IMG/VR virus record: IMGVR_UViG_3300045135_002242
Location: 1 to 64,000 of that record
Source: a virus
Length of the DNA: 64,000 bases
Direction: 5' to 3' (one strand)
The position numbers were made by a program, and so were the translations under genes. Each line of letters starts with the position of its first letter. Within the stretch, counting starts at the first letter, position 1. Below the pieces are notes generated by a model. That model did no database searches. It saw only the letters and a program-made list of their open reading frames with translations, and was not told the DNA's origin. Of this stretch, positions 1 through 64,000 are shown piece by piece.

Positions 1-303
1 CAGTTTGGTTACGATATGACTAAACTAAAAGAGTATGAAACAGCAGTAAAGCTGAATCTTACTAAGTCTATGGATAAGATCCGTAACGACTATCCTGAGA
101 TGCAATGTGATAGCGCAAGCTATGATAATGTATCCTGTGGTATCTTTGATTGGCATTCAGAGAATGAACTAGAGGTGTTCACTACTGGTGAGAACCTCAA
201 CGACAGCAGAGGACGGGCTATCAGCCAATGCCTAAAGAAAGTAGCTAACCCAATCAGCATGAAAGACTTCAGAAGCGCACTAGTAATAACTTACGAGGAG
301 TAA
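1..303 (+). CDS. Phage RNA polymerase subunit 1, C-terminal part (5'-truncated by window edge)
   Basis: Frame open from base 1; DSRGRA...ANPISMKDFRSAL matches the T7-type RNAP segment DxRGRxY...NPQGxDxxK. Confidence 0.75.
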   Translation, partial: QFGYDMTKLKEYETAVKLNLTKSMDKIRNDYPEMQCDSASYDNVSCGIFDWHSENELEVFTTGENLNDSRGRAISQCLKKVANPISMKDFRSALVITYEE

Positions 304-307
304 CAAA

Positions 308-556
308 ATGGGAACACAAGTAACAATTACTGTAGATGACTTATATCTAGAGCAAGTAGACACCTTTAGAACAATGGAAGAACAGGTTCAATATATTGCT
401 GAAGTGCTATCAACTAAAAGCATTGCTGAAATGCTGCTTAGAAACCGAAATAGGACAGAATATGACCAATCTGGTATTACTATAGTCGGTATGCCAGAAG
501 CTTTAACTAAAAAGTCATATAACAAACAATGGGCTTATGCTCTCACACGCAAGTAA
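308..556 (+). CDS. Hypothetical protein between the two RNAP subunit genes
   Basis: 82-aa ORF, GAGGAG SD upstream. Confidence 0.7.
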   Translation: MGTQVTITVDDLYLEQVDTFRTMEEQVQYIAEVLSTKSIAEMLLRNRNRTEYDQSGITIVGMPEALTKKSYNKQWAYALTRK

Positions 557-583
557 TGCAAATTAACAAAGTGGAGGTACGTT

Positions 584-1696
584 ATGCGTACAGAATGTAA
601 CGCCGTATTCCTGTTTATCGCAGAACTGAATGGAAGTTTTGTTCCGGGCACAGGCACTGTGGAGGACAAGATTGTGAAAGGCCAAATGGACTATATCAAA
701 TCTACTGTTCCTGAGCTGGATGTGGATGATGAAGAAGATCGTAAGGATCTTCATGAAGTTATCTGGCTTGAGCGGCTGTATGATGAGCTTGATCGTTACT
801 TTGACATCGGGAATACTGCAGAAGAAAGGTTTGCAGCTATCTCGGCAGAAGACTATCGTCAAGATAGTTTCAAATGGACAGTTCCTATCGAGCTGGACGC
901 AAGTGCGTCAATGCTTCAATACGAAGGTATCCTTCTAGGGGATAAGAGGCTAATGGAAATGACTAATGTCATCGGAAAGACTCTACAAGACCCCTGGAAG
1001 CTTGATGGTATGTCACGTACTATGCTGAAGAAAGCAGCAACACCTATGCTCTACGGGTCTGCTAGAGCTTGTCATGAGCTGTGGCAAAGCAACAATATCA
1101 GCTATACAGCAAAAGACATTGAGCTGTACTCTAAAGAACTAGCGGATGGTCCTTTCGGGCTAGCAAACTTGCTAAAAGAGTTCATCATTAATAACGCAGA
1201 TCCAAAAACAGAAATGAAAGTAAAGATCTGGAATGAGGAGTTCAAAATCAGCTGCAACCGCTACCGAAATGTGGGAGAAAAGACTAAAGCATACAAGATC
1301 TGGGATAGCGTTGATGAACAATACAATATCGTATTGCATACTGATACAAAGAAAGTACCTGATCTAAAGCAATTTAAACGTTACTTCATGACCCTACTTG
1401 TCCATAATTTAGACAGCCAAGTAGCAAATACTGTTATCGGTAAAGTAATGGAAAAGTATGATTGGGGTATTCCAATTCATGATGCGTTTATTGTCTCCCC
1501 TGCTGCTGCAGAAGACGTACGTCGTTGGTATGCTGAAGAACTAGAGAAGATCTACGAGAATCGTAAACAGATTCTAGCAGATTTCTTCAAAAGCATTGGC
1601 ATTACCTCTGCCGCAACAAAGCAATGGGAAGACCTTAAAACTAAGGTTGTACCGTTTGAAGGTGAATTCAAAGCTAGCCCAATGGCTCTTAAATAA
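584..1696 (+). CDS. Phage RNA polymerase subunit 2 (catalytic half, T7/N4 RNAPII type)
   Basis: Motif A IELDASASMLQ, motif B RTMLKKAATPMLYG, motif C IHDAF; GGAGG SD. Confidence 0.9.
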   Translation: MRTECNAVFLFIAELNGSFVPGTGTVEDKIVKGQMDYIKSTVPELDVDDEEDRKDLHEVIWLERLYDELDRYFDIGNTAEERFAAISAEDYRQDSFKWTVPIELDASASMLQYEGILLGDKRLMEMTNVIGKTLQDPWKLDGMSRTMLKKAATPMLYGSARACHELWQSNNISYTAKDIELYSKELADGPFGLANLLKEFIINNADPKTEMKVKIWNEEFKISCNRYRNVGEKTKAYKIWDSVDEQYNIVLHTDTKKVPDLKQFKRYFMTLLVHNLDSQVANTVIGKVMEKYDWGIPIHDAFIVSPAAAEDVRRWYAEELEKIYENRKQILADFFKSIGITSAATKQWEDLKTKVVPFEGEFKASPMALK

Positions 1697-1702
1697 CTAA
1701 TA

Positions 1703-1738
1703 AGGTCGATACCCGAAAGGGTGTCGGCTTTATTTTTT
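1703..1738 (+). terminator. Rho-independent terminator after RNAP2
   Basis: GTCGATACCC-GAAA-GGGTGTCGGC stem followed by TTTATTTTTT. Confidence 0.8.
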
Positions 1739-1906
1739 GGCTAAAGCAGCTTCAAGGCCGTAAACCTTATTATAGATCTCAGCTCTACTAACTCCAATAT
1801 CCTTAAGCTCTTTATCGCTCATATGGTGTAGCTGCCAATAAGCGGCTCTACGTTCTTGCACTTCCATCAAACTAGCCATTAAGGTCTTAAAAAATCTCTT
1901 AATCAT
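1730..1906 (-). CDS. DUF1127 (YjiS-like) small protein
   Basis: RRAAYWQLHHMSDKELKDIGVSRAEI is the DUF1127 signature; ATG at 1906 preferred as start. Confidence 0.85.
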   Translation of the reverse strand: MIKRFFKTLMASLMEVQERRAAYWQLHHMSDKELKDIGVSRAEIYNKVYGLEAALAKK

Positions 1907-2011
1907 AGCATTACCTACCAATATAATTAAACTAGAGTAATACTAGCATCTAACAAGGCAAGGCTGCTCTAGCTTTTTTTGCATGCTTGCTATGATATAA
2001 AGGAATAATGA

Positions 2012-2034
2012 TTTTTTTTTTTTTTTTTTTTTTT
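2012..2034. repeat. T23 homopolymer
   Basis: 23 consecutive T between divergent genes. Confidence 0.9.
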
Positions 2035-2093
2035 AGATAGAAGATAGAAGAAAGAATGCCTTAAAGTGCTAACTAACGAGAGGAAATATACTA

Positions 2094-2624
2094 ATGTTTG
2101 TTAGAAATAGAATTTACAGGACTAGAAATGGGTTAAAAGCAAAATTCACAGGTAAAATTGATGATGATGGTGATTATCATTTTATGGTAGATAAGCTGCG
2201 AGTGTATACAGCTGATGGTAATCACGGAGGGTACTCAGGCATTATTACTCCTAACCCCAACTTTGACATTGTAAGTGAAGATAAAAACGAAAAAAGGAAA
2301 AAAGATATGACAAACTACGACGATGGCAAATGGCATGGATGGAACGGCGGCGAATGCCCAGTGCATCCTGAAACAGTGGTGCAAATGGTTTGGCAGTTCT
2401 CAAAAGGTGACATCCGTCCCGGAAAAGTAAATGGGCGCGCCAAAGAATACATCTGGGAGGGAAATGATAGCGGCAACATCGTAGCATTCCGAGTCATCAA
2501 AGAATACCGTGAGCCGCGTGAATTTTGGGTAAACATCGCGTCCGGTGCGGTATGTGAAAGTGATGGTGTATTTTTCGGGACAACTTTCCCAAACGTTATA
2601 AAGGTCCGCGAGGTACTAGAATGA
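2094..2624 (+). CDS. Two-domain hypothetical protein (N-terminal domain paralogous to 5526..6254)
   Basis: YxTRxG...DGxHGGYSGI...DIVSE shared; second domain begins at MTNYDDGKWHGWNGGECP. Confidence 0.75.
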   Translation: MFVRNRIYRTRNGLKAKFTGKIDDDGDYHFMVDKLRVYTADGNHGGYSGIITPNPNFDIVSEDKNEKRKKDMTNYDDGKWHGWNGGECPVHPETVVQMVWQFSKGDIRPGKVNGRAKEYIWEGNDSGNIVAFRVIKEYREPREFWVNIASGAVCESDGVFFGTTFPNVIKVREVLE

Positions 2625-3072
2625 CAACTAGTGGCTTACTGTCTTAATATTTTCATAGCTAGGGGAAATAAACACTATGACTGGCCTGAGCCTGAGAGAA
2701 CAGATTGCCCGCATCCTCGCAGCGGCCCGGGATGAGGCGCTGGAGGAAGCTGCGCGCGTGGTGGACATCGAGTATTAAATGCACAAGGATTATCGGAACG
2801 CAAGGAGAAAGCGTATGCATGATTTTATTAGGTAGGGGCTGGCACCCCGAACAACTGCCAGTCGACTGACGGTAGCACCGGCACCTAAGACCGGCCCCGA
2901 CACAGGGGAGATACTGTGTCACCCAAAGAATGATCGACTGCACTCGAACCCCACGGAGGCACACCATGTATCGCCGCTAATCCCGGCACTGCGCCTGAGC
3001 ATGCAAAGAAACTGCTCACCTCACGTTTCCGACGAGCCCCACCCGGGTTCCTCCGAGCCGTGAGCTCACACC

Positions 3073-3096
3073 ATCCGCTGGAGAATCACATGAACA
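3073..3096 (+). repeat. 24-nt direct repeat, copy 1 (SD + start)
   Basis: ATCCGCTGGAGAATCACATGAACA; 23/24 identical to 4882..4905. Confidence 0.9.
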
Positions 3097-3587
3097 TCGA
3101 AACATTCGACGCCCCCAAAGGGCATACGATCGAGATCCACTACGACGATCACCCGGAAAGCCCGCGGGAATGGGGCCACGACAGCACATTCTGGACCTTC
3201 CACAGCCGCTACTGCAGCCCTGATCCCGACCCCGATCCGGACTACGATCTGTCGGACTGCGTCTGGCTCCCGGTCTTCATGTATGACCACGGCGGCGTGG
3301 CCTATAACACGACCGGTTTCCACTGCCCGTGGGACAGCGGATGTGTGGGCTTCATCTTCATCCCCAAAGCCAAAGTCCGCGAAATCCACGGTTGGAAGCG
3401 GATCACCAAGGCCCGCGAGGAGCAGGTCAAATCCCAGCTCAAATCCGAGGTCGAGATCTACAGCCAATGGGCCAACGGCCAGGTCTATGGTTTCATCACC
3501 AAAGATCCTGACGGCGAGGAAATCGACAGCTGCTGGGGCTTCTACGGTTTCGACTACTGCATCGAGGAGGCGAAGGCATGCATCTGA
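3090..3587 (+). CDS. Hypothetical phage protein
   Basis: GGAG SD then ATG 3090; LPVFMYDHGG...CPWDSG...DSCWGFYG. Confidence 0.8.
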   Translation: MNIETFDAPKGHTIEIHYDDHPESPREWGHDSTFWTFHSRYCSPDPDPDPDYDLSDCVWLPVFMYDHGGVAYNTTGFHCPWDSGCVGFIFIPKAKVREIHGWKRITKAREEQVKSQLKSEVEIYSQWANGQVYGFITKDPDGEEIDSCWGFYGFDYCIEEAKACI

Positions 3588-3760
3588 CTGATGAACGCTA
3601 CTGGCTCTCGTTTCGGCAGATCGTCGGCCGCGTATTTGGGGACCGTTTGATCGGTCCCTTCCCCTCCCCTGAAACCGCCCGGGCCGCATGGCGCGAACAC
3701 TGGTCGAAACAGGCCAACTGCTTCGCACCATCGGTCTTTTACAAGGAGTTCGACCTATGA
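3578..3760 (+). CDS. Hypothetical protein
   Basis: GAGGAGG SD; coupled to neighbours. Confidence 0.65.
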   Translation: MHLTDERYWLSFRQIVGRVFGDRLIGPFPSPETARAAWREHWSKQANCFAPSVFYKEFDL

Positions 3761-4086
3761 CCATCTACGTCGACAACCAACCGAACTATCTCACATCGAC
3801 CCCGCCCCCGTTGCGGCAGATGCGCTTCGATGTCCTTGCCCGTGGTGAGGTGATCTACACCGACGAGGATGACTACTGCGAACCGACCAAGCAGACATTC
3901 CTGGTCGAGATCCGCGAGGCCAATGGGGACGTCCGCGACTTCAAGCATCTGCTGTCCCGCGCCCTGTCTCCGAACCGCTGCTACTGCGAACATGACTGCT
4001 GCGGCCACCGCCACGGCTTTGCCGATGTTCGTCTCTTTGACTTCGACCGCGCCGAGGTGACGGTCTACACCGCGAGGAATTTCTGA
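3757..4086 (+). CDS. Hypothetical Cys/His-rich protein
   Basis: AAGGAG SD, ATGA overlap; CYCEHDCCGH motif. Confidence 0.7.
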   Translation: MTIYVDNQPNYLTSTPPPLRQMRFDVLARGEVIYTDEDDYCEPTKQTFLVEIREANGDVRDFKHLLSRALSPNRCYCEHDCCGHRHGFADVRLFDFDRAEVTVYTARNF

Positions 4087-4352
4087 TGAAACGCACCTTC
4101 ACTGATCTGAGCACTGCTCATCTGAAACCCGGCCACGTCCACAAGATGGATCGGCTAATCCGCCATGGTGGGCTGACCGTCGGCTACGTGAACGACTGTG
4201 GGTTCTTCATCCACATCTCGTTCGCGGCCAGTGGGCACTGCCCGGAACCCCTGCGGCACATCCTGATGAACGTGGACACCGACTATGTCTGCTTCGACGC
4301 CGACGCGCCGATCAACCCCGATTTCGAGACCTTTCTGGAGGAATGGGAATGA
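4086..4352 (+). CDS. Hypothetical protein (DUF5983-like)
   Basis: DLSTAHL...YVCFDADAP pattern. Confidence 0.6.
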   Translation: MKRTFTDLSTAHLKPGHVHKMDRLIRHGGLTVGYVNDCGFFIHISFAASGHCPEPLRHILMNVDTDYVCFDADAPINPDFETFLEEWE

Positions 4353-4810
4353 AACGTATCCAGTTCAACACCGGACGCCTGTACCAGGCCGACGGCCAGC
4401 GGATCACTGCGGTCGAGGACGACGAGGGCCACGTGTTCTTCTGCGACCATTCGCGGATGATCGACGGACGACTGACCAATAACCCGTTCCTGACAGAAAC
4501 CGCGGTTCTGTCGCAATACGACAAAGGCCACTACGAGCTGTATCCGATCCCGCAGCCTGTCCGCGACCTCCTGGAATGGCAGGAACCCGAGACACCGGTT
4601 CAAATTTTGAACCGCTACACGGACCAGATCGAGGATCTGCGGAATGACATGCTGTTCGACGAAGATCTCGAGATCGACGGCATCGCTGAGATGAAGTTCC
4701 TGCAGGCCCTGTCCCTGCTGGAACAGGCCCACCACGTCATGAAGGAGGCGATATCGTCTGAAGTGACCCGGCACACTCATTTCATAGGGTTCCGGGGCGA
4801 AGAATACTGA
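4349..4810 (+). CDS. Hypothetical protein
   Basis: GGAGG SD, ATGA overlap; FNTGRLY...GQRI...DHSRMIDG. Confidence 0.7.
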   Translation: MKRIQFNTGRLYQADGQRITAVEDDEGHVFFCDHSRMIDGRLTNNPFLTETAVLSQYDKGHYELYPIPQPVRDLLEWQEPETPVQILNRYTDQIEDLRNDMLFDEDLEIDGIAEMKFLQALSLLEQAHHVMKEAISSEVTRHTHFIGFRGEEY

Positions 4811-4881
4811 TCCGCGATCAAGGTCTTCGGCCCGCCCAACCACATCTCTCAACACTCGTGGCAGGACCACGAGATCTGGTA

Positions 4882-4905
4882 ATCCGCTGGAGGATCACAT
4901 GAACA
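4882..4905 (+). repeat. 24-nt direct repeat, copy 2
   Basis: ATCCGCTGGAGGATCACATGAACA. Confidence 0.9.
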
Positions 4906-5153
4906 CTGAACTGCTGACCAAGATCAGCGACTGGCTCAAGGCCGGTGCGCTCGAAGGCCCTGCCTGGTTCGCATGGTACAACAACCCAGACGGAGACCGC
5001 ATTCGATTCGTCCGCGCCAACACCATTACCGCCCTAGAGGAGGAGAACAAACGGTTGCGGGAGGCGCTTGGAAAAGTGCGTGACGGGTATGGCCCGAACC
5101 ACCTAAGCAAGTACGCACGGGATATTGCCAGCGCAGCACTGAAGGGCGAATAG
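4899..5153 (+). CDS. Hypothetical coiled-coil protein
   Basis: GGAGG SD; ITALEEENKRLREAL. Confidence 0.65.
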   Translation: MNTELLTKISDWLKAGALEGPAWFAWYNNPDGDRIRFVRANTITALEEENKRLREALGKVRDGYGPNHLSKYARDIASAALKGE

Positions 5154-5247
5154 ATAGCAACCTGCGACAAAAACCTACGACCGATCCAAGTTATCGTCGT
5201 GTTGAAAGTAGCCCCTTTCTCTATGCCACCAGAATAAGGAGACCACC

Positions 5248-5460
5248 ATGCCACCTAAAACCCCTAAGTATTGGGAGTGCGTTCAAGCTGAAAGCCCCTT
5301 CTATATCCGAGGCAAGATCTACGAACTTGTGCAAAACGACTCTGGAGCTTATGGTTTCATCGCAAGCGATGGGTTATTTGATCGAAAGTCACAAGTGGTG
5401 AGCAAGTTCAAGCCTTCCACTGAAGAAGAGTTCAAGGGGCAGCTTAAAGCTGTCTCCTGA
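5248..5460 (+). CDS. Hypothetical protein
   Basis: TAAGGAG SD, 70 aa. Confidence 0.7.
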   Translation: MPPKTPKYWECVQAESPFYIRGKIYELVQNDSGAYGFIASDGLFDRKSQVVSKFKPSTEEEFKGQLKAVS

Positions 5461-5525
5461 GCTTCAAAGTCCCCGCAAAACCTCCAACAAACTACTATTT
5501 TAGGGTAAACAACTAGGAGTAAAAC

Positions 5526-6254
5526 ATGTCAATCTACCTCGAAGAAGGTAAAACCTACAAAACCCGTGATGGACGTAAGGCTATTTGGAGGCGTGGTCCA
5601 GACTCTGACGGTGACATTTGTTTGTATGTCGAAGATGACAAGGAACGACTATACAAGAAAGATGGCCAACATGGTGGCTACAGTGGTATTCTAAAGAGAG
5701 ATTCAAACCTCGACATCGTATCTGAGTGGTCAGAAGAACAGTCTGTGAAACAACCTAAATATAGATGTCTTCTTCAAGACCTCGATGTCCGCAAAGGAGA
5801 TGTTGTCCGTATGGTTTGGAACAATATCCTTATGCATGAGTCTGATCAGGTAGAGACAATCACAAAAGACGGCAGTTACTCTTTTAGGTCTGGTGACTCT
5901 GGGCACGGTTTTGATATTGTATCTCGAGCTGAAGATACCGCATACAAAAAAGTCAAAGATATGTCTGACGCTGAGCTTGGTGCCTTGGTTCATGCCAGTA
6001 ACTCCGGTGAAGATATCGAGGTACGCAGAGAGGGGTCTTCTTGGAGATACATTAGCACACCCTCATGGGAGGGAGACTACTACTACCGTGTTAAGCCTAA
6101 ACCCACTCGTGATCGCTTTCTAATGGATGTGTCCAAAAGTGGTTTCCCTTATGTGGGAACACAATCTAATAAACCTACACACAGTTTGACATTCGTCTGG
6201 GAAGATGGTGAACTGGTTGACGTGGAGGTGCGGAAGTGTCAACTGCCTACGTAA
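5526..6254 (+). CDS. Multi-module hypothetical protein
   Basis: AGGAG SD; N-terminal domain paralogous to 2094..2624. Confidence 0.8.
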   Translation: MSIYLEEGKTYKTRDGRKAIWRRGPDSDGDICLYVEDDKERLYKKDGQHGGYSGILKRDSNLDIVSEWSEEQSVKQPKYRCLLQDLDVRKGDVVRMVWNNILMHESDQVETITKDGSYSFRSGDSGHGFDIVSRAEDTAYKKVKDMSDAELGALVHASNSGEDIEVRREGSSWRYISTPSWEGDYYYRVKPKPTRDRFLMDVSKSGFPYVGTQSNKPTHSLTFVWEDGELVDVEVRKCQLPT

Positions 6255-6418
6255 TTGAAGAAAAAGAAGGCAAAGCTGTCTTGTACTCTATTGTCACACA
6301 AAGCGATACTTGGTACGGTAAAAATCACAAATTTAAAAACTTCGTATGTGAAGGCACTCTTGAATACTGCTCTAAAATAAAAGAAAGGCTTCAACCTAAA
6401 GGCTTTAAAGGAGAGTAA
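6236..6418 (+). CDS. Hypothetical protein
   Basis: GGAGG SD, GTG start. Confidence 0.6.
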   Translation: MSTAYVIEEKEGKAVLYSIVTQSDTWYGKNHKFKNFVCEGTLEYCSKIKERLQPKGFKGE

Positions 6419-6421
6419 CAC

Positions 6422-6523
6422 ATGGAAAATTTCTACAACCTGATGTACCAAGCGGACTTTTACAAGGTATCCCACAAAGCACAGTATCCTGAGAATGTCA
6501 CGAACGTGTCGTCAGTCAACTAA
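6422..6523 (+). pseudogene. nadV: Truncated nicotinamide phosphoribosyltransferase (NAMPT/NadV) N-terminal remnant
   Basis: MENFYNLMYQADFYKVSHKAQYPENVTNVSSVN*: DxYKxSH..QYP is the NAMPT N-terminal motif; AAGGAG SD. Confidence 0.7.
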
Positions 6524-6555
6524 GGGCATGGAAAAGAATCTGGGCAGAAACGGGG

Positions 6556-7314
6556 ATGCCGGGGTATTTAGACTACCCGTCTACCGTATACACAGTGGGT
6601 TATGTTCGTGCTGACCTACACGAGGAACTACTGAAGGCTGCTGATGAGTTGGCTAATGCTGCCGAAGACGTGGACCGTGTTAACTATAAAAACGACGAGC
6701 TTGTCGCCGCCATCATTGAACTACTCAAGGGCGCTGCGGCGCCGTTGGAGTGGCGTCTGGCGTACGACCACTGGGAAGCCAACACCGCGCTTGGCAGCTA
6801 CGAGGTCGGAGACGCTGGTGGCAACACTGCGTTCGTCTCTTTCCCCCACGAGGGGGCGCGCAAAACGATCCGCGTCTCACCGTTCGATGAGGGGCGCGCC
6901 GTGGCCGAGGCGATCCATACTCGCGCCCAGATCATCGCAGCGCAGCGGGTGAAGTGCAACGACAATGGTCAATTCGAGGCTGCTGCTTTCTGCAAAAATC
7001 TGCTTGTCTACATAGACGCCCTCAAGTCCACCACCCCTGCCCCGCTATTTGTCTCTAGCCGCAGCATCCAGATGGACGCCCCGAGCGAAGATTGGCAGGA
7101 ACACGCAGACAAGGCATCGGCTATTATACGCGGTTCGGCACAGCGCGAAGTAACCGTGCAGGAGGCGGTGCTTTCGTTAATCCCGATGCTTCATGAAAAA
7201 CACATCGCATTTTACGAAGCAAAGGGAAGAGACCCGAAGGACTACACGTCTAAATTCTCTGTCGCGGCGGACACCATCCGCACTCTAGTCAAGGAGGGGC
7301 AGAGCGATGACTAA
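6556..7314 (+). CDS. Mosaic hypothetical protein (GC-rich)
   Basis: 252-aa ORF, higher GC than flanks. Confidence 0.6.
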   Translation: MPGYLDYPSTVYTVGYVRADLHEELLKAADELANAAEDVDRVNYKNDELVAAIIELLKGAAAPLEWRLAYDHWEANTALGSYEVGDAGGNTAFVSFPHEGARKTIRVSPFDEGRAVAEAIHTRAQIIAAQRVKCNDNGQFEAAAFCKNLLVYIDALKSTTPAPLFVSSRSIQMDAPSEDWQEHADKASAIIRGSAQREVTVQEAVLSLIPMLHEKHIAFYEAKGRDPKDYTSKFSVAADTIRTLVKEGQSDD

Positions 7315-7687
7315 ACCAGTAGAAACTTTCAGGGAAATACAAGACCATATCGGCGGGTGTTATGATGGATACTGCGTTATTAAAAAACCAGTAGGAATGC
7401 ATACAAATGGCGGGTGTAACTGCCTAGAAGACATGAACTTTCAAGACCGACAAAAGGTCGGACAGCTTCTCAGAACAGCACAAAAAGTAGTTGACACTGT
7501 AATCGCTTTAGAGCTTGAGAACAAGCAACTACGGCAGGCTCTGGCTAGAGTGTTGGAGTATCACCGAGAAGAAGCTGAGCTATGCGACGAGCTTTGCAAT
7601 GACCTTGGGCGTGTTCATCATATAGGACAGATGAATATGTACCTGGGAGTTCTTAACCAAAACAAGGAGAAGATAGATGAAGTTTGA
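7307..7687 (+). CDS. Hypothetical protein
   Basis: GGAGG SD; GCxDGYC...GMHTNGGCxC motif. Confidence 0.7.
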   Translation: MTKPVETFREIQDHIGGCYDGYCVIKKPVGMHTNGGCNCLEDMNFQDRQKVGQLLRTAQKVVDTVIALELENKQLRQALARVLEYHREEAELCDELCNDLGRVHHIGQMNMYLGVLNQNKEKIDEV

Positions 7688-7898
7688 GTACGACGACAAA
7701 GAGAACCAATCTGAAGTGATTGCTGCACTGTACAAGTTTAGTGGGGGTCCAAACCTCTGTTTAGCTATCAAGGCTGACAACGGCAAGACTGTCTGGTTCT
7801 ATCACGATGAAGACAGAGCCAGTGTTCAAAATATAGCCCTAGGTGAAAATCCAGTCAAAGAATTTCGTAAGGGTGATAAAATCACTATTACCTTCTGA
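7677..7898 (+). CDS. Hypothetical protein
   Basis: AAGGAG SD. Confidence 0.7.
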   Translation: MKFEYDDKENQSEVIAALYKFSGGPNLCLAIKADNGKTVWFYHDEDRASVQNIALGENPVKEFRKGDKITITF

Positions 7899-7909
7899 GG
7901 AGAAAACAA

Positions 7910-8380
7910 ATGAAAATTGACTACCGTATCGGAGACATGTTCAAGGATGGCCACAAGTACCTTGTTCATGGGTGTAACGCTCAGGGCGTCATGGGATCAG
8001 GAGTGGCTCTTCTTGTAAAAGAAGATTACCCCTATGCTTACCTGACGTATCGTGATAAGTTTGACAGGGTAGGACTTGAGCTTGGAGAAGTGGTTCTAGC
8101 AAAGCACCCTGACGGCCTTTCAGCAGAACACCCCACCATTTTCAACTGTATCACACAGAACAAGTATAGGAAAGATAAACGAAGGTATGTAAACTATGGA
8201 GCAGTACAAAAGTGTATGCGTTACCTGAACGCCTTCTTCCTTATTGGTAACTCGATAGAGAGGGTAGCAATGCCCATGAATGGTGCGGGGCTAGGAGGAG
8301 GTGATTGGTCAATCATTTCAAGCATCATTGAAGAAGAGGCTAAAAACTTTCAACCCGTAGTTTATGACCTTACGCCATGA
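7910..8380 (+). CDS. Macro domain protein (ADP-ribose processing)
   Basis: HGCNAQGVMGSGVA and MPxxGAGLGGGDW macrodomain motifs. Confidence 0.9.
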   Translation: MKIDYRIGDMFKDGHKYLVHGCNAQGVMGSGVALLVKEDYPYAYLTYRDKFDRVGLELGEVVLAKHPDGLSAEHPTIFNCITQNKYRKDKRRYVNYGAVQKCMRYLNAFFLIGNSIERVAMPMNGAGLGGGDWSIISSIIEEEAKNFQPVVYDLTP

Positions 8381-8609
8381 TGCGTTAGTACTAACTTAAG
8401 TTATGCCAAAAGAGTTAAAACAACGTTACGTCCTTGCATACTAAAAACATAAGTGAATACTTATACGTTTAAGCTAAGGAATATGTTGAACCCAGTTGTT
8501 AAGACGACAAAAAAGCAAAATACTCGCATACAAAAGCAACCAAAACTCGCAGAACTAAACGTAAAAATAAAAGCTAATAAACAAACCATCTATAATTAAG
8601 GAAACTATT

Positions 8610-9104
8610 ATGTCTATTTCCCAAAAAAAGTATAACCGTCTTAAGGCTTACAACGATATCATTACTAAAAATAAAAAAAGTTTTAAAGCAGGCGTAACGG
8701 TAAGTCGAGCAAATTTCATTACAATGTTTGGACTAAAAGGTATCGTAGATACAGGAAACTACAAAGATGTACATAAGTCTAACCTCAAACTAGTTAAAGC
8801 TCAAACAGAAATTAATAAACTTATGAACCAAAGCGGTCTTCATGTAAAATCTTCTGACTATTATTCAGAATTTACAATCAGCAACAAAGAACGCACTAAA
8901 AATGAAATTACCCGTTACAGTGCTAAAGTAGAGCGTAATCTAATGGCTACATCTACCCTAGAAAATCAGATGAATTTGCGCCTTCAACGTAAAAACTGGG
9001 GTACCTACAACCGTCTTAAGGCTACAACTATTCGTAATCTTGATAACACACCTACGTCACCTCGACATCAAGCTGTACTGAATCGAGTAAAACACTTTAC
9101 CTAA
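8610..9104 (+). CDS. Basic hypothetical protein
   Basis: TAAGGA SD; YNRLKA occurs near both ends. Confidence 0.75.
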   Translation: MSISQKKYNRLKAYNDIITKNKKSFKAGVTVSRANFITMFGLKGIVDTGNYKDVHKSNLKLVKAQTEINKLMNQSGLHVKSSDYYSEFTISNKERTKNEITRYSAKVERNLMATSTLENQMNLRLQRKNWGTYNRLKATTIRNLDNTPTSPRHQAVLNRVKHFT

Positions 9105-9119
9105 ACTGAAGAGGCTACT

Positions 9120-10409
9120 ATGACACAAGAACGTGAAGCATTAGATGAAGCAATTACAAATATGGCAGTAAAAACTACGCCATTTCATAAAGAGTATGTT
9201 TACTACCTTCATCTGATTTCGCAGTGTAAAGTAGTATTTTCAAAAAGCCTACCTGCTGCTGCTGGTGTATCTTTTAACAAAGATCACTACGTCCTTTATC
9301 TTAACCCACTAGAAGTTATCGGGATTAGTAAGGATAAAAAAGGAAATCCAGAACCTATTCTAGGGTTCAGTACTAAAATGCCTTTAGAACAGCGTATTGG
9401 CATCCTTAAGCATGAAATGCTTCATATCATTTTAGGTCACATTCTTAGAGTAAATGATAGAGACTTTGATAAATTCAACATAGCCTCTGATTGTGCTCTT
9501 GACCAAGAAATTAAAAAAGAACACCTACCTAGCTACGCTATCTACCCAGATAATAATTTTCCCGCGAAAACTCAACCTAAGTGGGGACTTACTTCTGAAC
9601 AATATTATGATCTTATTGAACAAGATGAACTAGATAAGATGAATAAAGAAGAAGAAAAGTCTGATGATGGCAATGGTTTTGGCCCTCCAAAACTTACAAA
9701 TGGTGTAGGTGATCACACTAAATGGCTAGAATCCGAAGGTGATCCCGATCTGCAAAAAGAAATTACTAAGAATATGGCAGAGAAAGCAGGAGAACAGACA
9801 ATAAAATCTGCGGGCACTCTGCCTAGTAACTATGCCCAAATTATCGAAAATCTAAGCATTAGACGAGAAGTTGATTGGCGTCAAGTTTTGCGACGTATTG
9901 TAGGTAATAAAAAAGCTAATATTAAAAAAACCCTTATGCGGAGAGATCGTCGTATGCCGTTCGCTAATTGGATTAAAGGTAAAACCAAAGATAGGGTATT
10001 TGAGCTAGCGGTTATTTCAGACGTCTCAGGATCTGTTAGTGATAAAGCTCTTTACAATCTTTGGGGAGAAATTATCAGTATCTGTGAAATGTTTAATACT
10101 CCAGTAAATATGGTGCAGGTAGATACACAACCCACTAAGCCTGAAAAACTGACAAAGCAATCTAGGGCGGTGACCCGAAAAGCCTGCGGTGGTACTACCC
10201 TAGCTCCTGCCATTGAGATGCTAAAAGAAACTAAAACCCCTTTTGACGCTCTTGTAGTGACTACCGACGGTTATCTTTTTGATGATGATATTCAGCCCTT
10301 TAAAGATCTTAATAGACCAGTTATTTGGCTTATTGAAGAAGATGGTAAAGTAATGGATGAAATGAATCAAGGCAAAATGAGGGCTATTAAACTAAAAAAG
10401 GATGATTAA
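9120..10409 (+). CDS. Metallopeptidase-like + vWA domain protein (DUF2201 type)
   Basis: HEMLH; MIDAS DVSGS, GGT, TDG. Confidence 0.88.
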   Translation: MTQEREALDEAITNMAVKTTPFHKEYVYYLHLISQCKVVFSKSLPAAAGVSFNKDHYVLYLNPLEVIGISKDKKGNPEPILGFSTKMPLEQRIGILKHEMLHIILGHILRVNDRDFDKFNIASDCALDQEIKKEHLPSYAIYPDNNFPAKTQPKWGLTSEQYYDLIEQDELDKMNKEEEKSDDGNGFGPPKLTNGVGDHTKWLESEGDPDLQKEITKNMAEKAGEQTIKSAGTLPSNYAQIIENLSIRREVDWRQVLRRIVGNKKANIKKTLMRRDRRMPFANWIKGKTKDRVFELAVISDVSGSVSDKALYNLWGEIISICEMFNTPVNMVQVDTQPTKPEKLTKQSRAVTRKACGGTTLAPAIEMLKETKTPFDALVVTTDGYLFDDDIQPFKDLNRPVIWLIEEDGKVMDEMNQGKMRAIKLKKDD

Positions 10410-10640
10410 ATGACTGCTACAGATAAAATTGGTAATATTCTTACTAAAGGCACAAAAATTGTTTTTGCAAAAAAGAATGATGATCAAGTTCATTTTGGAA
10501 CAGTAGAAGAAGTTTTAGAACGTAATCGTATCAAAGTACGAAGAAATTCCACAGGAAGAGTATCCGTAAACGCCCGAGCAGGTAAAGAAGTCCTAAATAT
10601 CGATCATCTCGCAGAGGTATTTCCTGAATTTTTGGTCTAA
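10410..10640 (+). CDS. Small SH3/KOW-like protein with C-terminal PE-tag
   Basis: DKIGNILTKGTKIVF; ends FPEFLV. Confidence 0.75.
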   Translation: MTATDKIGNILTKGTKIVFAKKNDDQVHFGTVEEVLERNRIKVRRNSTGRVSVNARAGKEVLNIDHLAEVFPEFLV

Positions 10641-10673
10641 CTACGCCAAACAACTATAACTAAGGTATAACAT

Positions 10674-11993
10674 ATGAATATTTTTCAAGCCAAACAAGTT
10701 ATTGAGGCTGCAGATGTATGCGGTCATGTACCGCTTATTCGAGGCCTACATGGCATCGGTAAGTCCGAGTCCGCCGCACAGTATGCCAAAGAGCAAGACA
10801 TGCACTATGAGCCTCTTATTCTCTCTCTGATGGACACAGGTGATATGCTTGGTCTGCCAGAAATCGAAAAGGTAGGAGGAGTAACTTCTACTATTTGGGC
10901 AGCACCTAGCTGGTATACTAACATTGTAAATGCAGCATGGCCTGAAGCTATCAAACTACATCGTCTTCAATTTACTGACACAGACTTTCAAACGTATGTA
11001 CTAGATAACACTTACGAAAATCCAGATTATATTAGTAGGGAACATCTTAACAGTCTTTACTGTAAATACTATAAGCTGCCTAACGACCGTATCCAACTGC
11101 TTCGTCAACAAAACGTAGAATACCTTGATGGGCGCAGGTCTCTTCTTAACTTGGACGAGTTTAACCGGGCACCTGCTGATATCCTTAATGCGTCATTGCA
11201 ACTAATCCTAGATCACCGCCTCCACACCCATATCCTTCCTCTGGTACGAGGTCAAGAAACTTTGATTGTGGCCGCAGTAAACCCTGCAGATGGTGACTAT
11301 ACGGTTCAAGAGTTTGATCCTGCTTTGCAAGATCGCTTTGTTATTTGTGATGTTGACCCGGACTTTAAAGCCTGGCTTAGCTGGGCTAAATCTGCAAATG
11401 TAAACAAAATTGTAATTGATTTTCTCATCGATAATCAAAACCGTTTTCATACTACTCCTAAGGATGGTACTAAAGGGGCATCTCCTCGTTCTTGGACACG
11501 CCTAGCTAAATATATGGACCGCCTAAAGGACACTCCTCAAGATGTAATGACCCATTACGTAAAAGGTACTGTAGGCTCTAGTTTGGCAGCTCAGTTTATC
11601 TCTTTCTACAATAATTACAGTAACAATATCTCTACTAAAGATATTATTACTGCTGTAAAGAAAGAAGTCACTAAACTGAAAAAAGCAAAGAAACCTCTTA
11701 ACCCCGAAGAAATTGCACTCCCAATTACCGAAATGGTTGAAAACCTAGAAGCCGTACGGCGCTCTGACTTTGCTGAAACACTGATTAAACAGTTTATCAA
11801 CGAAGAATCAACAGAAAAAGCAATGCCTATGCTGGCTTTCTTGTACGCGCTTCCGCTAGAAAGCTTGAGCGCTGTATTGAAAACTCTTCAAAATAACAAT
11901 ATTCAGCATTATGCTACTCTTGCTAATCTGGATAAAGAAGCAAACAACAAAGGTTTGTTTGTGAAACTAGTGTCAAAAGTAAAGGAAATGTAG
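10674..11993 (+). CDS. MoxR-like AAA+ ATPase
   Basis: GLHGIGKS, LDEFNRA, AAVNP, DPALQDRF, SPRSW. Confidence 0.9.
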   Translation: MNIFQAKQVIEAADVCGHVPLIRGLHGIGKSESAAQYAKEQDMHYEPLILSLMDTGDMLGLPEIEKVGGVTSTIWAAPSWYTNIVNAAWPEAIKLHRLQFTDTDFQTYVLDNTYENPDYISREHLNSLYCKYYKLPNDRIQLLRQQNVEYLDGRRSLLNLDEFNRAPADILNASLQLILDHRLHTHILPLVRGQETLIVAAVNPADGDYTVQEFDPALQDRFVICDVDPDFKAWLSWAKSANVNKIVIDFLIDNQNRFHTTPKDGTKGASPRSWTRLAKYMDRLKDTPQDVMTHYVKGTVGSSLAAQFISFYNNYSNNISTKDIITAVKKEVTKLKKAKKPLNPEEIALPITEMVENLEAVRRSDFAETLIKQFINEESTEKAMPMLAFLYALPLESLSAVLKTLQNNNIQHYATLANLDKEANNKGLFVKLVSKVKEM

Positions 11994-12662
11994 ATGCAAG
12001 TTAAACTTATTGGTTATACTCAACCAGCTAATGATATTGGTCTAGAAGATGTACAGGAACTTATTTCCTTTTGTGCTCGGGTTTCTAACCCTTCCAATCA
12101 AATGAATATGGAAACTTCAGAAAAACTTCTAAAGTATCTTGCTAAACATCAGCATTGGTCCCCTTTTGAGATGGCTTCTGCAGTAATGGAAGTAGACACA
12201 ACTCGAGACATTGCTCGACAATTTTTGCGCCATCGTTCTTTTTATTTCCAAGAATTTAGTCAACGATACGCTAACCCAGAAGAATTTGGGGACCAATTTG
12301 TGTATCGAGAAGCTAGGCTTCAAGACCACAAAAATCGGCAAAACTCTATTGAACTAGGGGAAAACGATTCTGATATCAAATTTGAATGGTTTAATCAACA
12401 ACAAAAAGTAATTGATGCAGCCACAAAAGCTTATAACTGGGCCATTAAAAATGATATTGCTAAAGAACAGGCTCGAGTAGTACTACCTGAAGGTAACACT
12501 GTTTCGCGTCTTTATGTACATGGTACTATCCGTTCTTGGATTCACTATATTGAACTTCGTTCTAAAGAAGGCACCCAAAAAGAGCATATTGAACTAGCGA
12601 AAGCTTGTGCAGAGGCAATCACCAAAATTTTTCCTCTTGCAAAGAACTATGTAGCTAAGTAA
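11994..12662 (+). CDS. thyX: Flavin-dependent thymidylate synthase
   Basis: HWSPFE and RHRSFYFQEFSQRY ThyX motif. Confidence 0.95.
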   Translation: MQVKLIGYTQPANDIGLEDVQELISFCARVSNPSNQMNMETSEKLLKYLAKHQHWSPFEMASAVMEVDTTRDIARQFLRHRSFYFQEFSQRYANPEEFGDQFVYREARLQDHKNRQNSIELGENDSDIKFEWFNQQQKVIDAATKAYNWAIKNDIAKEQARVVLPEGNTVSRLYVHGTIRSWIHYIELRSKEGTQKEHIELAKACAEAITKIFPLAKNYVAK

Positions 12663-12666
12663 CATT

Positions 12667-12700
12667 AAGGAGGACTTACATTCGTAAGTCTTCCTTTCCT
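12667..12700 (+). terminator. Probable terminator hairpin
   Basis: AAGGAGGACTTAC-ATTC-GTAAGTCTTCCTT then pyrimidine tract. Confidence 0.6.
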
Positions 12701-12721
12701 TATCATGGTGTTACTAATAAT

Positions 12722-13432
12722 ATGGCTAGACCAAAAAAATCTAAAAAAACCCTTTTATCCGACAATAGCTTAAAGCTAGTGGATATTAACCCACTAACGG
12801 AAAATCAAACTAAGTTCTTTGCAAATTATGGTAAAGGTACTTCTCAAGCTTTGATAGGCTATCCAGGAACAGGAAAAACTTTTATGGCGTTATACAACGC
12901 TTTCAAAGAACTAGATAACCCAAATACGGAGTACAAAAGGATTGTAGTGGTTAGATCTGCAGTACCAACAAGAGACGTAGGGTTCTTGCCCGGTACTTTA
13001 GCAGAAAAATCAGAAGTATATGAGCTTCCCTACAAATCAATTTGTACTGAATTATTTGGTAGGTCAGACGCCTATGAAATTCTTAAAAAGCGTAGAACTA
13101 TTGAGTTTTTAACTACCTCTTTTATTAGGGGTATCACCCTAGATCGTACTATTATTATTGTAGACGAACTACAAAATATGACTGCTCATGAAGCAGATTC
13201 TATCCTAACTAGGGTGGGAAACTATAGCAAAATTATCTTCTGTGGTGATATTCTTCAAAGAGATTTAAACAAAACCTCAGAAAAAAATATCGAATCTTTT
13301 ATCAAAGTCCTTAAAACTATGGCAAACGATTTTGATTTCACCTACTTTAACGAAAATGATATTGTAAGAAGCGGATTGGTAGGAAACTACATTAAACATA
13401 AACATAAGGTATTTCCGGATGGTTATACTTAA
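12722..13432 (+). CDS. phoH: PhoH-family ATPase
   Basis: GYPGTGKT, GFLPGT, RGITL, DELQN, GDxxQ, DIVRS. Confidence 0.93.
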   Translation: MARPKKSKKTLLSDNSLKLVDINPLTENQTKFFANYGKGTSQALIGYPGTGKTFMALYNAFKELDNPNTEYKRIVVVRSAVPTRDVGFLPGTLAEKSEVYELPYKSICTELFGRSDAYEILKKRRTIEFLTTSFIRGITLDRTIIIVDELQNMTAHEADSILTRVGNYSKIIFCGDILQRDLNKTSEKNIESFIKVLKTMANDFDFTYFNENDIVRSGLVGNYIKHKHKVFPDGYT

Positions 13433-13443
13433 AAGTTATTAGT

Positions 13444-13479
13444 GTTAGCCATCCTGCAACTTACTGCAGGGTGGTTAAC
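13444..13479 (+). promoter_or_regulatory. Long hairpin covering the RBS of the next gene
   Basis: GTTAGCCATCCTGCA/TGCAGGGTGGTTAAC ends 2 nt before ATG 13482. Confidence 0.55.
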
Positions 13480-13481
13480 TT

Positions 13482-14177
13482 ATGCAAAATACTAAATACT
13501 CTTGGGAAGAATTTTCCCAAATCCTAATGGATAAAAATCCTCGTTCATTTTTTGATAATCTTCTAAAAAATGATCAACTACAAACTACTTTCCCTGAAAT
13601 TTACCTGCTTAAAACCGCTCTAGAATGCCGTCGTTGGCATCCTGAGGGGGATGCATATGAACACACTATGCTGGTACTCACACAGGCTGTACGGCACTCT
13701 CTGGACCTGCCTAGCACCTTTGCAGCATTAGTGCATGATTTCGGTAAAGCAGTATCCCCAAGAAAAACATTGCCTAAACATTATGGGCATGAGATTAAAG
13801 GGATACCTATTGTAGAAGCTTTTGCTGATCGTATAGGGGCACCTTTATACATTAAAAACTTAGCGGCAAAAGCAACTAGGTACCATATGTATATGCATAA
13901 ATTAGGCCAACTAAACCCAAAAACTGTTGTAAAAATGTTTGATGACATGCAAGCAATCATAAACCCAAAAACAGTAGATGTTCTATATAATGTAGGAGTT
14001 GTAGATACACGTGGGAAACTAGGGTCAGAATTGGCTCCTATTGACCATTTGTATTTGCTTTACGATTACTTTACTGCATACAAGTCAGTTACATTTCCAA
14101 AGAATTATACTTCTGAACAAGCTAAATTTACTGAACGAGTAAAAGAAGTCAAAAGGGTAAAAAATGAAAGAATTTAA
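13482..14177 (+). CDS. HD-domain phosphohydrolase, like the C-terminal half of the multifunctional CCA enzyme
   Basis: WHPEGDAYEHTMLVL, LVHDFGKA, HYGHE. Confidence 0.85.
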   Translation: MQNTKYSWEEFSQILMDKNPRSFFDNLLKNDQLQTTFPEIYLLKTALECRRWHPEGDAYEHTMLVLTQAVRHSLDLPSTFAALVHDFGKAVSPRKTLPKHYGHEIKGIPIVEAFADRIGAPLYIKNLAAKATRYHMYMHKLGQLNPKTVVKMFDDMQAIINPKTVDVLYNVGVVDTRGKLGSELAPIDHLYLLYDYFTAYKSVTFPKNYTSEQAKFTERVKEVKRVKNERI

Positions 14178-14577
14178 AGTTAACCGCAGCTCTTGGCATT
14201 ACAAACTAAACCAACATTTTCTTAATGAAGATGGGGTTACCCAGTATAGTATGGAGCGGTTCTGGGAGCCCAAAGTCAACAACTTCTGCGCATATTGGAG
14301 AGCAACAATTGTCCGGTTGGTAGCTGCAACTACCTCGCTCTCTATCGCTATAGCAGCCGTGGTTGGTATTTCCATTCTAAGTATTCAAAATCCTTGGAAG
14401 GCTTTCAGTGTGGTTAGCGTAATCATCGCAATTCTCGCAGCATTGTTTAGCTTTTTTATGTTTTTTGTTGGGCTCGGGAAAGCAAAAAAGGTCTTCAATA
14501 ATTCCGATAGTTTGATTGTAACTAAAATTAAAACTTACAAAGCTAAAATCTGTCCTAATGTAACATATGGTAAATAA
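14164..14577 (+). CDS. Membrane protein
   Basis: SWHY...NFCAYWR then two hydrophobic segments. Confidence 0.75.
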   Translation: MKEFKVNRSSWHYKLNQHFLNEDGVTQYSMERFWEPKVNNFCAYWRATIVRLVAATTSLSIAIAAVVGISILSIQNPWKAFSVVSVIIAILAALFSFFMFFVGLGKAKKVFNNSDSLIVTKIKTYKAKICPNVTYGK

Positions 14578-14832
14578 ATGAAAATTGATATTAAAACTGC
14601 GGTAGACTTCTATGTATGCGAAACTTGTGGAATGGATTATGCTACAGGAGGCAAGGTATATGTAGACGGAAAACTAATTCTGGAAAAAGTAGCATCTGCA
14701 CATTGCTATGACGGAAGGTCGTATTCAGAAGAAGAACTACTAATTCTCGCTCTTGAAAAAATGGGTCATACATTGACTGTAGATGGTGAACCATTCCACA
14801 TTATGATGACAGATGCAAGAGAGGATTTGTGA
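14578..14832 (+). CDS. Hypothetical protein
   Basis: CETCG motif. Confidence 0.7.
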   Translation: MKIDIKTAVDFYVCETCGMDYATGGKVYVDGKLILEKVASAHCYDGRSYSEEELLILALEKMGHTLTVDGEPFHIMMTDAREDL

Positions 14833-15041
14833 TGAAATCATATATCTATAGCAAGAGTGATTGGGCATATGAACTCATTGATGTGTTTCTTGGTCTATTT
14901 GACAAGGATGGTGAAGAACTAGTTGAAGAATTTCATTTGAAAGGTTTTGATGACGTGGAATGGCGAGAAGCAAAAGAATTTGCCAAAATGGTATCAGAAG
15001 CAACCAATGTCGAATACATTGGAGATAGGACAGATACATAA
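14829..15041 (+). CDS. Hypothetical protein
   Basis: Coupled ORF with GAGG SD. Confidence 0.65.
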   Translation: MMKSYIYSKSDWAYELIDVFLGLFDKDGEELVEEFHLKGFDDVEWREAKEFAKMVSEATNVEYIGDRTDT

Positions 15042-15214
15042 TGGCAAATGAGATAAGTAGGGTCAATCGTAAAATTAAAGCCGCGATGAAGAGGTTTATT
15101 GATAAAGAAGATGATACAGCCTTTCGTAGCATTATAACCCTAGCAAAGAAACGAGAAGATCTTTTAAAGTCTCGACCGTTCAAACCAAAGAACAAAGATA
15201 GCGATGAAAACTAA
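15041..15214 (+). CDS. Hypothetical 57-aa basic protein (not in ORF track)
   Basis: TAATG overlap; MANEISRVNRKIKAAMKR... Confidence 0.55.
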   Translation: MANEISRVNRKIKAAMKRFIDKEDDTAFRSIITLAKKREDLLKSRPFKPKNKDSDEN

Positions 15215-15497
15215 TTGTATAATCTGTAAGCGTGAAGTCGAAAATTGGGATGAAGCGTACCCAGAAGACGCCCTAAAAGTTCATCCTATTGGCGGAACCT
15301 CATTTCGCACATATGGGCACTATGGTTCGTCTGTGTTCGACCCAATGGATGCTTCGTATATAGAGGTGGTATTTTGTGATCCTTGCCTAACACAACATTT
15401 AGATTATACCTACAAAGGTGTAAACAAACAACGTGAAAACGAGTTGGAAAAACAACGCAAAGAGCAAGATAAATTATTGGACTGGATTTTAGGATAG
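15204..15497 (+). CDS. Hypothetical zinc-binding protein
   Basis: CIIC...GHYGS...CDPC. Confidence 0.7.
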   Translation: MKTNCIICKREVENWDEAYPEDALKVHPIGGTSFRTYGHYGSSVFDPMDASYIEVVFCDPCLTQHLDYTYKGVNKQRENELEKQRKEQDKLLDWILG

Positions 15498-15523
15498 GTA
15501 GTGAGATTAAACAAGGCTCTAAA

Positions 15524-16057
15524 ATGACTATACTCGATCATCTTCGTTCCCGCTACTTCGATACAAATCTTCACCGGGTTTGGGTTGATGAAAATGGTCG
15601 AGTGGCTGTGTTTCCTATATGGAATCTCAGTGGACAACTTATTGGATATCAGCAGTATAAACCTGACGCCAATAAGGTTATTAGTAACAACCCCCACAAA
15701 AGTCGATATTTCACTCGTTTGAAGGATAAAAAAATTGGGGTGTGGGGTTTAGAATCGTGGAACTTGTCCAACACATTATTTGTAACAGAAGGAATCTTTG
15801 ATGCTTGTAGGATTACTAACCATGGCCATAGTGCTATTTGCGTATTCGGGAATAGTGTATCAAGCAGCACGATGCGGTGGTTTGAAACCGTTCGCAAGTT
15901 TCGTCCTGTCGTTGCTGTGTGCGATGATGATGATAGTGGCCGCAAGCTTGCACGCCTGGGTCTTCTTTCTGTAACGGTTGAAGGATATAAAGACTTAGGT
16001 GATGCATCAGAAGACTATGTAAAAGAGCTTTGCAAAAAATACTCCAAACTATACTGA
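15524..16057 (+). CDS. Stand-alone Toprim (DnaG-like primase fragment)
   Basis: VFPIWN..G..IGYQ, FVTEGIFDA, VCDDDDSG, KDLGD. Confidence 0.85.
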   Translation: MTILDHLRSRYFDTNLHRVWVDENGRVAVFPIWNLSGQLIGYQQYKPDANKVISNNPHKSRYFTRLKDKKIGVWGLESWNLSNTLFVTEGIFDACRITNHGHSAICVFGNSVSSSTMRWFETVRKFRPVVAVCDDDDSGRKLARLGLLSVTVEGYKDLGDASEDYVKELCKKYSKLY

Positions 16058-16088
16058 AACTCTCAACCAAATTTTCAAAAGGGTTAAA

Positions 16089-17222
16089 ATGCAAGTAGTA
16101 ACTACTTCTCAAGCACTTTTCAAACGTGATTCTACTGGTAAAATTCGAACATGGTATTCTGAAACAGGTACCGATGGTGTCAATTGGGGATGGCGTACAA
16201 ACTCCGGCATTCATGATGGAAAAATCGTAACGTCTGACTGGAAGATCGTCGACCAAAAGAATGTCGGTAAGGCTAACGAGACGTCCCTCGAACAACAAGC
16301 AGACGCAGAAGCTCATGCTGAGCTCGTGAAAAAACGTGATCGTGGTTATTTCGATCAAATTTCTGACATCGACAAGTTTGATAAAATTAAGCCTATGCTG
16401 GCTTCAAAGTATGAAGACCACAAGTTCGATTACGTAAAGAACTACTACTTCTCTCAGCCAAAGCTTGATGGGATTCGTTGTGTTGCACGTGCTAATGGGC
16501 TATACACTCGTGCAGGCAAGCAGATCGTAGCAGCTCCTCACATTGAGAAACAGCTTAGTGCTTTGTTTTCAAAATATCCCAATTTGGTTCTTGATGGGGA
16601 ACTGTACAACCATGACCTGAAAGACGATTTCAACAAGATCACGTCTCTTGTGCGTAAGGCTAAACCAAAGCCAGAAGATCTTGTAGAGACTGCGTCCCTC
16701 GTACAATATCACGTGTATGACGTTATCCGCATGCCTGATGCCAACCAGCCATCATTCTCTGACAGGATCAATTGGATTATTCAACAGGGGTTTAAAGGCT
16801 CAGTGCAGGTTGTCAATACTAAAGCAATTATCGACTCACAGTCAGTGGATGATTTGTATGGTGGATATCTCCAAGCCGGATATGAGGGCCAGATGATTCG
16901 TGTAGACGCTCTATACCAAGAGAACAAAAGATCCAAGACGTTGATTAAACGCAAAGAGTTTTTGAGCGATGAGTTCAAGGTTGTCAGCGTCGAAGAAGGA
17001 AAGGGCAACTGGTCTGGATACATCAAGCGATTTGTCCTCGAGATGCCTGATGGTACTCAATTTGGCTCTGGTGTTCGGGGTAACCAAGATGTGTTGAAGG
17101 CGCTGTTCGAAAATAATGAAAAGCCCAGCTGGGCGACGTGTCGGTACTTCACGCCAACACCAGATGGCATTCCACGTTTCCCAGTTGTTATTGATTGGGG
17201 AACAGGTCAAAGAGAGGACTGA
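16089..17222 (+). CDS. ATP-dependent DNA ligase
   Basis: QPKLDGIRC, LDGELY, EGQMIR, KRK. Confidence 0.93.
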   Translation: MQVVTTSQALFKRDSTGKIRTWYSETGTDGVNWGWRTNSGIHDGKIVTSDWKIVDQKNVGKANETSLEQQADAEAHAELVKKRDRGYFDQISDIDKFDKIKPMLASKYEDHKFDYVKNYYFSQPKLDGIRCVARANGLYTRAGKQIVAAPHIEKQLSALFSKYPNLVLDGELYNHDLKDDFNKITSLVRKAKPKPEDLVETASLVQYHVYDVIRMPDANQPSFSDRINWIIQQGFKGSVQVVNTKAIIDSQSVDDLYGGYLQAGYEGQMIRVDALYQENKRSKTLIKRKEFLSDEFKVVSVEEGKGNWSGYIKRFVLEMPDGTQFGSGVRGNQDVLKALFENNEKPSWATCRYFTPTPDGIPRFPVVIDWGTGQRED

Positions 17223-17225
17223 TAA

Positions 17226-17723
17226 ATGTCTGATAACCAAATAAGCAGCACTGGTGAAAGAACAATGAAGCTTTTTATTGATTGTGAGTTTAATGAATTT
17301 GGGGGCGACTTGCTCTCAATGGCTATCGTTTCTGAAAATGGCGATGAATTCTATGAGGTGCTCAATCTCGAGAACGATTTGGGGTATGGGCCGTGGGTTC
17401 AGAAGAATGTTCTTCCGATCCTGAACAAAGATCCAATCTCCAAAGAACTCTTCCATTCCAAGCTGTGGCACTTCATCCATCAATGGAAAGAGGTTCATAT
17501 TATTGCTGATTGGCCAGATGACATCAAATATTTCTGTGAATCTCTTATCAGAAGCCCTGGAGTATGTATGACCACCCCTCCCACACTAACCATGCAAATA
17601 GATCGCGAACTCAACACTAGCACAAGTGCGATCTTACACAATGCGCTTGAAGACGCTCGAGCCATCAAGCGTAGTTGGGAACGTCGCAAAAAAGAGATAA
17701 ATGGGTATGGAGTGGAACAATGA
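17226..17723 (+). CDS. DEDDh 3'-5' exoribonuclease-like protein
   Basis: FIDCEFNEFGG, ADWPDD, HNALEDA. Confidence 0.8.
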   Translation: MSDNQISSTGERTMKLFIDCEFNEFGGDLLSMAIVSENGDEFYEVLNLENDLGYGPWVQKNVLPILNKDPISKELFHSKLWHFIHQWKEVHIIADWPDDIKYFCESLIRSPGVCMTTPPTLTMQIDRELNTSTSAILHNALEDARAIKRSWERRKKEINGYGVEQ

Positions 17724-17944
17724 AACTGTCCGTAACTGAGTTTGCTATGCACAAACAAAATGAGAGTCCGATCCTCGGAAAGAACCTCACCCTCATAAAA
17801 CTTGATGATTTGGGTAGTGGTTATTTTATCAAGATCGTCCAGTATGGTGATGGCGACGTCAATGAGATCCAGCTCAACTTCGAGGATATTGAGTTTGTTG
17901 TCAAAGCAATCGAAATGCTTAGGGAAGGCACTTGTAAGTGCTGA
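17720..17944 (+). CDS. Hypothetical protein
   Basis: ATGA overlap, GGAG SD. Confidence 0.65.
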   Translation: MKLSVTEFAMHKQNESPILGKNLTLIKLDDLGSGYFIKIVQYGDGDVNEIQLNFEDIEFVVKAIEMLREGTCKC

Positions 17945-18165
17945 AAGAACAACAATATGACGCTCTAGTTAAAGAACTATTCAGGTTGCTTGACATAACC
18001 GAAGAGACTGATGATGGTCGTGTGTTTCATCCTAATCAAATCTCTTCTTGTCGTGCACTTGATGCAGAGAAGCTAAACAAAGTTTTGATTGAACTGAAAC
18101 GTACTTTAGATGATTTTGGATAACACAATGGGTAATTGTAATTGGCCAGAAGGCACTTGTAAGTG
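17924..18165 (+). repeat. 17-nt direct repeats (17924..17940, 18149..18165) with palindromic core
   Basis: GAAGGCACTTGTAAGTG twice, flanking ORF 17938..18123. Confidence 0.85.
17938..18123 (+). CDS. Hypothetical protein
   Basis: 61 aa, GTG start inside the repeat. Confidence 0.65.
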   Translation: MLKEQQYDALVKELFRLLDITEETDDGRVFHPNQISSCRALDAEKLNKVLIELKRTLDDFG

Positions 18166-18436
18166 TTGGGAGAAAGAACAAACTAAGCCTGATCCGTATG
18201 ACCGTGTTTGGATGCACTGTGAACAAGGACTGAGTTTCACCAAAGCCAGTATGTCTCGCTTTGTGATGTTCTGTCTTGGTAACAATGTTCATATCGAACA
18301 AATCCACCCTTTCAACAAAGATTTTACAGGTTGTCAAGTCTCTGCCGTAGTTCGTATTCATCCTTCGCAGTTTGAAGCGTTTGAAAAAGAGACTAAAGGC
18401 AAACTTCATAAACCACCTGTAATTAAATTGAACTGA
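18110..18436 (+). CDS. Hypothetical protein
   Basis: 108-aa ORF. Confidence 0.65.
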   Translation: MILDNTMGNCNWPEGTCKCWEKEQTKPDPYDRVWMHCEQGLSFTKASMSRFVMFCLGNNVHIEQIHPFNKDFTGCQVSAVVRIHPSQFEAFEKETKGKLHKPPVIKLN

Positions 18437-18446
18437 GGGATATATT

Positions 18447-18776
18447 ATGGCTGGAACATACTACCCAGATAACTGGGTGATTATTAAACTCAAAGGGAGC
18501 GATCCCCACTACCGCGTCCTCGCTGGTTGGTCTGGTGGATATACTCAAGGTAGTTCGTGGCAATTGAATAGCGGGATTACGCGTGTCGAGGAAACAGAGA
18601 ATGAGTATCTGTTTTATGGTAGTAGTGGTTCCTGTTACGTTTGTGGAAAGAGCTCATACTGTTTGCGTACAAATAACGCGTATGTTTGGAATCAGCTTGA
18701 GGAACAACATGGTGACTTAGTTGAGCTGATGGATGAGAACACTGATTGGATGACAGTAGACTGGATTATAAAATGA
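18447..18776 (+). CDS. Conserved phage hypothetical protein
   Basis: PDNWV...WSGGY..GSSWQLNSGI...GSSGSCY pattern recalled from large phages. Confidence 0.75.
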   Translation: MAGTYYPDNWVIIKLKGSDPHYRVLAGWSGGYTQGSSWQLNSGITRVEETENEYLFYGSSGSCYVCGKSSYCLRTNNAYVWNQLEEQHGDLVELMDENTDWMTVDWIIK

Positions 18777-18983
18777 TTAGAGCTATATCATACCTCTTGG
18801 TTTATATATCGCTGTCGTGGGCAGCGTCACTTTCGTCGCTTGGGATGTTGGCATTCTATATGCCATGAACCATTTACTGATTTTTCGAATCAGCGTAGCA
18901 GTCGGAGTTTTAATTGGGATGCTCTTTATCTTTGATAAAGAAAGCCAAGATTGCGCACGGATCATTGAAAAAGGATTGACAAA

Positions 18984-19625
18984 ATGAAAGTATTCATCGG
19001 ACCTTATCGTGGTAGAGTAACCAACAACCTCCACAGTCGCTACATGAACAGGAAATACCAATTTGATTGGCCAGATAAGCAAACGTACTTTGAGAGTTTC
19101 TTGGAAGGGTTCAATGATGGTATTCAGTTCATTTATGATATTACCATCAACAAAGTTCTAGAGCTGATTCAGCACGAAAACCAAAAGATTAACGTACAAA
19201 TTGATTACTGGGACACTTGGAGCATGGATCACACGTTGGCACATATCATCGTGCCAATGCTCAAACAACTAAACGAAACCAAACACGGAGCGCCTTTCGT
19301 AGACGATCAGGATGTTCCGGAAGAATTGCGCAGCACTTCCGCTCCCCCAAAAGAAAACAACTATGACGTTGATGCCAACCACTTTAAGCGCTGGGACTGG
19401 GTGCTACAGGAAATGGTCTGGGCCTTTGAACAAAAAGCACGCGATGATTGGGAAGGCGACTATTATCAGTATGAGCACTTTGAACCCAAAAACGAAGGCT
19501 CAATTAGGGACAAGCTCGGTTTACGCTTGGTGTGGGAAGACCCTGAAGGGCGTAAAGCACATCAAGAACGGATGTCCAATGGCTTCCGCCTATTCGGAAA
19601 ATACTATGAAGAATTGTGGGACTAA
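18984..19625 (+). CDS. Conserved phage hypothetical protein
   Basis: DYWDTWSMDHTLA...GFRLFGKYY. Confidence 0.75.
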   Translation: MKVFIGPYRGRVTNNLHSRYMNRKYQFDWPDKQTYFESFLEGFNDGIQFIYDITINKVLELIQHENQKINVQIDYWDTWSMDHTLAHIIVPMLKQLNETKHGAPFVDDQDVPEELRSTSAPPKENNYDVDANHFKRWDWVLQEMVWAFEQKARDDWEGDYYQYEHFEPKNEGSIRDKLGLRLVWEDPEGRKAHQERMSNGFRLFGKYYEELWD

Positions 19626-19628
19626 GCA

Positions 19629-20792
19629 ATGAACTATGAATTTCCAATTATCCGTACAATTGACGATGTGCTTCCTCACATCAAAGATCGTGAAGAATTT
19701 ATCATAGCCGAACGTGAGTTCGGTACGGTGATTAATTATCAGGTTGAAATGCCGGATACTTTTCCACCTATTAAAGTTTCTAATGGGTCTCCTAAAATGT
19801 GTAAAGAGCGTGCCTTGACTAACGCGATGCGCCGTGAGTGTCGTGGTATTATCTTCGATAAAACTAACAAGATTATGTCACGACCTTTTCATAAGTTCTT
19901 TAATATCAACCAACATATTGAAACCCAAATGCAGCAGATTGATATTACACAACCTCATAGCATTATGGAAAAAATGGATGGATCTATGATTCGCCCTATT
20001 TTTGTTAAAGGGGAACTACGCCTAGCTACTAAAATGGGTGTTACTGCTGTTTCCGAGCAGGCAGAAGAATGGTTAATACTACAAAGCGGTTACTATAAAG
20101 AATGGTTGCAAACACAACTTCAAAAAGGTATTACCCCAATCTTTGAATGGGTTAGTCCTTTGAACCAAATTGTATTGGCATATGAACAACCAGACCTCGT
20201 ATATTTGGGCAGTCGTGACAATATAACAGGTAACTACTTTAACCAAAAAACTACTCCTTTCACCTGCTGTCCTACTTATGGCAGCGTAAAAGAGGACCTA
20301 GGTGCATACGTTGCTCTCAAAAGAAAGGCAAAAGACTGTGAAGGGGTTATCATCCGCTTCAATGACGGTCATATGCTGAAAGCAAAGAATGATTGGTATG
20401 TACGCATCCATAAAGTTTTAGATAAGTGTCGATTTGACAGAAATATTATTGAGCTAATCTTAAATGAAGAACTTGATGATGTAGTTGGTATGGTACCGGT
20501 AGATGTTTCTATGCGTATGCGTAAGCTTGAAAATCTATTTTGGAAGGCTTTTAAGCAAAAAGAAAATAGACTTTACGGACTTCGAATCGCATGTCAGCAA
20601 TCTTATGGGGATGACCGAAAGCAAATTGCCCTTAAACTTGTTCCGACCCTTAAAGACAAAACAGACGCTTCTTTTATTTTTAAAATGCTAAAAGAAAAAA
20701 ATATAAGAAATCTTATGCTGGAGCATGTACAAAAAAGTGTTAACAGCAATACCAAGTGGGAAACCTGCTCAAAGTGGTTAGGTATGTCATGA
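19629..20792 (+). CDS. RNA ligase 1 (T4 Rnl1-like)
   Basis: RECRGIIF, RPFHKFFN, EKMDGS, EGVII, KAKNDWY. Confidence 0.9.
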   Translation: MNYEFPIIRTIDDVLPHIKDREEFIIAEREFGTVINYQVEMPDTFPPIKVSNGSPKMCKERALTNAMRRECRGIIFDKTNKIMSRPFHKFFNINQHIETQMQQIDITQPHSIMEKMDGSMIRPIFVKGELRLATKMGVTAVSEQAEEWLILQSGYYKEWLQTQLQKGITPIFEWVSPLNQIVLAYEQPDLVYLGSRDNITGNYFNQKTTPFTCCPTYGSVKEDLGAYVALKRKAKDCEGVIIRFNDGHMLKAKNDWYVRIHKVLDKCRFDRNIIELILNEELDDVVGMVPVDVSMRMRKLENLFWKAFKQKENRLYGLRIACQQSYGDDRKQIALKLVPTLKDKTDASFIFKMLKEKNIRNLMLEHVQKSVNSNTKWETCSKWLGMS

Positions 20793-20980
20793 ATAATACG
20801 GCTTTTAAAACAGCTGGAAAAATACGCCCTGTATACAATGAAAACAATAAAATTAAAGGGTATTATGTAGAACGTCAAAACACAGGACCTATTTTCGTTA
20901 ATGACGTTATTAATGCCTATTATAAAAAAGGAAGTACGGTTGCCATTGACCGATGGGGCCGTCCTTGGGTAAAAGGATAA
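20789..20980 (+). CDS. Hypothetical protein
   Basis: ATGA overlap with RNA ligase stop. Confidence 0.55.
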   Translation: MNNTAFKTAGKIRPVYNENNKIKGYYVERQNTGPIFVNDVINAYYKKGSTVAIDRWGRPWVKG

Positions 20981-20983
20981 AAC

Positions 20984-21532
20984 ATGAACTGCTACATGAT
21001 GGTAGGACTTCCCGCACTAGGTAAGTCAACAAAGATTAAAGAACTAGAGAAGCAATATCAAGATCGTTCTGATTACTGGATTTACAGTACGGATATGTAC
21101 ATTGATGCCGTTGCTGAAGATAACGGTATTACATATAGCCAAGCTTTTGAAGACAACATCAAAGCAGCTACAGAATACAATGATAAAAATCTAAATATTG
21201 CAATTAAGCTCAAAAAAGATATTATCTGGGACCAGACCAATCTGGGTCTGACCAAACGCAAAAAAATTATTACTAAAATGAAAAATGCCGGGTACAAAGT
21301 ACACTGCATTTATATTAAAGCTCCTGATAAAACTTTTTCTAATAGTAAAGAATTGTGTGATGAATGGGCAACTAGGCTGGAATCTCGTGAAGGAAAAGTG
21401 ATTCCTACTCCGGTTATGGTTAATATGATTAAAAACCTAGTTGAACCTTCTATCCAAGAAGGCTATGATAGCTTTACTGCTTTTGATATGAATGGTAAAT
21501 TACTTTTTAATCTAGGTGCATACTATAACTAA
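20984..21532 (+). CDS. Polynucleotide kinase-like P-loop protein
   Basis: GLPALGKST, STD, WDQTNL...R. Confidence 0.85.
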   Translation: MNCYMMVGLPALGKSTKIKELEKQYQDRSDYWIYSTDMYIDAVAEDNGITYSQAFEDNIKAATEYNDKNLNIAIKLKKDIIWDQTNLGLTKRKKIITKMKNAGYKVHCIYIKAPDKTFSNSKELCDEWATRLESREGKVIPTPVMVNMIKNLVEPSIQEGYDSFTAFDMNGKLLFNLGAYYN

Positions 21533-21550
21533 TTTAAAACTGGGTGCTTT

Positions 21551-21847
21551 ATGTTTACATGCTATTTAGGAAGAGTAGGGATAGCTTTTTCAATACTCCT
21601 CAACGTAATTTTAGGTGGGCCTAATAACCAAACTTTTAGTGCTAGAAACTACCACCAAAAACTAAATAAGAAACCTAATATAGTGTGGCTAATCGACCTA
21701 GTTTTTTGGTTTGACCCGCAGCATTGTTTTCATTCATGGGTATACTATAAAACTACTAAAGACTTAAGAGCTAAGCACAAAGTACAGGACATGGTTAAAA
21801 ACTCAAATGCTCGTTATGTAGAGTTAGATTACTACGAAATGGAATAA
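21551..21847 (+). CDS. Hypothetical protein
   Basis: LLNVILGG...TFSAR...IDxxF...HC. Confidence 0.7.
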   Translation: MFTCYLGRVGIAFSILLNVILGGPNNQTFSARNYHQKLNKKPNIVWLIDLVFWFDPQHCFHSWVYYKTTKDLRAKHKVQDMVKNSNARYVELDYYEME

Positions 21848-21849
21848 TA

Positions 21850-22047
21850 ATGATTACCCAACAAGACATTGACGACGCCAAAGAATACCAAGAACGGCCA
21901 GAAGCTACAGAAAATGTGGAAATTGAAGTAGATGAAAAAAACATTAACATTCTACAAAAACTAGGGTTAGAACTTTTGATTACTTGCGCTACCCTTCAGA
22001 TTTCTACTAAAACCGCTTTTGAAAGTATTTTTAATAAGTATAAGTAA
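21850..22047 (+). CDS. Hypothetical protein
   Basis: 65-aa ORF. Confidence 0.6.
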   Translation: MITQQDIDDAKEYQERPEATENVEIEVDEKNINILQKLGLELLITCATLQISTKTAFESIFNKYK

Positions 22048-22056
22048 TGCTTAATA

Positions 22057-22133
22057 GGTCCCTTAGCTCAACTGGATAGAGCAGCTGACTTCTAATCAGC
22101 AGGTTCAAGGTTCAAGTCCTTGAGGGATCACCA
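22057..22133 (+). tRNA. tRNA-Arg(TCT)
   Basis: GGTCCCT/AGGGATC acceptor, GCTGA-CTTCTAA-TCAGC anticodon arm, GGTTCAAG, CCA end. Confidence 0.95.
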
Positions 22134-22143
22134 GCTTATACAT

Positions 22144-22227
22144 GGGGATGTGGTGGAACGGTAGACACGCTAGATTTAGGTTCTAGTGCCATAAGGCGTG
22201 AGAGTTCGAATCTCTCCATCCCTACCA
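22144..22227 (+). tRNA. tRNA-Leu(TAG)
   Basis: CTAGA-TTTAGGT-TCTAG arm, long variable arm, GTTCGAA, CCA. Confidence 0.95.
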
Positions 22228-22230
22228 TAT

Positions 22231-22290
22231 CGTCCAGCCTGCAAAGGACGTTAAGAGCAAAGCAGGGGAGTAGGGGTACCCTACCGGCTT
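22231..22290 (+). ncRNA. Predicted pseudoknotted RNA in the tRNA array
   Basis: CGTCC/GGACG stem; loop CCTGC pairs GCAGG; hairpin GTAGGG/CCCTAC. Confidence 0.5.
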
Positions 22291-22377
22291 ACTAAGTCGT
22301 AGGTGAAAGATAACCCTTTTACCCTTTGTAATTATTTTATAACTGGTGCAGAATAATATTCGTAAGACACTAGTTAA

Positions 22378-22461
22378 GCCCCCTTGGCGAAAAGGTAGAC
22401 GCGGGAGACTTAAAATCTCCTTCCTTTAGGAGTCCCGGTTCGAGTCCGGGAGGGGGCACCA
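22378..22461 (+). tRNA. tRNA-Leu(TAA)
   Basis: GCCCCCT/AGGGGGC, GGAGA-CTTAAAA-TCTCC, GGTTCGAG, CCA. Confidence 0.95.
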
Positions 22462-22467
22462 AATTTT

Positions 22468-22543
22468 GGTTCTGTGGTGTAAAGGTTAGCACAAAGCGCT
22501 CATAACGCTTCAGGTCTGAGTTCAAGTCTCGGCGGAACTACCA
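22468..22543 (+). tRNA. tRNA with CAT anticodon (Met or Ile2)
   Basis: GGTTCTG/CGGAACT, AAGCG-CTCATAA-CGCTT, GTTCAAG, CCA. Confidence 0.9.
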
Positions 22544-22549
22544 AAATCA

Positions 22550-22626
22550 GATTCTGTATCCCAGCCCGGTAGAATAGCAGACTCATATTATGTCAGTCGT
22601 AGGTCCAAATCCTACTACGCAGACCA
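22550..22626 (+). pseudogene. Degenerate initiator-like tRNA (CAT)
   Basis: CAGCCCGGTAG D-loop, CTCATA, GTAGG-TCCAAAT-CCTAC T-arm, ACCA end; acceptor and anticodon stems broken. Confidence 0.6.
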
Positions 22627-22629
22627 ACA

Positions 22630-22699
22630 TGGTACTGATGAATAACAGGAAAGCATCAGTTAAATCGCACATATGTGCTCCTGTGTGTAGAGCCCACCA
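22630..22699 (+). ncRNA. Second predicted pseudoknotted RNA, ending in ACCA
   Basis: ACTGATG/CATCAGT stem; loop ACAGGA pairs TCCTGT; internal GCACATATGTGC hairpin. Confidence 0.5.
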
Positions 22700-22739
22700 C
22701 TTTCTTAAAATTACATAAACTTAAACTAGAGGTAGTTAC

Positions 22740-22940
22740 ATGGACGATTATCTTTCCGAGAAAGCTTTTGCTGATTGGTTTTACCAAAAAAGTAACAGCC
22801 AAGAAACTAAAACAGTAAACCTAGTTGATAATAAACTAGATGAAGTAACTAAGTGGGTAGAAGACTTAGCAAAAACCTCTTTTAAAGCAGGTTACAGGGT
22901 AGGACATACCTCAGCCAAACAACAATTTAAACGTCATTAA
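22740..22940 (+). CDS. Hypothetical protein
   Basis: GAGGT SD. Confidence 0.65.
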   Translation: MDDYLSEKAFADWFYQKSNSQETKTVNLVDNKLDEVTKWVEDLAKTSFKAGYRVGHTSAKQQFKRH

Positions 22941-22952
22941 ATCAGGTATATT

Positions 22953-23234
22953 ATGGCAAGAGCACAAGTAAGGGTAAATAAAGAGCTATATTTTGATATA
23001 ACAGCTACGGTAGCCGCAACACCTTTTAAACAGCCAAGTATTGTTTACGGAATGCCCGCGTTTATTGAATACGACAATATTGACGTTCAAGAACTTGAAA
23101 TTAATGGTATTAGTATCGACTTAAAAAAATTAAAAAAAGCAGGGTTTAAAGACTTAGCGGAGTTGTTTACTGAATTTGTAGAAGAACAGATTGATGACAT
23201 AGATGACTACGAATGGGACTTTATTGACTACTAG
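22953..23234 (+). CDS. Hypothetical acidic protein
   Basis: 93-aa ORF. Confidence 0.65.
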   Translation: MARAQVRVNKELYFDITATVAATPFKQPSIVYGMPAFIEYDNIDVQELEINGISIDLKKLKKAGFKDLAELFTEFVEEQIDDIDDYEWDFIDY

Positions 23235-23242
23235 GAAATTAT

Positions 23243-23656
23243 ATGAAATATACTATCTTTTCAATTGATAATCACACTGATTGGCACACTAGCGCAAAGT
23301 TTATGCGGTATGTAGATGAAATTACTGCTATGAATAAAGTTAAAGGCAACTTTATTCAATGCGTAGGTTCTTGGGAGAATACTATTGAGCCCTCCTTTAT
23401 TTGCAGAACTGACGACTTCCTCAACTATCTTCTTCCTAGTGGTTATTTAGATAACCAGTCATGCGTACTGCAAGTCTCTGAGTGTAATAAACAATATGCA
23501 CAACTTTTATCTATTCCTGACCTGGTACCTCATTATATTGGTTCTTTGAAATGCGTACCAAAGGAAGAAGCACTAAAACACAGCGCATGGACCTACCGTC
23601 CTGATATTAATCAATATTGGATTACTGTAAAAGAAAATCCAGATCGTTATCAATAG
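23243..23656 (+). CDS. Hypothetical protein
   Basis: AGGA SD; GSWE...EPSF...AWTY. Confidence 0.7.
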   Translation: MKYTIFSIDNHTDWHTSAKFMRYVDEITAMNKVKGNFIQCVGSWENTIEPSFICRTDDFLNYLLPSGYLDNQSCVLQVSECNKQYAQLLSIPDLVPHYIGSLKCVPKEEALKHSAWTYRPDINQYWITVKENPDRYQ

Positions 23657-23667
23657 AGGTATATGTT

Positions 23668-24048
23668 ATGGTCCGTATAGTAAGTGAAAATGAATTTAGA
23701 GAAGTATTTTGCGCTAAACTAGACGAAGTAAAAAACAAATTTGATTATGTAACAGGTCCAGGACGTAGTGGAGCAGTAGCAGCTGTATACGCTTCTCATT
23801 ATCTTGGTTTGCCGTTTCTGCCTTATAAGTCAAAAATAGAAAACAAAAAACCTCTTATTGTTGACACCGCTATGATGACTGGCAAAACTCTACGCAAAGC
23901 GTCTAAATTTTACAATAACGCCCCTTATGTCTATGCATATCTTGAAGGGCCCCGAGTTAAATTTTGGTATGAAAAACTATCAGCTGTTCGTGAAAGAGGT
24001 CATGAATATCCTAATAGCACCAAAAGTAAAAATCTGAAAACACAATGA
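23668..24048 (+). CDS. Phosphoribosyltransferase-like protein
   Basis: VTGPGRSGAVAA and LIVDTAMMTGKTL (PRPP-binding loop variant); GAGGT SD. Confidence 0.65.
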   Translation: MVRIVSENEFREVFCAKLDEVKNKFDYVTGPGRSGAVAAVYASHYLGLPFLPYKSKIENKKPLIVDTAMMTGKTLRKASKFYNNAPYVYAYLEGPRVKFWYEKLSAVRERGHEYPNSTKSKNLKTQ

Positions 24049-24428
24049 CCCCTACTTTAACTTGTTTAGCTTTAGCTGCTTACATGGAAGCACGACAACA
24101 TTACAAAACTCCAGACGCTATGGCAGCTGTAGTAGCCGTTGTACTGAATAGGGCAAAAGACCCTAGGTGGCCTGACACTCCCTGCAAAGTAATTGCAGAG
24201 CCTGGGCAATTCCCTTGGTACACTACTGTAAAACGCCCAGCTACTAAGGGTGCTCCAGATGAATGGGCTTGGAAAGTTGCTGTAGACGTTGCAAAAGATA
24301 AGCACTTCGGTATTACATCAACACATTTTCATACTGTCGGAAAACCACAACATTGGGCTAACGCATACAAATTTGACGGTATAATTGGTGGTAACGCGTT
24401 TTATACAAACAATACTAAATGGAAATAG
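24045..24428 (+). CDS. SleB/Hydrolase_2-like cell wall hydrolase
   Basis: CLA...EAR, VVLNR, GQFPW, THFH. Confidence 0.85.
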   Translation: MTPTLTCLALAAYMEARQHYKTPDAMAAVVAVVLNRAKDPRWPDTPCKVIAEPGQFPWYTTVKRPATKGAPDEWAWKVAVDVAKDKHFGITSTHFHTVGKPQHWANAYKFDGIIGGNAFYTNNTKWK

Positions 24429-24781
24429 ATACAAAAATGTAATAGTAAAAGGGTATTAAATGCTACGTGACTGGTTAGGTAGAGTACTAATAGGTCTTGG
24501 GTTTCTAATAGTTACAGAAAAATACGCTGACAACTTTATTGAAGCTATACGTAAAAATCCTTACGATCCTAAACGTATAGTAGAAGCATGGAGAGGTAAC
24601 TAGTGTCAAATACTGACAAACTAAAAACATCAAATTTTATTTATGACAATCTTCATCAGTGCTTTTTATTAAATGTTCCAGAAGAAGTTCTTCAAAAAGT
24701 AAATTGGAAATTGTGTGATGATCTAGCTTGGTGTTTTAAAAATAATAAAGTTTATATAAAAACTATGAGAAAAAATGAATA

Positions 24782-25075
24782 ATGTATAACTATGTAACCA
24801 TTGAAGATTGGGATATTGACTTTGATGAAGGCACAGCAGAATTTACTATCGATAATAGTGCTGAAGAAGATTCTTTTATGTCTGTAAAAGTGACCTTAGA
24901 GCAATACCCAAACTATGATAACCCTATTTGTGTAATTGAAGAAATTACAGAATGTCGGGAGACAGGGCAAAACGGTAGAGATACCCAAGTTTTTAATCTT
25001 TCCGACGCAAAAATTGACATAATTAATGATATTCTGACTTCAGAATACTCTAAATACTTAACAGGATTAAAATGA
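24782..25075 (+). CDS. Hypothetical acidic protein
   Basis: 97-aa ORF. Confidence 0.65.
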   Translation: MYNYVTIEDWDIDFDEGTAEFTIDNSAEEDSFMSVKVTLEQYPNYDNPICVIEEITECRETGQNGRDTQVFNLSDAKIDIINDILTSEYSKYLTGLK

Positions 25076-25317
25076 AACTACTAAAATTTTACGCAGAATG
25101 GTGTAACCCTTGCAAAAAGCTTACAGAAATGCTTGAAACTGTTACACTTCCTTATGAAATTGAAGAAGTAAATATCGATGAACATATGGACAAAGCTCTA
25201 CAATTTAACGTAAGAACAGTGCCTGCTATGGTTCTTGTAAATGAATATGATGCAGTAGTTAACCGTATGACAGGGTTGCCTGCTAACGCCCAAGAACTTG
25301 TAGACACTTTTAAATAG
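25072..25317 (+). CDS. Thioredoxin
   Basis: FYAEWCNPCK, VRTVP. Confidence 0.9.
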   Translation: MKLLKFYAEWCNPCKKLTEMLETVTLPYEIEEVNIDEHMDKALQFNVRTVPAMVLVNEYDAVVNRMTGLPANAQELVDTFK

Positions 25318-25327
25318 GTTACGAGAA

Positions 25328-25588
25328 ATGATTGATGTTTTAGGCCACCCTATTATTAAAGGGGCAAAAGTACTTACTAGCCACTACAGTAGCCCCAATA
25401 TGAACTACGTTACAACAGTTAAAAAAGTTAATAAAAAAACGGTAGTAGTAAAACTTCCTGTGCTAAGGTGGAATAATTTTTCATGGGAATCTGACTGGCG
25501 TGATGTAAAAAGAACTCCTGATAAAGTTGTTGTAATTACCAATCAGCTGGCGTACAACAAAAAACAGTACCCAGAGTATATTCTATAA
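25328..25588 (+). CDS. Small SH3/KOW-like protein with PE-tag
   Basis: DVLGHPIIKGAKV; ends YPEYIL. Confidence 0.75.
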   Translation: MIDVLGHPIIKGAKVLTSHYSSPNMNYVTTVKKVNKKTVVVKLPVLRWNNFSWESDWRDVKRTPDKVVVITNQLAYNKKQYPEYIL

Positions 25589-25818
25589 TGCATGACGCTA
25601 TTAATCAACCTGTCCAAATAGGAGATGTTGTGGCCTATAAAACAACATACTCATCTAAAATAGTTTTGGGGTATATTACTAAAGTAACTCCTAAAGGAGC
25701 TACAATTAGTCTTTTTAGCCAGCCAGACCGTAAAATTAACCGAAGTTCTGACAACTTTATAAAAATTAATTATCAATGGAAAAAATTTAAACAAGAACAT
25801 CCGGAGGCTTTTATATGA
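25588..25818 (+). CDS. Small SH3/KOW-like protein with PE-tag
   Basis: DAINQPVQIGDVV; ends HPEAFI. Confidence 0.75.
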   Translation: MHDAINQPVQIGDVVAYKTTYSSKIVLGYITKVTPKGATISLFSQPDRKINRSSDNFIKINYQWKKFKQEHPEAFI

Positions 25819-26336
25819 GTATGCTAGTACAAACTAAAGAGCTACTTGCCCAACAAGGAGCTTTTAGCGGTGAGCAAAATCAACATCTTGCTGACGTAGT
25901 AAACGCCATTAGTTTTCCTACAATTAATCCAAGGATGAAAGCCGTAGTAGGGGTAGCCCAAATTACAGCTTTTGCTAGTCAATTCAGACGAAATATTGAA
26001 CTTTGGGACGAAGCTACTGAAGTACCAGTAAATGCTATTTCATTCGTAATTACAGGGTCAGGTGCAGGTAAAGACTCTTCTGTAAAAGCAGCCCGTAAGT
26101 GCTTTAAAAGCGGTTACGCCCTTATTGAACAAGCTTCTAACCAAAAAGCTATTCAGCTTGCCATAGAACAAGCAAAAGAAGAAAAGCAGACAAACCCTCA
26201 AGACGAAGCTATTTACCGTCCTTACCTTAAACCAGTGCCCCCTATTGATATTATGCCTACTACAGGCCCAGGGCTTATTCAGCATATTAATGATATTGGA
26301 GATATTGGCCTAGGGGCAGGTTTTATGTACTCTGGT
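25815..26336 (+). CDS. Helicase-primase, exon 1
   Basis: Walker A GSGAGKDS; ends YSG at the intron. Confidence 0.8.
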
Positions 26337-26646
26337 TAACGTAAGTAGTTGTAAATCTTTTGATAGCAGTTAAGATGAGAATAAACAAATGATATTTTCT
26401 GCGATCTTTAGAGTAGCATACTATGTTACATAGCCCCTCTACATGGTGACATGTAGTTTGCAGTTCTCTAATTGCTGGGAACCCTTTAGAGCCCCACAGA
26501 CTCCCCTAAGCAGTAATGTGTTAGGTATAGTAAAACTAGTGAGGATTAGGCAATCAGCAGCGAAGCTTCCTATTAGGAAGAACGTTCAACGACTATCGCG
26601 TAAGCGAGTACACCTAAGTAGGTGGAAACGGGAACTATGTTTGGTG

Positions 26647-26675
26647 TTGACTTTATTTACTTAAGTACGTATAAT
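26647..26675 (+). promoter_or_regulatory. Sigma70-type promoter for the intron endonuclease
   Basis: TTGACT-17 nt-TATAAT. Confidence 0.8.
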
Positions 26676-26708
26676 AACGACATTAAGTTAAATATATAAG
26701 GAAACACT

Positions 26709-27518
26709 GTGAAAGAAATCTGGAAACCTGTAAAAGGTAGAGAAGACTTTTACGAAGTATCAAATACTGGAAAAGTTAGATCTTTAGTAGGTAGATACAA
26801 AAGTAAAGAAATATTTGAGTTAAAGCAGTATGTAAATAAAAAAGGTTATTGTTCGTTAGACTTAGCTATGCCAGAACTGAAAAAATATTCAGTACATAGG
26901 TTAGTAGCAGAAACTTTCTGTGATAAACCTGAAGGGCATAATGTAGTAAACCATATAGACAATAACCCCAGTAATAATATTTATACAAACCTTGAGTGGA
27001 CTACGTATAGTGGAAACCTGAAACACGCACAAAATCAAGGACGTTTATTTAACGCCCAGTCTAAAGGCGGTAAAGTTACAGGTAAACGAGCATCAGAAGC
27101 CCTATTTACAGCTACTACAGAAATGGTAGGCAAAGAGTATGGCAGTCTTACTGTAATATCTGAAGGTTCAGTAGTAAAATACAAAAACGCTAATAGACCA
27201 CGACTAGTATGCAAATGCACTTGCGGTACAGAAAGTGAATATTGCAAAATACAGCTAGAAAAAAGCAAAGTCACTAAATGCAAAACTTGTGCATCAAAGC
27301 AACTTGGGTATGAAAGACGTAAAAAACGCATACAAGAGTTGGCCAATACTGCCGCAGGTAACTTAGTATTTACAGGTATTAGCACAAACTCAAATAAACT
27401 GGATATGAAAGACGTAAAAGTGCAATTATATAACATTACTACTAATGAATATGAATGGCACTCTTACAGAAAAGCAACCAGTTCCAGATTTCTTAATAAA
27501 CATAAAGATATAGTCTAG
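26709..27518 (+). CDS. NUMOD4-HNH homing endonuclease (intron-encoded)
   Basis: WKPV..YEVSNTGKVRS, VHRLVA, VNHIDNNPSNN; stop lies in the S element. Confidence 0.92.
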   Translation: MKEIWKPVKGREDFYEVSNTGKVRSLVGRYKSKEIFELKQYVNKKGYCSLDLAMPELKKYSVHRLVAETFCDKPEGHNVVNHIDNNPSNNIYTNLEWTTYSGNLKHAQNQGRLFNAQSKGGKVTGKRASEALFTATTEMVGKEYGSLTVISEGSVVKYKNANRPRLVCKCTCGTESEYCKIQLEKSKVTKCKTCASKQLGYERRKKRIQELANTAAGNLVFTGISTNSNKLDMKDVKVQLYNITTNEYEWHSYRKATSSRFLNKHKDIV

Positions 27519-27587
27519 TCTTATGTGAAAGCATAAGCTGCGTGTAATGACGCGAGGGTAGATTAACGACCTACCCTGAATATAACG

Positions 27588-29327
27588 GAATTTTCGGATG
27601 AACTGGCCTATAACCAAGATATGGTAGAGAATATCAAAACTCTGTCAGAAATTTATGATACCGGAGATAAAGAAGTTAAATACACAAAAACTGTAGAAAA
27701 CAGGTCAAAAGCTATTACCGGCCAACCTGTATCTGCTTTGTTTGTTGGATCTCCTGGGCATATCCTTTACGACGAAGGCACAAAGAAAAAGTTTTACATT
27801 GCTTTTATGTCCAAACTAGCTAGACGAAGCTGGTTTTGTTACGCTCCTGATAAAATAGAAGAAAAAGCATTTGATACTATCGAAGAGCTTTGGGACTATG
27901 AAGAAGCTATTGAGACAAAGTCTAAGCAAGCTCGCGTAGGTTTAGACCTAACTAGCCATGCTATTGCTGAATACAACTTAGAAAAACATGGACAAAACAT
28001 TACTGTTTCTAAAGAAGTAGAACGGCTATATAAAGTTTACAAACGATACAATAATGACTTAGCAGACCTTCTTCCCAACCAAGACTCCACTTATGCTCTT
28101 ATTAGAAGACATCTGCAATGGAAAGCACTAAAACTAGCGGGCGCTTTTACTATTATGAGCTGCCAAGATGAAATTACCTCTAAGGCTTTTATCGAAGCTA
28201 TTAGATTTTGTGAGATCTTAGATAAAGACATGGAAGTATTCGAAAGGGACCTGAATAAGTCCCCACACGAGCTTCTAGTAGATTTTTTTCGTACCAAAAC
28301 TTTGGTGGATGGTGCTTCAGAAATTAGTACTCATGACCTTAAAAAGCAAGGTTTTATGAATAATGTTACTAAAACTAAGCTCAAAGAAATGGTAGCTCTT
28401 TGTGCAGGTTACGATAGAAACTCTGTGTATTCAGTTGTTAATGATGGCTCTGCTATTCGTTATGAGCCTATTATTAAAACAGACTCTATTAATGTCACTT
28501 ACAAAGAGATTGACTGTACCGCACTAAATTCAGCTATTAAACAAAAAAACTACGAAAAAACCAGACAAGCTAAACAGGATATTGCAGCAACAGTAAACTA
28601 TGGCTTTGAAAATGCAACCACTAGTTTTGCCAAACTGCCTTTAATGCTTAAGCAAGACTACGCGTATTCACCATTTAAATTTAAAGACGGTATTAGGCGT
28701 AAAGAAAACTTAGAATCTGGTACAAAATGGGTAGTACTTGATATCGACGACTCTTTACTTTCTGCTGAAGAAGCTCATATGATGCTTGGAGATATAAACC
28801 ATCATATTGCTCTTACCAGCGACAACAGCAACCAATTTAAGTTTAGGGTGCTACTGGAGCTAGATTCTGAAGTCTACCTAGATTCTCTAACTTGGAAGCA
28901 TTTTTATTTAAAAATTGCAGACGACTTAGGCTTAAGAGCAGATCCTCTTCCTCAAGCCCAAATTTTTTACTCTTATGCAAATAGGACCATATATAGTAAT
29001 ACAGAAGCTGATCCGATCGAAACTCGAGATTACTTAATGTATGCAAAAGATAAGGCATCCGAAAAAGAAGTGCAAAACAAGGTTATGACTAATGCGCAAA
29101 AACGTGCGCAGCTGCAAGACCCTGTAACTACTTTTGAGTATGCTTTTGAAGCTAGGTATGGAGAAGGCTCTCGTAACATGTATCGTATGATGCGACATGC
29201 ACAAGACTTAGGAGCCTCCTTAGAAGAGGTATTACAACTTTTAGAAGACGTAAATGACTACTGGGATAACCCTATGCCACAAGATCGTCTTGACAAGCTT
29301 AAAGAGCAAGGAACTAGGCTCTTTTAA
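27588..29327 (+). CDS. Helicase-primase, exon 2 (C-terminal AEP primase-like + PriCT-like region)
   Basis: WVVLDIDD, HHIALTS, KFRVLL, GEGSRN; spliced product about 753 aa. Confidence 0.75.
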   Translation, partial: EFSDELAYNQDMVENIKTLSEIYDTGDKEVKYTKTVENRSKAITGQPVSALFVGSPGHILYDEGTKKKFYIAFMSKLARRSWFCYAPDKIEEKAFDTIEELWDYEEAIETKSKQARVGLDLTSHAIAEYNLEKHGQNITVSKEVERLYKVYKRYNNDLADLLPNQDSTYALIRRHLQWKALKLAGAFTIMSCQDEITSKAFIEAIRFCEILDKDMEVFERDLNKSPHELLVDFFRTKTLVDGASEISTHDLKKQGFMNNVTKTKLKEMVALCAGYDRNSVYSVVNDGSAIRYEPIIKTDSINVTYKEIDCTALNSAIKQKNYEKTRQAKQDIAATVNYGFENATTSFAKLPLMLKQDYAYSPFKFKDGIRRKENLESGTKWVVLDIDDSLLSAEEAHMMLGDINHHIALTSDNSNQFKFRVLLELDSEVYLDSLTWKHFYLKIADDLGLRADPLPQAQIFYSYANRTIYSNTEADPIETRDYLMYAKDKASEKEVQNKVMTNAQKRAQLQDPVTTFEYAFEARYGEGSRNMYRMMRHAQDLGASLEEVLQLLEDVNDYWDNPMPQDRLDKLKEQGTRLF

Positions 29328-29363
29328 AACAATAAGCATATATTTATGTTAACAGGATAAACT

Positions 29364-29711
29364 ATGAACCAACAACACTACAAAAGTAACGTAAAAGCGA
29401 CTTCTGGCGATGTAACTACTACAGGCTTTAGTATTGACGTCAATGAGTCTATGTTCCAACTTCTTACCTCAAACGTTTATAACGATACTGTTCTCGCTGT
29501 TATGCGAGAATGGTCTACAAATGCCTGTGATGCCTGCTTGCAGGCAGGTAAAGAAGTAATTTATGATGTGCATATCCCTACTCCAGAAGAACCGACATTT
29601 TTTGTAAGAGACTATGGAACAGGTTTATCCCCTGATGACATTGTGGGGCTGTTTAGCCAACTAGGGGCTTCTACTAAAAGAAACTCCAGCCAGTTGAATG
29701 GCACCCTGGGT
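29364..29711 (+). CDS. rIIA: rIIA-like GHKL ATPase, exon 1
   Basis: VMREWSTNACDA, VRDYGTGLS, STKRNS..NGTLG. Confidence 0.85.
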
Positions 29712-30027
29712 TAACGTATATAACTATTAGTTTTTACTGTATTAGGCATGATGAAAATAAACAAATGATAATGCTTAAAAGGTAAAAAGAGTAGATATGT
29801 TACATAGCCCCTGTATATAGTAATATATACAAGCAAATCTCTCTAATTGACGGGAAACTCCTTATAGCTTACAGCACTCCCTGCCACAGTAATGATGGTA
29901 GTATAGTAAAAGAATGTAAGATTGGACAATCCGCAGCCAAGGGTCCTATAGGATCAAGGTTCAACGACTAGCCGAAAGGCGTAGAGCTTAAGTAAGTTCG
30001 AAATGGGAGATACCCTTAGATAAGTCC

Positions 30028-30056
30028 TTTACAAGTAGTACATTTAATGGTATACT
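30028..30056 (+). promoter_or_regulatory. Sigma70-type promoter for the intron 2 endonuclease
   Basis: TTTACA-17 nt-TATACT with extended TG. Confidence 0.7.
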
Positions 30057-30082
30057 TGAGTTTTTATTGGGGGACTAATCAA

Positions 30083-30721
30083 ATGCAAGAAATTTACAAA
30101 GATATAAAAGGTTTTGAAGGATATTATAAAATATCTAATCTAGGGAATGTAAAATCTCTTGGAGCATATAATAACAGGAAAGAAAAACTTCTTGTTCAAG
30201 AAAATGCAAAAAGTAAAAATACATCATATAAACGAGTAAAATTGCACAAAGATGGCAAAGTTACACGTTATCTAGTACATAGATTAGTGGCAATACATTT
30301 TTTAGATAATCCAGAACAAAAACCACAAGTTAATCATATTGATAATAATCCGTTAAATAATATTGTAACTAACCTAGAATGGTGTACTGGTTCAGAAAAC
30401 ATGCAACATTCTATAAAACAAGGCAGACAAAAGTATGTAACAGAATTAGCGATAGCTGCTATGGCTAAAGCTAATAAAGATAAAGTAAAACCTAAGTATA
30501 ATGCTTTAATTGGCAAAAATTTAAATGGTCGTATTTTACTTTCTTACATGTCTGAAAAAAAGCCTAATGGAAAACCACGTTACAAAGGCATATTTAGTTG
30601 TGCTAACTGCAATAAAGAATTTACCGCAGAAATGGATAGTTCTATAAAAAATATCAATAGAGAACAACCTTGTTATTGTAGATCTTGTACCAAGAAAAAT
30701 AAGGGTAAAGATATAGTCTAG
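30083..30721 (+). CDS. NUMOD4-HNH homing endonuclease (intron-encoded)
   Basis: YKDIKGFEGYYKISNLGNVKS, VHRLVA, VNHIDNNPLNN; ends KDIV* in the S element. Confidence 0.92.
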   Translation: MQEIYKDIKGFEGYYKISNLGNVKSLGAYNNRKEKLLVQENAKSKNTSYKRVKLHKDGKVTRYLVHRLVAIHFLDNPEQKPQVNHIDNNPLNNIVTNLEWCTGSENMQHSIKQGRQKYVTELAIAAMAKANKDKVKPKYNALIGKNLNGRILLSYMSEKKPNGKPRYKGIFSCANCNKEFTAEMDSSIKNINREQPCYCRSCTKKNKGKDIV

Positions 30722-30790
30722 TCTCATGCGAAAGCATGAGTTGCGTGTAATGACGCAGGTACAAATTAACGACTTGTATTGAATATAACG

Positions 30791-32527
30791 ATTGGCCGTA
30801 TGGCTGGCTTAGCCGTGGCTAATGCTTTTACCGTAGAGTCCTTTTTTAAGGGCTCTAAACATAACTACGCTATCAGCATCCAAAATGGTATTCCTGTAAC
30901 CATGCATATGGGAACTACTCCTACAGATGAACCTGATGGGCTAAAACTATCCGTAGCCGTAAACTATGGTGATATCTCTAGGTATCTACAGCGAGCCCCT
31001 AGTCTTTATAAGTTTTTTGACTACAAACCTAACCTAAACTTAGACATAGACATCTCCCTAGACTCTTCAAATACCCTTTCTGATAGCTGGTTTGTTATGC
31101 CTAGTGACATTAAAAGGTACGCTCAACGGAACTATGTGCTAATGTCCCAAGTCATCTATGAGATTCCTTTTAGTTCTGAGGTTGATAATAAAGACTTTGT
31201 AAATATTGTGATTAAGGCCCCTCCCGGAGCCGTAACTTTTAACCCAGGAAGAGAGTCTTTGTCTTTAGATAAAAAGACCATAGGCTACCTTAACAGCGCT
31301 TTTAACAAAATTGCAGAAGAGTGTGTAGAAGAAATTAATAAAACGCTGCCATTAATGGATTCGGACTATGAGCTACTAAAGTTTTATAATAGCACTATTA
31401 AAAGCTTGCCTCGCAAGCTTTCCAAAAATATTAATGTAGAAGTATTTATGTCTAAAGAAAGTAAATTACTATTTGCTTCTTCATATTATTATACTGGTAC
31501 GTCTTTTGAATACGTGAACCAAACTTCAGCTTTCGACCAGCATACTAATAATATGTTAAACATAAACTACAAAACATCCTACTATAAATCTTCCAAAAAA
31601 CTAGTGGATGCAGGTCCTCAGCACTCTCATAGCTTCTATTTTTCTCCTCATGTAATTGTAGATGTAAAAACTAACTATAAATCTCAATTGAATAGGTTAC
31701 ACGAACAACAAAGGTTATTTACGTGGCAAAAGACCAAAAATGCAGATTTAGATGAAGCCGTAGCTACTGCAAAAAGTTTCTTAGAAGCTTTAGGCATTCC
31801 TTACAAGCTTGCTTCAGACTTATTAAAAGATATCCCTGTTATTGACAAGAAAACTGCTCCTAGAGAAGGATTGCATTCATACCCTTTTACTGGGGTTACA
31901 GCAGAAAGAGTTGAAAAATTTTCTGAACAACAGAGTAAAGCTAAAACATATCTTTACTTGAAGTTGAATAAAACCACCCCGGTACTGAACGATAAAGTTA
32001 ATTCCTTTTCTAGCTATCAGCAAGTATATAAAATTTTGCAAAATATTGTTTATATGCCTCCTGTGCGAGGTGTGCCTAAGAAATATCAAGAATATGTAGA
32101 AAACCTAGATAACTGGGTAGATTACGAAACATTTATTAAAGACAAGGTAAAATCTCATACATTTAAAGCTTCAGTAGATGTTCGCTTTCCCTTTATACCT
32201 AGGGAGGTACTAAATCACAATAATATCCTTCTTTACCCGCAAAAAGTTCAAAACTTTTACAGGAGTTACGAAAAATTTTCTGAGTATACAAAAGATAAAA
32301 AGTATATTGCTGATCCGGATGTAGAGCTATTTCTTAAAGCACTAGGGGGAACTTTTGAGTCTTTACCTATGGATGTTCAAAAAATTACAGACGCCTTTAA
32401 GAAAGATTTTCCACTAACAAGTAAACTCCTTTTCAATTTAAGGTATAAATATAATGATGATTTAAACTTTTGTATAGATCTGGCTAAACTGGAAGACTAT
32501 CATGCAACACATTCAACTGGACAATAA
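30791..32527 (+). CDS. rIIA: rIIA-like protein, exon 2
   Basis: AFTVES, TDEPDGL, PGRESLS; spliced product about 694 aa. Confidence 0.8.
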   Translation: MGRMAGLAVANAFTVESFFKGSKHNYAISIQNGIPVTMHMGTTPTDEPDGLKLSVAVNYGDISRYLQRAPSLYKFFDYKPNLNLDIDISLDSSNTLSDSWFVMPSDIKRYAQRNYVLMSQVIYEIPFSSEVDNKDFVNIVIKAPPGAVTFNPGRESLSLDKKTIGYLNSAFNKIAEECVEEINKTLPLMDSDYELLKFYNSTIKSLPRKLSKNINVEVFMSKESKLLFASSYYYTGTSFEYVNQTSAFDQHTNNMLNINYKTSYYKSSKKLVDAGPQHSHSFYFSPHVIVDVKTNYKSQLNRLHEQQRLFTWQKTKNADLDEAVATAKSFLEALGIPYKLASDLLKDIPVIDKKTAPREGLHSYPFTGVTAERVEKFSEQQSKAKTYLYLKLNKTTPVLNDKVNSFSSYQQVYKILQNIVYMPPVRGVPKKYQEYVENLDNWVDYETFIKDKVKSHTFKASVDVRFPFIPREVLNHNNILLYPQKVQNFYRSYEKFSEYTKDKKYIADPDVELFLKALGGTFESLPMDVQKITDAFKKDFPLTSKLLFNLRYKYNDDLNFCIDLAKLEDYHATHSTGQ

Positions 32528-32876
32528 TAGTTTTATTTTAAATATTAATGGGACTTTAACTACAATAACCCGTAAATCTTTTAACTTTAATAAAATTAGT
32601 AAGCTACTAAAAGAAGAAGCTCCAGAAGAAAATATTGTCCCCCTACTAAAAACTCCAGATCTTTCAAATGGTGTTTATGAAATCTATATTTTTCCGTCCA
32701 CTGATGCCATTTTTTATAAACATTTCACTAAGGGCTCAACTACTCCCACAACTCTAACAGTTTTAGGAAACACAAAACAACATAGTTCTATCCCTAAAGA
32801 CTGGGAAAACTACTTTGTGGGTGTATATGCTTCTGAAGCAGATATTAAAGCAGATTGGCCTGAATACTTTTTATAA
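32502..32876 (+). CDS. rIIB N-terminal-like short protein with PE-tag
   Basis: Follows rIIA; NSFILNINGTLTTITRKSFNFNKI resembles the rIIB start; ends WPEYFL. Confidence 0.6.
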   Translation: MQHIQLDNNSFILNINGTLTTITRKSFNFNKISKLLKEEAPEENIVPLLKTPDLSNGVYEIYIFPSTDAIFYKHFTKGSTTPTTLTVLGNTKQHSSIPKDWENYFVGVYASEADIKADWPEYFL

Positions 32877-32887
32877 GGAGAAAAAAA

Positions 32888-33694
32888 ATATACGATTACT
32901 TTAAATATAACAATGGTGAAGATATCACCAAGGGGGCTTTTCGTATTAGTGCTTCCCAAGTAAGCAAGTTTTTTGATACTACTGCACAGTGGTACCGAGA
33001 ACATTTAATGGGAGAAACTGGTTTTACGGGAAGTACGGCTACCCATTTAGGGTCTGCTGTACATACAGGGATTGAAATGTATGTACGAGAAGGAACAGTA
33101 AATTATAAAGTTATTAATGACCATGTAAATGCTATTACAGATGTAGAGATTGATAAAACTCACATTTTAAAGCAATATGGTCCTATGCTAGAAGCTGTTC
33201 TTCCTTTTGTGGAAGCAAATAAGCCTACTGAGGTAGAAAAATTTGTCTTTCATGAAATCCTGCCAGGAATCGGGGCCGGTGGCAGCATTGATGCCTTAAG
33301 AAACGATACTATTATTGACTGGAAAACTACGGGAAGTAAATCGCCACCCACAAAATTTTCTAGAAACTATTGGTTTCAGCAGATGACTTATGCTTGGGTG
33401 TTAAAACAACAAGGAATTAATATTAATTTCCTTAAGCTAGTTTTTATCACTCAAGAGGAAGTAAATAGAGTAAGCGAAAAAACAGGCAAGCCCCTAAAAG
33501 ACTACCCCTCTGTTTACTCCGTAGTTACAGAAGAAGTTACAGAGGATAAGCTGGAACTAATTGGGTCCTGTTTAAAATTAATTGCAGAATCAGTCCAGGC
33601 TTGGAACAATAACCCTGATCTGAGGTATTTACTCGCTCAAGATTACCGTCTTAAGCCAAAACCTAAACCAATTATATTTAATACAAGGAGGTAG
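32888..33694 (+). CDS. PD-(D/E)XK exonuclease (probable ATA start)
   Basis: RISASQ...LGSAVH...GSIDAL..IIDWKTT...QQMTY; AAGGAG SD 7 nt before ATA. Confidence 0.8.
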   Translation: MYDYFKYNNGEDITKGAFRISASQVSKFFDTTAQWYREHLMGETGFTGSTATHLGSAVHTGIEMYVREGTVNYKVINDHVNAITDVEIDKTHILKQYGPMLEAVLPFVEANKPTEVEKFVFHEILPGIGAGGSIDALRNDTIIDWKTTGSKSPPTKFSRNYWFQQMTYAWVLKQQGININFLKLVFITQEEVNRVSEKTGKPLKDYPSVYSVVTEEVTEDKLELIGSCLKLIAESVQAWNNNPDLRYLLAQDYRLKPKPKPIIFNTRR

Positions 33695-33696
33695 TA

Positions 33697-34098
33697 TTGT
33701 CTATTACTAAAGTAGCATTTGAAGACTTTGCCAAAAACCCTAAAAGCTATTACAAATCTAAAGTAGCTTTTCCTGAATATCCTATATTTGTTAACAGTAA
33801 CGGAATGTTTACAAACTATTATATAAAAGTAGGCAAGCAAGGAAAACTTAACCTGTGCTATGGGCAAAATAAATCTTTTTACCTGTCTGGAGAGCTAGTC
33901 TTTTCTGCTGACCGTGGATTACTAAACAGACAAAAGGTTATTTTACCTACATTATCGTACTTAGGGAGACTACTCCCAAAAACTATAAAAATATACCAGG
34001 ATAACTTAGAAACCTACAAAAAAACTTATGAAAACGCAAAAGCCAAACTGGCTACCATAGATAAGTTAAAAAATGACTACCCTGAGCTGATACTTTAA
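33697..34098 (+). CDS. Hypothetical protein with PE-tag
   Basis: GGAGG SD, TTG start; ends YPELIL. Confidence 0.75.
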   Translation: MSITKVAFEDFAKNPKSYYKSKVAFPEYPIFVNSNGMFTNYYIKVGKQGKLNLCYGQNKSFYLSGELVFSADRGLLNRQKVILPTLSYLGRLLPKTIKIYQDNLETYKKTYENAKAKLATIDKLKNDYPELIL

Positions 34099-34108
34099 AG
34101 GAGTATAG

Positions 34109-34771
34109 ATGTCAGTAAAACTACTAATTTCTGCCGAAGCAAATTCCGGCAAAACTACATTAACCCGCAACCTAAAAAACTCATTGGTTGTAAGCCATGA
34201 CGGTAAACGATACCCATTTAAGGTTCCTCATGTTATGGTGCCCTCTTTTGACAATGTAGAAGAGCTTATTGCAACAGTAGTAGATAAAATTGAAACTTAT
34301 AAAAATAAGTTTAAGACCTACCCTGAAACAGTTGTGTTTGATTCAGTATCTAAAATTTTTGACACTATCCATTCTAACTGCAACGAAAAGTTCAAAGGCT
34401 TTACTATTTATAGCGAACTAGATAAGGAAATTACCAAACTAACCGGTTTTATCGAAAACTCTCTTATCGCTAGTGGAATGAATGTCGTACTTATTTCTCA
34501 TGCTCTGTATGACTCAGAAACTGCTAAGTATAGCCTTGTAGGAAAAGGTTCATTTAGCAAAAGAGGTGGGTTCCTTGCCGAGGTAGACGAATCAATCTTT
34601 ATTGAGGTAAAGAGCAACAAACGTATTTTGCATTTCCGTTCTACTAAACTACCGGCAAGGACTCTTCAAGAAGACCTAGCAGACAGTATGCCTATTGAGG
34701 ATTTTAACCTCCAAGAGCATATTGAAGTTCTAGCAGCAACCACAAATGAAGTAGACGAATACGCACTTTAA
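34109..34771 (+). CDS. Sak4/AAA_24-like ATPase
   Basis: SAEANSGKTT, VVFDSVS, VVLISH; next to exonuclease and SSB. Confidence 0.8.
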   Translation: MSVKLLISAEANSGKTTLTRNLKNSLVVSHDGKRYPFKVPHVMVPSFDNVEELIATVVDKIETYKNKFKTYPETVVFDSVSKIFDTIHSNCNEKFKGFTIYSELDKEITKLTGFIENSLIASGMNVVLISHALYDSETAKYSLVGKGSFSKRGGFLAEVDESIFIEVKSNKRILHFRSTKLPARTLQEDLADSMPIEDFNLQEHIEVLAATTNEVDEYAL

Positions 34772-34799
34772 TCTATAAATTATAATATAAGGAAATCTT

Positions 34800-35474
34800 A
34801 TGAAACTAACCGTATCTAAAAAACCAGAAAACATTAAAGACACCGGCGGTGGTGGTTATATCAACAAGTCTGGTATTTATGACGTAGTACTAAACTATGT
34901 TCAAGTAGCAGAAACCAAAAATGGTGCCTACCAGCTTAACTTTAACGTAACTAATGGGGGTATGAGCCAAACGCTGTATGGTCCTATCCTTATCAACAAA
35001 GACGGCAAGGCCAACGAAATTACTCAAAACCTTCTTAACCGTCTTTGTATTATTGCCGGTATGGACGACGGGCAAGAAATTGAAACCGACACTGTAGAAA
35101 TGCCTGTAGGTAAAGACCAAAAGCTTATGGAAATGGAAATTATCCCTGAACTTACTGAGCTTGCTGTTAAAATGCGTGTACAGATGGAGTACAGCCTTTG
35201 GCTTAACGAAATCCAAGAACGGAAAAGCATTAAGTCCTTTTATCGTGAGGATGGGGCTACGGCAGCAGAAGCAGAATCAGGAGAGAATATCGGCAAACGT
35301 CTTGCTCTCGATGAAGAAAAGTATGCTTCTAATGTAACATACCGTGACGGGCTTACGGAAGAAGACGTTACAGCTTGGATCCAGCAACGGGCTAACGGCT
35401 CTAGTGGTAACACAAAGCCTGCTGCAGCAAACCCCACTAAAACTAATACCAAACGCCCTCTTTTTGGCAAATAA
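34800..35474 (+). CDS. Probable single-stranded DNA-binding protein
   Basis: GYINKSGIYDV beta-rich start, flexible tail ending RPLFGK, gene context. Confidence 0.65.
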   Translation: MKLTVSKKPENIKDTGGGGYINKSGIYDVVLNYVQVAETKNGAYQLNFNVTNGGMSQTLYGPILINKDGKANEITQNLLNRLCIIAGMDDGQEIETDTVEMPVGKDQKLMEMEIIPELTELAVKMRVQMEYSLWLNEIQERKSIKSFYREDGATAAEAESGENIGKRLALDEEKYASNVTYRDGLTEEDVTAWIQQRANGSSGNTKPAAANPTKTNTKRPLFGK

Positions 35475-35485
35475 GGTAGGGTATC

Positions 35486-36640
35486 ATGGCTGTAAAAGTA
35501 ACTGATGAAGCGCTAGCACAGCTGTGTGTTGATCATAATTATGACATTCCTTTGATTGTAGAGTCCCTTAAAGTAGCTTATCCAAATTATAGCGTAAGAC
35601 CTAATAGAGTCGTAGAACGTATTAACAAGATGCGGAAAAAAGGAGTTCTTCCTTTAGACTCAGGTAACTATGTTAGTAGTGGAGAAGTGCTTAAAGGGTC
35701 CTCTACTCTTTATGATGAACAAGGGAACGTCAAACTCCAATGGGTAAAAACTGACGTAGAAAAAAAGAATCAGCTTAATGTTTTAAAAGAACTAGTTGAC
35801 TCTTATGTAGAAGAACTGCCACAGTTTGAGAAGAAGCCGTATACTCTTACATATGCTTCAAAAGACTTAATGGCAGTCTACCCTTTGGGGGATCCTCATA
35901 TCGGCATGAAAGCATACAAAGACGAAGCAGGCAGTAATTGGGACCTAAAGGCCTCCCAAGAAGTGTTTTGCGGGGTTTTTGACAGACTAGTAAATACTGC
36001 ACCAGCATGTGAACAAGCAGTAATTGTAAATCTAGGGGACTATTTCCATAGAGATAACGTCCAAGGCGTCACAGAAAGACATAGACATGCTCTAGACACT
36101 GATGGTAACTACATGATGATGGTAGATACCGGCCTTAAGATTATGATTCAAATGATTAACTCTGCACTACAACGACACAATAGCGTAAAAGTTATTAACA
36201 TGCTAGGTAACCATGATGATACAGGGGCTATGTTTTTGCAAGCTGCTCTGAAGCACATGTATGAAAAAGAGCCAAGACTGCAAGTAGAGTGCACTAGCTC
36301 TGTTTACCAGTATTTTCAACATGGATCTTCTTTTTTTGGGGTACACCACGGACACACCTGTAAACCCGACAAACTCCCGCTAGTTATGGCTACTGATAAG
36401 CCTAAGGAGTGGGGAACTTCAAAGCATCGTTATTGGATTACTGGACATATTCACCATGATACTCGTAAAGAGTACTCAGGGTGTACAGTAGAGTCTTTTA
36501 GGACCTTAGCAGGTAAAGATGCTTATGCCTACTCCGGTGGCTACAGGGCAGGACAAGATAGTAAAGCACTAGTTATCCATAAAGATTTTGGAGAGGTGGA
36601 GCGGCATACTATTAACATTTCTCAAGTATTAAAACAATAA
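35486..36640 (+). CDS. Calcineurin-like metallophosphoesterase
   Basis: GDPHIG, LGDYFH, GNHD, HHGH, GHIHH. Confidence 0.88.
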   Translation: MAVKVTDEALAQLCVDHNYDIPLIVESLKVAYPNYSVRPNRVVERINKMRKKGVLPLDSGNYVSSGEVLKGSSTLYDEQGNVKLQWVKTDVEKKNQLNVLKELVDSYVEELPQFEKKPYTLTYASKDLMAVYPLGDPHIGMKAYKDEAGSNWDLKASQEVFCGVFDRLVNTAPACEQAVIVNLGDYFHRDNVQGVTERHRHALDTDGNYMMMVDTGLKIMIQMINSALQRHNSVKVINMLGNHDDTGAMFLQAALKHMYEKEPRLQVECTSSVYQYFQHGSSFFGVHHGHTCKPDKLPLVMATDKPKEWGTSKHRYWITGHIHHDTRKEYSGCTVESFRTLAGKDAYAYSGGYRAGQDSKALVIHKDFGEVERHTINISQVLKQ

Positions 36641-36677
36641 GCACTTTTATAAGTGCTTATTACTTACAGAGGGTCTT

Positions 36678-37325
36678 ATGAATTACTTTAAAAAAAGAAA
36701 TATTAATACTGTTATAGATACTCTTCTTGATCACTTAGGGTTTTCAGATTGGTTTATTTCAGGGAGTTTTGCAAACAATCGTATGCGTAACCCCTCTGAC
36801 ATTGATATTTATTTTTATACAAAAAAAGGTTACCAAAACGCCACTAGAAATTTGCAGAATAGTACTATTAGCGTATATATGGTAACCCCCAACGCTAGCA
36901 GCTTTATACTTAAAGGTTTAAAGCTACCGGTACAACTTGTTGCTAAGCATTTTGGTACTCCACAAGAAATTTTTAATACTATGGATATCAATGTATGCAA
37001 ACAGGCTATTTTATCTGATAAAACTCTAGTACAAGATCCTTCAAGCCACTTTCCTGTAACTTTAAACAAGCCTTCCTACGGCTCTTTTTCTAGGTATTTT
37101 TACTACTTAGATAATTACTACTCCCCCGTAGAGCATTATAAAAAGTCAAAAATTCTTATTTCTAAATATATTACAGATAGTACCCTACTTTCCCACTATT
37201 ACAAGGGAGAAGTTAACCACAAACCTACTAACCAATGTCTGTACGAAGCTGCTTTAAAACGGCCTGAGTTATGCTCTTTAATCAAACAACAAACTTTATT
37301 ACATGCTCCAGAGCTATTACTATGA
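36678..37325 (+). CDS. Nucleotidyltransferase (polyA-polymerase/CCA head-like) with PE-tag
   Basis: FISGSF...SDIDIYF, DINVCK; ends APELLL. Confidence 0.7.
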   Translation: MNYFKKRNINTVIDTLLDHLGFSDWFISGSFANNRMRNPSDIDIYFYTKKGYQNATRNLQNSTISVYMVTPNASSFILKGLKLPVQLVAKHFGTPQEIFNTMDINVCKQAILSDKTLVQDPSSHFPVTLNKPSYGSFSRYFYYLDNYYSPVEHYKKSKILISKYITDSTLLSHYYKGEVNHKPTNQCLYEAALKRPELCSLIKQQTLLHAPELLL

Positions 37326-37381
37326 ATTTAACTGAAGAACAACAATGTTGTTATTGTTCTTCTTTTAAATTTGTAGTATAA
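37322..37381 (+). pseudogene. Relic 5' end of the helicase gene (MNLTEEQQ...)
   Basis: ATGA-coupled to the upstream stop; first codons match helicase start NLTKEQQ at 38153. Confidence 0.65.
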
Positions 37382-37404
37382 TTACAATAAATTACAGGAA
37401 CTAC

Positions 37405-38172
37405 ATGAAAAAATTAACACAATCAGAATTTATTGTAAATGCAACAAGTAAACACGGAAGCCTGTACGATTATACAAAAACTAGATATATCACTAGCCGT
37501 GACTTTATAACCATTACTTGTAATACTTGTTTTAAAGATTTTAATATTAAAGCTAATAACCATTTAAACGGCCAAGGATGTAAATACTGTGCCGCAGCTA
37601 GAACAGCAAGCAAACTTGCGCGAACTTTCGAAGATTTTAAAAAAGAAGCCAGTAAAGTACACAATAGTAAGTATAGCTATGTTGATACTACATTAAAAAA
37701 TAATAAGCAAAAAGTAATAGTAATATGCCCAAAACATGGAAAATTCCAACAAACAGTAAATCATCATTTACGTGGAAGAGGTTGTCCATCTTGTGCTATA
37801 GATATAACAAAAGAAAAAAATCGTAATAAACAAAATGTATGGAGCTACTCTGGATGGGAAGCCCAAGGAGTATCTTCGAAATACTTTAATGGTTTTACCC
37901 TTTATATCATAGAATGCTGGAAAGATAACGAGCGTTTTATAAAAATTGGTAAAACATTCATTAATATATCCAAACGATTTCAAGGTCAATTACCATATGA
38001 CTGGAAAGTAATCAAAACTATTACAGGCTCTGCCAGATATATAAGTGAGCTAGAATATGCGTTACATTCCTTAAACATTAACTATAAATATTCACCTAAA
38101 ATAGCGTTTAAAGGCGATAGTGAATGTTTTTTACTAACTGAAAATTTACACTATGAGCCTAAACCTAACTAA
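37405..38172 (+). CDS. Free-standing homing endonuclease (zinc-binding repeats + GIY-YIG-like C-terminus)
   Basis: Two FxxxAxxxHxxxYxY...C..HL.G.GC..C repeats; FIKIGKT...SECF. Confidence 0.8.
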   Translation: MKKLTQSEFIVNATSKHGSLYDYTKTRYITSRDFITITCNTCFKDFNIKANNHLNGQGCKYCAAARTASKLARTFEDFKKEASKVHNSKYSYVDTTLKNNKQKVIVICPKHGKFQQTVNHHLRGRGCPSCAIDITKEKNRNKQNVWSYSGWEAQGVSSKYFNGFTLYIIECWKDNERFIKIGKTFINISKRFQGQLPYDWKVIKTITGSARYISELEYALHSLNINYKYSPKIAFKGDSECFLLTENLHYEPKPN

Positions 38173-39583
38173 AGAACAACAAAACGTAGTTGATTTCATT
38201 ACCAGCAACGACGAAAATAAGCTAATTTTAATTGACTCTGTAGCAGGCAGCGGTAAAACTACCCTACTTAGAGCTATTGCTAACACTATTGATAACAAAT
38301 CTGGTTTGTACTTAGCATACAATAAAGCTATTGCTACGGAGTCAGCTAAAAAATTCCCAAAAAACATTGAGTGTAGAACTACCCACTCTTTAGCTTATAG
38401 GGCTACTGTAAACTCCCTAGGGCTAAATGTAGGGTTTTTTGGTCCCAAACAAATTACAGACAAGATGTCTTATACTAATAAAACAGCTTTAGTAGAGGAT
38501 ATTAAAGAATACTGCCTATCTAGTTACCTTACTTATAAAAGCTTTGCAGATAATACAGGCAGGGCTAACACAAAACTAGTGAATAAGTATCTGGGTAAAA
38601 TGTTGAGTGGTGATATTGATTGTACTCATGACTTTTACCTCAAACAATATCATATCGGCCTAGCAACGGGGACAATTTCAATTCCTGATTACCATCTGGC
38701 TATGCTTGATGAGGCGGGAGATTTAAACGAAGTCACACTAGAAATTTTTAAGCTTATTTCTGCAAAGTTAAAAGTTGTTGTGGGGGACCCCCACCAAAAT
38801 ATTTATACCTTTAACCATACAATTAACTGTTTTGAAAAATTAAAAGGGCAGGGTACTACTTTTAAGCTTTCTAAGTCTTTCAGGGTTCCGCAAGTTATTG
38901 CAAAATCTGTTGAAAAGTTTTGTAAAGCTTATCTAAACCCTGAAATGGAATTTGAAGGTATTGACAATTGTCCTACTGTTATCACTACTAGAGGTTATAT
39001 TTCTCGCACTAACAGTGGCCTCATCAATAAACTAGTGGAGCTTAATAGGGATGGAACTCCTTATGGATTAGTACGTAAAGCGCAAGAAATATTTAAAGTC
39101 CCTCTTATGGTGGCTGGTTTAAAGTATGAAGGTAAAATTTATGACCCAGCTTATAGGCATATCCAAGAAGACGTAGATGGCTGGTTTGAAAATACTAACA
39201 GCATCAAATCTCAACATCCTACTTTATTTGGGTACCTTAAAAGCAAATACCCTGATGACCTATCTTTAATTCAAGCAATTAACCTTATCTCAAAACATTC
39301 TAAATCTGGTATTTTTAATGCATATGCAGAAGCAAAGAAGCATGAAAACACTACTCAAGATTTTATGTTGTTGACAGCACACTCATCAAAAGGCTTAGAG
39401 TTTGATGAGGTAATTTTAGCTCCAGACATGAATATGTCAGTAGGAGAACTAATCGGTGAGCTACAACAAAACCCCGATAAGAAGTTAAACACGTTTGAAA
39501 AAGAATCTTTAAACCTATACTATGTAGCCTGTACTAGGGCCCTAGTTCGTTTAAGAAATGCAACTCATTTGGTAGGTTTGTAA
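38153..39583 (+). CDS. UvrD-like SF1 helicase
   Basis: AGSGKTT, DEAGD, GDPHQ, HSSKGLEFD, YVACTRA. Confidence 0.92.
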   Translation: MSLNLTKEQQNVVDFITSNDENKLILIDSVAGSGKTTLLRAIANTIDNKSGLYLAYNKAIATESAKKFPKNIECRTTHSLAYRATVNSLGLNVGFFGPKQITDKMSYTNKTALVEDIKEYCLSSYLTYKSFADNTGRANTKLVNKYLGKMLSGDIDCTHDFYLKQYHIGLATGTISIPDYHLAMLDEAGDLNEVTLEIFKLISAKLKVVVGDPHQNIYTFNHTINCFEKLKGQGTTFKLSKSFRVPQVIAKSVEKFCKAYLNPEMEFEGIDNCPTVITTRGYISRTNSGLINKLVELNRDGTPYGLVRKAQEIFKVPLMVAGLKYEGKIYDPAYRHIQEDVDGWFENTNSIKSQHPTLFGYLKSKYPDDLSLIQAINLISKHSKSGIFNAYAEAKKHENTTQDFMLLTAHSSKGLEFDEVILAPDMNMSVGELIGELQQNPDKKLNTFEKESLNLYYVACTRALVRLRNATHLVGL

Positions 39584-40245
39584 TGAAAATACCCCGCAGT
39601 ATAGACGTCAAATATGAATATACTAACGATCCGTGTAAAGCTAGTTGTTGGTTACAAGATATTCCTGATACTTTTGCTGCAGACTTAGAAACAGCTATTA
39701 GGTATTCCCAAGAGGAGGTAAAAGAAGCTAAGCTTAAAGCTGCTGATACTTCTTTACCTAAAAAAGAGCAAATCTATAACCAATCTATTGCTAATGCTAC
39801 CGCCTTAGGGCATCCATATCACTGTACTATTACCCATTGCAGTATTGCTAGTGAGGAGGACTTTGGCAGAGTTTTTATTATTGATAGTCAAGATATTGCT
39901 GATGTAGTATTAGATTTTTTAACTACTACAGACAAAACCCAAGTATGGCATAGATACGCCTATGATGGCAGGTTTATTAAATACTATGGTGGACAGCAGC
40001 CAAAAAATGTACAAGATACTCAAATATTTGCTAAAACATTAGTTAATCACGTAGAAGTTTTTAAAGCTTCTACCGGTCTTAAAGACTTAGCAGGAGCTTG
40101 GTACGGAGACTGGGGCATATCCTCTGAGCACTTTACTTTAGAGCAGCAGTATGAGCCTAAAGTAATTAAGTATGCGGCTATCGATGCTTGCGCAACTTTT
40201 AAGCTATGGAGATACCTTAATGAATTCATCGGAAAAACCTCTTGA
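39583..40245 (+). CDS. 3'-5' exonuclease domain of DNA polymerase A (separate gene)
   Basis: ADLET, HxxxYD, YAAIDA. Confidence 0.85.
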   Translation: MKIPRSIDVKYEYTNDPCKASCWLQDIPDTFAADLETAIRYSQEEVKEAKLKAADTSLPKKEQIYNQSIANATALGHPYHCTITHCSIASEEDFGRVFIIDSQDIADVVLDFLTTTDKTQVWHRYAYDGRFIKYYGGQQPKNVQDTQIFAKTLVNHVEVFKASTGLKDLAGAWYGDWGISSEHFTLEQQYEPKVIKYAAIDACATFKLWRYLNEFIGKTS

Positions 40246-40471
40246 GATTTTTGATCAAACTCACTACGATAACACTTTTTATTTTTGTGAAAAAGATCAC
40301 CCTTTTATCGCATTTACTACGGTTTTTTGCCCTTGTTGTCTACTTCATCAATCCAATGCTACTGCTACAGCTGAGCTAGAAGAGGCAGAACAGATGTACG
40401 AAGATACTTTAGAACGGTTAGAAGAGTTAACTATCAAAGCAAAAAACACAGCACCTGAGATATTAGTATAA
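40220..40471 (+). CDS. Hypothetical zinc-finger/coiled-coil protein with PE-tag
   Basis: GGAG SD; CxxxH...CPCC; ends APEILV. Confidence 0.7.
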   Translation: MNSSEKPLEIFDQTHYDNTFYFCEKDHPFIAFTTVFCPCCLLHQSNATATAELEEAEQMYEDTLERLEELTIKAKNTAPEILV

Positions 40472-40479
40472 GGAAAAAT

Positions 40480-42291
40480 ATGTATAGCCCTTGGGATCAA
40501 CTACCTGCCCCAGAACCTAGCTCTATTGAGTATCCTTTGGGGCATTTTTACCAAAACACTGCTAAGTATCTTATCAAGGATACTGTCCGTATTATGGATA
40601 ATGGTCTTAATATAGACTTTGACAAAGTTATTGAACTTGAAGCTGTTCTTAAAGAGCAGCTTGAAGAAGTAGGCAAAGAACTAAGCCAAAATCCTTTAAT
40701 AAAAAACTACTTGGAACAAAGATATTCGTCTCAAGTTAAAGAGTACATTAAAGATAGAAAATCTAAAATGAGAGACGTTTCCTACTACCTCAAACCTTTT
40801 AAATTTAAAGATATGACTCATCGTAGCTACTTTATGGATGAGTATGCTAAATTACAAGGATGGGGCAGTCCTGAGGAAAAACTTCCAACAGGTGTTCCTA
40901 AATGGTCTGTAAAACTAGTTAAGCAATACGCAAAAACTAACAGATTATTAAGGATGATGTTGGAAGGTAAGAGTCCTGGCCCTACAAATATTATCAATAA
41001 AGCTATGAACAGACTAGCCCAAGATAAGGCAACAATCTACAACGAAAAGTATGTTAGCCAAGTAAAAAAGCCAGAAGTACCTTTTCCTAAGTTTAATCCT
41101 AGTTCTCCCCAGCAGAAACAAGAGTTGTTTAAAATGCTTGGTATAGAATCAGAAGAAACTTCAAAAGACACAGGACTGCCCAAGTGGGATAGAGCACAAG
41201 TAGAACGAGTTAATGCTGAAACAGACAATCCAGATGTAAAACATTTTACTCAATGTTTTATTGATCATTCTTTTGCAGCTATTATTAAAAATAACTTCAT
41301 CGAAGCTTTCTATAACTATACGGTAGAAGGTCGTTTATATGGCCAATATAACCTCCTAGGAGCTAAATCAGGCAGGTATACTAGCTCTAACCCTAACATG
41401 CTTAATGCCCCCTCTACAGGCTCTAGATTTGCTAAGCCAGTTAAAAAGTGCTTTACTGCCCCTTCTGGTAAAGTAATTATGGCTGCAGATTACAACGCCC
41501 TAGAAGATAGGGTTATCGCCTCGCTTTCAAGAGATACTAACAAATGTGATATCTTTCTTAAAAACTTAGATGGGCACTCCTTGAACGCTCTAGGTTATTT
41601 TCCAGACCGCATTAAAAATCTTATTACTTTGACTGGAGATGTGCCTACCGATGTTAAAGCGTTTAAAGAACTAGTGGATAATGGAAACTCAGAGGCTAAA
41701 GATATCAGGCAAGAGTCTAAAGGGCCTACCTTTGGCCTAGCTTATGGCGCTTTCCCTCCTAAAATTGCAGCTACTTTAAAAATTACTTTGGAGCAAGCTA
41801 CGGAAATTTTTAATAATTACCATAAAGTTTTGTATCCAGGTATTACAGAGTACCGTGAAAACTACGTACTGCCTATTGCAAGAGAGAATGGTGAGATCCA
41901 CCTAGGTTTAGGGTTTACCTTAAAAACGGATGATGCAGATAGGGATATTAGAACTTTGTCTAACGCTACTTGCCAGTTTTGGTCTATCTTAACAGCTTTG
42001 ACTATTAATAAAATGCATAACCTTATTGACCAAGCAGGCTACGAAGAAGATGTAAAAGTTATATCTACAATCTATGATTCTATTTACTTTGAAGTGACTA
42101 GTGACCCTAAAATTATTAAATGGGTAAATGATAACCTTATTAAAGTCATGGTAGTAGACTTTATGGAAAATCAAACAATCAGTAATGAAGCAGAGTGTGA
42201 GATTGGGTATAACTGGGCAGATATGGAAACCCTACCTATCAATGCTTCTGTACTACAAATCAAACAAGTAATTAAAAAGTTACCTAAATAA
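40480..42291 (+). CDS. polA: DNA polymerase A, polymerase domain
   Basis: SGRYTSSNPNMLN, ADYNALEDR, RQESKGPTFGLAYG, IYDSI. Confidence 0.93.
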   Translation: MYSPWDQLPAPEPSSIEYPLGHFYQNTAKYLIKDTVRIMDNGLNIDFDKVIELEAVLKEQLEEVGKELSQNPLIKNYLEQRYSSQVKEYIKDRKSKMRDVSYYLKPFKFKDMTHRSYFMDEYAKLQGWGSPEEKLPTGVPKWSVKLVKQYAKTNRLLRMMLEGKSPGPTNIINKAMNRLAQDKATIYNEKYVSQVKKPEVPFPKFNPSSPQQKQELFKMLGIESEETSKDTGLPKWDRAQVERVNAETDNPDVKHFTQCFIDHSFAAIIKNNFIEAFYNYTVEGRLYGQYNLLGAKSGRYTSSNPNMLNAPSTGSRFAKPVKKCFTAPSGKVIMAADYNALEDRVIASLSRDTNKCDIFLKNLDGHSLNALGYFPDRIKNLITLTGDVPTDVKAFKELVDNGNSEAKDIRQESKGPTFGLAYGAFPPKIAATLKITLEQATEIFNNYHKVLYPGITEYRENYVLPIARENGEIHLGLGFTLKTDDADRDIRTLSNATCQFWSILTALTINKMHNLIDQAGYEEDVKVISTIYDSIYFEVTSDPKIIKWVNDNLIKVMVVDFMENQTISNEAECEIGYNWADMETLPINASVLQIKQVIKKLPK

Positions 42292-42295
42292 AATC

Positions 42296-42356
42296 GAGCA
42301 AGGTGTTCCTTTCCACCTGTGAGCCTTTTCGGTGGGGTGCTCAATAATCACCGAAA
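42296..42356 (+). ncRNA. Predicted pseudoknot 3' of the polymerase gene
   Basis: GAGC(A)/TGCTC, AGGTG/CACCT and TTTCGGTG/CACCGAAA pairings. Confidence 0.45.
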
Positions 42357-42364
42357 CTAGACTC

Positions 42365-42393
42365 TTGTTATTTACTAACTTCATTGCTATACT
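42365..42393 (+). promoter_or_regulatory. Sigma70-type promoter
   Basis: TTGTTA-17 nt-TATACT with extended TG. Confidence 0.6.
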
Positions 42394-42421
42394 TTGATTT
42401 TTGCTGTGAAGGATTTTCTCT

Positions 42422-42850
42422 ATGAAAAAATCAATGTCTGTTGAAAATATGCTTGGCGGCTGTATTACAGATATGCTATTTTATATTAATCAACTGCATC
42501 TCACTCATTGGCTTACTCTTAAAAACCATCATCATGTAGTAGTTGGTACTCTTTACTCTGAACTAGAAGAAGAACTAGACAGCTTAGCTGAGCAGTTTTT
42601 AGGGGCCTCTTTGCCCGAAATGAAACCAGAAGAAGCGTTGCATTTATCATATGGCGTAAAAGAGCCTCGTTACTACAAGGTAATAAAGAGTGAGGCTGAT
42701 ATTATTGCTCTTGTTGATGAAATTACAAGACGTGCCCAAAAAGGATTAAAATTGGTAGAAGATAATCCTAAATTTTCTTTTATGAGAGATTCTATTATGG
42801 ATATGATCGCCGTGCTTCATAGCGCTAAATACCAAATCACCCAAGAGTAA
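42422..42850 (+). CDS. Ferritin/Dps-like four-helix protein
   Basis: HLTHW...HHH....LY..L.EELDSLAEQ. Confidence 0.75.
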   Translation: MKKSMSVENMLGGCITDMLFYINQLHLTHWLTLKNHHHVVVGTLYSELEEELDSLAEQFLGASLPEMKPEEALHLSYGVKEPRYYKVIKSEADIIALVDEITRRAQKGLKLVEDNPKFSFMRDSIMDMIAVLHSAKYQITQE

Positions 42851-42870
42851 TTACAAATACATTTTTAACT

Positions 42871-42895
42871 AAAAACCTCCTACGGGAGGTTTTTT
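42871..42895 (+). terminator. Rho-independent terminator
   Basis: AAAAACCTCC-TACG-GGAGGTTTTTT. Confidence 0.9.
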
Positions 42896-42914
42896 GCCCT
42901 AAAGGATTACCTAT

Positions 42915-43325
42915 TTGTTAACATTTAACCTACCAATTTACTGGACTCAGCACTATAAAACAAAACCTGATAAGACTGTTTTAGCTTCTATGAATTGGTA
43001 CCGTAATGCAAATTACTATGCTCAAAATAACATGAAAAAAGATTTCCACGCATTAGTAGATTCACAGCTTTCAGGTGAGGCTATTAAAAACGCTTATACT
43101 TTGAATATGGAAATTTATTATAAGAACCCTTCCTGTGACGGAGCTAATATAGCACCTTTGGTAGAAAAATTTGTTTTAGACGCTCTTCAAGCTGCTAATG
43201 TCGTAGTAAATGATAACGTAAACTACCACAAAGGAAGTACTTGGAAAATAGTAGAACAGGACAAAAATAACCCACGATGCCTCGTTACAGTTGTACCAAT
43301 TAAACTTAATTCAGGAGACCAATAG
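42915..43325 (+). CDS. RusA-like Holliday junction resolvase
   Basis: DGANI...KFVLDAL....VNDN...NPR. Confidence 0.75.
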   Translation: MLTFNLPIYWTQHYKTKPDKTVLASMNWYRNANYYAQNNMKKDFHALVDSQLSGEAIKNAYTLNMEIYYKNPSCDGANIAPLVEKFVLDALQAANVVVNDNVNYHKGSTWKIVEQDKNNPRCLVTVVPIKLNSGDQ

Positions 43326-45052
43326 TGCTTGATTTTGCTAAAAAACTATTAAAAAAACATTATTGTAGACCTAACGAGTCTATTAAAGAAGCCTTTAAAC
43401 GTGCTAGCGATTGTTTTGCTTCTAACGATTTACATAGCCAGCGACTGCAAAGCTACCTAGAAAAAGAATGGTTTATGTATAGTTCTCCCGTTTTAAGTAA
43501 CGCAGTGCTGCCAGGAGAAAAAGTTAAAGGACTACCTATTAGCTGTTTTTTAACTTTTGTACCAGACAGTATTGAGGGCCTGTGTGCTCACACCACAGAA
43601 GAACGTTGGTTGTCTGTTAAAGGGGGTGGTGTAGGAGGCCACTGGAGTGGTGTTAGAAGCATTTCAGATAAGACCCCAGGGGTCAACGGCTTCCTGCACA
43701 CTGTTGACGCCGATATGGTGGCTTATAGGCAAGGCAAAACCAGACGAGGCAGTTACGCAGCGTACCTAGATGTAAGCCACCCAGAAATCGTAGAATTTAT
43801 TAAAATGCGAACACCTACGGGGGACTTAAACCGTAAAAATCTAAATCTACACCATGGTGTTAATATTACAGACGCTTTTATTGAGGCAGTCAACGAAGAC
43901 TTAGATTGGTCATTAATTGATCCTCATAACCAAAAAGTAGTTGAAGTTGTTAAAGCTAGGGCTATTTGGGAAGAAATTCTTGTAGCTAGGTTCCGTACTG
44001 GTGAACCTTACATTAACTACCTTGACGAAGCTAACAGAAAAATGCACCCAGCTTTAAAGGCTGCAGGGCTAAAGATTAATGGCAGTAACTTATGTAACGA
44101 GATTCATTTACCTACTTCTGAAGACCGTTCAGCAGTTTGCTGCTTATCTTCTGTTAATTTAGCTAAATTTGATCAGTGGAAAGATAATCCTTACTTCATT
44201 GGGGATCTTATTGAAATGCTTGACAATGTCTTGCAATTCTTTATTGATAATGCCCCTGATGAACTCAGCAAAACTAAATACTCAGCAGAAAGGGAACGTT
44301 CCTTGGGGTTAGGTGCTATGGGCTTTCACGACTACCTAATGGCTCACGGTATTCCTTTTGAAAGTAGCTTAGCTATTGCTGTTAATAAGAAAATGTTTTC
44401 TACTATTAAAAATAATGCCTTAGCAAAAACTACTCAGCTGGCTTTGGTTAGAGGTCAGGCCCCAGACGCTATTGGGTATGGTGTTAGAAACACCCATCTT
44501 TTAGCTATCGCTCCTAATGCTAATAGCTCTATTATTTTGGGGGTATCTCCTTCTATTGAGCCAAGGTCCTCCAACTGTTATACCCATAAAACCCGTATTG
44601 GAAGCCACTTAGTTAAAAACCCTGCACTAATGGATGTATTGACTAGTTATAATAAAAACTCTAAAGAAGTATGGGACTCTATCATGGAAAATGATGGTTC
44701 TGTGCAGCACCTAGATTTTCTTTCTAAGGACGAAAAAGATGTGTTTAAAACAGCTTTTGAGATTGACCAGCACTGGGTAGTAGAAATGGCAAGAAGTAGG
44801 CAAGAGTACCTGTGTCAGGGGCAGTCAGTTAACTTGTTCTTCCCAGCAGGAGCAAATAAAAGTTATGTAAATGCAGTACACAGAAGAGCGTTTAAGCCTG
44901 CTGATAATGTAGGACATCCTCTCAAAGGCGTATACTACTTACGTACTGAGTCTAGTAAAAAGACAGAAAAAGTGAATATTAAGATTGAACGTCAAGCACT
45001 ACAAGATGGAGTGCAAGGCTCACTTGATACGTGTTTGGCCTGTGAAGGTTGA
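43325..45052 (+). CDS. nrdA: Ribonucleotide reductase class Ia, alpha subunit
   Basis: PISCF, SNLCNEI, APNANSS, YYLR, C-terminal CLACEG; no ATP cone. Confidence 0.95.
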   Translation: MLDFAKKLLKKHYCRPNESIKEAFKRASDCFASNDLHSQRLQSYLEKEWFMYSSPVLSNAVLPGEKVKGLPISCFLTFVPDSIEGLCAHTTEERWLSVKGGGVGGHWSGVRSISDKTPGVNGFLHTVDADMVAYRQGKTRRGSYAAYLDVSHPEIVEFIKMRTPTGDLNRKNLNLHHGVNITDAFIEAVNEDLDWSLIDPHNQKVVEVVKARAIWEEILVARFRTGEPYINYLDEANRKMHPALKAAGLKINGSNLCNEIHLPTSEDRSAVCCLSSVNLAKFDQWKDNPYFIGDLIEMLDNVLQFFIDNAPDELSKTKYSAERERSLGLGAMGFHDYLMAHGIPFESSLAIAVNKKMFSTIKNNALAKTTQLALVRGQAPDAIGYGVRNTHLLAIAPNANSSIILGVSPSIEPRSSNCYTHKTRIGSHLVKNPALMDVLTSYNKNSKEVWDSIMENDGSVQHLDFLSKDEKDVFKTAFEIDQHWVVEMARSRQEYLCQGQSVNLFFPAGANKSYVNAVHRRAFKPADNVGHPLKGVYYLRTESSKKTEKVNIKIERQALQDGVQGSLDTCLACEG

Positions 45053-45066
45053 TAAAGGAGTAAACT

Positions 45067-45162
45067 ATGAATACTTATATTGGGACAAAACTAGTTAATG
45101 TTGTTCCTTGGCTGGCTTCCCAGACTGATGTACTTTCTGAAGATTGGAGTATTGTTGACTAA
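45067..45162 (+). CDS. 31-aa DUF2829/Tad2-like miniprotein or remnant (not in ORF track)
   Basis: MNTYIGTKLVNVVPWLASQTDVLSEDWSIVD; AAGGAG SD; TAATG-coupled to nrdB. Confidence 0.65.
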   Translation: MNTYIGTKLVNVVPWLASQTDVLSEDWSIVD

Positions 45163-46091
45163 TGCTGAATGAATCTAGTAAAACATACAAACCTCTAAGG
45201 TACCCTCAAGCAGAAGAGTTTAGACTCCAATCAGAGGACATCCACTGGATTGTAAAAGAAGTAGAAATGACAAAAGACCTTGAGGACTTTAAGGCAGCTT
45301 CTTATGAAGAAAAAGAATTCATCAAAAATATTTTGTCTATTTTTACGCAATCCGACTTTAACGTTGCTGCAGGGTATTTGCCTCTAATCAATAAGATTAA
45401 AAATAATGAGGTAAGGGGTATGCTCACAAGTTTTATGGCTCGTGAGTTTATTCACCAAGAAGGTTATGCCCACTTAAATGAGTCATTAGGATTCCCCGAT
45501 AGCTATTATACAGACTTTTTAGAACACCAAGAAACCTTGGAAAAAGATTCTTATATGTCTAATACCTTGTTTGAGAGTTTTGGTCTAAAACTTGCTAAAG
45601 GGATTCTACTGGAGGGTATTAGCCTTTTTGGTAGCTTTATTATGCTTAAGAACTTTGAGCGTGTAGGTAAGTATCTAGGTATGTGTACTATTAATGAGTG
45701 GTCTCTAAGAGATGAATCCCTACATGTAGAAGGTAATGCTTGGCTATTTAGGACTTGGTGCCAAGAAAACCCTGAAGAGGTGAATGATACTTTTAAACGT
45801 CATATCTATACTATGGCTAGAGAAATCGTAGACCTAGAAACTAGCTTTATTGATTTCGCTTTTGGTACTTATTCCCCTCCTAACTTAGAAAAAGATGATG
45901 TAAAAGAGTACATTAGGTACATCGCAGATCGCCGCTTAGTTCAGTTGGGTCTTAAACCTAATTTTGATAGAAGCACAAATCCGTTACCTTGGATGGATGA
46001 ACTTAATAATGGCAGCTCATTTGCTAACTTTTTTGAAAAACGGGTAACAGATTATAGCGTTGCAGGAATGCAAGGCGAATTTACCTATTAA
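45162..46091 (+). CDS. nrdB: Ribonucleotide reductase class Ia, beta subunit
   Basis: REFIHQEGY, EGISLFGSF, RDESLH, NFFEKRVTDY. Confidence 0.95.
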   Translation: MLNESSKTYKPLRYPQAEEFRLQSEDIHWIVKEVEMTKDLEDFKAASYEEKEFIKNILSIFTQSDFNVAAGYLPLINKIKNNEVRGMLTSFMAREFIHQEGYAHLNESLGFPDSYYTDFLEHQETLEKDSYMSNTLFESFGLKLAKGILLEGISLFGSFIMLKNFERVGKYLGMCTINEWSLRDESLHVEGNAWLFRTWCQENPEEVNDTFKRHIYTMAREIVDLETSFIDFAFGTYSPPNLEKDDVKEYIRYIADRRLVQLGLKPNFDRSTNPLPWMDELNNGSSFANFFEKRVTDYSVAGMQGEFTY

Positions 46092-46138
46092 TAGGTAAGG
46101 GGTAACCCTTACCAATTAACTTAATATAAGGAACATTA

Positions 46139-46468
46139 ATGACTGACGACCTTTTAAAAACCAGAAGCAAAGACTATGGTAATTTTCACACTTTAGCTAA
46201 TCTATCTCAAACACTAAATTCAATTATTGCACAACATTATAATAACGTACAGCAACAAGAATTTACTCCTATGCCTCATTTCATGGCAGAAGCCCTTCAA
46301 ATGATTTGTCATAAGATTTCTAGAATTGTTAATGGTAATATTTATTATGACGATAGTTGGAAAGATATCGCAGGTTACGCTCAATTAGTAGTAGATATTT
46401 TAGAAAAAGCTCAGACGGCTGAAAAAACTAATGAACTAAATAACACAGAAAAAGCCGAGGAAACTTGA
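46139..46468 (+). CDS. DUF6378-like protein
   Basis: RxxxYG...KISRIVNG...DSWKDIAGYA. Confidence 0.75.
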   Translation: MTDDLLKTRSKDYGNFHTLANLSQTLNSIIAQHYNNVQQQEFTPMPHFMAEALQMICHKISRIVNGNIYYDDSWKDIAGYAQLVVDILEKAQTAEKTNELNNTEKAEET

Positions 46469-46469
46469 T

Positions 46470-46859
46470 ATGGCAGAAATTTCTTTTGAACTCCCCCGAG
46501 ACGTTACTCGTATTTGGGATTTACCGGTACCCATTATTGTAAATAATGATACTAAAACTATTAAAGCATACCTCACAGGGGCTATTGACGAGCCTTCTCT
46601 TTACAACGAGCTATGCTACTTGCTGGATGAAGCATCTTCGGATACTACCGTAGATATTTTTATTAATACCCCTGGAGGAGTTGTAGACTCCGCTTTTATG
46701 ATTGCTAACGCCATTAAATCCTCTAAAGCTAAAGTGGTAGGTTATCTCTCAGGGACCGTCGCTTCAGCAGGTACTATTATTTCCATGGTGTGTGATGAGT
46801 TGAAAGTTACTCCCCACCTTTCATTTATGATCCATAATTATTCTGGTGGTATGGCAGGT
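46470..46859 (+). CDS. clpP: ClpP-like protease, exon 1
   Basis: INTPGG, catalytic Ser in VASAGT, His in FMIHN. Confidence 0.88.
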
Positions 46860-47702
46860 TGACTAATAGCCTTTTGTAGAAGTGATTCTACATCAAAACT
46901 CACTTAAACGGGGAAACTCTGACCGTGTAATGACGAAGACAATCCCGTACTAAATTAATTTTTCCACATTGGTAAATCAATGTAAGTATGGTATAATAAG
47001 GGACATAAAAGCTTAAAACATAGGAGTATTTATGTTAACCCAAACCTTATTAAAAGAAAAACTAAACTATGATCCAATAACAGGTATATTTACTTGGAAG
47101 CAGGGTAAATATAAAAACAAACCTGCAGGAACAATAGCAGGTAAGTTACCTGACCAAGGTTATGTGCGTATTAATATTGACAAAAAAGAATATAAAGCAC
47201 ATAGATTAGCTTGGTTATATATGTATGGTGTATTTCCTCCTAAACATTTGGATCATATAAATAGGAATCGTGAAGATAATTCTATTGCAAATCTTCGTAT
47301 AGCTGATGATTCTATAAATAGCAAAAATAAGACTATTTATAAAAACAATTCAACCGGATTCCATGGCGTTACTGCGCATGGTAGCCGTTGGAGAGCAAGA
47401 ATTAATGTCAAAGGTAAAAAAATACATTTAGGCATATTTGACACAGCAGAGGAAGCTGCAGCTTGTAGAAAACAAGCAGAGCAAAAATACGGATTTCACA
47501 AAAACCATGGAAAAATTATAAATGTCTAACGACTATCCCGTAAGCCAATAAAGGGAGTACACTACAAGCAAACGGTAGTGGAAATAGTGAGAATCCTTAT
47601 AGGATTTTGATATAGTCTAGACTGCATAGAAATATGCAGAAGTTCATGGAAGCTTTCCCCTGAGAACTGGCGTAGAGGTTGCGTTCTACGTTGAATATAC
47701 CG
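46860..47702 (+). mobile_element. Group I intron 3 with HNH-AP2 ORF
   Basis: AAACGGGGAA, AATCCCGTAC, GTCTAACGACTA, GATATAGTCTA; ends GAATATACCG; splicing gives GGMAG|KGHEM in frame. Confidence 0.88.
47032..47529 (+). CDS. HNH-AP2 homing endonuclease (intron-encoded)
   Basis: AHRLAWLY, DHINRNREDN, GFHGV...WRARI...HLGIF. Confidence 0.92.
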   Translation: MLTQTLLKEKLNYDPITGIFTWKQGKYKNKPAGTIAGKLPDQGYVRINIDKKEYKAHRLAWLYMYGVFPPKHLDHINRNREDNSIANLRIADDSINSKNKTIYKNNSTGFHGVTAHGSRWRARINVKGKKIHLGIFDTAEEAAACRKQAEQKYGFHKNHGKIINV

Positions 47703-47903
47703 AAAGGTCATGAAATGAAAGCGCGCCAAAAATTTACTGATGACCATCTTAACGAGGCCTTTAAAACTTACTATACAGGATTTCTGACAGAAGAAGAAAT
47801 GGATAAAGTAATTGAAGGCACAGACCTATGGATGGGCACTGATGAGGTGGTAGAGCGCTGGAATAATCGCACTAGCTACACTAAAGGAGAAACTAATGAC
47901 TGA
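47703..47903 (+). CDS. clpP: ClpP-like protease, exon 2
   Basis: Contains the likely catalytic Asp region DLWMGTDE; spliced product about 196 aa. Confidence 0.82.
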   Translation, partial: KGHEMKARQKFTDDHLNEAFKTYYTGFLTEEEMDKVIEGTDLWMGTDEVVERWNNRTSYTKGETND

Positions 47904-48117
47904 TCCCAATTCTTTTGAGGATATGATGTCCTCTTTTACAAATGTTTTACAGCCTGGGGGCGCTTCGCTCCCTCGCTGCTCTGAAGGCAAACAACTAAGT
48001 ATTGATGAAGAGGTAAGAAAAGTAACCCTTGGCCTTTTAAAAGAAGAAGTGCTTTCTGACGCTCAAGTAAAACTACTAAGCACTTGTTTAAACTACATTA
48101 CCGCTATTAGGTACTAA
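47896..48117 (+). CDS. Hypothetical protein
   Basis: AAGGAG SD. Confidence 0.7.
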   Translation: MTDPNSFEDMMSSFTNVLQPGGASLPRCSEGKQLSIDEEVRKVTLGLLKEEVLSDAQVKLLSTCLNYITAIRY

Positions 48118-48118
48118 T

Positions 48119-48463
48119 ATGGACCCAATTAAAGGAATTATCCAGTTTAATAAGGATCGTAATCTTACCAAGTTTGACCCTGTTGCAGAGTATGCTATGC
48201 TGGAAGAGGAGCTCTTAGAGTTCTATGCAGCGTACTCTGCACAAGATACCTATGAAATGGTAGATGCCCTCTGTGACCTCATTGTGATCGCTACAGGGGG
48301 CATCCATAAACTAGGGTATGATCCTACAGAAGCTCTGTCTGAAACAGTAAAAGAGATTACTAGCAGGCAAGGCAGCTTAAACCCCGACACAGGTAAGTGG
48401 GAGAAAGATCGTAATCAAGATCCCAAAACTCTGTATAAAGCCCATTATTGTCCTTTGAGGTAG
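48119..48463 (+). CDS. MazG-like NTP pyrophosphohydrolase
   Basis: EEELLEF...DALCDLIV...GKWEK. Confidence 0.8.
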   Translation: MDPIKGIIQFNKDRNLTKFDPVAEYAMLEEELLEFYAAYSAQDTYEMVDALCDLIVIATGGIHKLGYDPTEALSETVKEITSRQGSLNPDTGKWEKDRNQDPKTLYKAHYCPLR

Positions 48464-48465
48464 TT

Positions 48466-48744
48466 ATGGAATTTTTGGTATTAGGCCTTGTAGTAGCTGT
48501 AAACTTTATTATTATAAAGATGAAGTTAGACCGTAAACGTTGGGAAGATGCTGTTTTTGATCTTCTTACTATGCTTACGGTTATGGCTCTTTTTAGCGGG
48601 TCATATGCGGGCCTTATTGTCGGATCCGTAGCGTCACTATTTATTAGTCTTTACTTTTTTGCGAGCCCCCCTAAGTTTTTTAGCGGTAAAGAGGGGCTCT
48701 TACATACCTTTATTAAACGAGCTAAAAGGTCTGATAAGCTATGA
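48466..48744 (+). CDS. Membrane protein, holin candidate
   Basis: Three hydrophobic segments, basic C-terminus; GAGGT SD. Confidence 0.6.
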   Translation: MEFLVLGLVVAVNFIIIKMKLDRKRWEDAVFDLLTMLTVMALFSGSYAGLIVGSVASLFISLYFFASPPKFFSGKEGLLHTFIKRAKRSDKL

Positions 48745-48911
48745 TTGCTAACTTACTTCAATCTATTGGTATAGTATTTACATTATTAATTATTGCATTT
48801 GTTGTAGTGATTTCTATGTATTTATCTTACATCATAGGAGTAAGCATAGTAATTATAGCTTTAATATTTATTACTTATCATATTACCTCTGCACTTAAAA
48901 AGAATAAGTAG
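48741..48911 (+). CDS. 56-aa two-TM membrane protein (not in ORF track)
   Basis: ATGA overlap; MIANLLQSIGIVFTLLIIAF...ALKKNK. Confidence 0.6.
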   Translation: MIANLLQSIGIVFTLLIIAFVVVISMYLSYIIGVSIVIIALIFITYHITSALKKNK

Positions 48912-51900
48912 ACTCTTTTAGCAGCGCTGGTGTAATAAAGTTCATAAAGTTTTCTGCTGGGCTGTATATTGGAAATACATTTCCTGGCCCCAGAGAATCT
49001 CCATACCAGTCTTTTACTAGGAAAGATTGTTCATGGATACTAGGAAAACCTCCCAAGAAGCCAAACGCAGCAGCGCCAAAAGCGGCTTTGAGGGGGGCCC
49101 TACTACCGCTCTTTATAATAATTCTTTGAATACGCTTAACATATTTTGTGAACATCAAAATACCTACCCGGTTTAGGTACTCTTCTATTCTGCTGGACGG
49201 CTTTGCATAGTTAATAAAATCCTCAACTAGTTCGTACTCTCGTTGTGTTTTAGCCTCCTCAAGAAACTGCTTTCGCTCTGTTCCGGTTAGGCGTTGTTTA
49301 GGCTTATAGTCTTTGCGTTGTTTTTCCAACCACCAAGCCGGTAGCATACGGTGACCATCAGCCTGTTTCTGAGTAATTTTTTTCTCTAATTGATTTTGCA
49401 CATCCCTTGCCATTAAATCATTAGTTTCTAGAAACTCATTTGCAACTCTATAAAACATGGTACGTCTGGTAATAAACAAAATGTCTAAACCATCACGTAC
49501 AAGCTCAGGAGCTTTTTGCAGCTGCTCATCAATAGCACTGGTAATACGGTTAGTATCACGAGCACCCTCATTAGTAACGTCTTCTACGTTTTGGTCAAGA
49601 CCCAGTTGAACTAGTTCGTCAATGGGGCTATCTTTCATTCTACGTTTCGTAGCGCCCAGCTCCCCCTGGACCTTAACTAATTCCTGCTCTACCGCGCTTC
49701 TACGCTGGGCCGATAGTACGTCTCTACGCTTAGCCGCATTCAATTCCCTTTCTCTATTTTCCAGTTCCTGTACTCTTTTAACATCTTTGTCATAAGCCTT
49801 AATGTTACGGTAACTTTCTACGTACATTTTTATAACTGTGATTGGGTCATACCCTCTCATTGCGGCGTACACAAGATTAGCAAAAATATTACTTAACAAG
49901 ATAGTTGGCATTTTCAAAAGAATGTTAGTTTTAACAATCTTAATCATTTCCACCCACATCATTTCTGCAAATTTGATAACTTTCATCAATACAGGTGGAG
50001 TGATTTTTGCCAAGCCAGGGAAATTTGCAATACTGATATGGCTGTAGCCAAAGAATAAGTGGTGCAAGTCTGCTCTTACAGCTAAAGTCTCATCTGCCCT
50101 ATTTTGAATAAACTGTTGAAACTCTCTTGGCAGCATGTAGTACAGTTTACGCATTTCTGGGTCAGGAGCTTTAGGCCCAATAATTGTGTAATCAGTTATC
50201 CCATCCTTACCTTTCGATCCTGCATTCCAGTTTTCGTACATATCTTTTTTTAAGATATCTAGTGCTCTGTTGTTGTGCTGAGCACTCATATCCTTATCAA
50301 GGAGTGTACCAAAAGATCTAGCCATTACTTCAGATATTCTAGTATCTTGTTTTAACAACTCTTTTTTGGTAGCTTTATCCATCATGTAACGGTAATCTAC
50401 TACTTTCCCGTCTTCATTAATGACAGGCACAACACCAAATACTGTGTCAGTAAAATCGTATTCACCTTCTTCCATTTTCTTTGCACGAGCCGTAGCTTCT
50501 CTTTGGATATTAGCGATATCTCTTTTAGCTCTTTCCTGAATAATTCTACTACCAATATTTCCTGCGTCTTTGTAAGACAAATCAGTAACAGTCGTACCTT
50601 TAGATTTAATCTGGTTCAGACGTACACCGCCACGTAAACGATCTGGTCTACTAGCTGTGTCAGTAACGTACAGCGCCATAGGTTTGTTTCTTGAGTCACC
50701 TGCCCTAGGAGCTAGCTTAGCCCTAAACACAAAGCCTTGAGCTTCCATAACTGCTCTCTCTTCAAGAGGAGCTACTTCCATCATAATACTGTCATCAAAG
50801 ACTTCACGAGTATAGCCTTTTATCTTGTTAGTCTTTTTACCCTTAAATACAGTCTCGTCAGAGTTTTTCTTAAACCCTTCTACTACATCAGCAACATGCT
50901 GAACACCTTTCCAATCCTTTTCCATAAGATCAGCAACCATCATACGCTGGTCTTTGTCAGTATTCTTAAGTGCAACTAATGTCGCTAGTTCGTCAATAGC
51001 TTTAACAACGTCAGCATTAGGTTTTTTACGATGAGAGCTGTGGATACCACGTGCAATATTAAACGCATTAAGGTTTTGCTCTGGCGTACCTCTATGAGTA
51101 GCCATGTAAATACCTAAGCCTACTGCCTGGTTAGAGTGCCAGTTATAGTGTTCACCATCAATGTCTTTGAGAGCGCGTTTAGTGTCTTTAATAAAACGAT
51201 CCAACGTCTCATCATCAACTAGGAGCTTACGTAGCGTAGCGTTATCATAGATAGTCTTACGAATATCCATATATTTTGCTACTGAATCTTTACCAAACAA
51301 AGCCGCTAAGTCTGTATCTGCAATTACTGCAGTCAGAGCTTCTTCATCTAGTTTAGTAACTTCTGTAGTTTCACCAAACTCGCTAAGAGTATTCTTACGA
51401 ACTAGGTCAATCTGGTTGTTACGCAGTTTATCAATGTAACCTGACTGCAGTGCCAAGAACTCAACTACTTTTTGTGTGCTGTCTGTAGCAAACATACCAC
51501 CAATAATTTCACGCAACGCACTATCAGGTTTCATACCCCACGCAGTAGCAACCCCACCCATAGCTCTAGTGTATGCTGGGTTAACAATAGACAACCCAAT
51601 AAACTTAGCCACCCATGTAACTTTACCGTATAAAGTATCTGGAATAGGTTCTAGCTGTTTACTTACAGCATCGCCTAAAATCTTATTTTTACCTTTATCT
51701 AAAGCTCTAGCAGCCTTATCCTCTAGGCCGTTAACTACGTCAAATACAGCTGTTAAGAAGTTACCTTTTTCTGACAGGTCACGATTAGCTTTAGTATTAA
51801 TTTCTCCTAACCTGAAAGCTAGGTTGACTAAAGCGTCATGTACATTGTCGTGTTTTTGTTTTAGCGTAAAACCTTTTAGAATCTCTAATACTGTGCTAAA

Positions 51901-53067
51901 GAAATCGTTAATTCTTTCTAGTATACGACGGGTATCTTTGCCTTCTTTAATCTTTACGTATTTAAGAGCATTAGCTACTTCTGGTACTGCTAGTGCTTTA
52001 GCAATAAACTCGTAGTCTGCGTTTTTACCTGTAAAAATGTAGTTATATAACCACTTTGCCTGGGCTTCTTCAGCTACCTTATCGATAGACTCCTTAGGCA
52101 TAAAATTTTTCCAAGTAACTTGTTTACGCGCAGTCTCAATAAAATTTGATAATTGGCGTTTAAGTTTAATGGCTTCAGGTACGTTAGAATGCATAGCGGA
52201 CGCAGTCATGGAGTGAATAACTTCTTCCATGTATATAGATGCTTCTGACTGTTGGTTGCCTTTAGCACGGGGGGCGCTGTTAACAGCCATATCAATACGT
52301 CTAGCTCTAGCAACACCTTCAGAACGATCTGCATCCTCCTTAACGTATAGCTCTAGAGAGCTAAAGAACTCTGGGGACATACGGTCAATTAGGTCTAAGT
52401 AAACGTCTAGCTCTTCTTGGCTAGCTTTCTTACCACCTAGCAAGTGCAGTTTCTTAAGCATATTCTTCATATGCTCTTGGCTGCCGTGTATGTAGTCTTT
52501 ATTACGGTATTCTTCTTTCAGCTTCAGCTTTGTGTCACTACTGCCAAACACCACTTCAAGCTGTTTTGCCTGCTCTTGGTTATAGTTGTAATTATCTAGA
52601 AACTTACGCAACCCTGGTATATTAATGTAGGAACCAGGCTTTTTACCCTCAAGGCTTTTGCCATCTGAAGATAAAAGAAAAGTATAAGCTTCAGGTAACC
52701 CATCCCGTAAAAACTCAATACGAATACTGCCGTTGGCAACAAGTTTTGCGCCAAGTAAGGTGCCTTCTTTTACTTTTTTAGACGTACCATAAGTAAACTT
52801 AAAGGTAGCGCCAAATACTTCTCTAAAAGTACTTTCTAGCAACTCTTGTTTAGCAGTATTCTGTTTTTTTACAGCCCCTTGGGCCTCAATATAAGAAATG
52901 TTATTCTCTTCGGTAGCTTTCTTGAAAGCGTACAATTCCTCTAGAACTTCTTGAGCCTCAACTGTCTCAATCTCAGCTAAAGTTTTATCTTTAAGAATTT
53001 CTTCGTAGTGTTTGATAAAGTCTTCAACAAGGTTACCAAACATATTTAAACTAGTACAAGAAGACAT
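48895..53067 (-). CDS. Large virion-associated protein (1390 aa)
   Basis: TAATG-coupled to vRNAP; EEVIH zincin-like variant. Confidence 0.75.
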   Translation of the reverse strand: MSSCTSLNMFGNLVEDFIKHYEEILKDKTLAEIETVEAQEVLEELYAFKKATEENNISYIEAQGAVKKQNTAKQELLESTFREVFGATFKFTYGTSKKVKEGTLLGAKLVANGSIRIEFLRDGLPEAYTFLLSSDGKSLEGKKPGSYINIPGLRKFLDNYNYNQEQAKQLEVVFGSSDTKLKLKEEYRNKDYIHGSQEHMKNMLKKLHLLGGKKASQEELDVYLDLIDRMSPEFFSSLELYVKEDADRSEGVARARRIDMAVNSAPRAKGNQQSEASIYMEEVIHSMTASAMHSNVPEAIKLKRQLSNFIETARKQVTWKNFMPKESIDKVAEEAQAKWLYNYIFTGKNADYEFIAKALAVPEVANALKYVKIKEGKDTRRILERINDFFSTVLEILKGFTLKQKHDNVHDALVNLAFRLGEINTKANRDLSEKGNFLTAVFDVVNGLEDKAARALDKGKNKILGDAVSKQLEPIPDTLYGKVTWVAKFIGLSIVNPAYTRAMGGVATAWGMKPDSALREIIGGMFATDSTQKVVEFLALQSGYIDKLRNNQIDLVRKNTLSEFGETTEVTKLDEEALTAVIADTDLAALFGKDSVAKYMDIRKTIYDNATLRKLLVDDETLDRFIKDTKRALKDIDGEHYNWHSNQAVGLGIYMATHRGTPEQNLNAFNIARGIHSSHRKKPNADVVKAIDELATLVALKNTDKDQRMMVADLMEKDWKGVQHVADVVEGFKKNSDETVFKGKKTNKIKGYTREVFDDSIMMEVAPLEERAVMEAQGFVFRAKLAPRAGDSRNKPMALYVTDTASRPDRLRGGVRLNQIKSKGTTVTDLSYKDAGNIGSRIIQERAKRDIANIQREATARAKKMEEGEYDFTDTVFGVVPVINEDGKVVDYRYMMDKATKKELLKQDTRISEVMARSFGTLLDKDMSAQHNNRALDILKKDMYENWNAGSKGKDGITDYTIIGPKAPDPEMRKLYYMLPREFQQFIQNRADETLAVRADLHHLFFGYSHISIANFPGLAKITPPVLMKVIKFAEMMWVEMIKIVKTNILLKMPTILLSNIFANLVYAAMRGYDPITVIKMYVESYRNIKAYDKDVKRVQELENRERELNAAKRRDVLSAQRRSAVEQELVKVQGELGATKRRMKDSPIDELVQLGLDQNVEDVTNEGARDTNRITSAIDEQLQKAPELVRDGLDILFITRRTMFYRVANEFLETNDLMARDVQNQLEKKITQKQADGHRMLPAWWLEKQRKDYKPKQRLTGTERKQFLEEAKTQREYELVEDFINYAKPSSRIEEYLNRVGILMFTKYVKRIQRIIIKSGSRAPLKAAFGAAAFGFLGGFPSIHEQSFLVKDWYGDSLGPGNVFPIYSPAENFMNFITPALLKESTYSF

Positions 53068-56000
53068 TATTTACCTTTACATAAATTCTGAGTAAGATCT
53101 GTTAACTGAGGGTAAGTTACGCCGCTAACTTCCATTTCCTTATCAATATTATACCCTTTAGGTTCTAGTTTCTCAACTGGTTTGTGGTTAATCGTGCCAG
53201 CTTCAACCGAGTAAACGCCTTCTGCTGTGCCTGCCATATGCATGATTTTAGCGCCCTTATTAAGGTCACCGTAAAGCTCTTCACGTTTAGAAGCTACTTC
53301 ATTAGCCAGCACAGCAAAGCTATTATAGTTACCAATTACAAAGTTCTTAAGAGAAACTTTAATAGGCTTACCCTCTTCATTTTTATCATCAATTAAAATC
53401 TTACTATATTTGCTTTCACCTGTCGGGATCATATCAGCAAATCTACCGAGGGATTTACCAATTTCATAAATAAAACTATAGTTATTGTTAACCTCTAGTA
53501 CTTGCTTATTATACTCTTTTTGCGCTTCTGCCATATGTACTAATGGAGGCATAATCGCATCATGAATTAAAGTAATACCTCGAATATTTGCTTGGGCCAA
53601 CCCATTAATAGTTTGTGCCATAATAGCGCCATCAATATAGTGAATAGGTACTACAGAGCCTGCTGCTACTGCTGCAGTCATCTGTTTAATCATATGACTA
53701 ACACGAATATCTTTCTGCCCAAGCTTTTCCTGGAGAGCTTTAGAGAGGTTTGCACGAACGGGTTTACGACCGCCGTAAGAACCGTATGGAGAACTGGTTT
53801 GTACCGCATACACGCCTATGCCATCCCCTTCCATAAACTCTTGTTCCATGTTACTTAGTGGACCTTTAATCATTGGCCACTGCTGCTTCAGGTCTTCGTA
53901 AATCTTGTTTTCCATATCAATGGTGACAGGACCTTTCTTACGAGCTTCTTTCAGCTTCTCTTCAAAGGATACTGAAAACATTTCAAACATAGCACGGAAC
54001 GCAGAGTTTACTTTGTCTTGGGCATTTACAAAGGGCCCAAATTGCTCCATCAAAATCTTTTCAACTTTAGCGCCGTATGACCCTTCAATCATCTGAGACA
54101 AATATCTATCCATAGAGTACTTAGCCCCAGGCACTCTTATCTGGTGCATAGGTTTATTACGAATAGTATCCTGCAACTCTTCCAAACTCATTTTGTCATT
54201 AGCGTAAACTTTCATCAAGTTTAGGATAGGCTGGTCTTTTTCTTTAGTACTCTTCAAATCAACTTTAGCCATCTCTTTAGCTAAGCCTGTCATCATGTCA
54301 CCAGTAAGAAGATTCTTACGAATAGACTTGATAGACGCAGAATAATTAAATGTCATAAATGGGTATTTGAACAAGTTACGCAACGCTTTATCGACATTAC
54401 CTGCAGTGTCTACTTTAGGTAACGCACCCAGCAAAGCTTCCCATAAGTTTTTATTATAAGGACTATCATTAATGATATTACCTTTTTGTTCTTTGGTTTC
54501 AGCTAATAAGTCTGCAAAAGATTCATCAATATTATCAGAAAACTTAACGTCTTTAGCTAGGGTTTGGTAACTATCTCGCACATTACCTGAGTCAAGAATA
54601 TCATTCATACTCTTATCCGTGACAGCTTTTAAAACTTCATCAATATCAAACACCACACCAACTTTCTGCAGCCATTTTTCCCTGTCTGCAATAATCGGCA
54701 TTTGCATATTCTTCAAACCAAAACCACTAGTTACTGCGTCAAATTCAGCAGTAATAGCGCTAGTAACTTTACCTTTAAGAGAACCTTCTACAAACTTAAA
54801 CGCCTGAAGTGCATGGCCTAGGTGCTCAATCTCAATACCTAGGGGCTTAAACTTCCCAGTTTTTAGTAGTGCTCGCCTAGCCGCTTTAATCCTGGCAGGA
54901 GTCTTAAGACGAGTAAGGATTTTCTCCGCAAACTTGTTAATTTTTGCTGTGTCTTTTTTGTCAGTAGCAAAACCAAAAGCTTGCGCTAATGCAAAATTAA
55001 CTTCCTTAGTGACATCTTTTCTGCCAACTTTAAACTTATTACCTTTACGAATATACGTAGCAATATGGGATGCAGGTTGTACTGCAAAACGATGTAGGTG
55101 CTTATCGGTCTGTGGATTGATAGTGTTGCTATCTACAAAGAAACGACCGTTTTTAGAGAAAAAGTAGTTAAACCACATAGATATAGAGCTGCCCTTAGAC
55201 TTAGTCAGCCATTCCATCTCTTCAAATGACTTTTCAATGCCTCGGTTGATAGACTCTTGCACTTCTTTTTCCTCAAAAGAAAGTTCTTCGTATTCCGAGC
55301 TACCAATCTCTATGTACCCTAGACGTATCTTAATCAACTCTTTATTGTCAATCATTTCACGCATTAAATCTAAATCTGCAGTCCACTCAGTATCCATCGC
55401 TTCTTTGATAGCGTCTTGAGAAGGGCCTGGAATATTAAGACCTAGGCGCTCTTTACGAATCTTAGCAACCGCTTTGTTTTTAACCTTATCTTTTGGAGGA
55501 TGAAAACTAGGTTCTTTACGATTAACATCGATGTCAGGAATTACTTCCGCAATTTCTTTAGCGGCTGCAGCAATTTTAGTAAGACGTTGTTCAGTTTTTT
55601 CCTTAGCTTGAATAAAGATAACTTTGGCACCAGCGCCTCTATCTAAACCTTTACCCGTTTTTTTGAGCACTGTCTTTGCAAACTCTGCAGCGGTTAACGA
55701 GTTATCAAGTTCAAGCAATCCATCAGCTACGCCCATAAGCAGCGCAGTCTGGCCAAGATCCGCAACTAATGCATCATAGGATTGGGCATCAGATTCACTA
55801 TCTGATTTACGTGCCAAGCCCAACATGCTAGCAACGTCTTTACCAATGCTATTGGCAATAGTTTTATATAACAGCCCTTTATCACTAAGCATTTCTACTG
55901 CTTCACGACTAATCTGAGTTTCATCAATACCAAGAATCTCAGCAAGATCCGCTTTAGTTTTCTTGCCTTTTTTGAGTAGATAGCCACTGTTTTTGATAAA

Positions 56001-59000
56001 GTTGTTAAGCCCAAGTTGAGCCGCAATAGCAACGTTTTCGTTAACCTTCATGTCTTGGTCAAAAATCAAACTGGACGCTGGGCTATTTGTAAATGACAAA
56101 ATACTATTTTTAGTACCGTTAAAATCTAGGTTTGGCTTATCAATAGCAGCCTCAAGAAGCTTAACTGCCTGATTAACCATACTGTTAAACTTTACCCCTT
56201 GTTTGCCAGCAATACGCATCTCTTTAGCAGGTAAGGTATTAAATGGTGTAGCCTTATTTACTGTTACATAGTTATTAGGATCAAGATCAAGTACTTGGTA
56301 GGATACTTTTACGTTACCATTTTCGTCTTTTGGTAAGTTATAAAGGTTAGTTGTAGGCCTAACAAAATCACCGGTCTTTTCATTAAAATAGGTGTAAGCT
56401 TTCTTTTTATCTTTACCAATAGCATTATACAGCATATCTTTAGCAATCTGCATAGGCTTGATTCCCAAGGCTTTAGCTGTTTCTTTTAACCATTGATTAA
56501 AGTCTAGTTCACCACGCTTAGCCTCTTCCTGAGCGCTTTTCCAATCAACTAGGAAATCTTCCCCGTCCATCAATTCTTTAATCTTAGTTTCTACTTGCTT
56601 AGTGCCTTCAATTGCCGCAGCCATGGTTATTTTACCGGCTTTAGCTCTTTCTATTACACTACCCATTGCTTCGCTAAGATCTAAGGATTCTAGCCCATGT
56701 TCTAAAGCAACTTCCAGCAGCTCTTCGTAAACCTCATTAGACTGTTTTGCAGTTTGTGATTTATAGTAATCCCGCATTGCACTAACACCTTTAGGGAATA
56801 AGGCTTTAGCTTCTTCAACAGTCTTATTATATCTATCTGCCTGAGCCTCAGTAACTTCCCCTGCTTCTAGCGCAGATACTATTGTGTCACTACTAATAGA
56901 GGCTTCTAACTCCATAGCTTTAAGCACACGACGACGTAAACGTACCTTTGCTATTTCAGCTTTCTTAGCTTTAGCTTGTTTGCTTCGAATAGGTTCGGCT
57001 TTTGCTTTAGGTAAGTACTTAGTGACACCATCTTCTTTAACTTTCTTAAAGTGGTAGTTAGAAAGTAAACGGTGTAAGTAATTATTTTTACGAGAACCTG
57101 CATCAACAACAATAGTAGCACCGGCTTTGTAGGCTTTTTCAAGTTCTTTACGAACCTTGGAATCTTTACTAAAAGATTTAGCGTTAGTATTAATAACTAC
57201 CACATCATTTTCAGTATACTCACCCGTATTAATCTTAGAGCCATTATCCTGAGCATAGTCACCTTTACTGCCCCACTGAGGACTTGGTGATTCTCCTATA
57301 ATAGCCTTTGTAACACCAACTTTTTCGTAGAATTTGCGGTCTGCGTCACGACTATTTTGTTTGCTTGGGTTAGGACGTACAGTAATACCTGCAAGAGAAC
57401 TAGGGTTATCTTTTCCTAAAATTGCGTCTACTTGTTTACCATAGAGCTCTTTGGTACGTGTCAGGTAGTCAATGTTATCTTGAATAGTATCGCTTAACGC
57501 TTGAGAAGACGGATGTACACTATACACACCATCATTAACAGATACAGATACAAAGTTGTCTTTATAACCAGGAATACGGTAAGTTTTTTTAGGTTTGACA
57601 AAAATAGTTTTACCAGCAGCGGTCTGCTCATTGTAGTTATTTACATCCGCTTTTACCTGATTTAGTACAGAATCGTAGGCTTCTTTACGAGTTTCCTGAG
57701 AAACTAAGAAACGATCCACCTTGTCCACTAACCTAGCGACTGCTTTACGGCTAGGGTTAGGGGTGTTAACAAGAGTGCGGAGCTGATTGCGATAAGAGCT
57801 AGCGCTACGCTCACCAGTGCCCAAGGCCTCTTCGTGTACTGTGTAGGCATCTTTACCTTTAATACGTGCTTTACGGATTGTCTCAAAACGTAGCGCAGGA
57901 ACTTCATTAGCTTCCATGTAGGCTTTAACAGCCTTTTCTTCCTCAGCAGTAATATCTAGTTGCCCGTCTTTAACATCCATAGTGTTAACAAACTCAGTAA
58001 CTACGTCTTCAGGAGTAAAGCCTGACCCAAGAGTAGGTTGGTCTTCATCAGTTAAAAAGTTACGGAAAATTTCACGTTTAGATTTACGGAGCAGCTTAAG
58101 AGCTTCTTCGTCAGTATCTTTAGCATTCTCCTGTCCCCTACGAGACTCGAGAACTGCTTCTGCTTTTTCGATTTCATCGTAAGCAGCGCGATATCCTGTA
58201 GAATCTTTTTTCAGCTCTTCAACTAGGTTAGGTGTCGGTACTACGGATTCATCCGCATCTGCAAACATGGTAGCTGCAGCTTCTGTATCACTAAACATAG
58301 AACTGTATTTAGCAACAGTTTTGTCCGCAAAAGTATCAGCAGCTTCACGTCTAGCTGTAATCTCTTCCTCAGATGGCTCTTCTTCAGCTACCTGAGTGTC
58401 ATATACAGAAGGTTCTGGTGCAGTAGCAGATTCAGACTTTTTAATTTTTTCCCCAAGTGCTCCGCCTGCTTTGCTAATCCCACCCACAACTTCTGCTGTA
58501 GCAGGTAGTACTGCACCAATAGCCTCAAACTGTGGGGCACCTCCGGCACCTGCTAGCGCTGCTATACCAGCTTCTGTAGTATTACGCTCGTCCTGCAAAA
58601 AAGCCGTAAATTCTTCCACATCGCTAAACTTCTCTGACCCGTACCTAGAGTTGAACAACTCCATCATAGTTTGCGAGTATTCTTGTGCTGCCTCTTTACC
58701 CATATTTATTGCCGTAGCAGCACTACCTGCAGCCATTGCTTTAGCTACTTGAGCGAACTCACGGTTGGTCATTGCTTTTACTGCAGGAATTGCAGATGCA
58801 ATCATCCCAGGATTTTTAATAATACTAAAATCAACCAGTTTATCTAGGTTCTGGTTTACCATTTGAACAGCAAAACGCCCAGCAAACCACTTAGCCTTCT
58901 CAGCACCCTCTAGCTCTACACCATTGTTGTTTTTAACAAATTCATTATATTGACTATTCACCTGCCCCATAGCAGAAACCATAAAACCAGACTGTGCGGT

Positions 59001-60362
59001 AAGGGCAGCTTTAGCCCCATCTATCGACAAGAAAGCTGCAGCCTTCTGCGCTCTAGCAGCAGCTTTAGTAATCTCTCCGGCTTCTACTGCAGTATCAATT
59101 GCTTTAGCCGTCTTTGCGAATTTAGAGCCAACACCAATAGCTTTAAGGACTGCTCCTGGGGTAACCCAGGAAGCTAGCATACCCATGCTGGTGCCCCACA
59201 TCTCTGGGGTAATAAATGCTTCTAGGGCACCATTACCAGCAGCCCTCATACGCTCCGCTACAGTAGCATCAGAGTCAGCAACAACCTCCCACTGCTTACC
59301 AATCTCTTCCATAGCACGTTCGGCTTGTACCGGGTTATAACCAAAAAAGTCCTGTACTGCTCTAGTATTGTCTTCAGTTTCCCCAATATCATAAAGCCCT
59401 GTTAGATCTCCTACAGCATCTACAGGGCTTACAATAAGAGAATCTACAAAACTAGAGCCTAAACCTGCAAGAGTATTACCTACTCTATTAAGAAAACCCC
59501 CTCTATCGGCTTCACGCTCTTGCATCTCGCGCACAATATTGGATAAGGCTGCCCCCTTACCTACAGTGCCTTCAGAAGAGCGTAGTTGCTGTACATCCGT
59601 AAGATAGCGCGTAAACAACTCTTGTCCGAGAGTTTGATCAATTTCGGCAGGAGCACCTAATAACCCTTCACGACTAGAGTAATACTCACTAGCACCACTA
59701 CCATAGGCGTCAGATAATTCAGGATCCCCATAACGATCTTGTACAATTCTATCTTTTAAAGCCGCTTCACGTCCATGGCCAAGGCCTTCTAGCATAGTAG
59801 CTACATCATAAGGTAAGAGGACATCTAAACGCTTGTCTTCTACGTCTACACCATACTCTCCTGGAGCCCACCCATAGTCTCCTGGAAACCCGGTATCTTG
59901 GTAACGAGCTTCAGAACCTTCAATACTTCCCTTTGCCACCCCAAACTTTACTTCCCTACCTCTATTCTTGGTACCAAACATGTACAAACGTCTAGTAGGT
60001 CCGGTGTAAGATTCACCAGTATCGTAAACTACATTACCTGCCTCATCTTTAGTTAAGGTATAGTTATCTAGTCCGTACTGAAGTAAGCTTTGATATTCTT
60101 GGTCACTAAGATCATTCCAGATCTTATTTCTGTTACTTTCTAGCCTGCCGCCACCCAAATCAGTATAAGAGTTATCTAAAGACGCTCTCTGATTTACCTG
60201 AGACATCCGCTCCAGTTTATCTTCTTTAGCTTGAGCTAGTCGCTGACTACGTTCTACGGCTTCATTGCTTGTACCAAAGTTCTCAAAAGACACATAACTT
60301 TCAGTAGGAGTTACGTCTGCTAGAGTTTCTTGAGGAGTGTCCCAGTTGTTTAGATCGGCCAT
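53067..60362 (-). CDS. Virion RNA polymerase (single-subunit, N4 vRNAP-like)
   Basis: KNGRF, motif A EFDAVTSG, motif B RNLFKYPFMTFNY, motif C IHDAI; 2431 aa. Confidence 0.9.
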   Translation of the reverse strand: MADLNNWDTPQETLADVTPTESYVSFENFGTSNEAVERSQRLAQAKEDKLERMSQVNQRASLDNSYTDLGGGRLESNRNKIWNDLSDQEYQSLLQYGLDNYTLTKDEAGNVVYDTGESYTGPTRRLYMFGTKNRGREVKFGVAKGSIEGSEARYQDTGFPGDYGWAPGEYGVDVEDKRLDVLLPYDVATMLEGLGHGREAALKDRIVQDRYGDPELSDAYGSGASEYYSSREGLLGAPAEIDQTLGQELFTRYLTDVQQLRSSEGTVGKGAALSNIVREMQEREADRGGFLNRVGNTLAGLGSSFVDSLIVSPVDAVGDLTGLYDIGETEDNTRAVQDFFGYNPVQAERAMEEIGKQWEVVADSDATVAERMRAAGNGALEAFITPEMWGTSMGMLASWVTPGAVLKAIGVGSKFAKTAKAIDTAVEAGEITKAAARAQKAAAFLSIDGAKAALTAQSGFMVSAMGQVNSQYNEFVKNNNGVELEGAEKAKWFAGRFAVQMVNQNLDKLVDFSIIKNPGMIASAIPAVKAMTNREFAQVAKAMAAGSAATAINMGKEAAQEYSQTMMELFNSRYGSEKFSDVEEFTAFLQDERNTTEAGIAALAGAGGAPQFEAIGAVLPATAEVVGGISKAGGALGEKIKKSESATAPEPSVYDTQVAEEEPSEEEITARREAADTFADKTVAKYSSMFSDTEAAATMFADADESVVPTPNLVEELKKDSTGYRAAYDEIEKAEAVLESRRGQENAKDTDEEALKLLRKSKREIFRNFLTDEDQPTLGSGFTPEDVVTEFVNTMDVKDGQLDITAEEEKAVKAYMEANEVPALRFETIRKARIKGKDAYTVHEEALGTGERSASSYRNQLRTLVNTPNPSRKAVARLVDKVDRFLVSQETRKEAYDSVLNQVKADVNNYNEQTAAGKTIFVKPKKTYRIPGYKDNFVSVSVNDGVYSVHPSSQALSDTIQDNIDYLTRTKELYGKQVDAILGKDNPSSLAGITVRPNPSKQNSRDADRKFYEKVGVTKAIIGESPSPQWGSKGDYAQDNGSKINTGEYTENDVVVINTNAKSFSKDSKVRKELEKAYKAGATIVVDAGSRKNNYLHRLLSNYHFKKVKEDGVTKYLPKAKAEPIRSKQAKAKKAEIAKVRLRRRVLKAMELEASISSDTIVSALEAGEVTEAQADRYNKTVEEAKALFPKGVSAMRDYYKSQTAKQSNEVYEELLEVALEHGLESLDLSEAMGSVIERAKAGKITMAAAIEGTKQVETKIKELMDGEDFLVDWKSAQEEAKRGELDFNQWLKETAKALGIKPMQIAKDMLYNAIGKDKKKAYTYFNEKTGDFVRPTTNLYNLPKDENGNVKVSYQVLDLDPNNYVTVNKATPFNTLPAKEMRIAGKQGVKFNSMVNQAVKLLEAAIDKPNLDFNGTKNSILSFTNSPASSLIFDQDMKVNENVAIAAQLGLNNFIKNSGYLLKKGKKTKADLAEILGIDETQISREAVEMLSDKGLLYKTIANSIGKDVASMLGLARKSDSESDAQSYDALVADLGQTALLMGVADGLLELDNSLTAAEFAKTVLKKTGKGLDRGAGAKVIFIQAKEKTEQRLTKIAAAAKEIAEVIPDIDVNRKEPSFHPPKDKVKNKAVAKIRKERLGLNIPGPSQDAIKEAMDTEWTADLDLMREMIDNKELIKIRLGYIEIGSSEYEELSFEEKEVQESINRGIEKSFEEMEWLTKSKGSSISMWFNYFFSKNGRFFVDSNTINPQTDKHLHRFAVQPASHIATYIRKGNKFKVGRKDVTKEVNFALAQAFGFATDKKDTAKINKFAEKILTRLKTPARIKAARRALLKTGKFKPLGIEIEHLGHALQAFKFVEGSLKGKVTSAITAEFDAVTSGFGLKNMQMPIIADREKWLQKVGVVFDIDEVLKAVTDKSMNDILDSGNVRDSYQTLAKDVKFSDNIDESFADLLAETKEQKGNIINDSPYNKNLWEALLGALPKVDTAGNVDKALRNLFKYPFMTFNYSASIKSIRKNLLTGDMMTGLAKEMAKVDLKSTKEKDQPILNLMKVYANDKMSLEELQDTIRNKPMHQIRVPGAKYSMDRYLSQMIEGSYGAKVEKILMEQFGPFVNAQDKVNSAFRAMFEMFSVSFEEKLKEARKKGPVTIDMENKIYEDLKQQWPMIKGPLSNMEQEFMEGDGIGVYAVQTSSPYGSYGGRKPVRANLSKALQEKLGQKDIRVSHMIKQMTAAVAAGSVVPIHYIDGAIMAQTINGLAQANIRGITLIHDAIMPPLVHMAEAQKEYNKQVLEVNNNYSFIYEIGKSLGRFADMIPTGESKYSKILIDDKNEEGKPIKVSLKNFVIGNYNSFAVLANEVASKREELYGDLNKGAKIMHMAGTAEGVYSVEAGTINHKPVEKLEPKGYNIDKEMEVSGVTYPQLTDLTQNLCKGK

Positions 60363-60378
60363 TAACTAAAACCTTTAT

Positions 60379-60417
60379 AAATAAAAATGCTACGAATAGT
60401 ATAACCTACCCGTAGCA
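60379..60417 (-). terminator. Possible terminator/attenuator upstream of vRNAP
   Basis: TGCTACG...CGTAGCA stem followed by TTTTTATTT on the minus strand. Confidence 0.5.
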
Positions 60418-60638
60418 AATAGTACAGTAAATATAGAATAGTCGTTAAGGCTTTACTGCGCCTTTAGTGACCTTAATTTAGATAGTGCTCTTTGTAAATC
60501 AAATCTTACATTATCGACTGCAGTACGATTATCATTAGGATTGTACTGTTGCAAAATACTTCTAAGATTATTTACTGCATTTTCCTGAGCTAGGGCCCTT
60601 CTATCCACTAAGTCTTGGTTGCGAAGACTAGCAGTACT

Positions 60639-62402
60639 CTACGGAGGAGTAGTCCTAGCTGGTGAAGCTACAGAAGGACTGCCTACACCTGGGTGAAAGT
60701 CTCTGGGAGGAGTAGGGTAAGAAGCATTAGTTCTTTTAAGAAGCTCTTCTTTTAGCTGTTTTAGTTTAACCTTTTTTTGCTCAAAGTTTTCTAAAGCTCG
60801 CCTAGACATCTTTGCAGGATCGTAAGTACCTTCTCTTACCATTCCGGCTATACGCTTCTCCACTTCCGCTATAGCATTTTCAGTATCTAGAATTTCTAGA
60901 CTGATTCTTTCATTTCGATTAGGCTTCCCATCCTCTCTCACATTTACATCAAAAGCAGGTCCAAGTTCAGCAGCCAAGGTCCTAGCAATAGGGTTTCCTA
61001 AGTTACTCTCCCCCAGCTGTCTTTCTAGAGTGTTTACTGAAGGTTTAGTCCCTCTCTGCAATACAAACGTATCTGGATCTGGAGTGCCATCAGGGTTATT
61101 CATCTGATTATCCCTACTGGGGATTAAACGGTCAAATTCAGGATTTAATGGCAGTCTAGTGCCCCTTGGAGTAAAGCCAACAAGGCTTTTTTGCAGTTCT
61201 TCTAAGCTACGTCCTTGAATAGGTGTGTATTTGTATTCATCTCTGTCAACATACTTACTACCAGAAGAATTTGTACGCATACCTCTTTGCAAGGCCTCTG
61301 CTTGTTGTACTACTTCTCCAAACTCATCACTTGTTGTGGAAGGAAATCTCTTACCTCCTACAAGAGAAGTCTTAATGCCATACTTAATTGCAGCTGCAGC
61401 TACATCAGGAGAAATGCCTTTATCTAATAGGATATCAAACCCTTCTTTGGCGTCGTCAGTATCCCACCAACCAATATCAATATCAGCTATGTCTGACATA
61501 GCCTTTAAAGCGTCTTTTATGCCTGCCCTATCATTAGAGTATCTTTTACCTCCTGCGTTAGCTCTGCTAATATAATCATCATAAAGATCAATATTTTTAA
61601 GAACTGTGTCATTAATGGCCTGCACCCTAGCATCTTCACCAGCTCTAAGTTCTTGTTTAGTAATACCTCCAACAATATCGCCTAGGTACTCTTTAGTCTT
61701 AGCAGGGTCCATACCAGCTTTTACAGCAGGATCCATACGACCTAGTAAGGCAGTTACACGCTCTCCCTTCGTCAAACCTTCGCCAGTACTGATACGATTT
61801 TGAATTTCTTCTAGCCTGTTACCATAACGCTCTTCTACAAAGTTATTAATAGCAGCCTGAGTCTCCTTAGGGGTAAGGTCAGAAAACTCTAATTGATCCT
61901 TAAGGTTAATAAGGTCTAACTCACGTTGGGCTACCGCTCTATCTAGATCTCCTGGAGTAAGGCCAGAGGACTCCATACTTTTTCGAAAAGCCTGCGTAGC
62001 CGCCTGGACATCTTTACTACTACCACGAAGAAAAGCTTCGGTAGCTTTCATTTCTTTATTAGTTTCATCAATAACTTGGTTATAAGCGTCTTGGAGACCT
62101 TCAGAATAGTCTCCTAGAATGTACTTATCAGGAGACTCGGTTAGTGTCCACAGAGCTTCTCTGGCTCCTTCTGCTTCAGCAATTTTAGCAAGACGTTCTT
62201 TTTCAGTCGCAGCTGCTCTGGCGTTGTGTATATCCCAACGCCTTTTGTTTTCCGCATCAGCTGCTGCTTGACGAACAGCTTCTGCCTCATTAGCTGCCTG
62301 GTCTAGGTAGCTTCCCGAAAGGTTAGCCAAGGACGTACTAATATCTTGCGTCCAGTTAGTACCACCTCCCGGTACTGTTACATAAGTGCCTTGTCTAGCC
62401 AT
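60639..62402 (-). CDS. Probable internal virion/ejection protein
   Basis: 587 aa, helical, in the virion operon; frame stays open 61 codons past TAG. Confidence 0.7.
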   Translation of the reverse strand: MARQGTYVTVPGGGTNWTQDISTSLANLSGSYLDQAANEAEAVRQAAADAENKRRWDIHNARAAATEKERLAKIAEAEGAREALWTLTESPDKYILGDYSEGLQDAYNQVIDETNKEMKATEAFLRGSSKDVQAATQAFRKSMESSGLTPGDLDRAVAQRELDLINLKDQLEFSDLTPKETQAAINNFVEERYGNRLEEIQNRISTGEGLTKGERVTALLGRMDPAVKAGMDPAKTKEYLGDIVGGITKQELRAGEDARVQAINDTVLKNIDLYDDYISRANAGGKRYSNDRAGIKDALKAMSDIADIDIGWWDTDDAKEGFDILLDKGISPDVAAAAIKYGIKTSLVGGKRFPSTTSDEFGEVVQQAEALQRGMRTNSSGSKYVDRDEYKYTPIQGRSLEELQKSLVGFTPRGTRLPLNPEFDRLIPSRDNQMNNPDGTPDPDTFVLQRGTKPSVNTLERQLGESNLGNPIARTLAAELGPAFDVNVREDGKPNRNERISLEILDTENAIAEVEKRIAGMVREGTYDPAKMSRRALENFEQKKVKLKQLKEELLKRTNASYPTPPRDFHPGVGSPSVASPARTTPP

Positions 62403-62416
62403 AGTATTTATTATCC

Positions 62417-62782
62417 TTAAAGAGCGTTAAACGAGCTAATATTTCTATTACGTCGGGCTTGTTCATCTCTAGCTGTATCTAGGTTGAATTGCAAAGCTTG
62501 GTTCTGCAGCTTAGCATTTTTTAGCAAAACAGGTAAAGAAGCTGCCTGTAATAAGGTGGAGGCTAAACCTGTGACCCCCGCCATTTTATCAGGGTTACTG
62601 AGCCAACCCCCTGAAACGCCTCCAGAAAGGCTGTCTCTTAACGTACTATCCATACTAGTTTTGGCAAGAACATCTTCTGGAGACATAGTACCTGCCATAA
62701 GTTCCTTCCTAAAATCTGCGTTTCGGTTAGCGAAGTAACTGTCTAGTTCAGAGTCCTTTTTACCAAAGAGGGAAAAACCCAT
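62417..62782 (-). CDS. Small probable internal virion protein
   Basis: TAAGGAG SD; Gly/Ala-rich segment plus coiled coil. Confidence 0.7.
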   Translation of the reverse strand: MGFSLFGKKDSELDSYFANRNADFRKELMAGTMSPEDVLAKTSMDSTLRDSLSGGVSGGWLSNPDKMAGVTGLASTLLQAASLPVLLKNAKLQNQALQFNLDTARDEQARRNRNISSFNAL

Positions 62783-62832
62783 ACTTATACTCCTTATTAA
62801 TAAGTGTAATTTTGCGCAATTAATTTATTATA

Positions 62833-63999
62833 CTATATAATTAATATATTATCAAACGCTGAATCGCTGTAGTCAGCTTTGCGTAATGCCTGTTTAGTGG
62901 TCCTCTGAATATTCCCCATAGCCAGTGTTCCTCCCCCTCTTTCATAAGGCAGATCGAATTGCTCAGTATATATAGACCAATCAGCAGTAGCAGGTCTTGC
63001 ATATACTCTAGCAAAATGCATAAGAATATCGTTTTCTCTAGATAACTCCTGAGAAAGCTGTTCCCATTCGGCCTTTAAATCTCTGTTCCTATCATTTAAA
63101 GACTCAAGCTTTAGCTGCTGAGGTAGCATAAATAGGTTAACCATTTTATCTAAAAATGATAGACTGCTTTCAGTAAGGTTACCACTAACTAGGTCTAAAG
63201 CACCTTCTATAATTTTTTCTACAAAGTCCGTAACCCGTTCTTTTACTGCCTCTTGCAGACCTTGCTCTAAACTTTTTTGCAGGGCCTTTGATAAACTATT
63301 TACAAGTAAAAATAAGCTAGCAATCATAACTAGGGGCTCAATAGTCTTATTTACTTCCATAAAAGCTGCTGCCATGCCTTCCATACCAAGAGCAGAAAAA
63401 GCCAAAGAAAACAAAACCAGTACTAAACTAGCTGTAACAATAGCAGTGGCTAAGGCTTGCGCAGTAAGAGCTGCATTCCCTAAACTTACTACTACCGCCA
63501 CTACGAAAACAATAACGGCTAAAGCTTTTTTCCACCACTTAACCTTCTTTTTTGTGTAGCCTGTATCAATAAGCCTAACAATATAGGAATTAAGCTCCTT
63601 AAAGGTTAAGTTGTAGGCTCTTGGGTTACTAAATACATCTGCTTTTAAATAGTAAAAACCTAAATAATAGTACCATAAATTACTATAGTCAGTATTCAGT
63701 TCCTCTGCCTCATCCTCAAAAAGGCGATAAGTACGGGTAACTAGGTCTGGATCCGTCTCTAGGTCACTAGCGTCCATAGCACGTATGGCTTGGCTAGTAT
63801 AGTAAGAATTAGGAAATGAAAACTTTGGGGTATTGGCACTATAAGTAAGAGCAGAATGGTCTTTTAAAAGATCATCTACAATACTTTGGACAATACTGGA
63901 ACTACTGGCAAATTGGGTGTAAGGAAGCTCTAAAGTAACCACATAAGTATGATAGACCCTACCTTCTGTTGTAGTACCTATGCCTATTTCAACATCTTT
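62833..63999 (-). CDS. Structural/membrane-spanning virion protein (5'-truncated by window edge)
   Basis: Frame open to window end; KKKVKWWKK followed by long hydrophobic segments. Confidence 0.7.
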   Translation of the reverse strand, partial: KDVEIGIGTTTEGRVYHTYVVTLELPYTQFASSSSIVQSIVDDLLKDHSALTYSANTPKFSFPNSYYTSQAIRAMDASDLETDPDLVTRTYRLFEDEAEELNTDYSNLWYYYLGFYYLKADVFSNPRAYNLTFKELNSYIVRLIDTGYTKKKVKWWKKALAVIVFVVAVVVSLGNAALTAQALATAIVTASLVLVLFSLAFSALGMEGMAAAFMEVNKTIEPLVMIASLFLLVNSLSKALQKSLEQGLQEAVKERVTDFVEKIIEGALDLVSGNLTESSLSFLDKMVNLFMLPQQLKLESLNDRNRDLKAEWEQLSQELSRENDILMHFARVYARPATADWSIYTEQFDLPYERGGGTLAMGNIQRTTKQALRKADYSDSAFDNILII

Positions 64000-64000
64000 A

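Follow-up and report, generated by a model that had tools for sequence, protein, structure and literature searches.

Unrelated proteins of a marine AD45-like (N4-like) Alteromonas-type podovirus end in a shared C-terminal tail, which reads as an aromatic or small residue, P-E-x-x-[L/I/V] and stop, and is usually preceded by an amphipathic helix. The tail is real, far above chance and present on unrelated folds. Sequence comparison shows that it co-occurs with one clade of a vWA/MoxR pair across unrelated phage backbones, and this pair, a MoxR AAA+ ATPase and a zincin-vWA protein, is the first concrete candidate for the reader of the tail.

A Pro-Glu tail shared by unrelated phage proteins

The stretch of DNA that was analysed (the window, 64,000 nt) corresponds to bases 1-64000 of a 95,789-bp genome, G000. 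Seven open reading frames of the window had been predicted to share a Pro-Glu C-terminus. Re-translation confirmed all seven, which have Pro at -5 and Glu at -4 and close with hydrophobic residues right before the stop (Table 1). The count of seven is right for the window, but the whole genome has nine, the further two tails being at G000 89975-90193(-) and 88347-88568(-). The last residues are non-polar in 9/9 tails here and also in the 78 tails of pv27, a cultured Vibrio myophage. The strict form of the tail, P-E-hydrophobic3-stop, was found on 8/137 proteins of G000 compared to an expectation of 0.014 (Poisson P ~4e-20), which was derived from 3 internal P-E-hydrophobic3 pentapeptides among 28,773 internal positions. 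Shuffling the last 30 residues 20,000 times gave a mean of 0.02 tails and a maximum of 2, a strong excess for the observed 8 that agrees with the earlier estimate of a chance expectation well below one. The tagged proteins of this phage gave no BLAST match to one another, consistent with the portable tag originally proposed. As two of the carriers both belong to phrog_2251, the nine tails represent ~7-8 independent carrier families. The carriers are mostly small, non-structural early and middle phage proteins, and no tail was seen on recognised structural proteins. Several carriers lie within the replication module, and others are beside terminase, ParB-like and vWA genes.

Table 1. Candidate reader pair and tagged genes, with positions in the window.
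Feature	Position	Strand	Length (aa)	C-terminus	Basis
Zincin-like metallopeptidase fused to vWA domain	9120..10409	+	429		Pfam DUF2201_N + DUF2201
Tagged gene	10410..10640	+	76	FPEFLV	Translation
MoxR-type AAA+ ATPase	10674..11993	+	439		Pfam AAA_5, E 3.6e-6 (above cut-off); phrog_1297 ATPase, 1e-66
Tagged gene	25328..25588	+	86	YPEYIL	phrog_2251; SH3-like barrel, then C-terminal helix and tail
Tagged gene	25588..25818	+	76	HPEAFI	Distant paralogue of 25328..25588, phrog_2251
Tagged gene	32502..32876	+	124	WPEYFL	After rIIA; phrog_31418 (function unknown), no Pfam match
Tagged gene	33697..34098	+	133 (TTG start as listed)	YPELIL	No family match
Tagged gene	36678..37325	+	215	APELLL	Weak Pol-beta-type nucleotidyltransferase signature
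Tagged gene	40220..40471	+	83	APEILV	Between separate 3'-5' exonuclease and DNA polymerase genes

The carriers were examined individually. The FPEFLV gene (231 bp) sits exactly between the zincin-vWA and MoxR genes and lacks an orthologue in AD45-P1, whose zincin-vWA and MoxR genes are directly adjacent. The family of the YPEYIL protein was modelled with AF2 at pLDDT 93, with the tail at ~83, and was assigned an SH3-like fold by Foldseek. Three SH3-like barrels had been claimed, and this family is the sole one so confirmed. Its alignment (A2) has only four invariant columns, G12, V15, P82 and E83, and 140/149 cluster representatives end in P-E-x-x-hydrophobic. A word-indexed protein search with the 86-aa protein returned only the self-match. 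The pv27 homologue of the HPEAFI protein (35% identity) is likewise tagged. Orthologues of the WPEYFL protein in AD45-P1 (25% identity), L005-L014, G017 and G018 all end in aromatic-P-E-Y-x-[LI], and a tblastn search of phages with the 124-aa protein gave no match despite the AD45-P1 orthologue. The label 'rIIB-like' that this protein had been given reflected position only. The YPELIL gene lies between genes for a PD-(D/E)XK nuclease and a Sak4-like ATPase. The nucleotidyltransferase label given to the APELLL protein corresponds to a weak match below the Pfam cut-off; its AD45-P1 orthologue, gp073 (24% identity), has an identical last six residues. For the APEILV gene, the start at 40220 was preferred to 40172 because it better fits the orthologues in L005, L007, L008, L009 and L014, which are 81-86 aa long and end in [AS]-P-E-[IL]-L-[ILV]. 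Pfam provided almost no information on ten large tagged proteins taken from pv27, G017, G007, G018 and G016.

To distinguish a protein-level from a nucleotide-level signal, codon usage in the tails was analysed. The tails draw on all four codons for Pro and on both for Glu, with GAG in 7/9 tails compared to 31% genome-wide. In the 78 pv27 tails, the information content resides at codon positions 1-2, is low at the wobble position and is absent 3' of the stop, and no DNA-level repeat able to drive recombination was found. Only one tail, that of the HPEAFI gene, doubles as a good Shine-Dalgarno (SD) sequence, as CCG GAG G contains GGAGG ahead of the overlapping ATG of the next gene, whereas 5/7 downstream genes have their own separate SD or are far away. 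Orthologues down to ~25% identity retain the residues of the tail but not the bases. The free wobble, the lack of conservation after the stop and the retention in distant orthologues argue that the tail is selected at the protein level, as had been proposed from the variety of its codons.

Co-occurrence of the tail with one MoxR/zincin-vWA clade

The zincin residues H98, H102 and H107 of the HExxHxxxGH motif are invariant in 23 relatives, and the vWA domain has a complete MIDAS (D301, S303, S305, T359 and D383), also invariant in 23 sequences. No solved structure that is sequence-related to this protein was found. By superposition, its C-terminal vWA domain matches integrin I-domains, CMG2 and the MDN1 MIDAS domain. 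The AD45-P1 orthologue of the MoxR protein is annotated COG0714 MoxR-like. Here only the FPEFLV gene separates the pair. The two genes are neighbours in AD45-P1 and G002, are no more than 1.5 kb from each other in G001 and G003, and lie 45 kb apart in pv27. Tagged genes flank the pair here and in pv27, L073, L075 and G007.

Relatives of this phage were detected at the protein level only, megablast of 18 kb against the phage collection giving no match. The tail is far more abundant in some other phages, ending 78/343 genes of pv27 (23%), 29% of those of a 103-kb relative with a complete genome, and 9-14% of those in three more large or partial contigs; 35 tails were counted in G016 and 3 in AD45-P1. 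Among 50,697 phage records, zincin-vWA homologues above 40% identity were confined to AD45 Alteromonas podoviruses and 191-196 kb pv27-like Vibrio myophages, and the next-best matches beyond these two groups were at or below 28%. This phage and pv27 have eight genes in common, among which vWA (342 bits) and MoxR (221 bits) match much better than the rest. The pair was present in 5/5 tail-bearing genomes compared, and the two genes are the sole ones of this phage with homologues in all five (pv27, G017, G018, G007 and G016), by a tblastn criterion (E<=1e-5) that small fast-evolving proteins would escape. We also performed a tag-first test, using the DNA pattern of one common tail independently of any vWA query. 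All tail-bearing contigs at least 37% complete (6/6) encode the vWA, and those without it were only fragments at most 25% complete. At IMG/VR loci, which were retrieved with alignment A1 after a single vWA sequence as query had found none, P-E tails lay within 10 kb of the vWA in 18/28 loci with vWA identity of at least 31%, some having 5-14 tails, compared to 0/8 loci with identity of at most 28%. The independent contrasts behind this association are few, about four backbones, as related phages share labels by descent.

Phages of the same host genera that lack this vWA clade were also inspected. No tails were found in Alteromonas PT11-V19, in the Vibrio N4-like SBP1, which has a distant vWA, or in the first 50 kb of KVP40, which has no vWA-zincin. 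The original prediction had named the phage ClpP and the MoxR/vWA pair as possible readers, and comparative genomics singles out the latter. ClpP is not common to the tail-bearing phages: it is without a homologue in pv27 (78 tails) and in G016 (35 tails), and KVP40 encodes a ClpP that is 42% identical over exon 1. ClpP was thus rejected as a shared reader.

Variant tails were found on long vWA branches, comprising P-H-x-F-L in L075, a final Phe in L078 and 1-6 residues past the motif in L073. G384, which adjoins the MIDAS residue D383, is one of 4/70 conserved columns altered in all three of these lineages.

Candidate readers and rival explanations

The explanation that we tentatively favour, at slightly short of an even chance, is that the tail docks client proteins onto the phage's own MoxR/zincin-vWA machine. 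The tail would be a short linear docking motif that marks proteins as clients of the pair. Integrin I-domains, CMG2, Rea1/MDN1 and further MoxR-vWA pairs suggest, by analogy, that the tail may be captured in extended form at the MIDAS face of the vWA domain, where either the invariant Glu or the terminal carboxylate would probably bind the metal. The client, which the fused zincin may or may not cut, might next be remodelled, released or passed on by the MoxR ring. The fate of the client could be timed removal, activation, or use as an adaptor that brings host targets to the machine. Handling of early proteins appears likelier than virion assembly, since no recognised structural protein is tagged. 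Capture of extended peptides by vWA domains on behalf of MoxR partners has been described (PMC7159879), and the MoxR of phage Bas54 is dispensable in the laboratory but needed against host defence (PMC13716836), which makes a role beyond virion assembly plausible. Bas54 (phage MaxBurger) has no crisp tag, just a block of small genes that share a loosely acidic-hydrophobic end, and bas54_0140, the anti-defence partner of its MoxR, has no recurrent tail.

Several observations constrain this docking model. A simple Glu-to-Mg contact fits poorly, since the P-H variant retains an intact MIDAS, and the motif of L073, a few residues from the end, shows that the carboxylate need not be free in every case. 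In L063/L064, which have 14 tails close by, Asn replaces the catalytic Glu of the zincin, so cleavage cannot be essential everywhere. Counting against docking are AD45-P1, which has the pair yet few tails, L072 and L077, which have a related vWA but a different tail, and the proposal of virion assembly for the MoxR/vWA pair in jumbo phages by Iyer et al. (PMC7824862). When the zincin-vWA protein (alignment A3, Zn and Mg) was co-folded with the SH3-like family (A2), the score was 0.00, which was counted neither way.

The most serious alternative, although unlikely, is that the reader is a host protein of marine Gammaproteobacteria, for instance a protease or unfoldase acting on non-polar C-termini (ClpXP, ClpAP, FtsH or Lon) or another hub, with the tail as a degron or host-docking motif and an indirect link to MoxR/vWA. 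Known bacterial C-terminal degrons end in hydrophobic residues, as does the tail. The phages that carry it infect two host genera or more, Alteromonas and Vibrio among them, and its link to the phage pair is one of association. However, the same-genus phages PT11-V19, SBP1 and KVP40 (first 50 kb) lack the tail, and the invariant Pro-Glu and the lineage variants (P-H, final Phe, Leu versus Ile) track the vWA clade and no known host. The tail is also unlike the established ssrA-type, SspB XB, clamp (QL[SD]LF) and SSB-tip consensus sequences.

Quite improbable is a reader among other phage proteins, such as a small adaptor or an unannotated conserved gene, with MoxR/vWA co-inherited. The tblastn threshold is blind to small divergent proteins, many genes here have no family, and the functionally unassigned tagged proteins directly beside MoxR or vWA in pv27 and G007 could be third components. 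Against this, no candidate emerged, the five-genome intersection contains the pair only, and no PDZ, TPR or similar peptide-binding domain was detected among 37 window proteins scanned against Pfam.

It is very doubtful that the tail has no dedicated reader and is an intramolecular or generic stabilising end (a helix cap or a shield against C-terminal proteolysis) spread by recombination among early genes. The tail does usually follow a helix and is modelled fairly confidently in the SH3-like family, and small early genes of large phages frequently shuffle. A cap, however, would not keep an exact register to the stop across unrelated folds, be restricted to phages of one vWA clade or cover up to 29% of a proteome, and there is no DNA-level repeat to drive recombination. 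Finally, a ribosome-binding site, promoter or mobile-element scar that merely reads as Pro-Glu is scarcely credible, the codon usage and the pv27 information profile effectively refuting it despite the GAG excess and the single SD overlap.

Known systems and biological meaning

Full-text literature searches returned no report of early phage proteins with a common C-terminal motif, in line with the original statement that no described phage system with this tag was known, and the pv27 and phiTY18 genome papers make no mention of the motif. A MoxR ATPase with a metallopeptidase-vWA co-chaperone was described in 'group 2.2' jumbo phages (Iyer et al. 2021, Viruses 13:63; PMC7824862). As here, the vWA protein has an N-terminal zincin. 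In that study virion assembly was proposed and no clients or recognition signal were named, whereas the pair described here belongs to an N4-like podovirus of 96 kb and is linked with a C-terminal tail that non-structural proteins carry. Peptide capture by vWA/MIDAS domains (integrin I-domain, CMG2-protective antigen, Rea1/MDN1-UBL) offers a parallel in the intact MIDAS and matching fold, and the candidate ligand here would be an invariant acidic residue with hydrophobic flanks. Cellular vWA-MoxR ternary and FxSxx-COOH modules likewise combine small fast-diverging proteins, a conserved C-terminal peptide and a zincin, but the tail is unlike the four described motif types (PMC7159879). Cellular vWA conflict or assembly systems have one or few clients compared to 7-30% of the phage proteome here. 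In addition, the zincin is here fused to the vWA, while that of the FxSxx-COOH modules stands alone, one lineage has His for Glu, and binding is suggested by analogy. The Pfam scan of window proteins revealed neither a VMAP nor an iSTAND or FtsH component.

C-terminal degrons (ssrA and the non-polar pentapeptides read by ClpXP, ClpAP, FtsH and Tsp) are also short, portable, hydrophobic signals on unrelated proteins. In contrast, the tail has an invariant Pro-Glu at -5/-4, is gene-encoded rather than tmRNA-added, is lineage-specific and co-varies with the phage pair, and L073 is an exception to the degron-like extreme C-terminal position. Different proteins may also share a C-terminal docking peptide read by one hub, as do the clamp-binding ends of T4 gp43, gp33 and gp55, the acidic aromatic-tipped tails of T7 gp2.5 and gp4, and the SSB tip D-D-D-I-P-F. 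Several carriers here do lie in the replication module, but others do not, relatives have far more carriers, and the consensus does not match. In pv27 (n=78), P(-5) and E(-4) are present in 100% of tails, with F at -2 and I at -1, and there is no Gln and no L-x-L spacing, so the suggested analogy to clamp-binding tails (Q-L-[S/D]-L-F, Q-L-x-L-x-L or T4-type) fails. The SSB-tip, HbYX, PEP-CTERM, PDZ-ligand and clamp analogies were all rejected for misfit of sequence or compartment, and no such reader domain was found among the 37 scanned proteins.

A wider reading, which we regard as rather unlikely, is that many marine phages have a MoxR/zincin-vWA addressing system that reads the Pro-Glu tail on 7-30% of the proteome. 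The many small, rapidly evolving tagged proteins would serve as exchangeable adaptors or timed clients, which might bring host or defence proteins to the machine or be removed on schedule, and tail and reader would co-evolve into dialects (P-E...I, P-E...L, P-E...F and P-H...L).

The small early genes of large phages are mostly of unassigned function, and an end-tag shared by up to a third of them would, if true, mean that they are handled as one group. The role of the widespread phage MoxR/zincin-vWA module has so far been conjectural in print, one phage MoxR having recently been shown to be needed against host defence, and the tail would give this module, for the first time, a set of clients and a signal by which to recognise them. 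It would also open these genes to experiment, with a single peptide, a single candidate reader and two systems in culture (AD45 on Alteromonas macleodii and pv27-like phages on Vibrio). If the reader is confirmed, the tail would predict members of a phage-encoded regulon from sequence and may serve as a portable tag for phage engineering.

A C-terminal tail selected at the protein level

By the sequences of its replication and structural genes, the studied phage groups with vB_AmaP_AD45-P1 to P4, which are N4-like podoviruses of Alteromonas. Its DNA polymerase has 66% identity to those of the AD45 phages, and its virion RNA polymerase is in two parts of 2431 and 1390 aa. The original prediction listed seven ORFs ending in Pro at -5, Glu at -4, three residues and the stop, and translation reproduced all seven ends exactly. 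The whole record, G000, is 95,789 bp (the window being its bases 1-64000) and is rated 92% complete; with a crude gene set, two further tails were found past the window. The strict form of the tail (P-E and three hydrophobic residues) closes 8 of the 137 G000 proteins. Inside proteins this pentapeptide occurs only 3 times in 28,773 internal positions, which gives 0.014 expected at C-termini (P ~4e-20). When the last 30 residues were shuffled, the maximum was 2 strict tails. The carriers had been described as coming from several unrelated families, and no mutual resemblance was detected by BLAST, but two of them have phrog_2251 in common.

Selection at the protein level had been claimed from codon variation, and this claim was upheld. 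Between them, the nine G000 tails use each of the four Pro codons and each of the two Glu codons. In the cultured Vibrio myophage pv27, whose 78 tails have the consensus hydrophobic(-10)-[K/R]-x-x-[Y/H]-P-E-[L/E/Y]-F-I, the first two codon positions of the conserved residues have high information content, the wobble position has less, and past the stop there is none. Just one tail in the window coincides with a strong Shine-Dalgarno sequence, that of an overlapping start. Divergent orthologues also retain the tail: the tagged gene after rIIA and the nucleotidyltransferase-like tagged gene have 25% and 24% identity, respectively, to their AD45-P1 counterparts, yet their last six residues are the same or nearly so, and such retention at low identity was likewise seen in ten related IMG/VR contigs. 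In 7 of the 9 G000 tails the codon for Glu -4 is GAG, compared to 31% GAG genome-wide; this excess may be secondary, through selection of a weak ribosome-binding site of the next gene.

One tagged family is predicted to form an SH3-like barrel followed by a helix and the tail (AF2 model, pLDDT 93). The only invariant columns in its eleven-member alignment are two core residues and the Pro and Glu of the tail. Searching 1.84 billion representatives with a profile gave 236 clusters; a P-E-x-x-hydrophobic end is present in 140 of the 149 best. Five tandem paralogues, each with a P-E tail, are encoded on the 48.6-kb IMG/VR contig G003.

Several other features of the record were observed. A tagged 83-aa gene sits between the exonuclease and polymerase genes, which abut in AD45-P1. 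Relative to AD45-P1, three genes are interrupted by inserted ORFs, which are probably introns or free-standing homing endonucleases. The two record ends are mutually similar (blastn), but at only 90-93% identity and thus not as an exact terminal repeat; they may come from two strain variants joined by assembly wrap-around, or from a duplication that has diverged. A block with 46-51% G+C, against 35-38% elsewhere, has ORFs with no AD45-P1 homologues and almost no family matches, and may be a recently acquired island.

Features of the studied phage and related records (window coordinates unless a record is named)
Feature	Coordinates	Remarks
Zincin-vWA gene	9120-10409	Zincin-like metallopeptidase (DUF2201_N, motif HEMLH...GH) fused to vWA domain (about residues 290-429) with complete MIDAS
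Tagged gene	10410-10640	Directly between zincin-vWA and MoxR genes
MoxR gene	10674-11993	MoxR-type AAA+ ATPase
Further tagged genes	G000 89975-90193(-), 88347-88568(-)	Past the window
Exonuclease to polymerase	39583-42291	3'-5' exonuclease, DNA polymerase I-type (39583-40245, Pfam DNA_pol_A_exo1), a gene apart from polymerase (40480-42291)
Primase	25815-29327	Parts 25815-26339 and 27621-29327; inserted NUMOD4/HNH_3 ORF 26709-27518
rIIA	29364-32527	Parts 29364-29714 and 30779-32527; inserted NUMOD4/HNH_3 ORF 30047-30721
ClpP	46470-47903	Parts 46470-46862 and 47679-47903; inserted HNH_3 ORF 47032-47529
Similar record ends	1-2034; G000 94003-95766	
High-G+C block	2600-8400	Macro-domain protein at 7910-8380
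SH3-like paralogues	G003 34298-35517	
Zincin of L063/L064	L063 7930-9153	HNMLH
PT11-V19 small proteins	L048/L050 43790-44724, 63630-64228	
Bas54 small genes	L146/L147 ~97994-104188	bas54_0146 to 0166

Co-occurrence of the tail with one zincin-vWA/MoxR clade

A tblastn search of 50,697 phage records with the zincin-vWA protein gave close matches only in five AD45 records (46% identity) and in six 191-196 kb Vibrio myophages (pv27, phiKT1024, phiTY18, Va1, SRILMA and TDDLMA; 42-43%); all remaining matches, including those in other N4-like phages, were at 28% identity or less. In pv27, tagged genes lie on either side of the vWA and MoxR genes. The studied phage and pv27 have only eight genes in common by tblastn, of which the vWA protein, at 342 bits, and MoxR, at 221 bits, match far more strongly than the others. 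Across the five tail-bearing genomes G017, G018, G007, G016 and pv27, just two proteins of the studied phage had homologues in every one: the zincin-vWA protein, at 220-408 bits, and MoxR, at 190-332 bits. ClpP, which had also been suggested as the reader, was discounted, as the ClpP of the studied phage has no counterpart in tail-bearing pv27 and G016.

Tagged genes in the studied phage and related genomes
Genome	Description	Tagged genes
G000 (this phage)	95.8 kb, 92% complete	9/137 (8 strict)
AD45-P1	104 kb, cultured	3/149
G017	103.5 kb, complete, AD45-like	51/173
G018	83 kb, AD45-like	16/115
G007	97 kb piece of larger phage	17/180
G016	224 kb	35/385
pv27	191 kb, cultured	78/343 (23%), as P-E-x-x-[I/V/L]

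The suggested association with MoxR/vWA was recovered whichever of the two, vWA protein or tail, served as the query. A search with an alignment of the vWA protein gave 36 IMG/VR loci. Among the 28 whose vWA identity was at least 31%, 18 had P-E tails within 10 kb of the vWA gene (up to 14 per locus); the 8 loci with 28% or lower had none. In the reverse search, a DNA pattern of one common form of the tail matched 31 stretches. All six tail-bearing contigs that were at least 37% complete encode the vWA protein, including two missed by the vWA query; the tail-bearing contigs without it were only fragments at most 25% complete. Among control phages of the same host genera, no tails were found in Alteromonas phage PT11-V19 (without such a vWA protein), in the N4-like Vibrio phage SBP1 (distant vWA, 26% identity) or in the first 50 kb of KVP40 (ClpP but no vWA-zincin). 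In PT11-V19, which has a NirQ-like (MoxR-class) ATPase and no zincin-vWA match, five small proteins share another tail, [D/E]-D-[G/E/D]-W-I.

Tail dialects and candidate readers

In a tree of 27 vWA proteins, N4-like backbones nest within non-N4-like ones. The final tail residue is Leu in the subclade of AD45 and the studied phage and Ile elsewhere, and long vWA branches go with altered tails. The tail is P-H-[L/W]-F-L on at least 12 genes of L075, a 146-kb IMG/VR contig. At other loci it takes the form P-E-x-x-F with final Phe (L078), P-E-[L/Y]-F-[I/L] followed by 1-6 extra residues (L073) or A-E-H-[L/F]-I (L065), while in L072 and L077 a different acidic tail of the ...D-E-L-Q-N-L-D-F type is on two genes directly after vWA. 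These dialects were found beside diverged vWA-zincin genes. Of 70 vWA columns conserved in canonical rows, four are altered in all three altered-tail lineages, among them G384, which adjoins the Asp of the MIDAS, the metal-ion face of the domain. With few lineages and long branches, this apparent co-variation is suggestive only.

The fold of the vWA domain can be superposed on those of integrin I-domains, CMG2 and the MDN1 MIDAS domain, in all of which an acidic side chain of the ligand is held on the MIDAS metal. Published work (PMC7159879) describes how vWA proteins paired with MoxR ATPases capture extended peptides for the ATPase to remodel. Together, the fold match and this peptide capture lead us to propose that clients would be docked by their tail on the vWA face and that MoxR would then act on them. 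Three observations complicate this simple picture: the MIDAS is intact in the P-H lineage, the L073 tails are not terminal, and in the L063/L064 zincin, with 14 P-E tails within 10 kb, the catalytic Glu of HExxH is replaced by Asn. Proteolysis is therefore not universally required, and L063/L064 may have a pseudo-protease form of the module.

The tail might instead be read by a host protein, either as a degron by a protease (Clp, FtsH or Lon) or as a signal by another hub. This is possible, but leaves unexplained both the absence of the tail from other phages of the same hosts and the dialects that track the vWA clade. It is also possible that the reader is a small phage protein below tblastn detection. 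A purely structural cap and a nucleotide artefact both fit poorly.

A role in virion assembly was suggested for the MoxR/zincin-vWA module of jumbo phages by Iyer et al. (PMC7824862), whereas the tagged clients in the phages studied here are non-structural. The MoxR gene of Escherichia phage MaxBurger (Bas54) is dispensable in the laboratory but required against host defence (PMC13716836). Bas54 has no crisp tag. Its small genes bas54_0146 to 0166 often end in a loosely acidic-hydrophobic manner ([V/I]-[V/I]-E-E-like), an end not found on bas54_0140, the published anti-defence partner of its MoxR gene.

Our literature search found no paper describing the tail. New here are the N4-like lineage as a tail carrier, the co-occurrence, seen in both directions, of the tail with a single zincin-vWA/MoxR clade in unrelated backbones, the intersection of five genomes and the tail dialects. 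The tail is real and strongly non-random, and selection acts on it at the protein level. The best reading is an undescribed docking tag at the C-terminus, for which the phage MoxR/zincin-vWA pair is the leading candidate reader.
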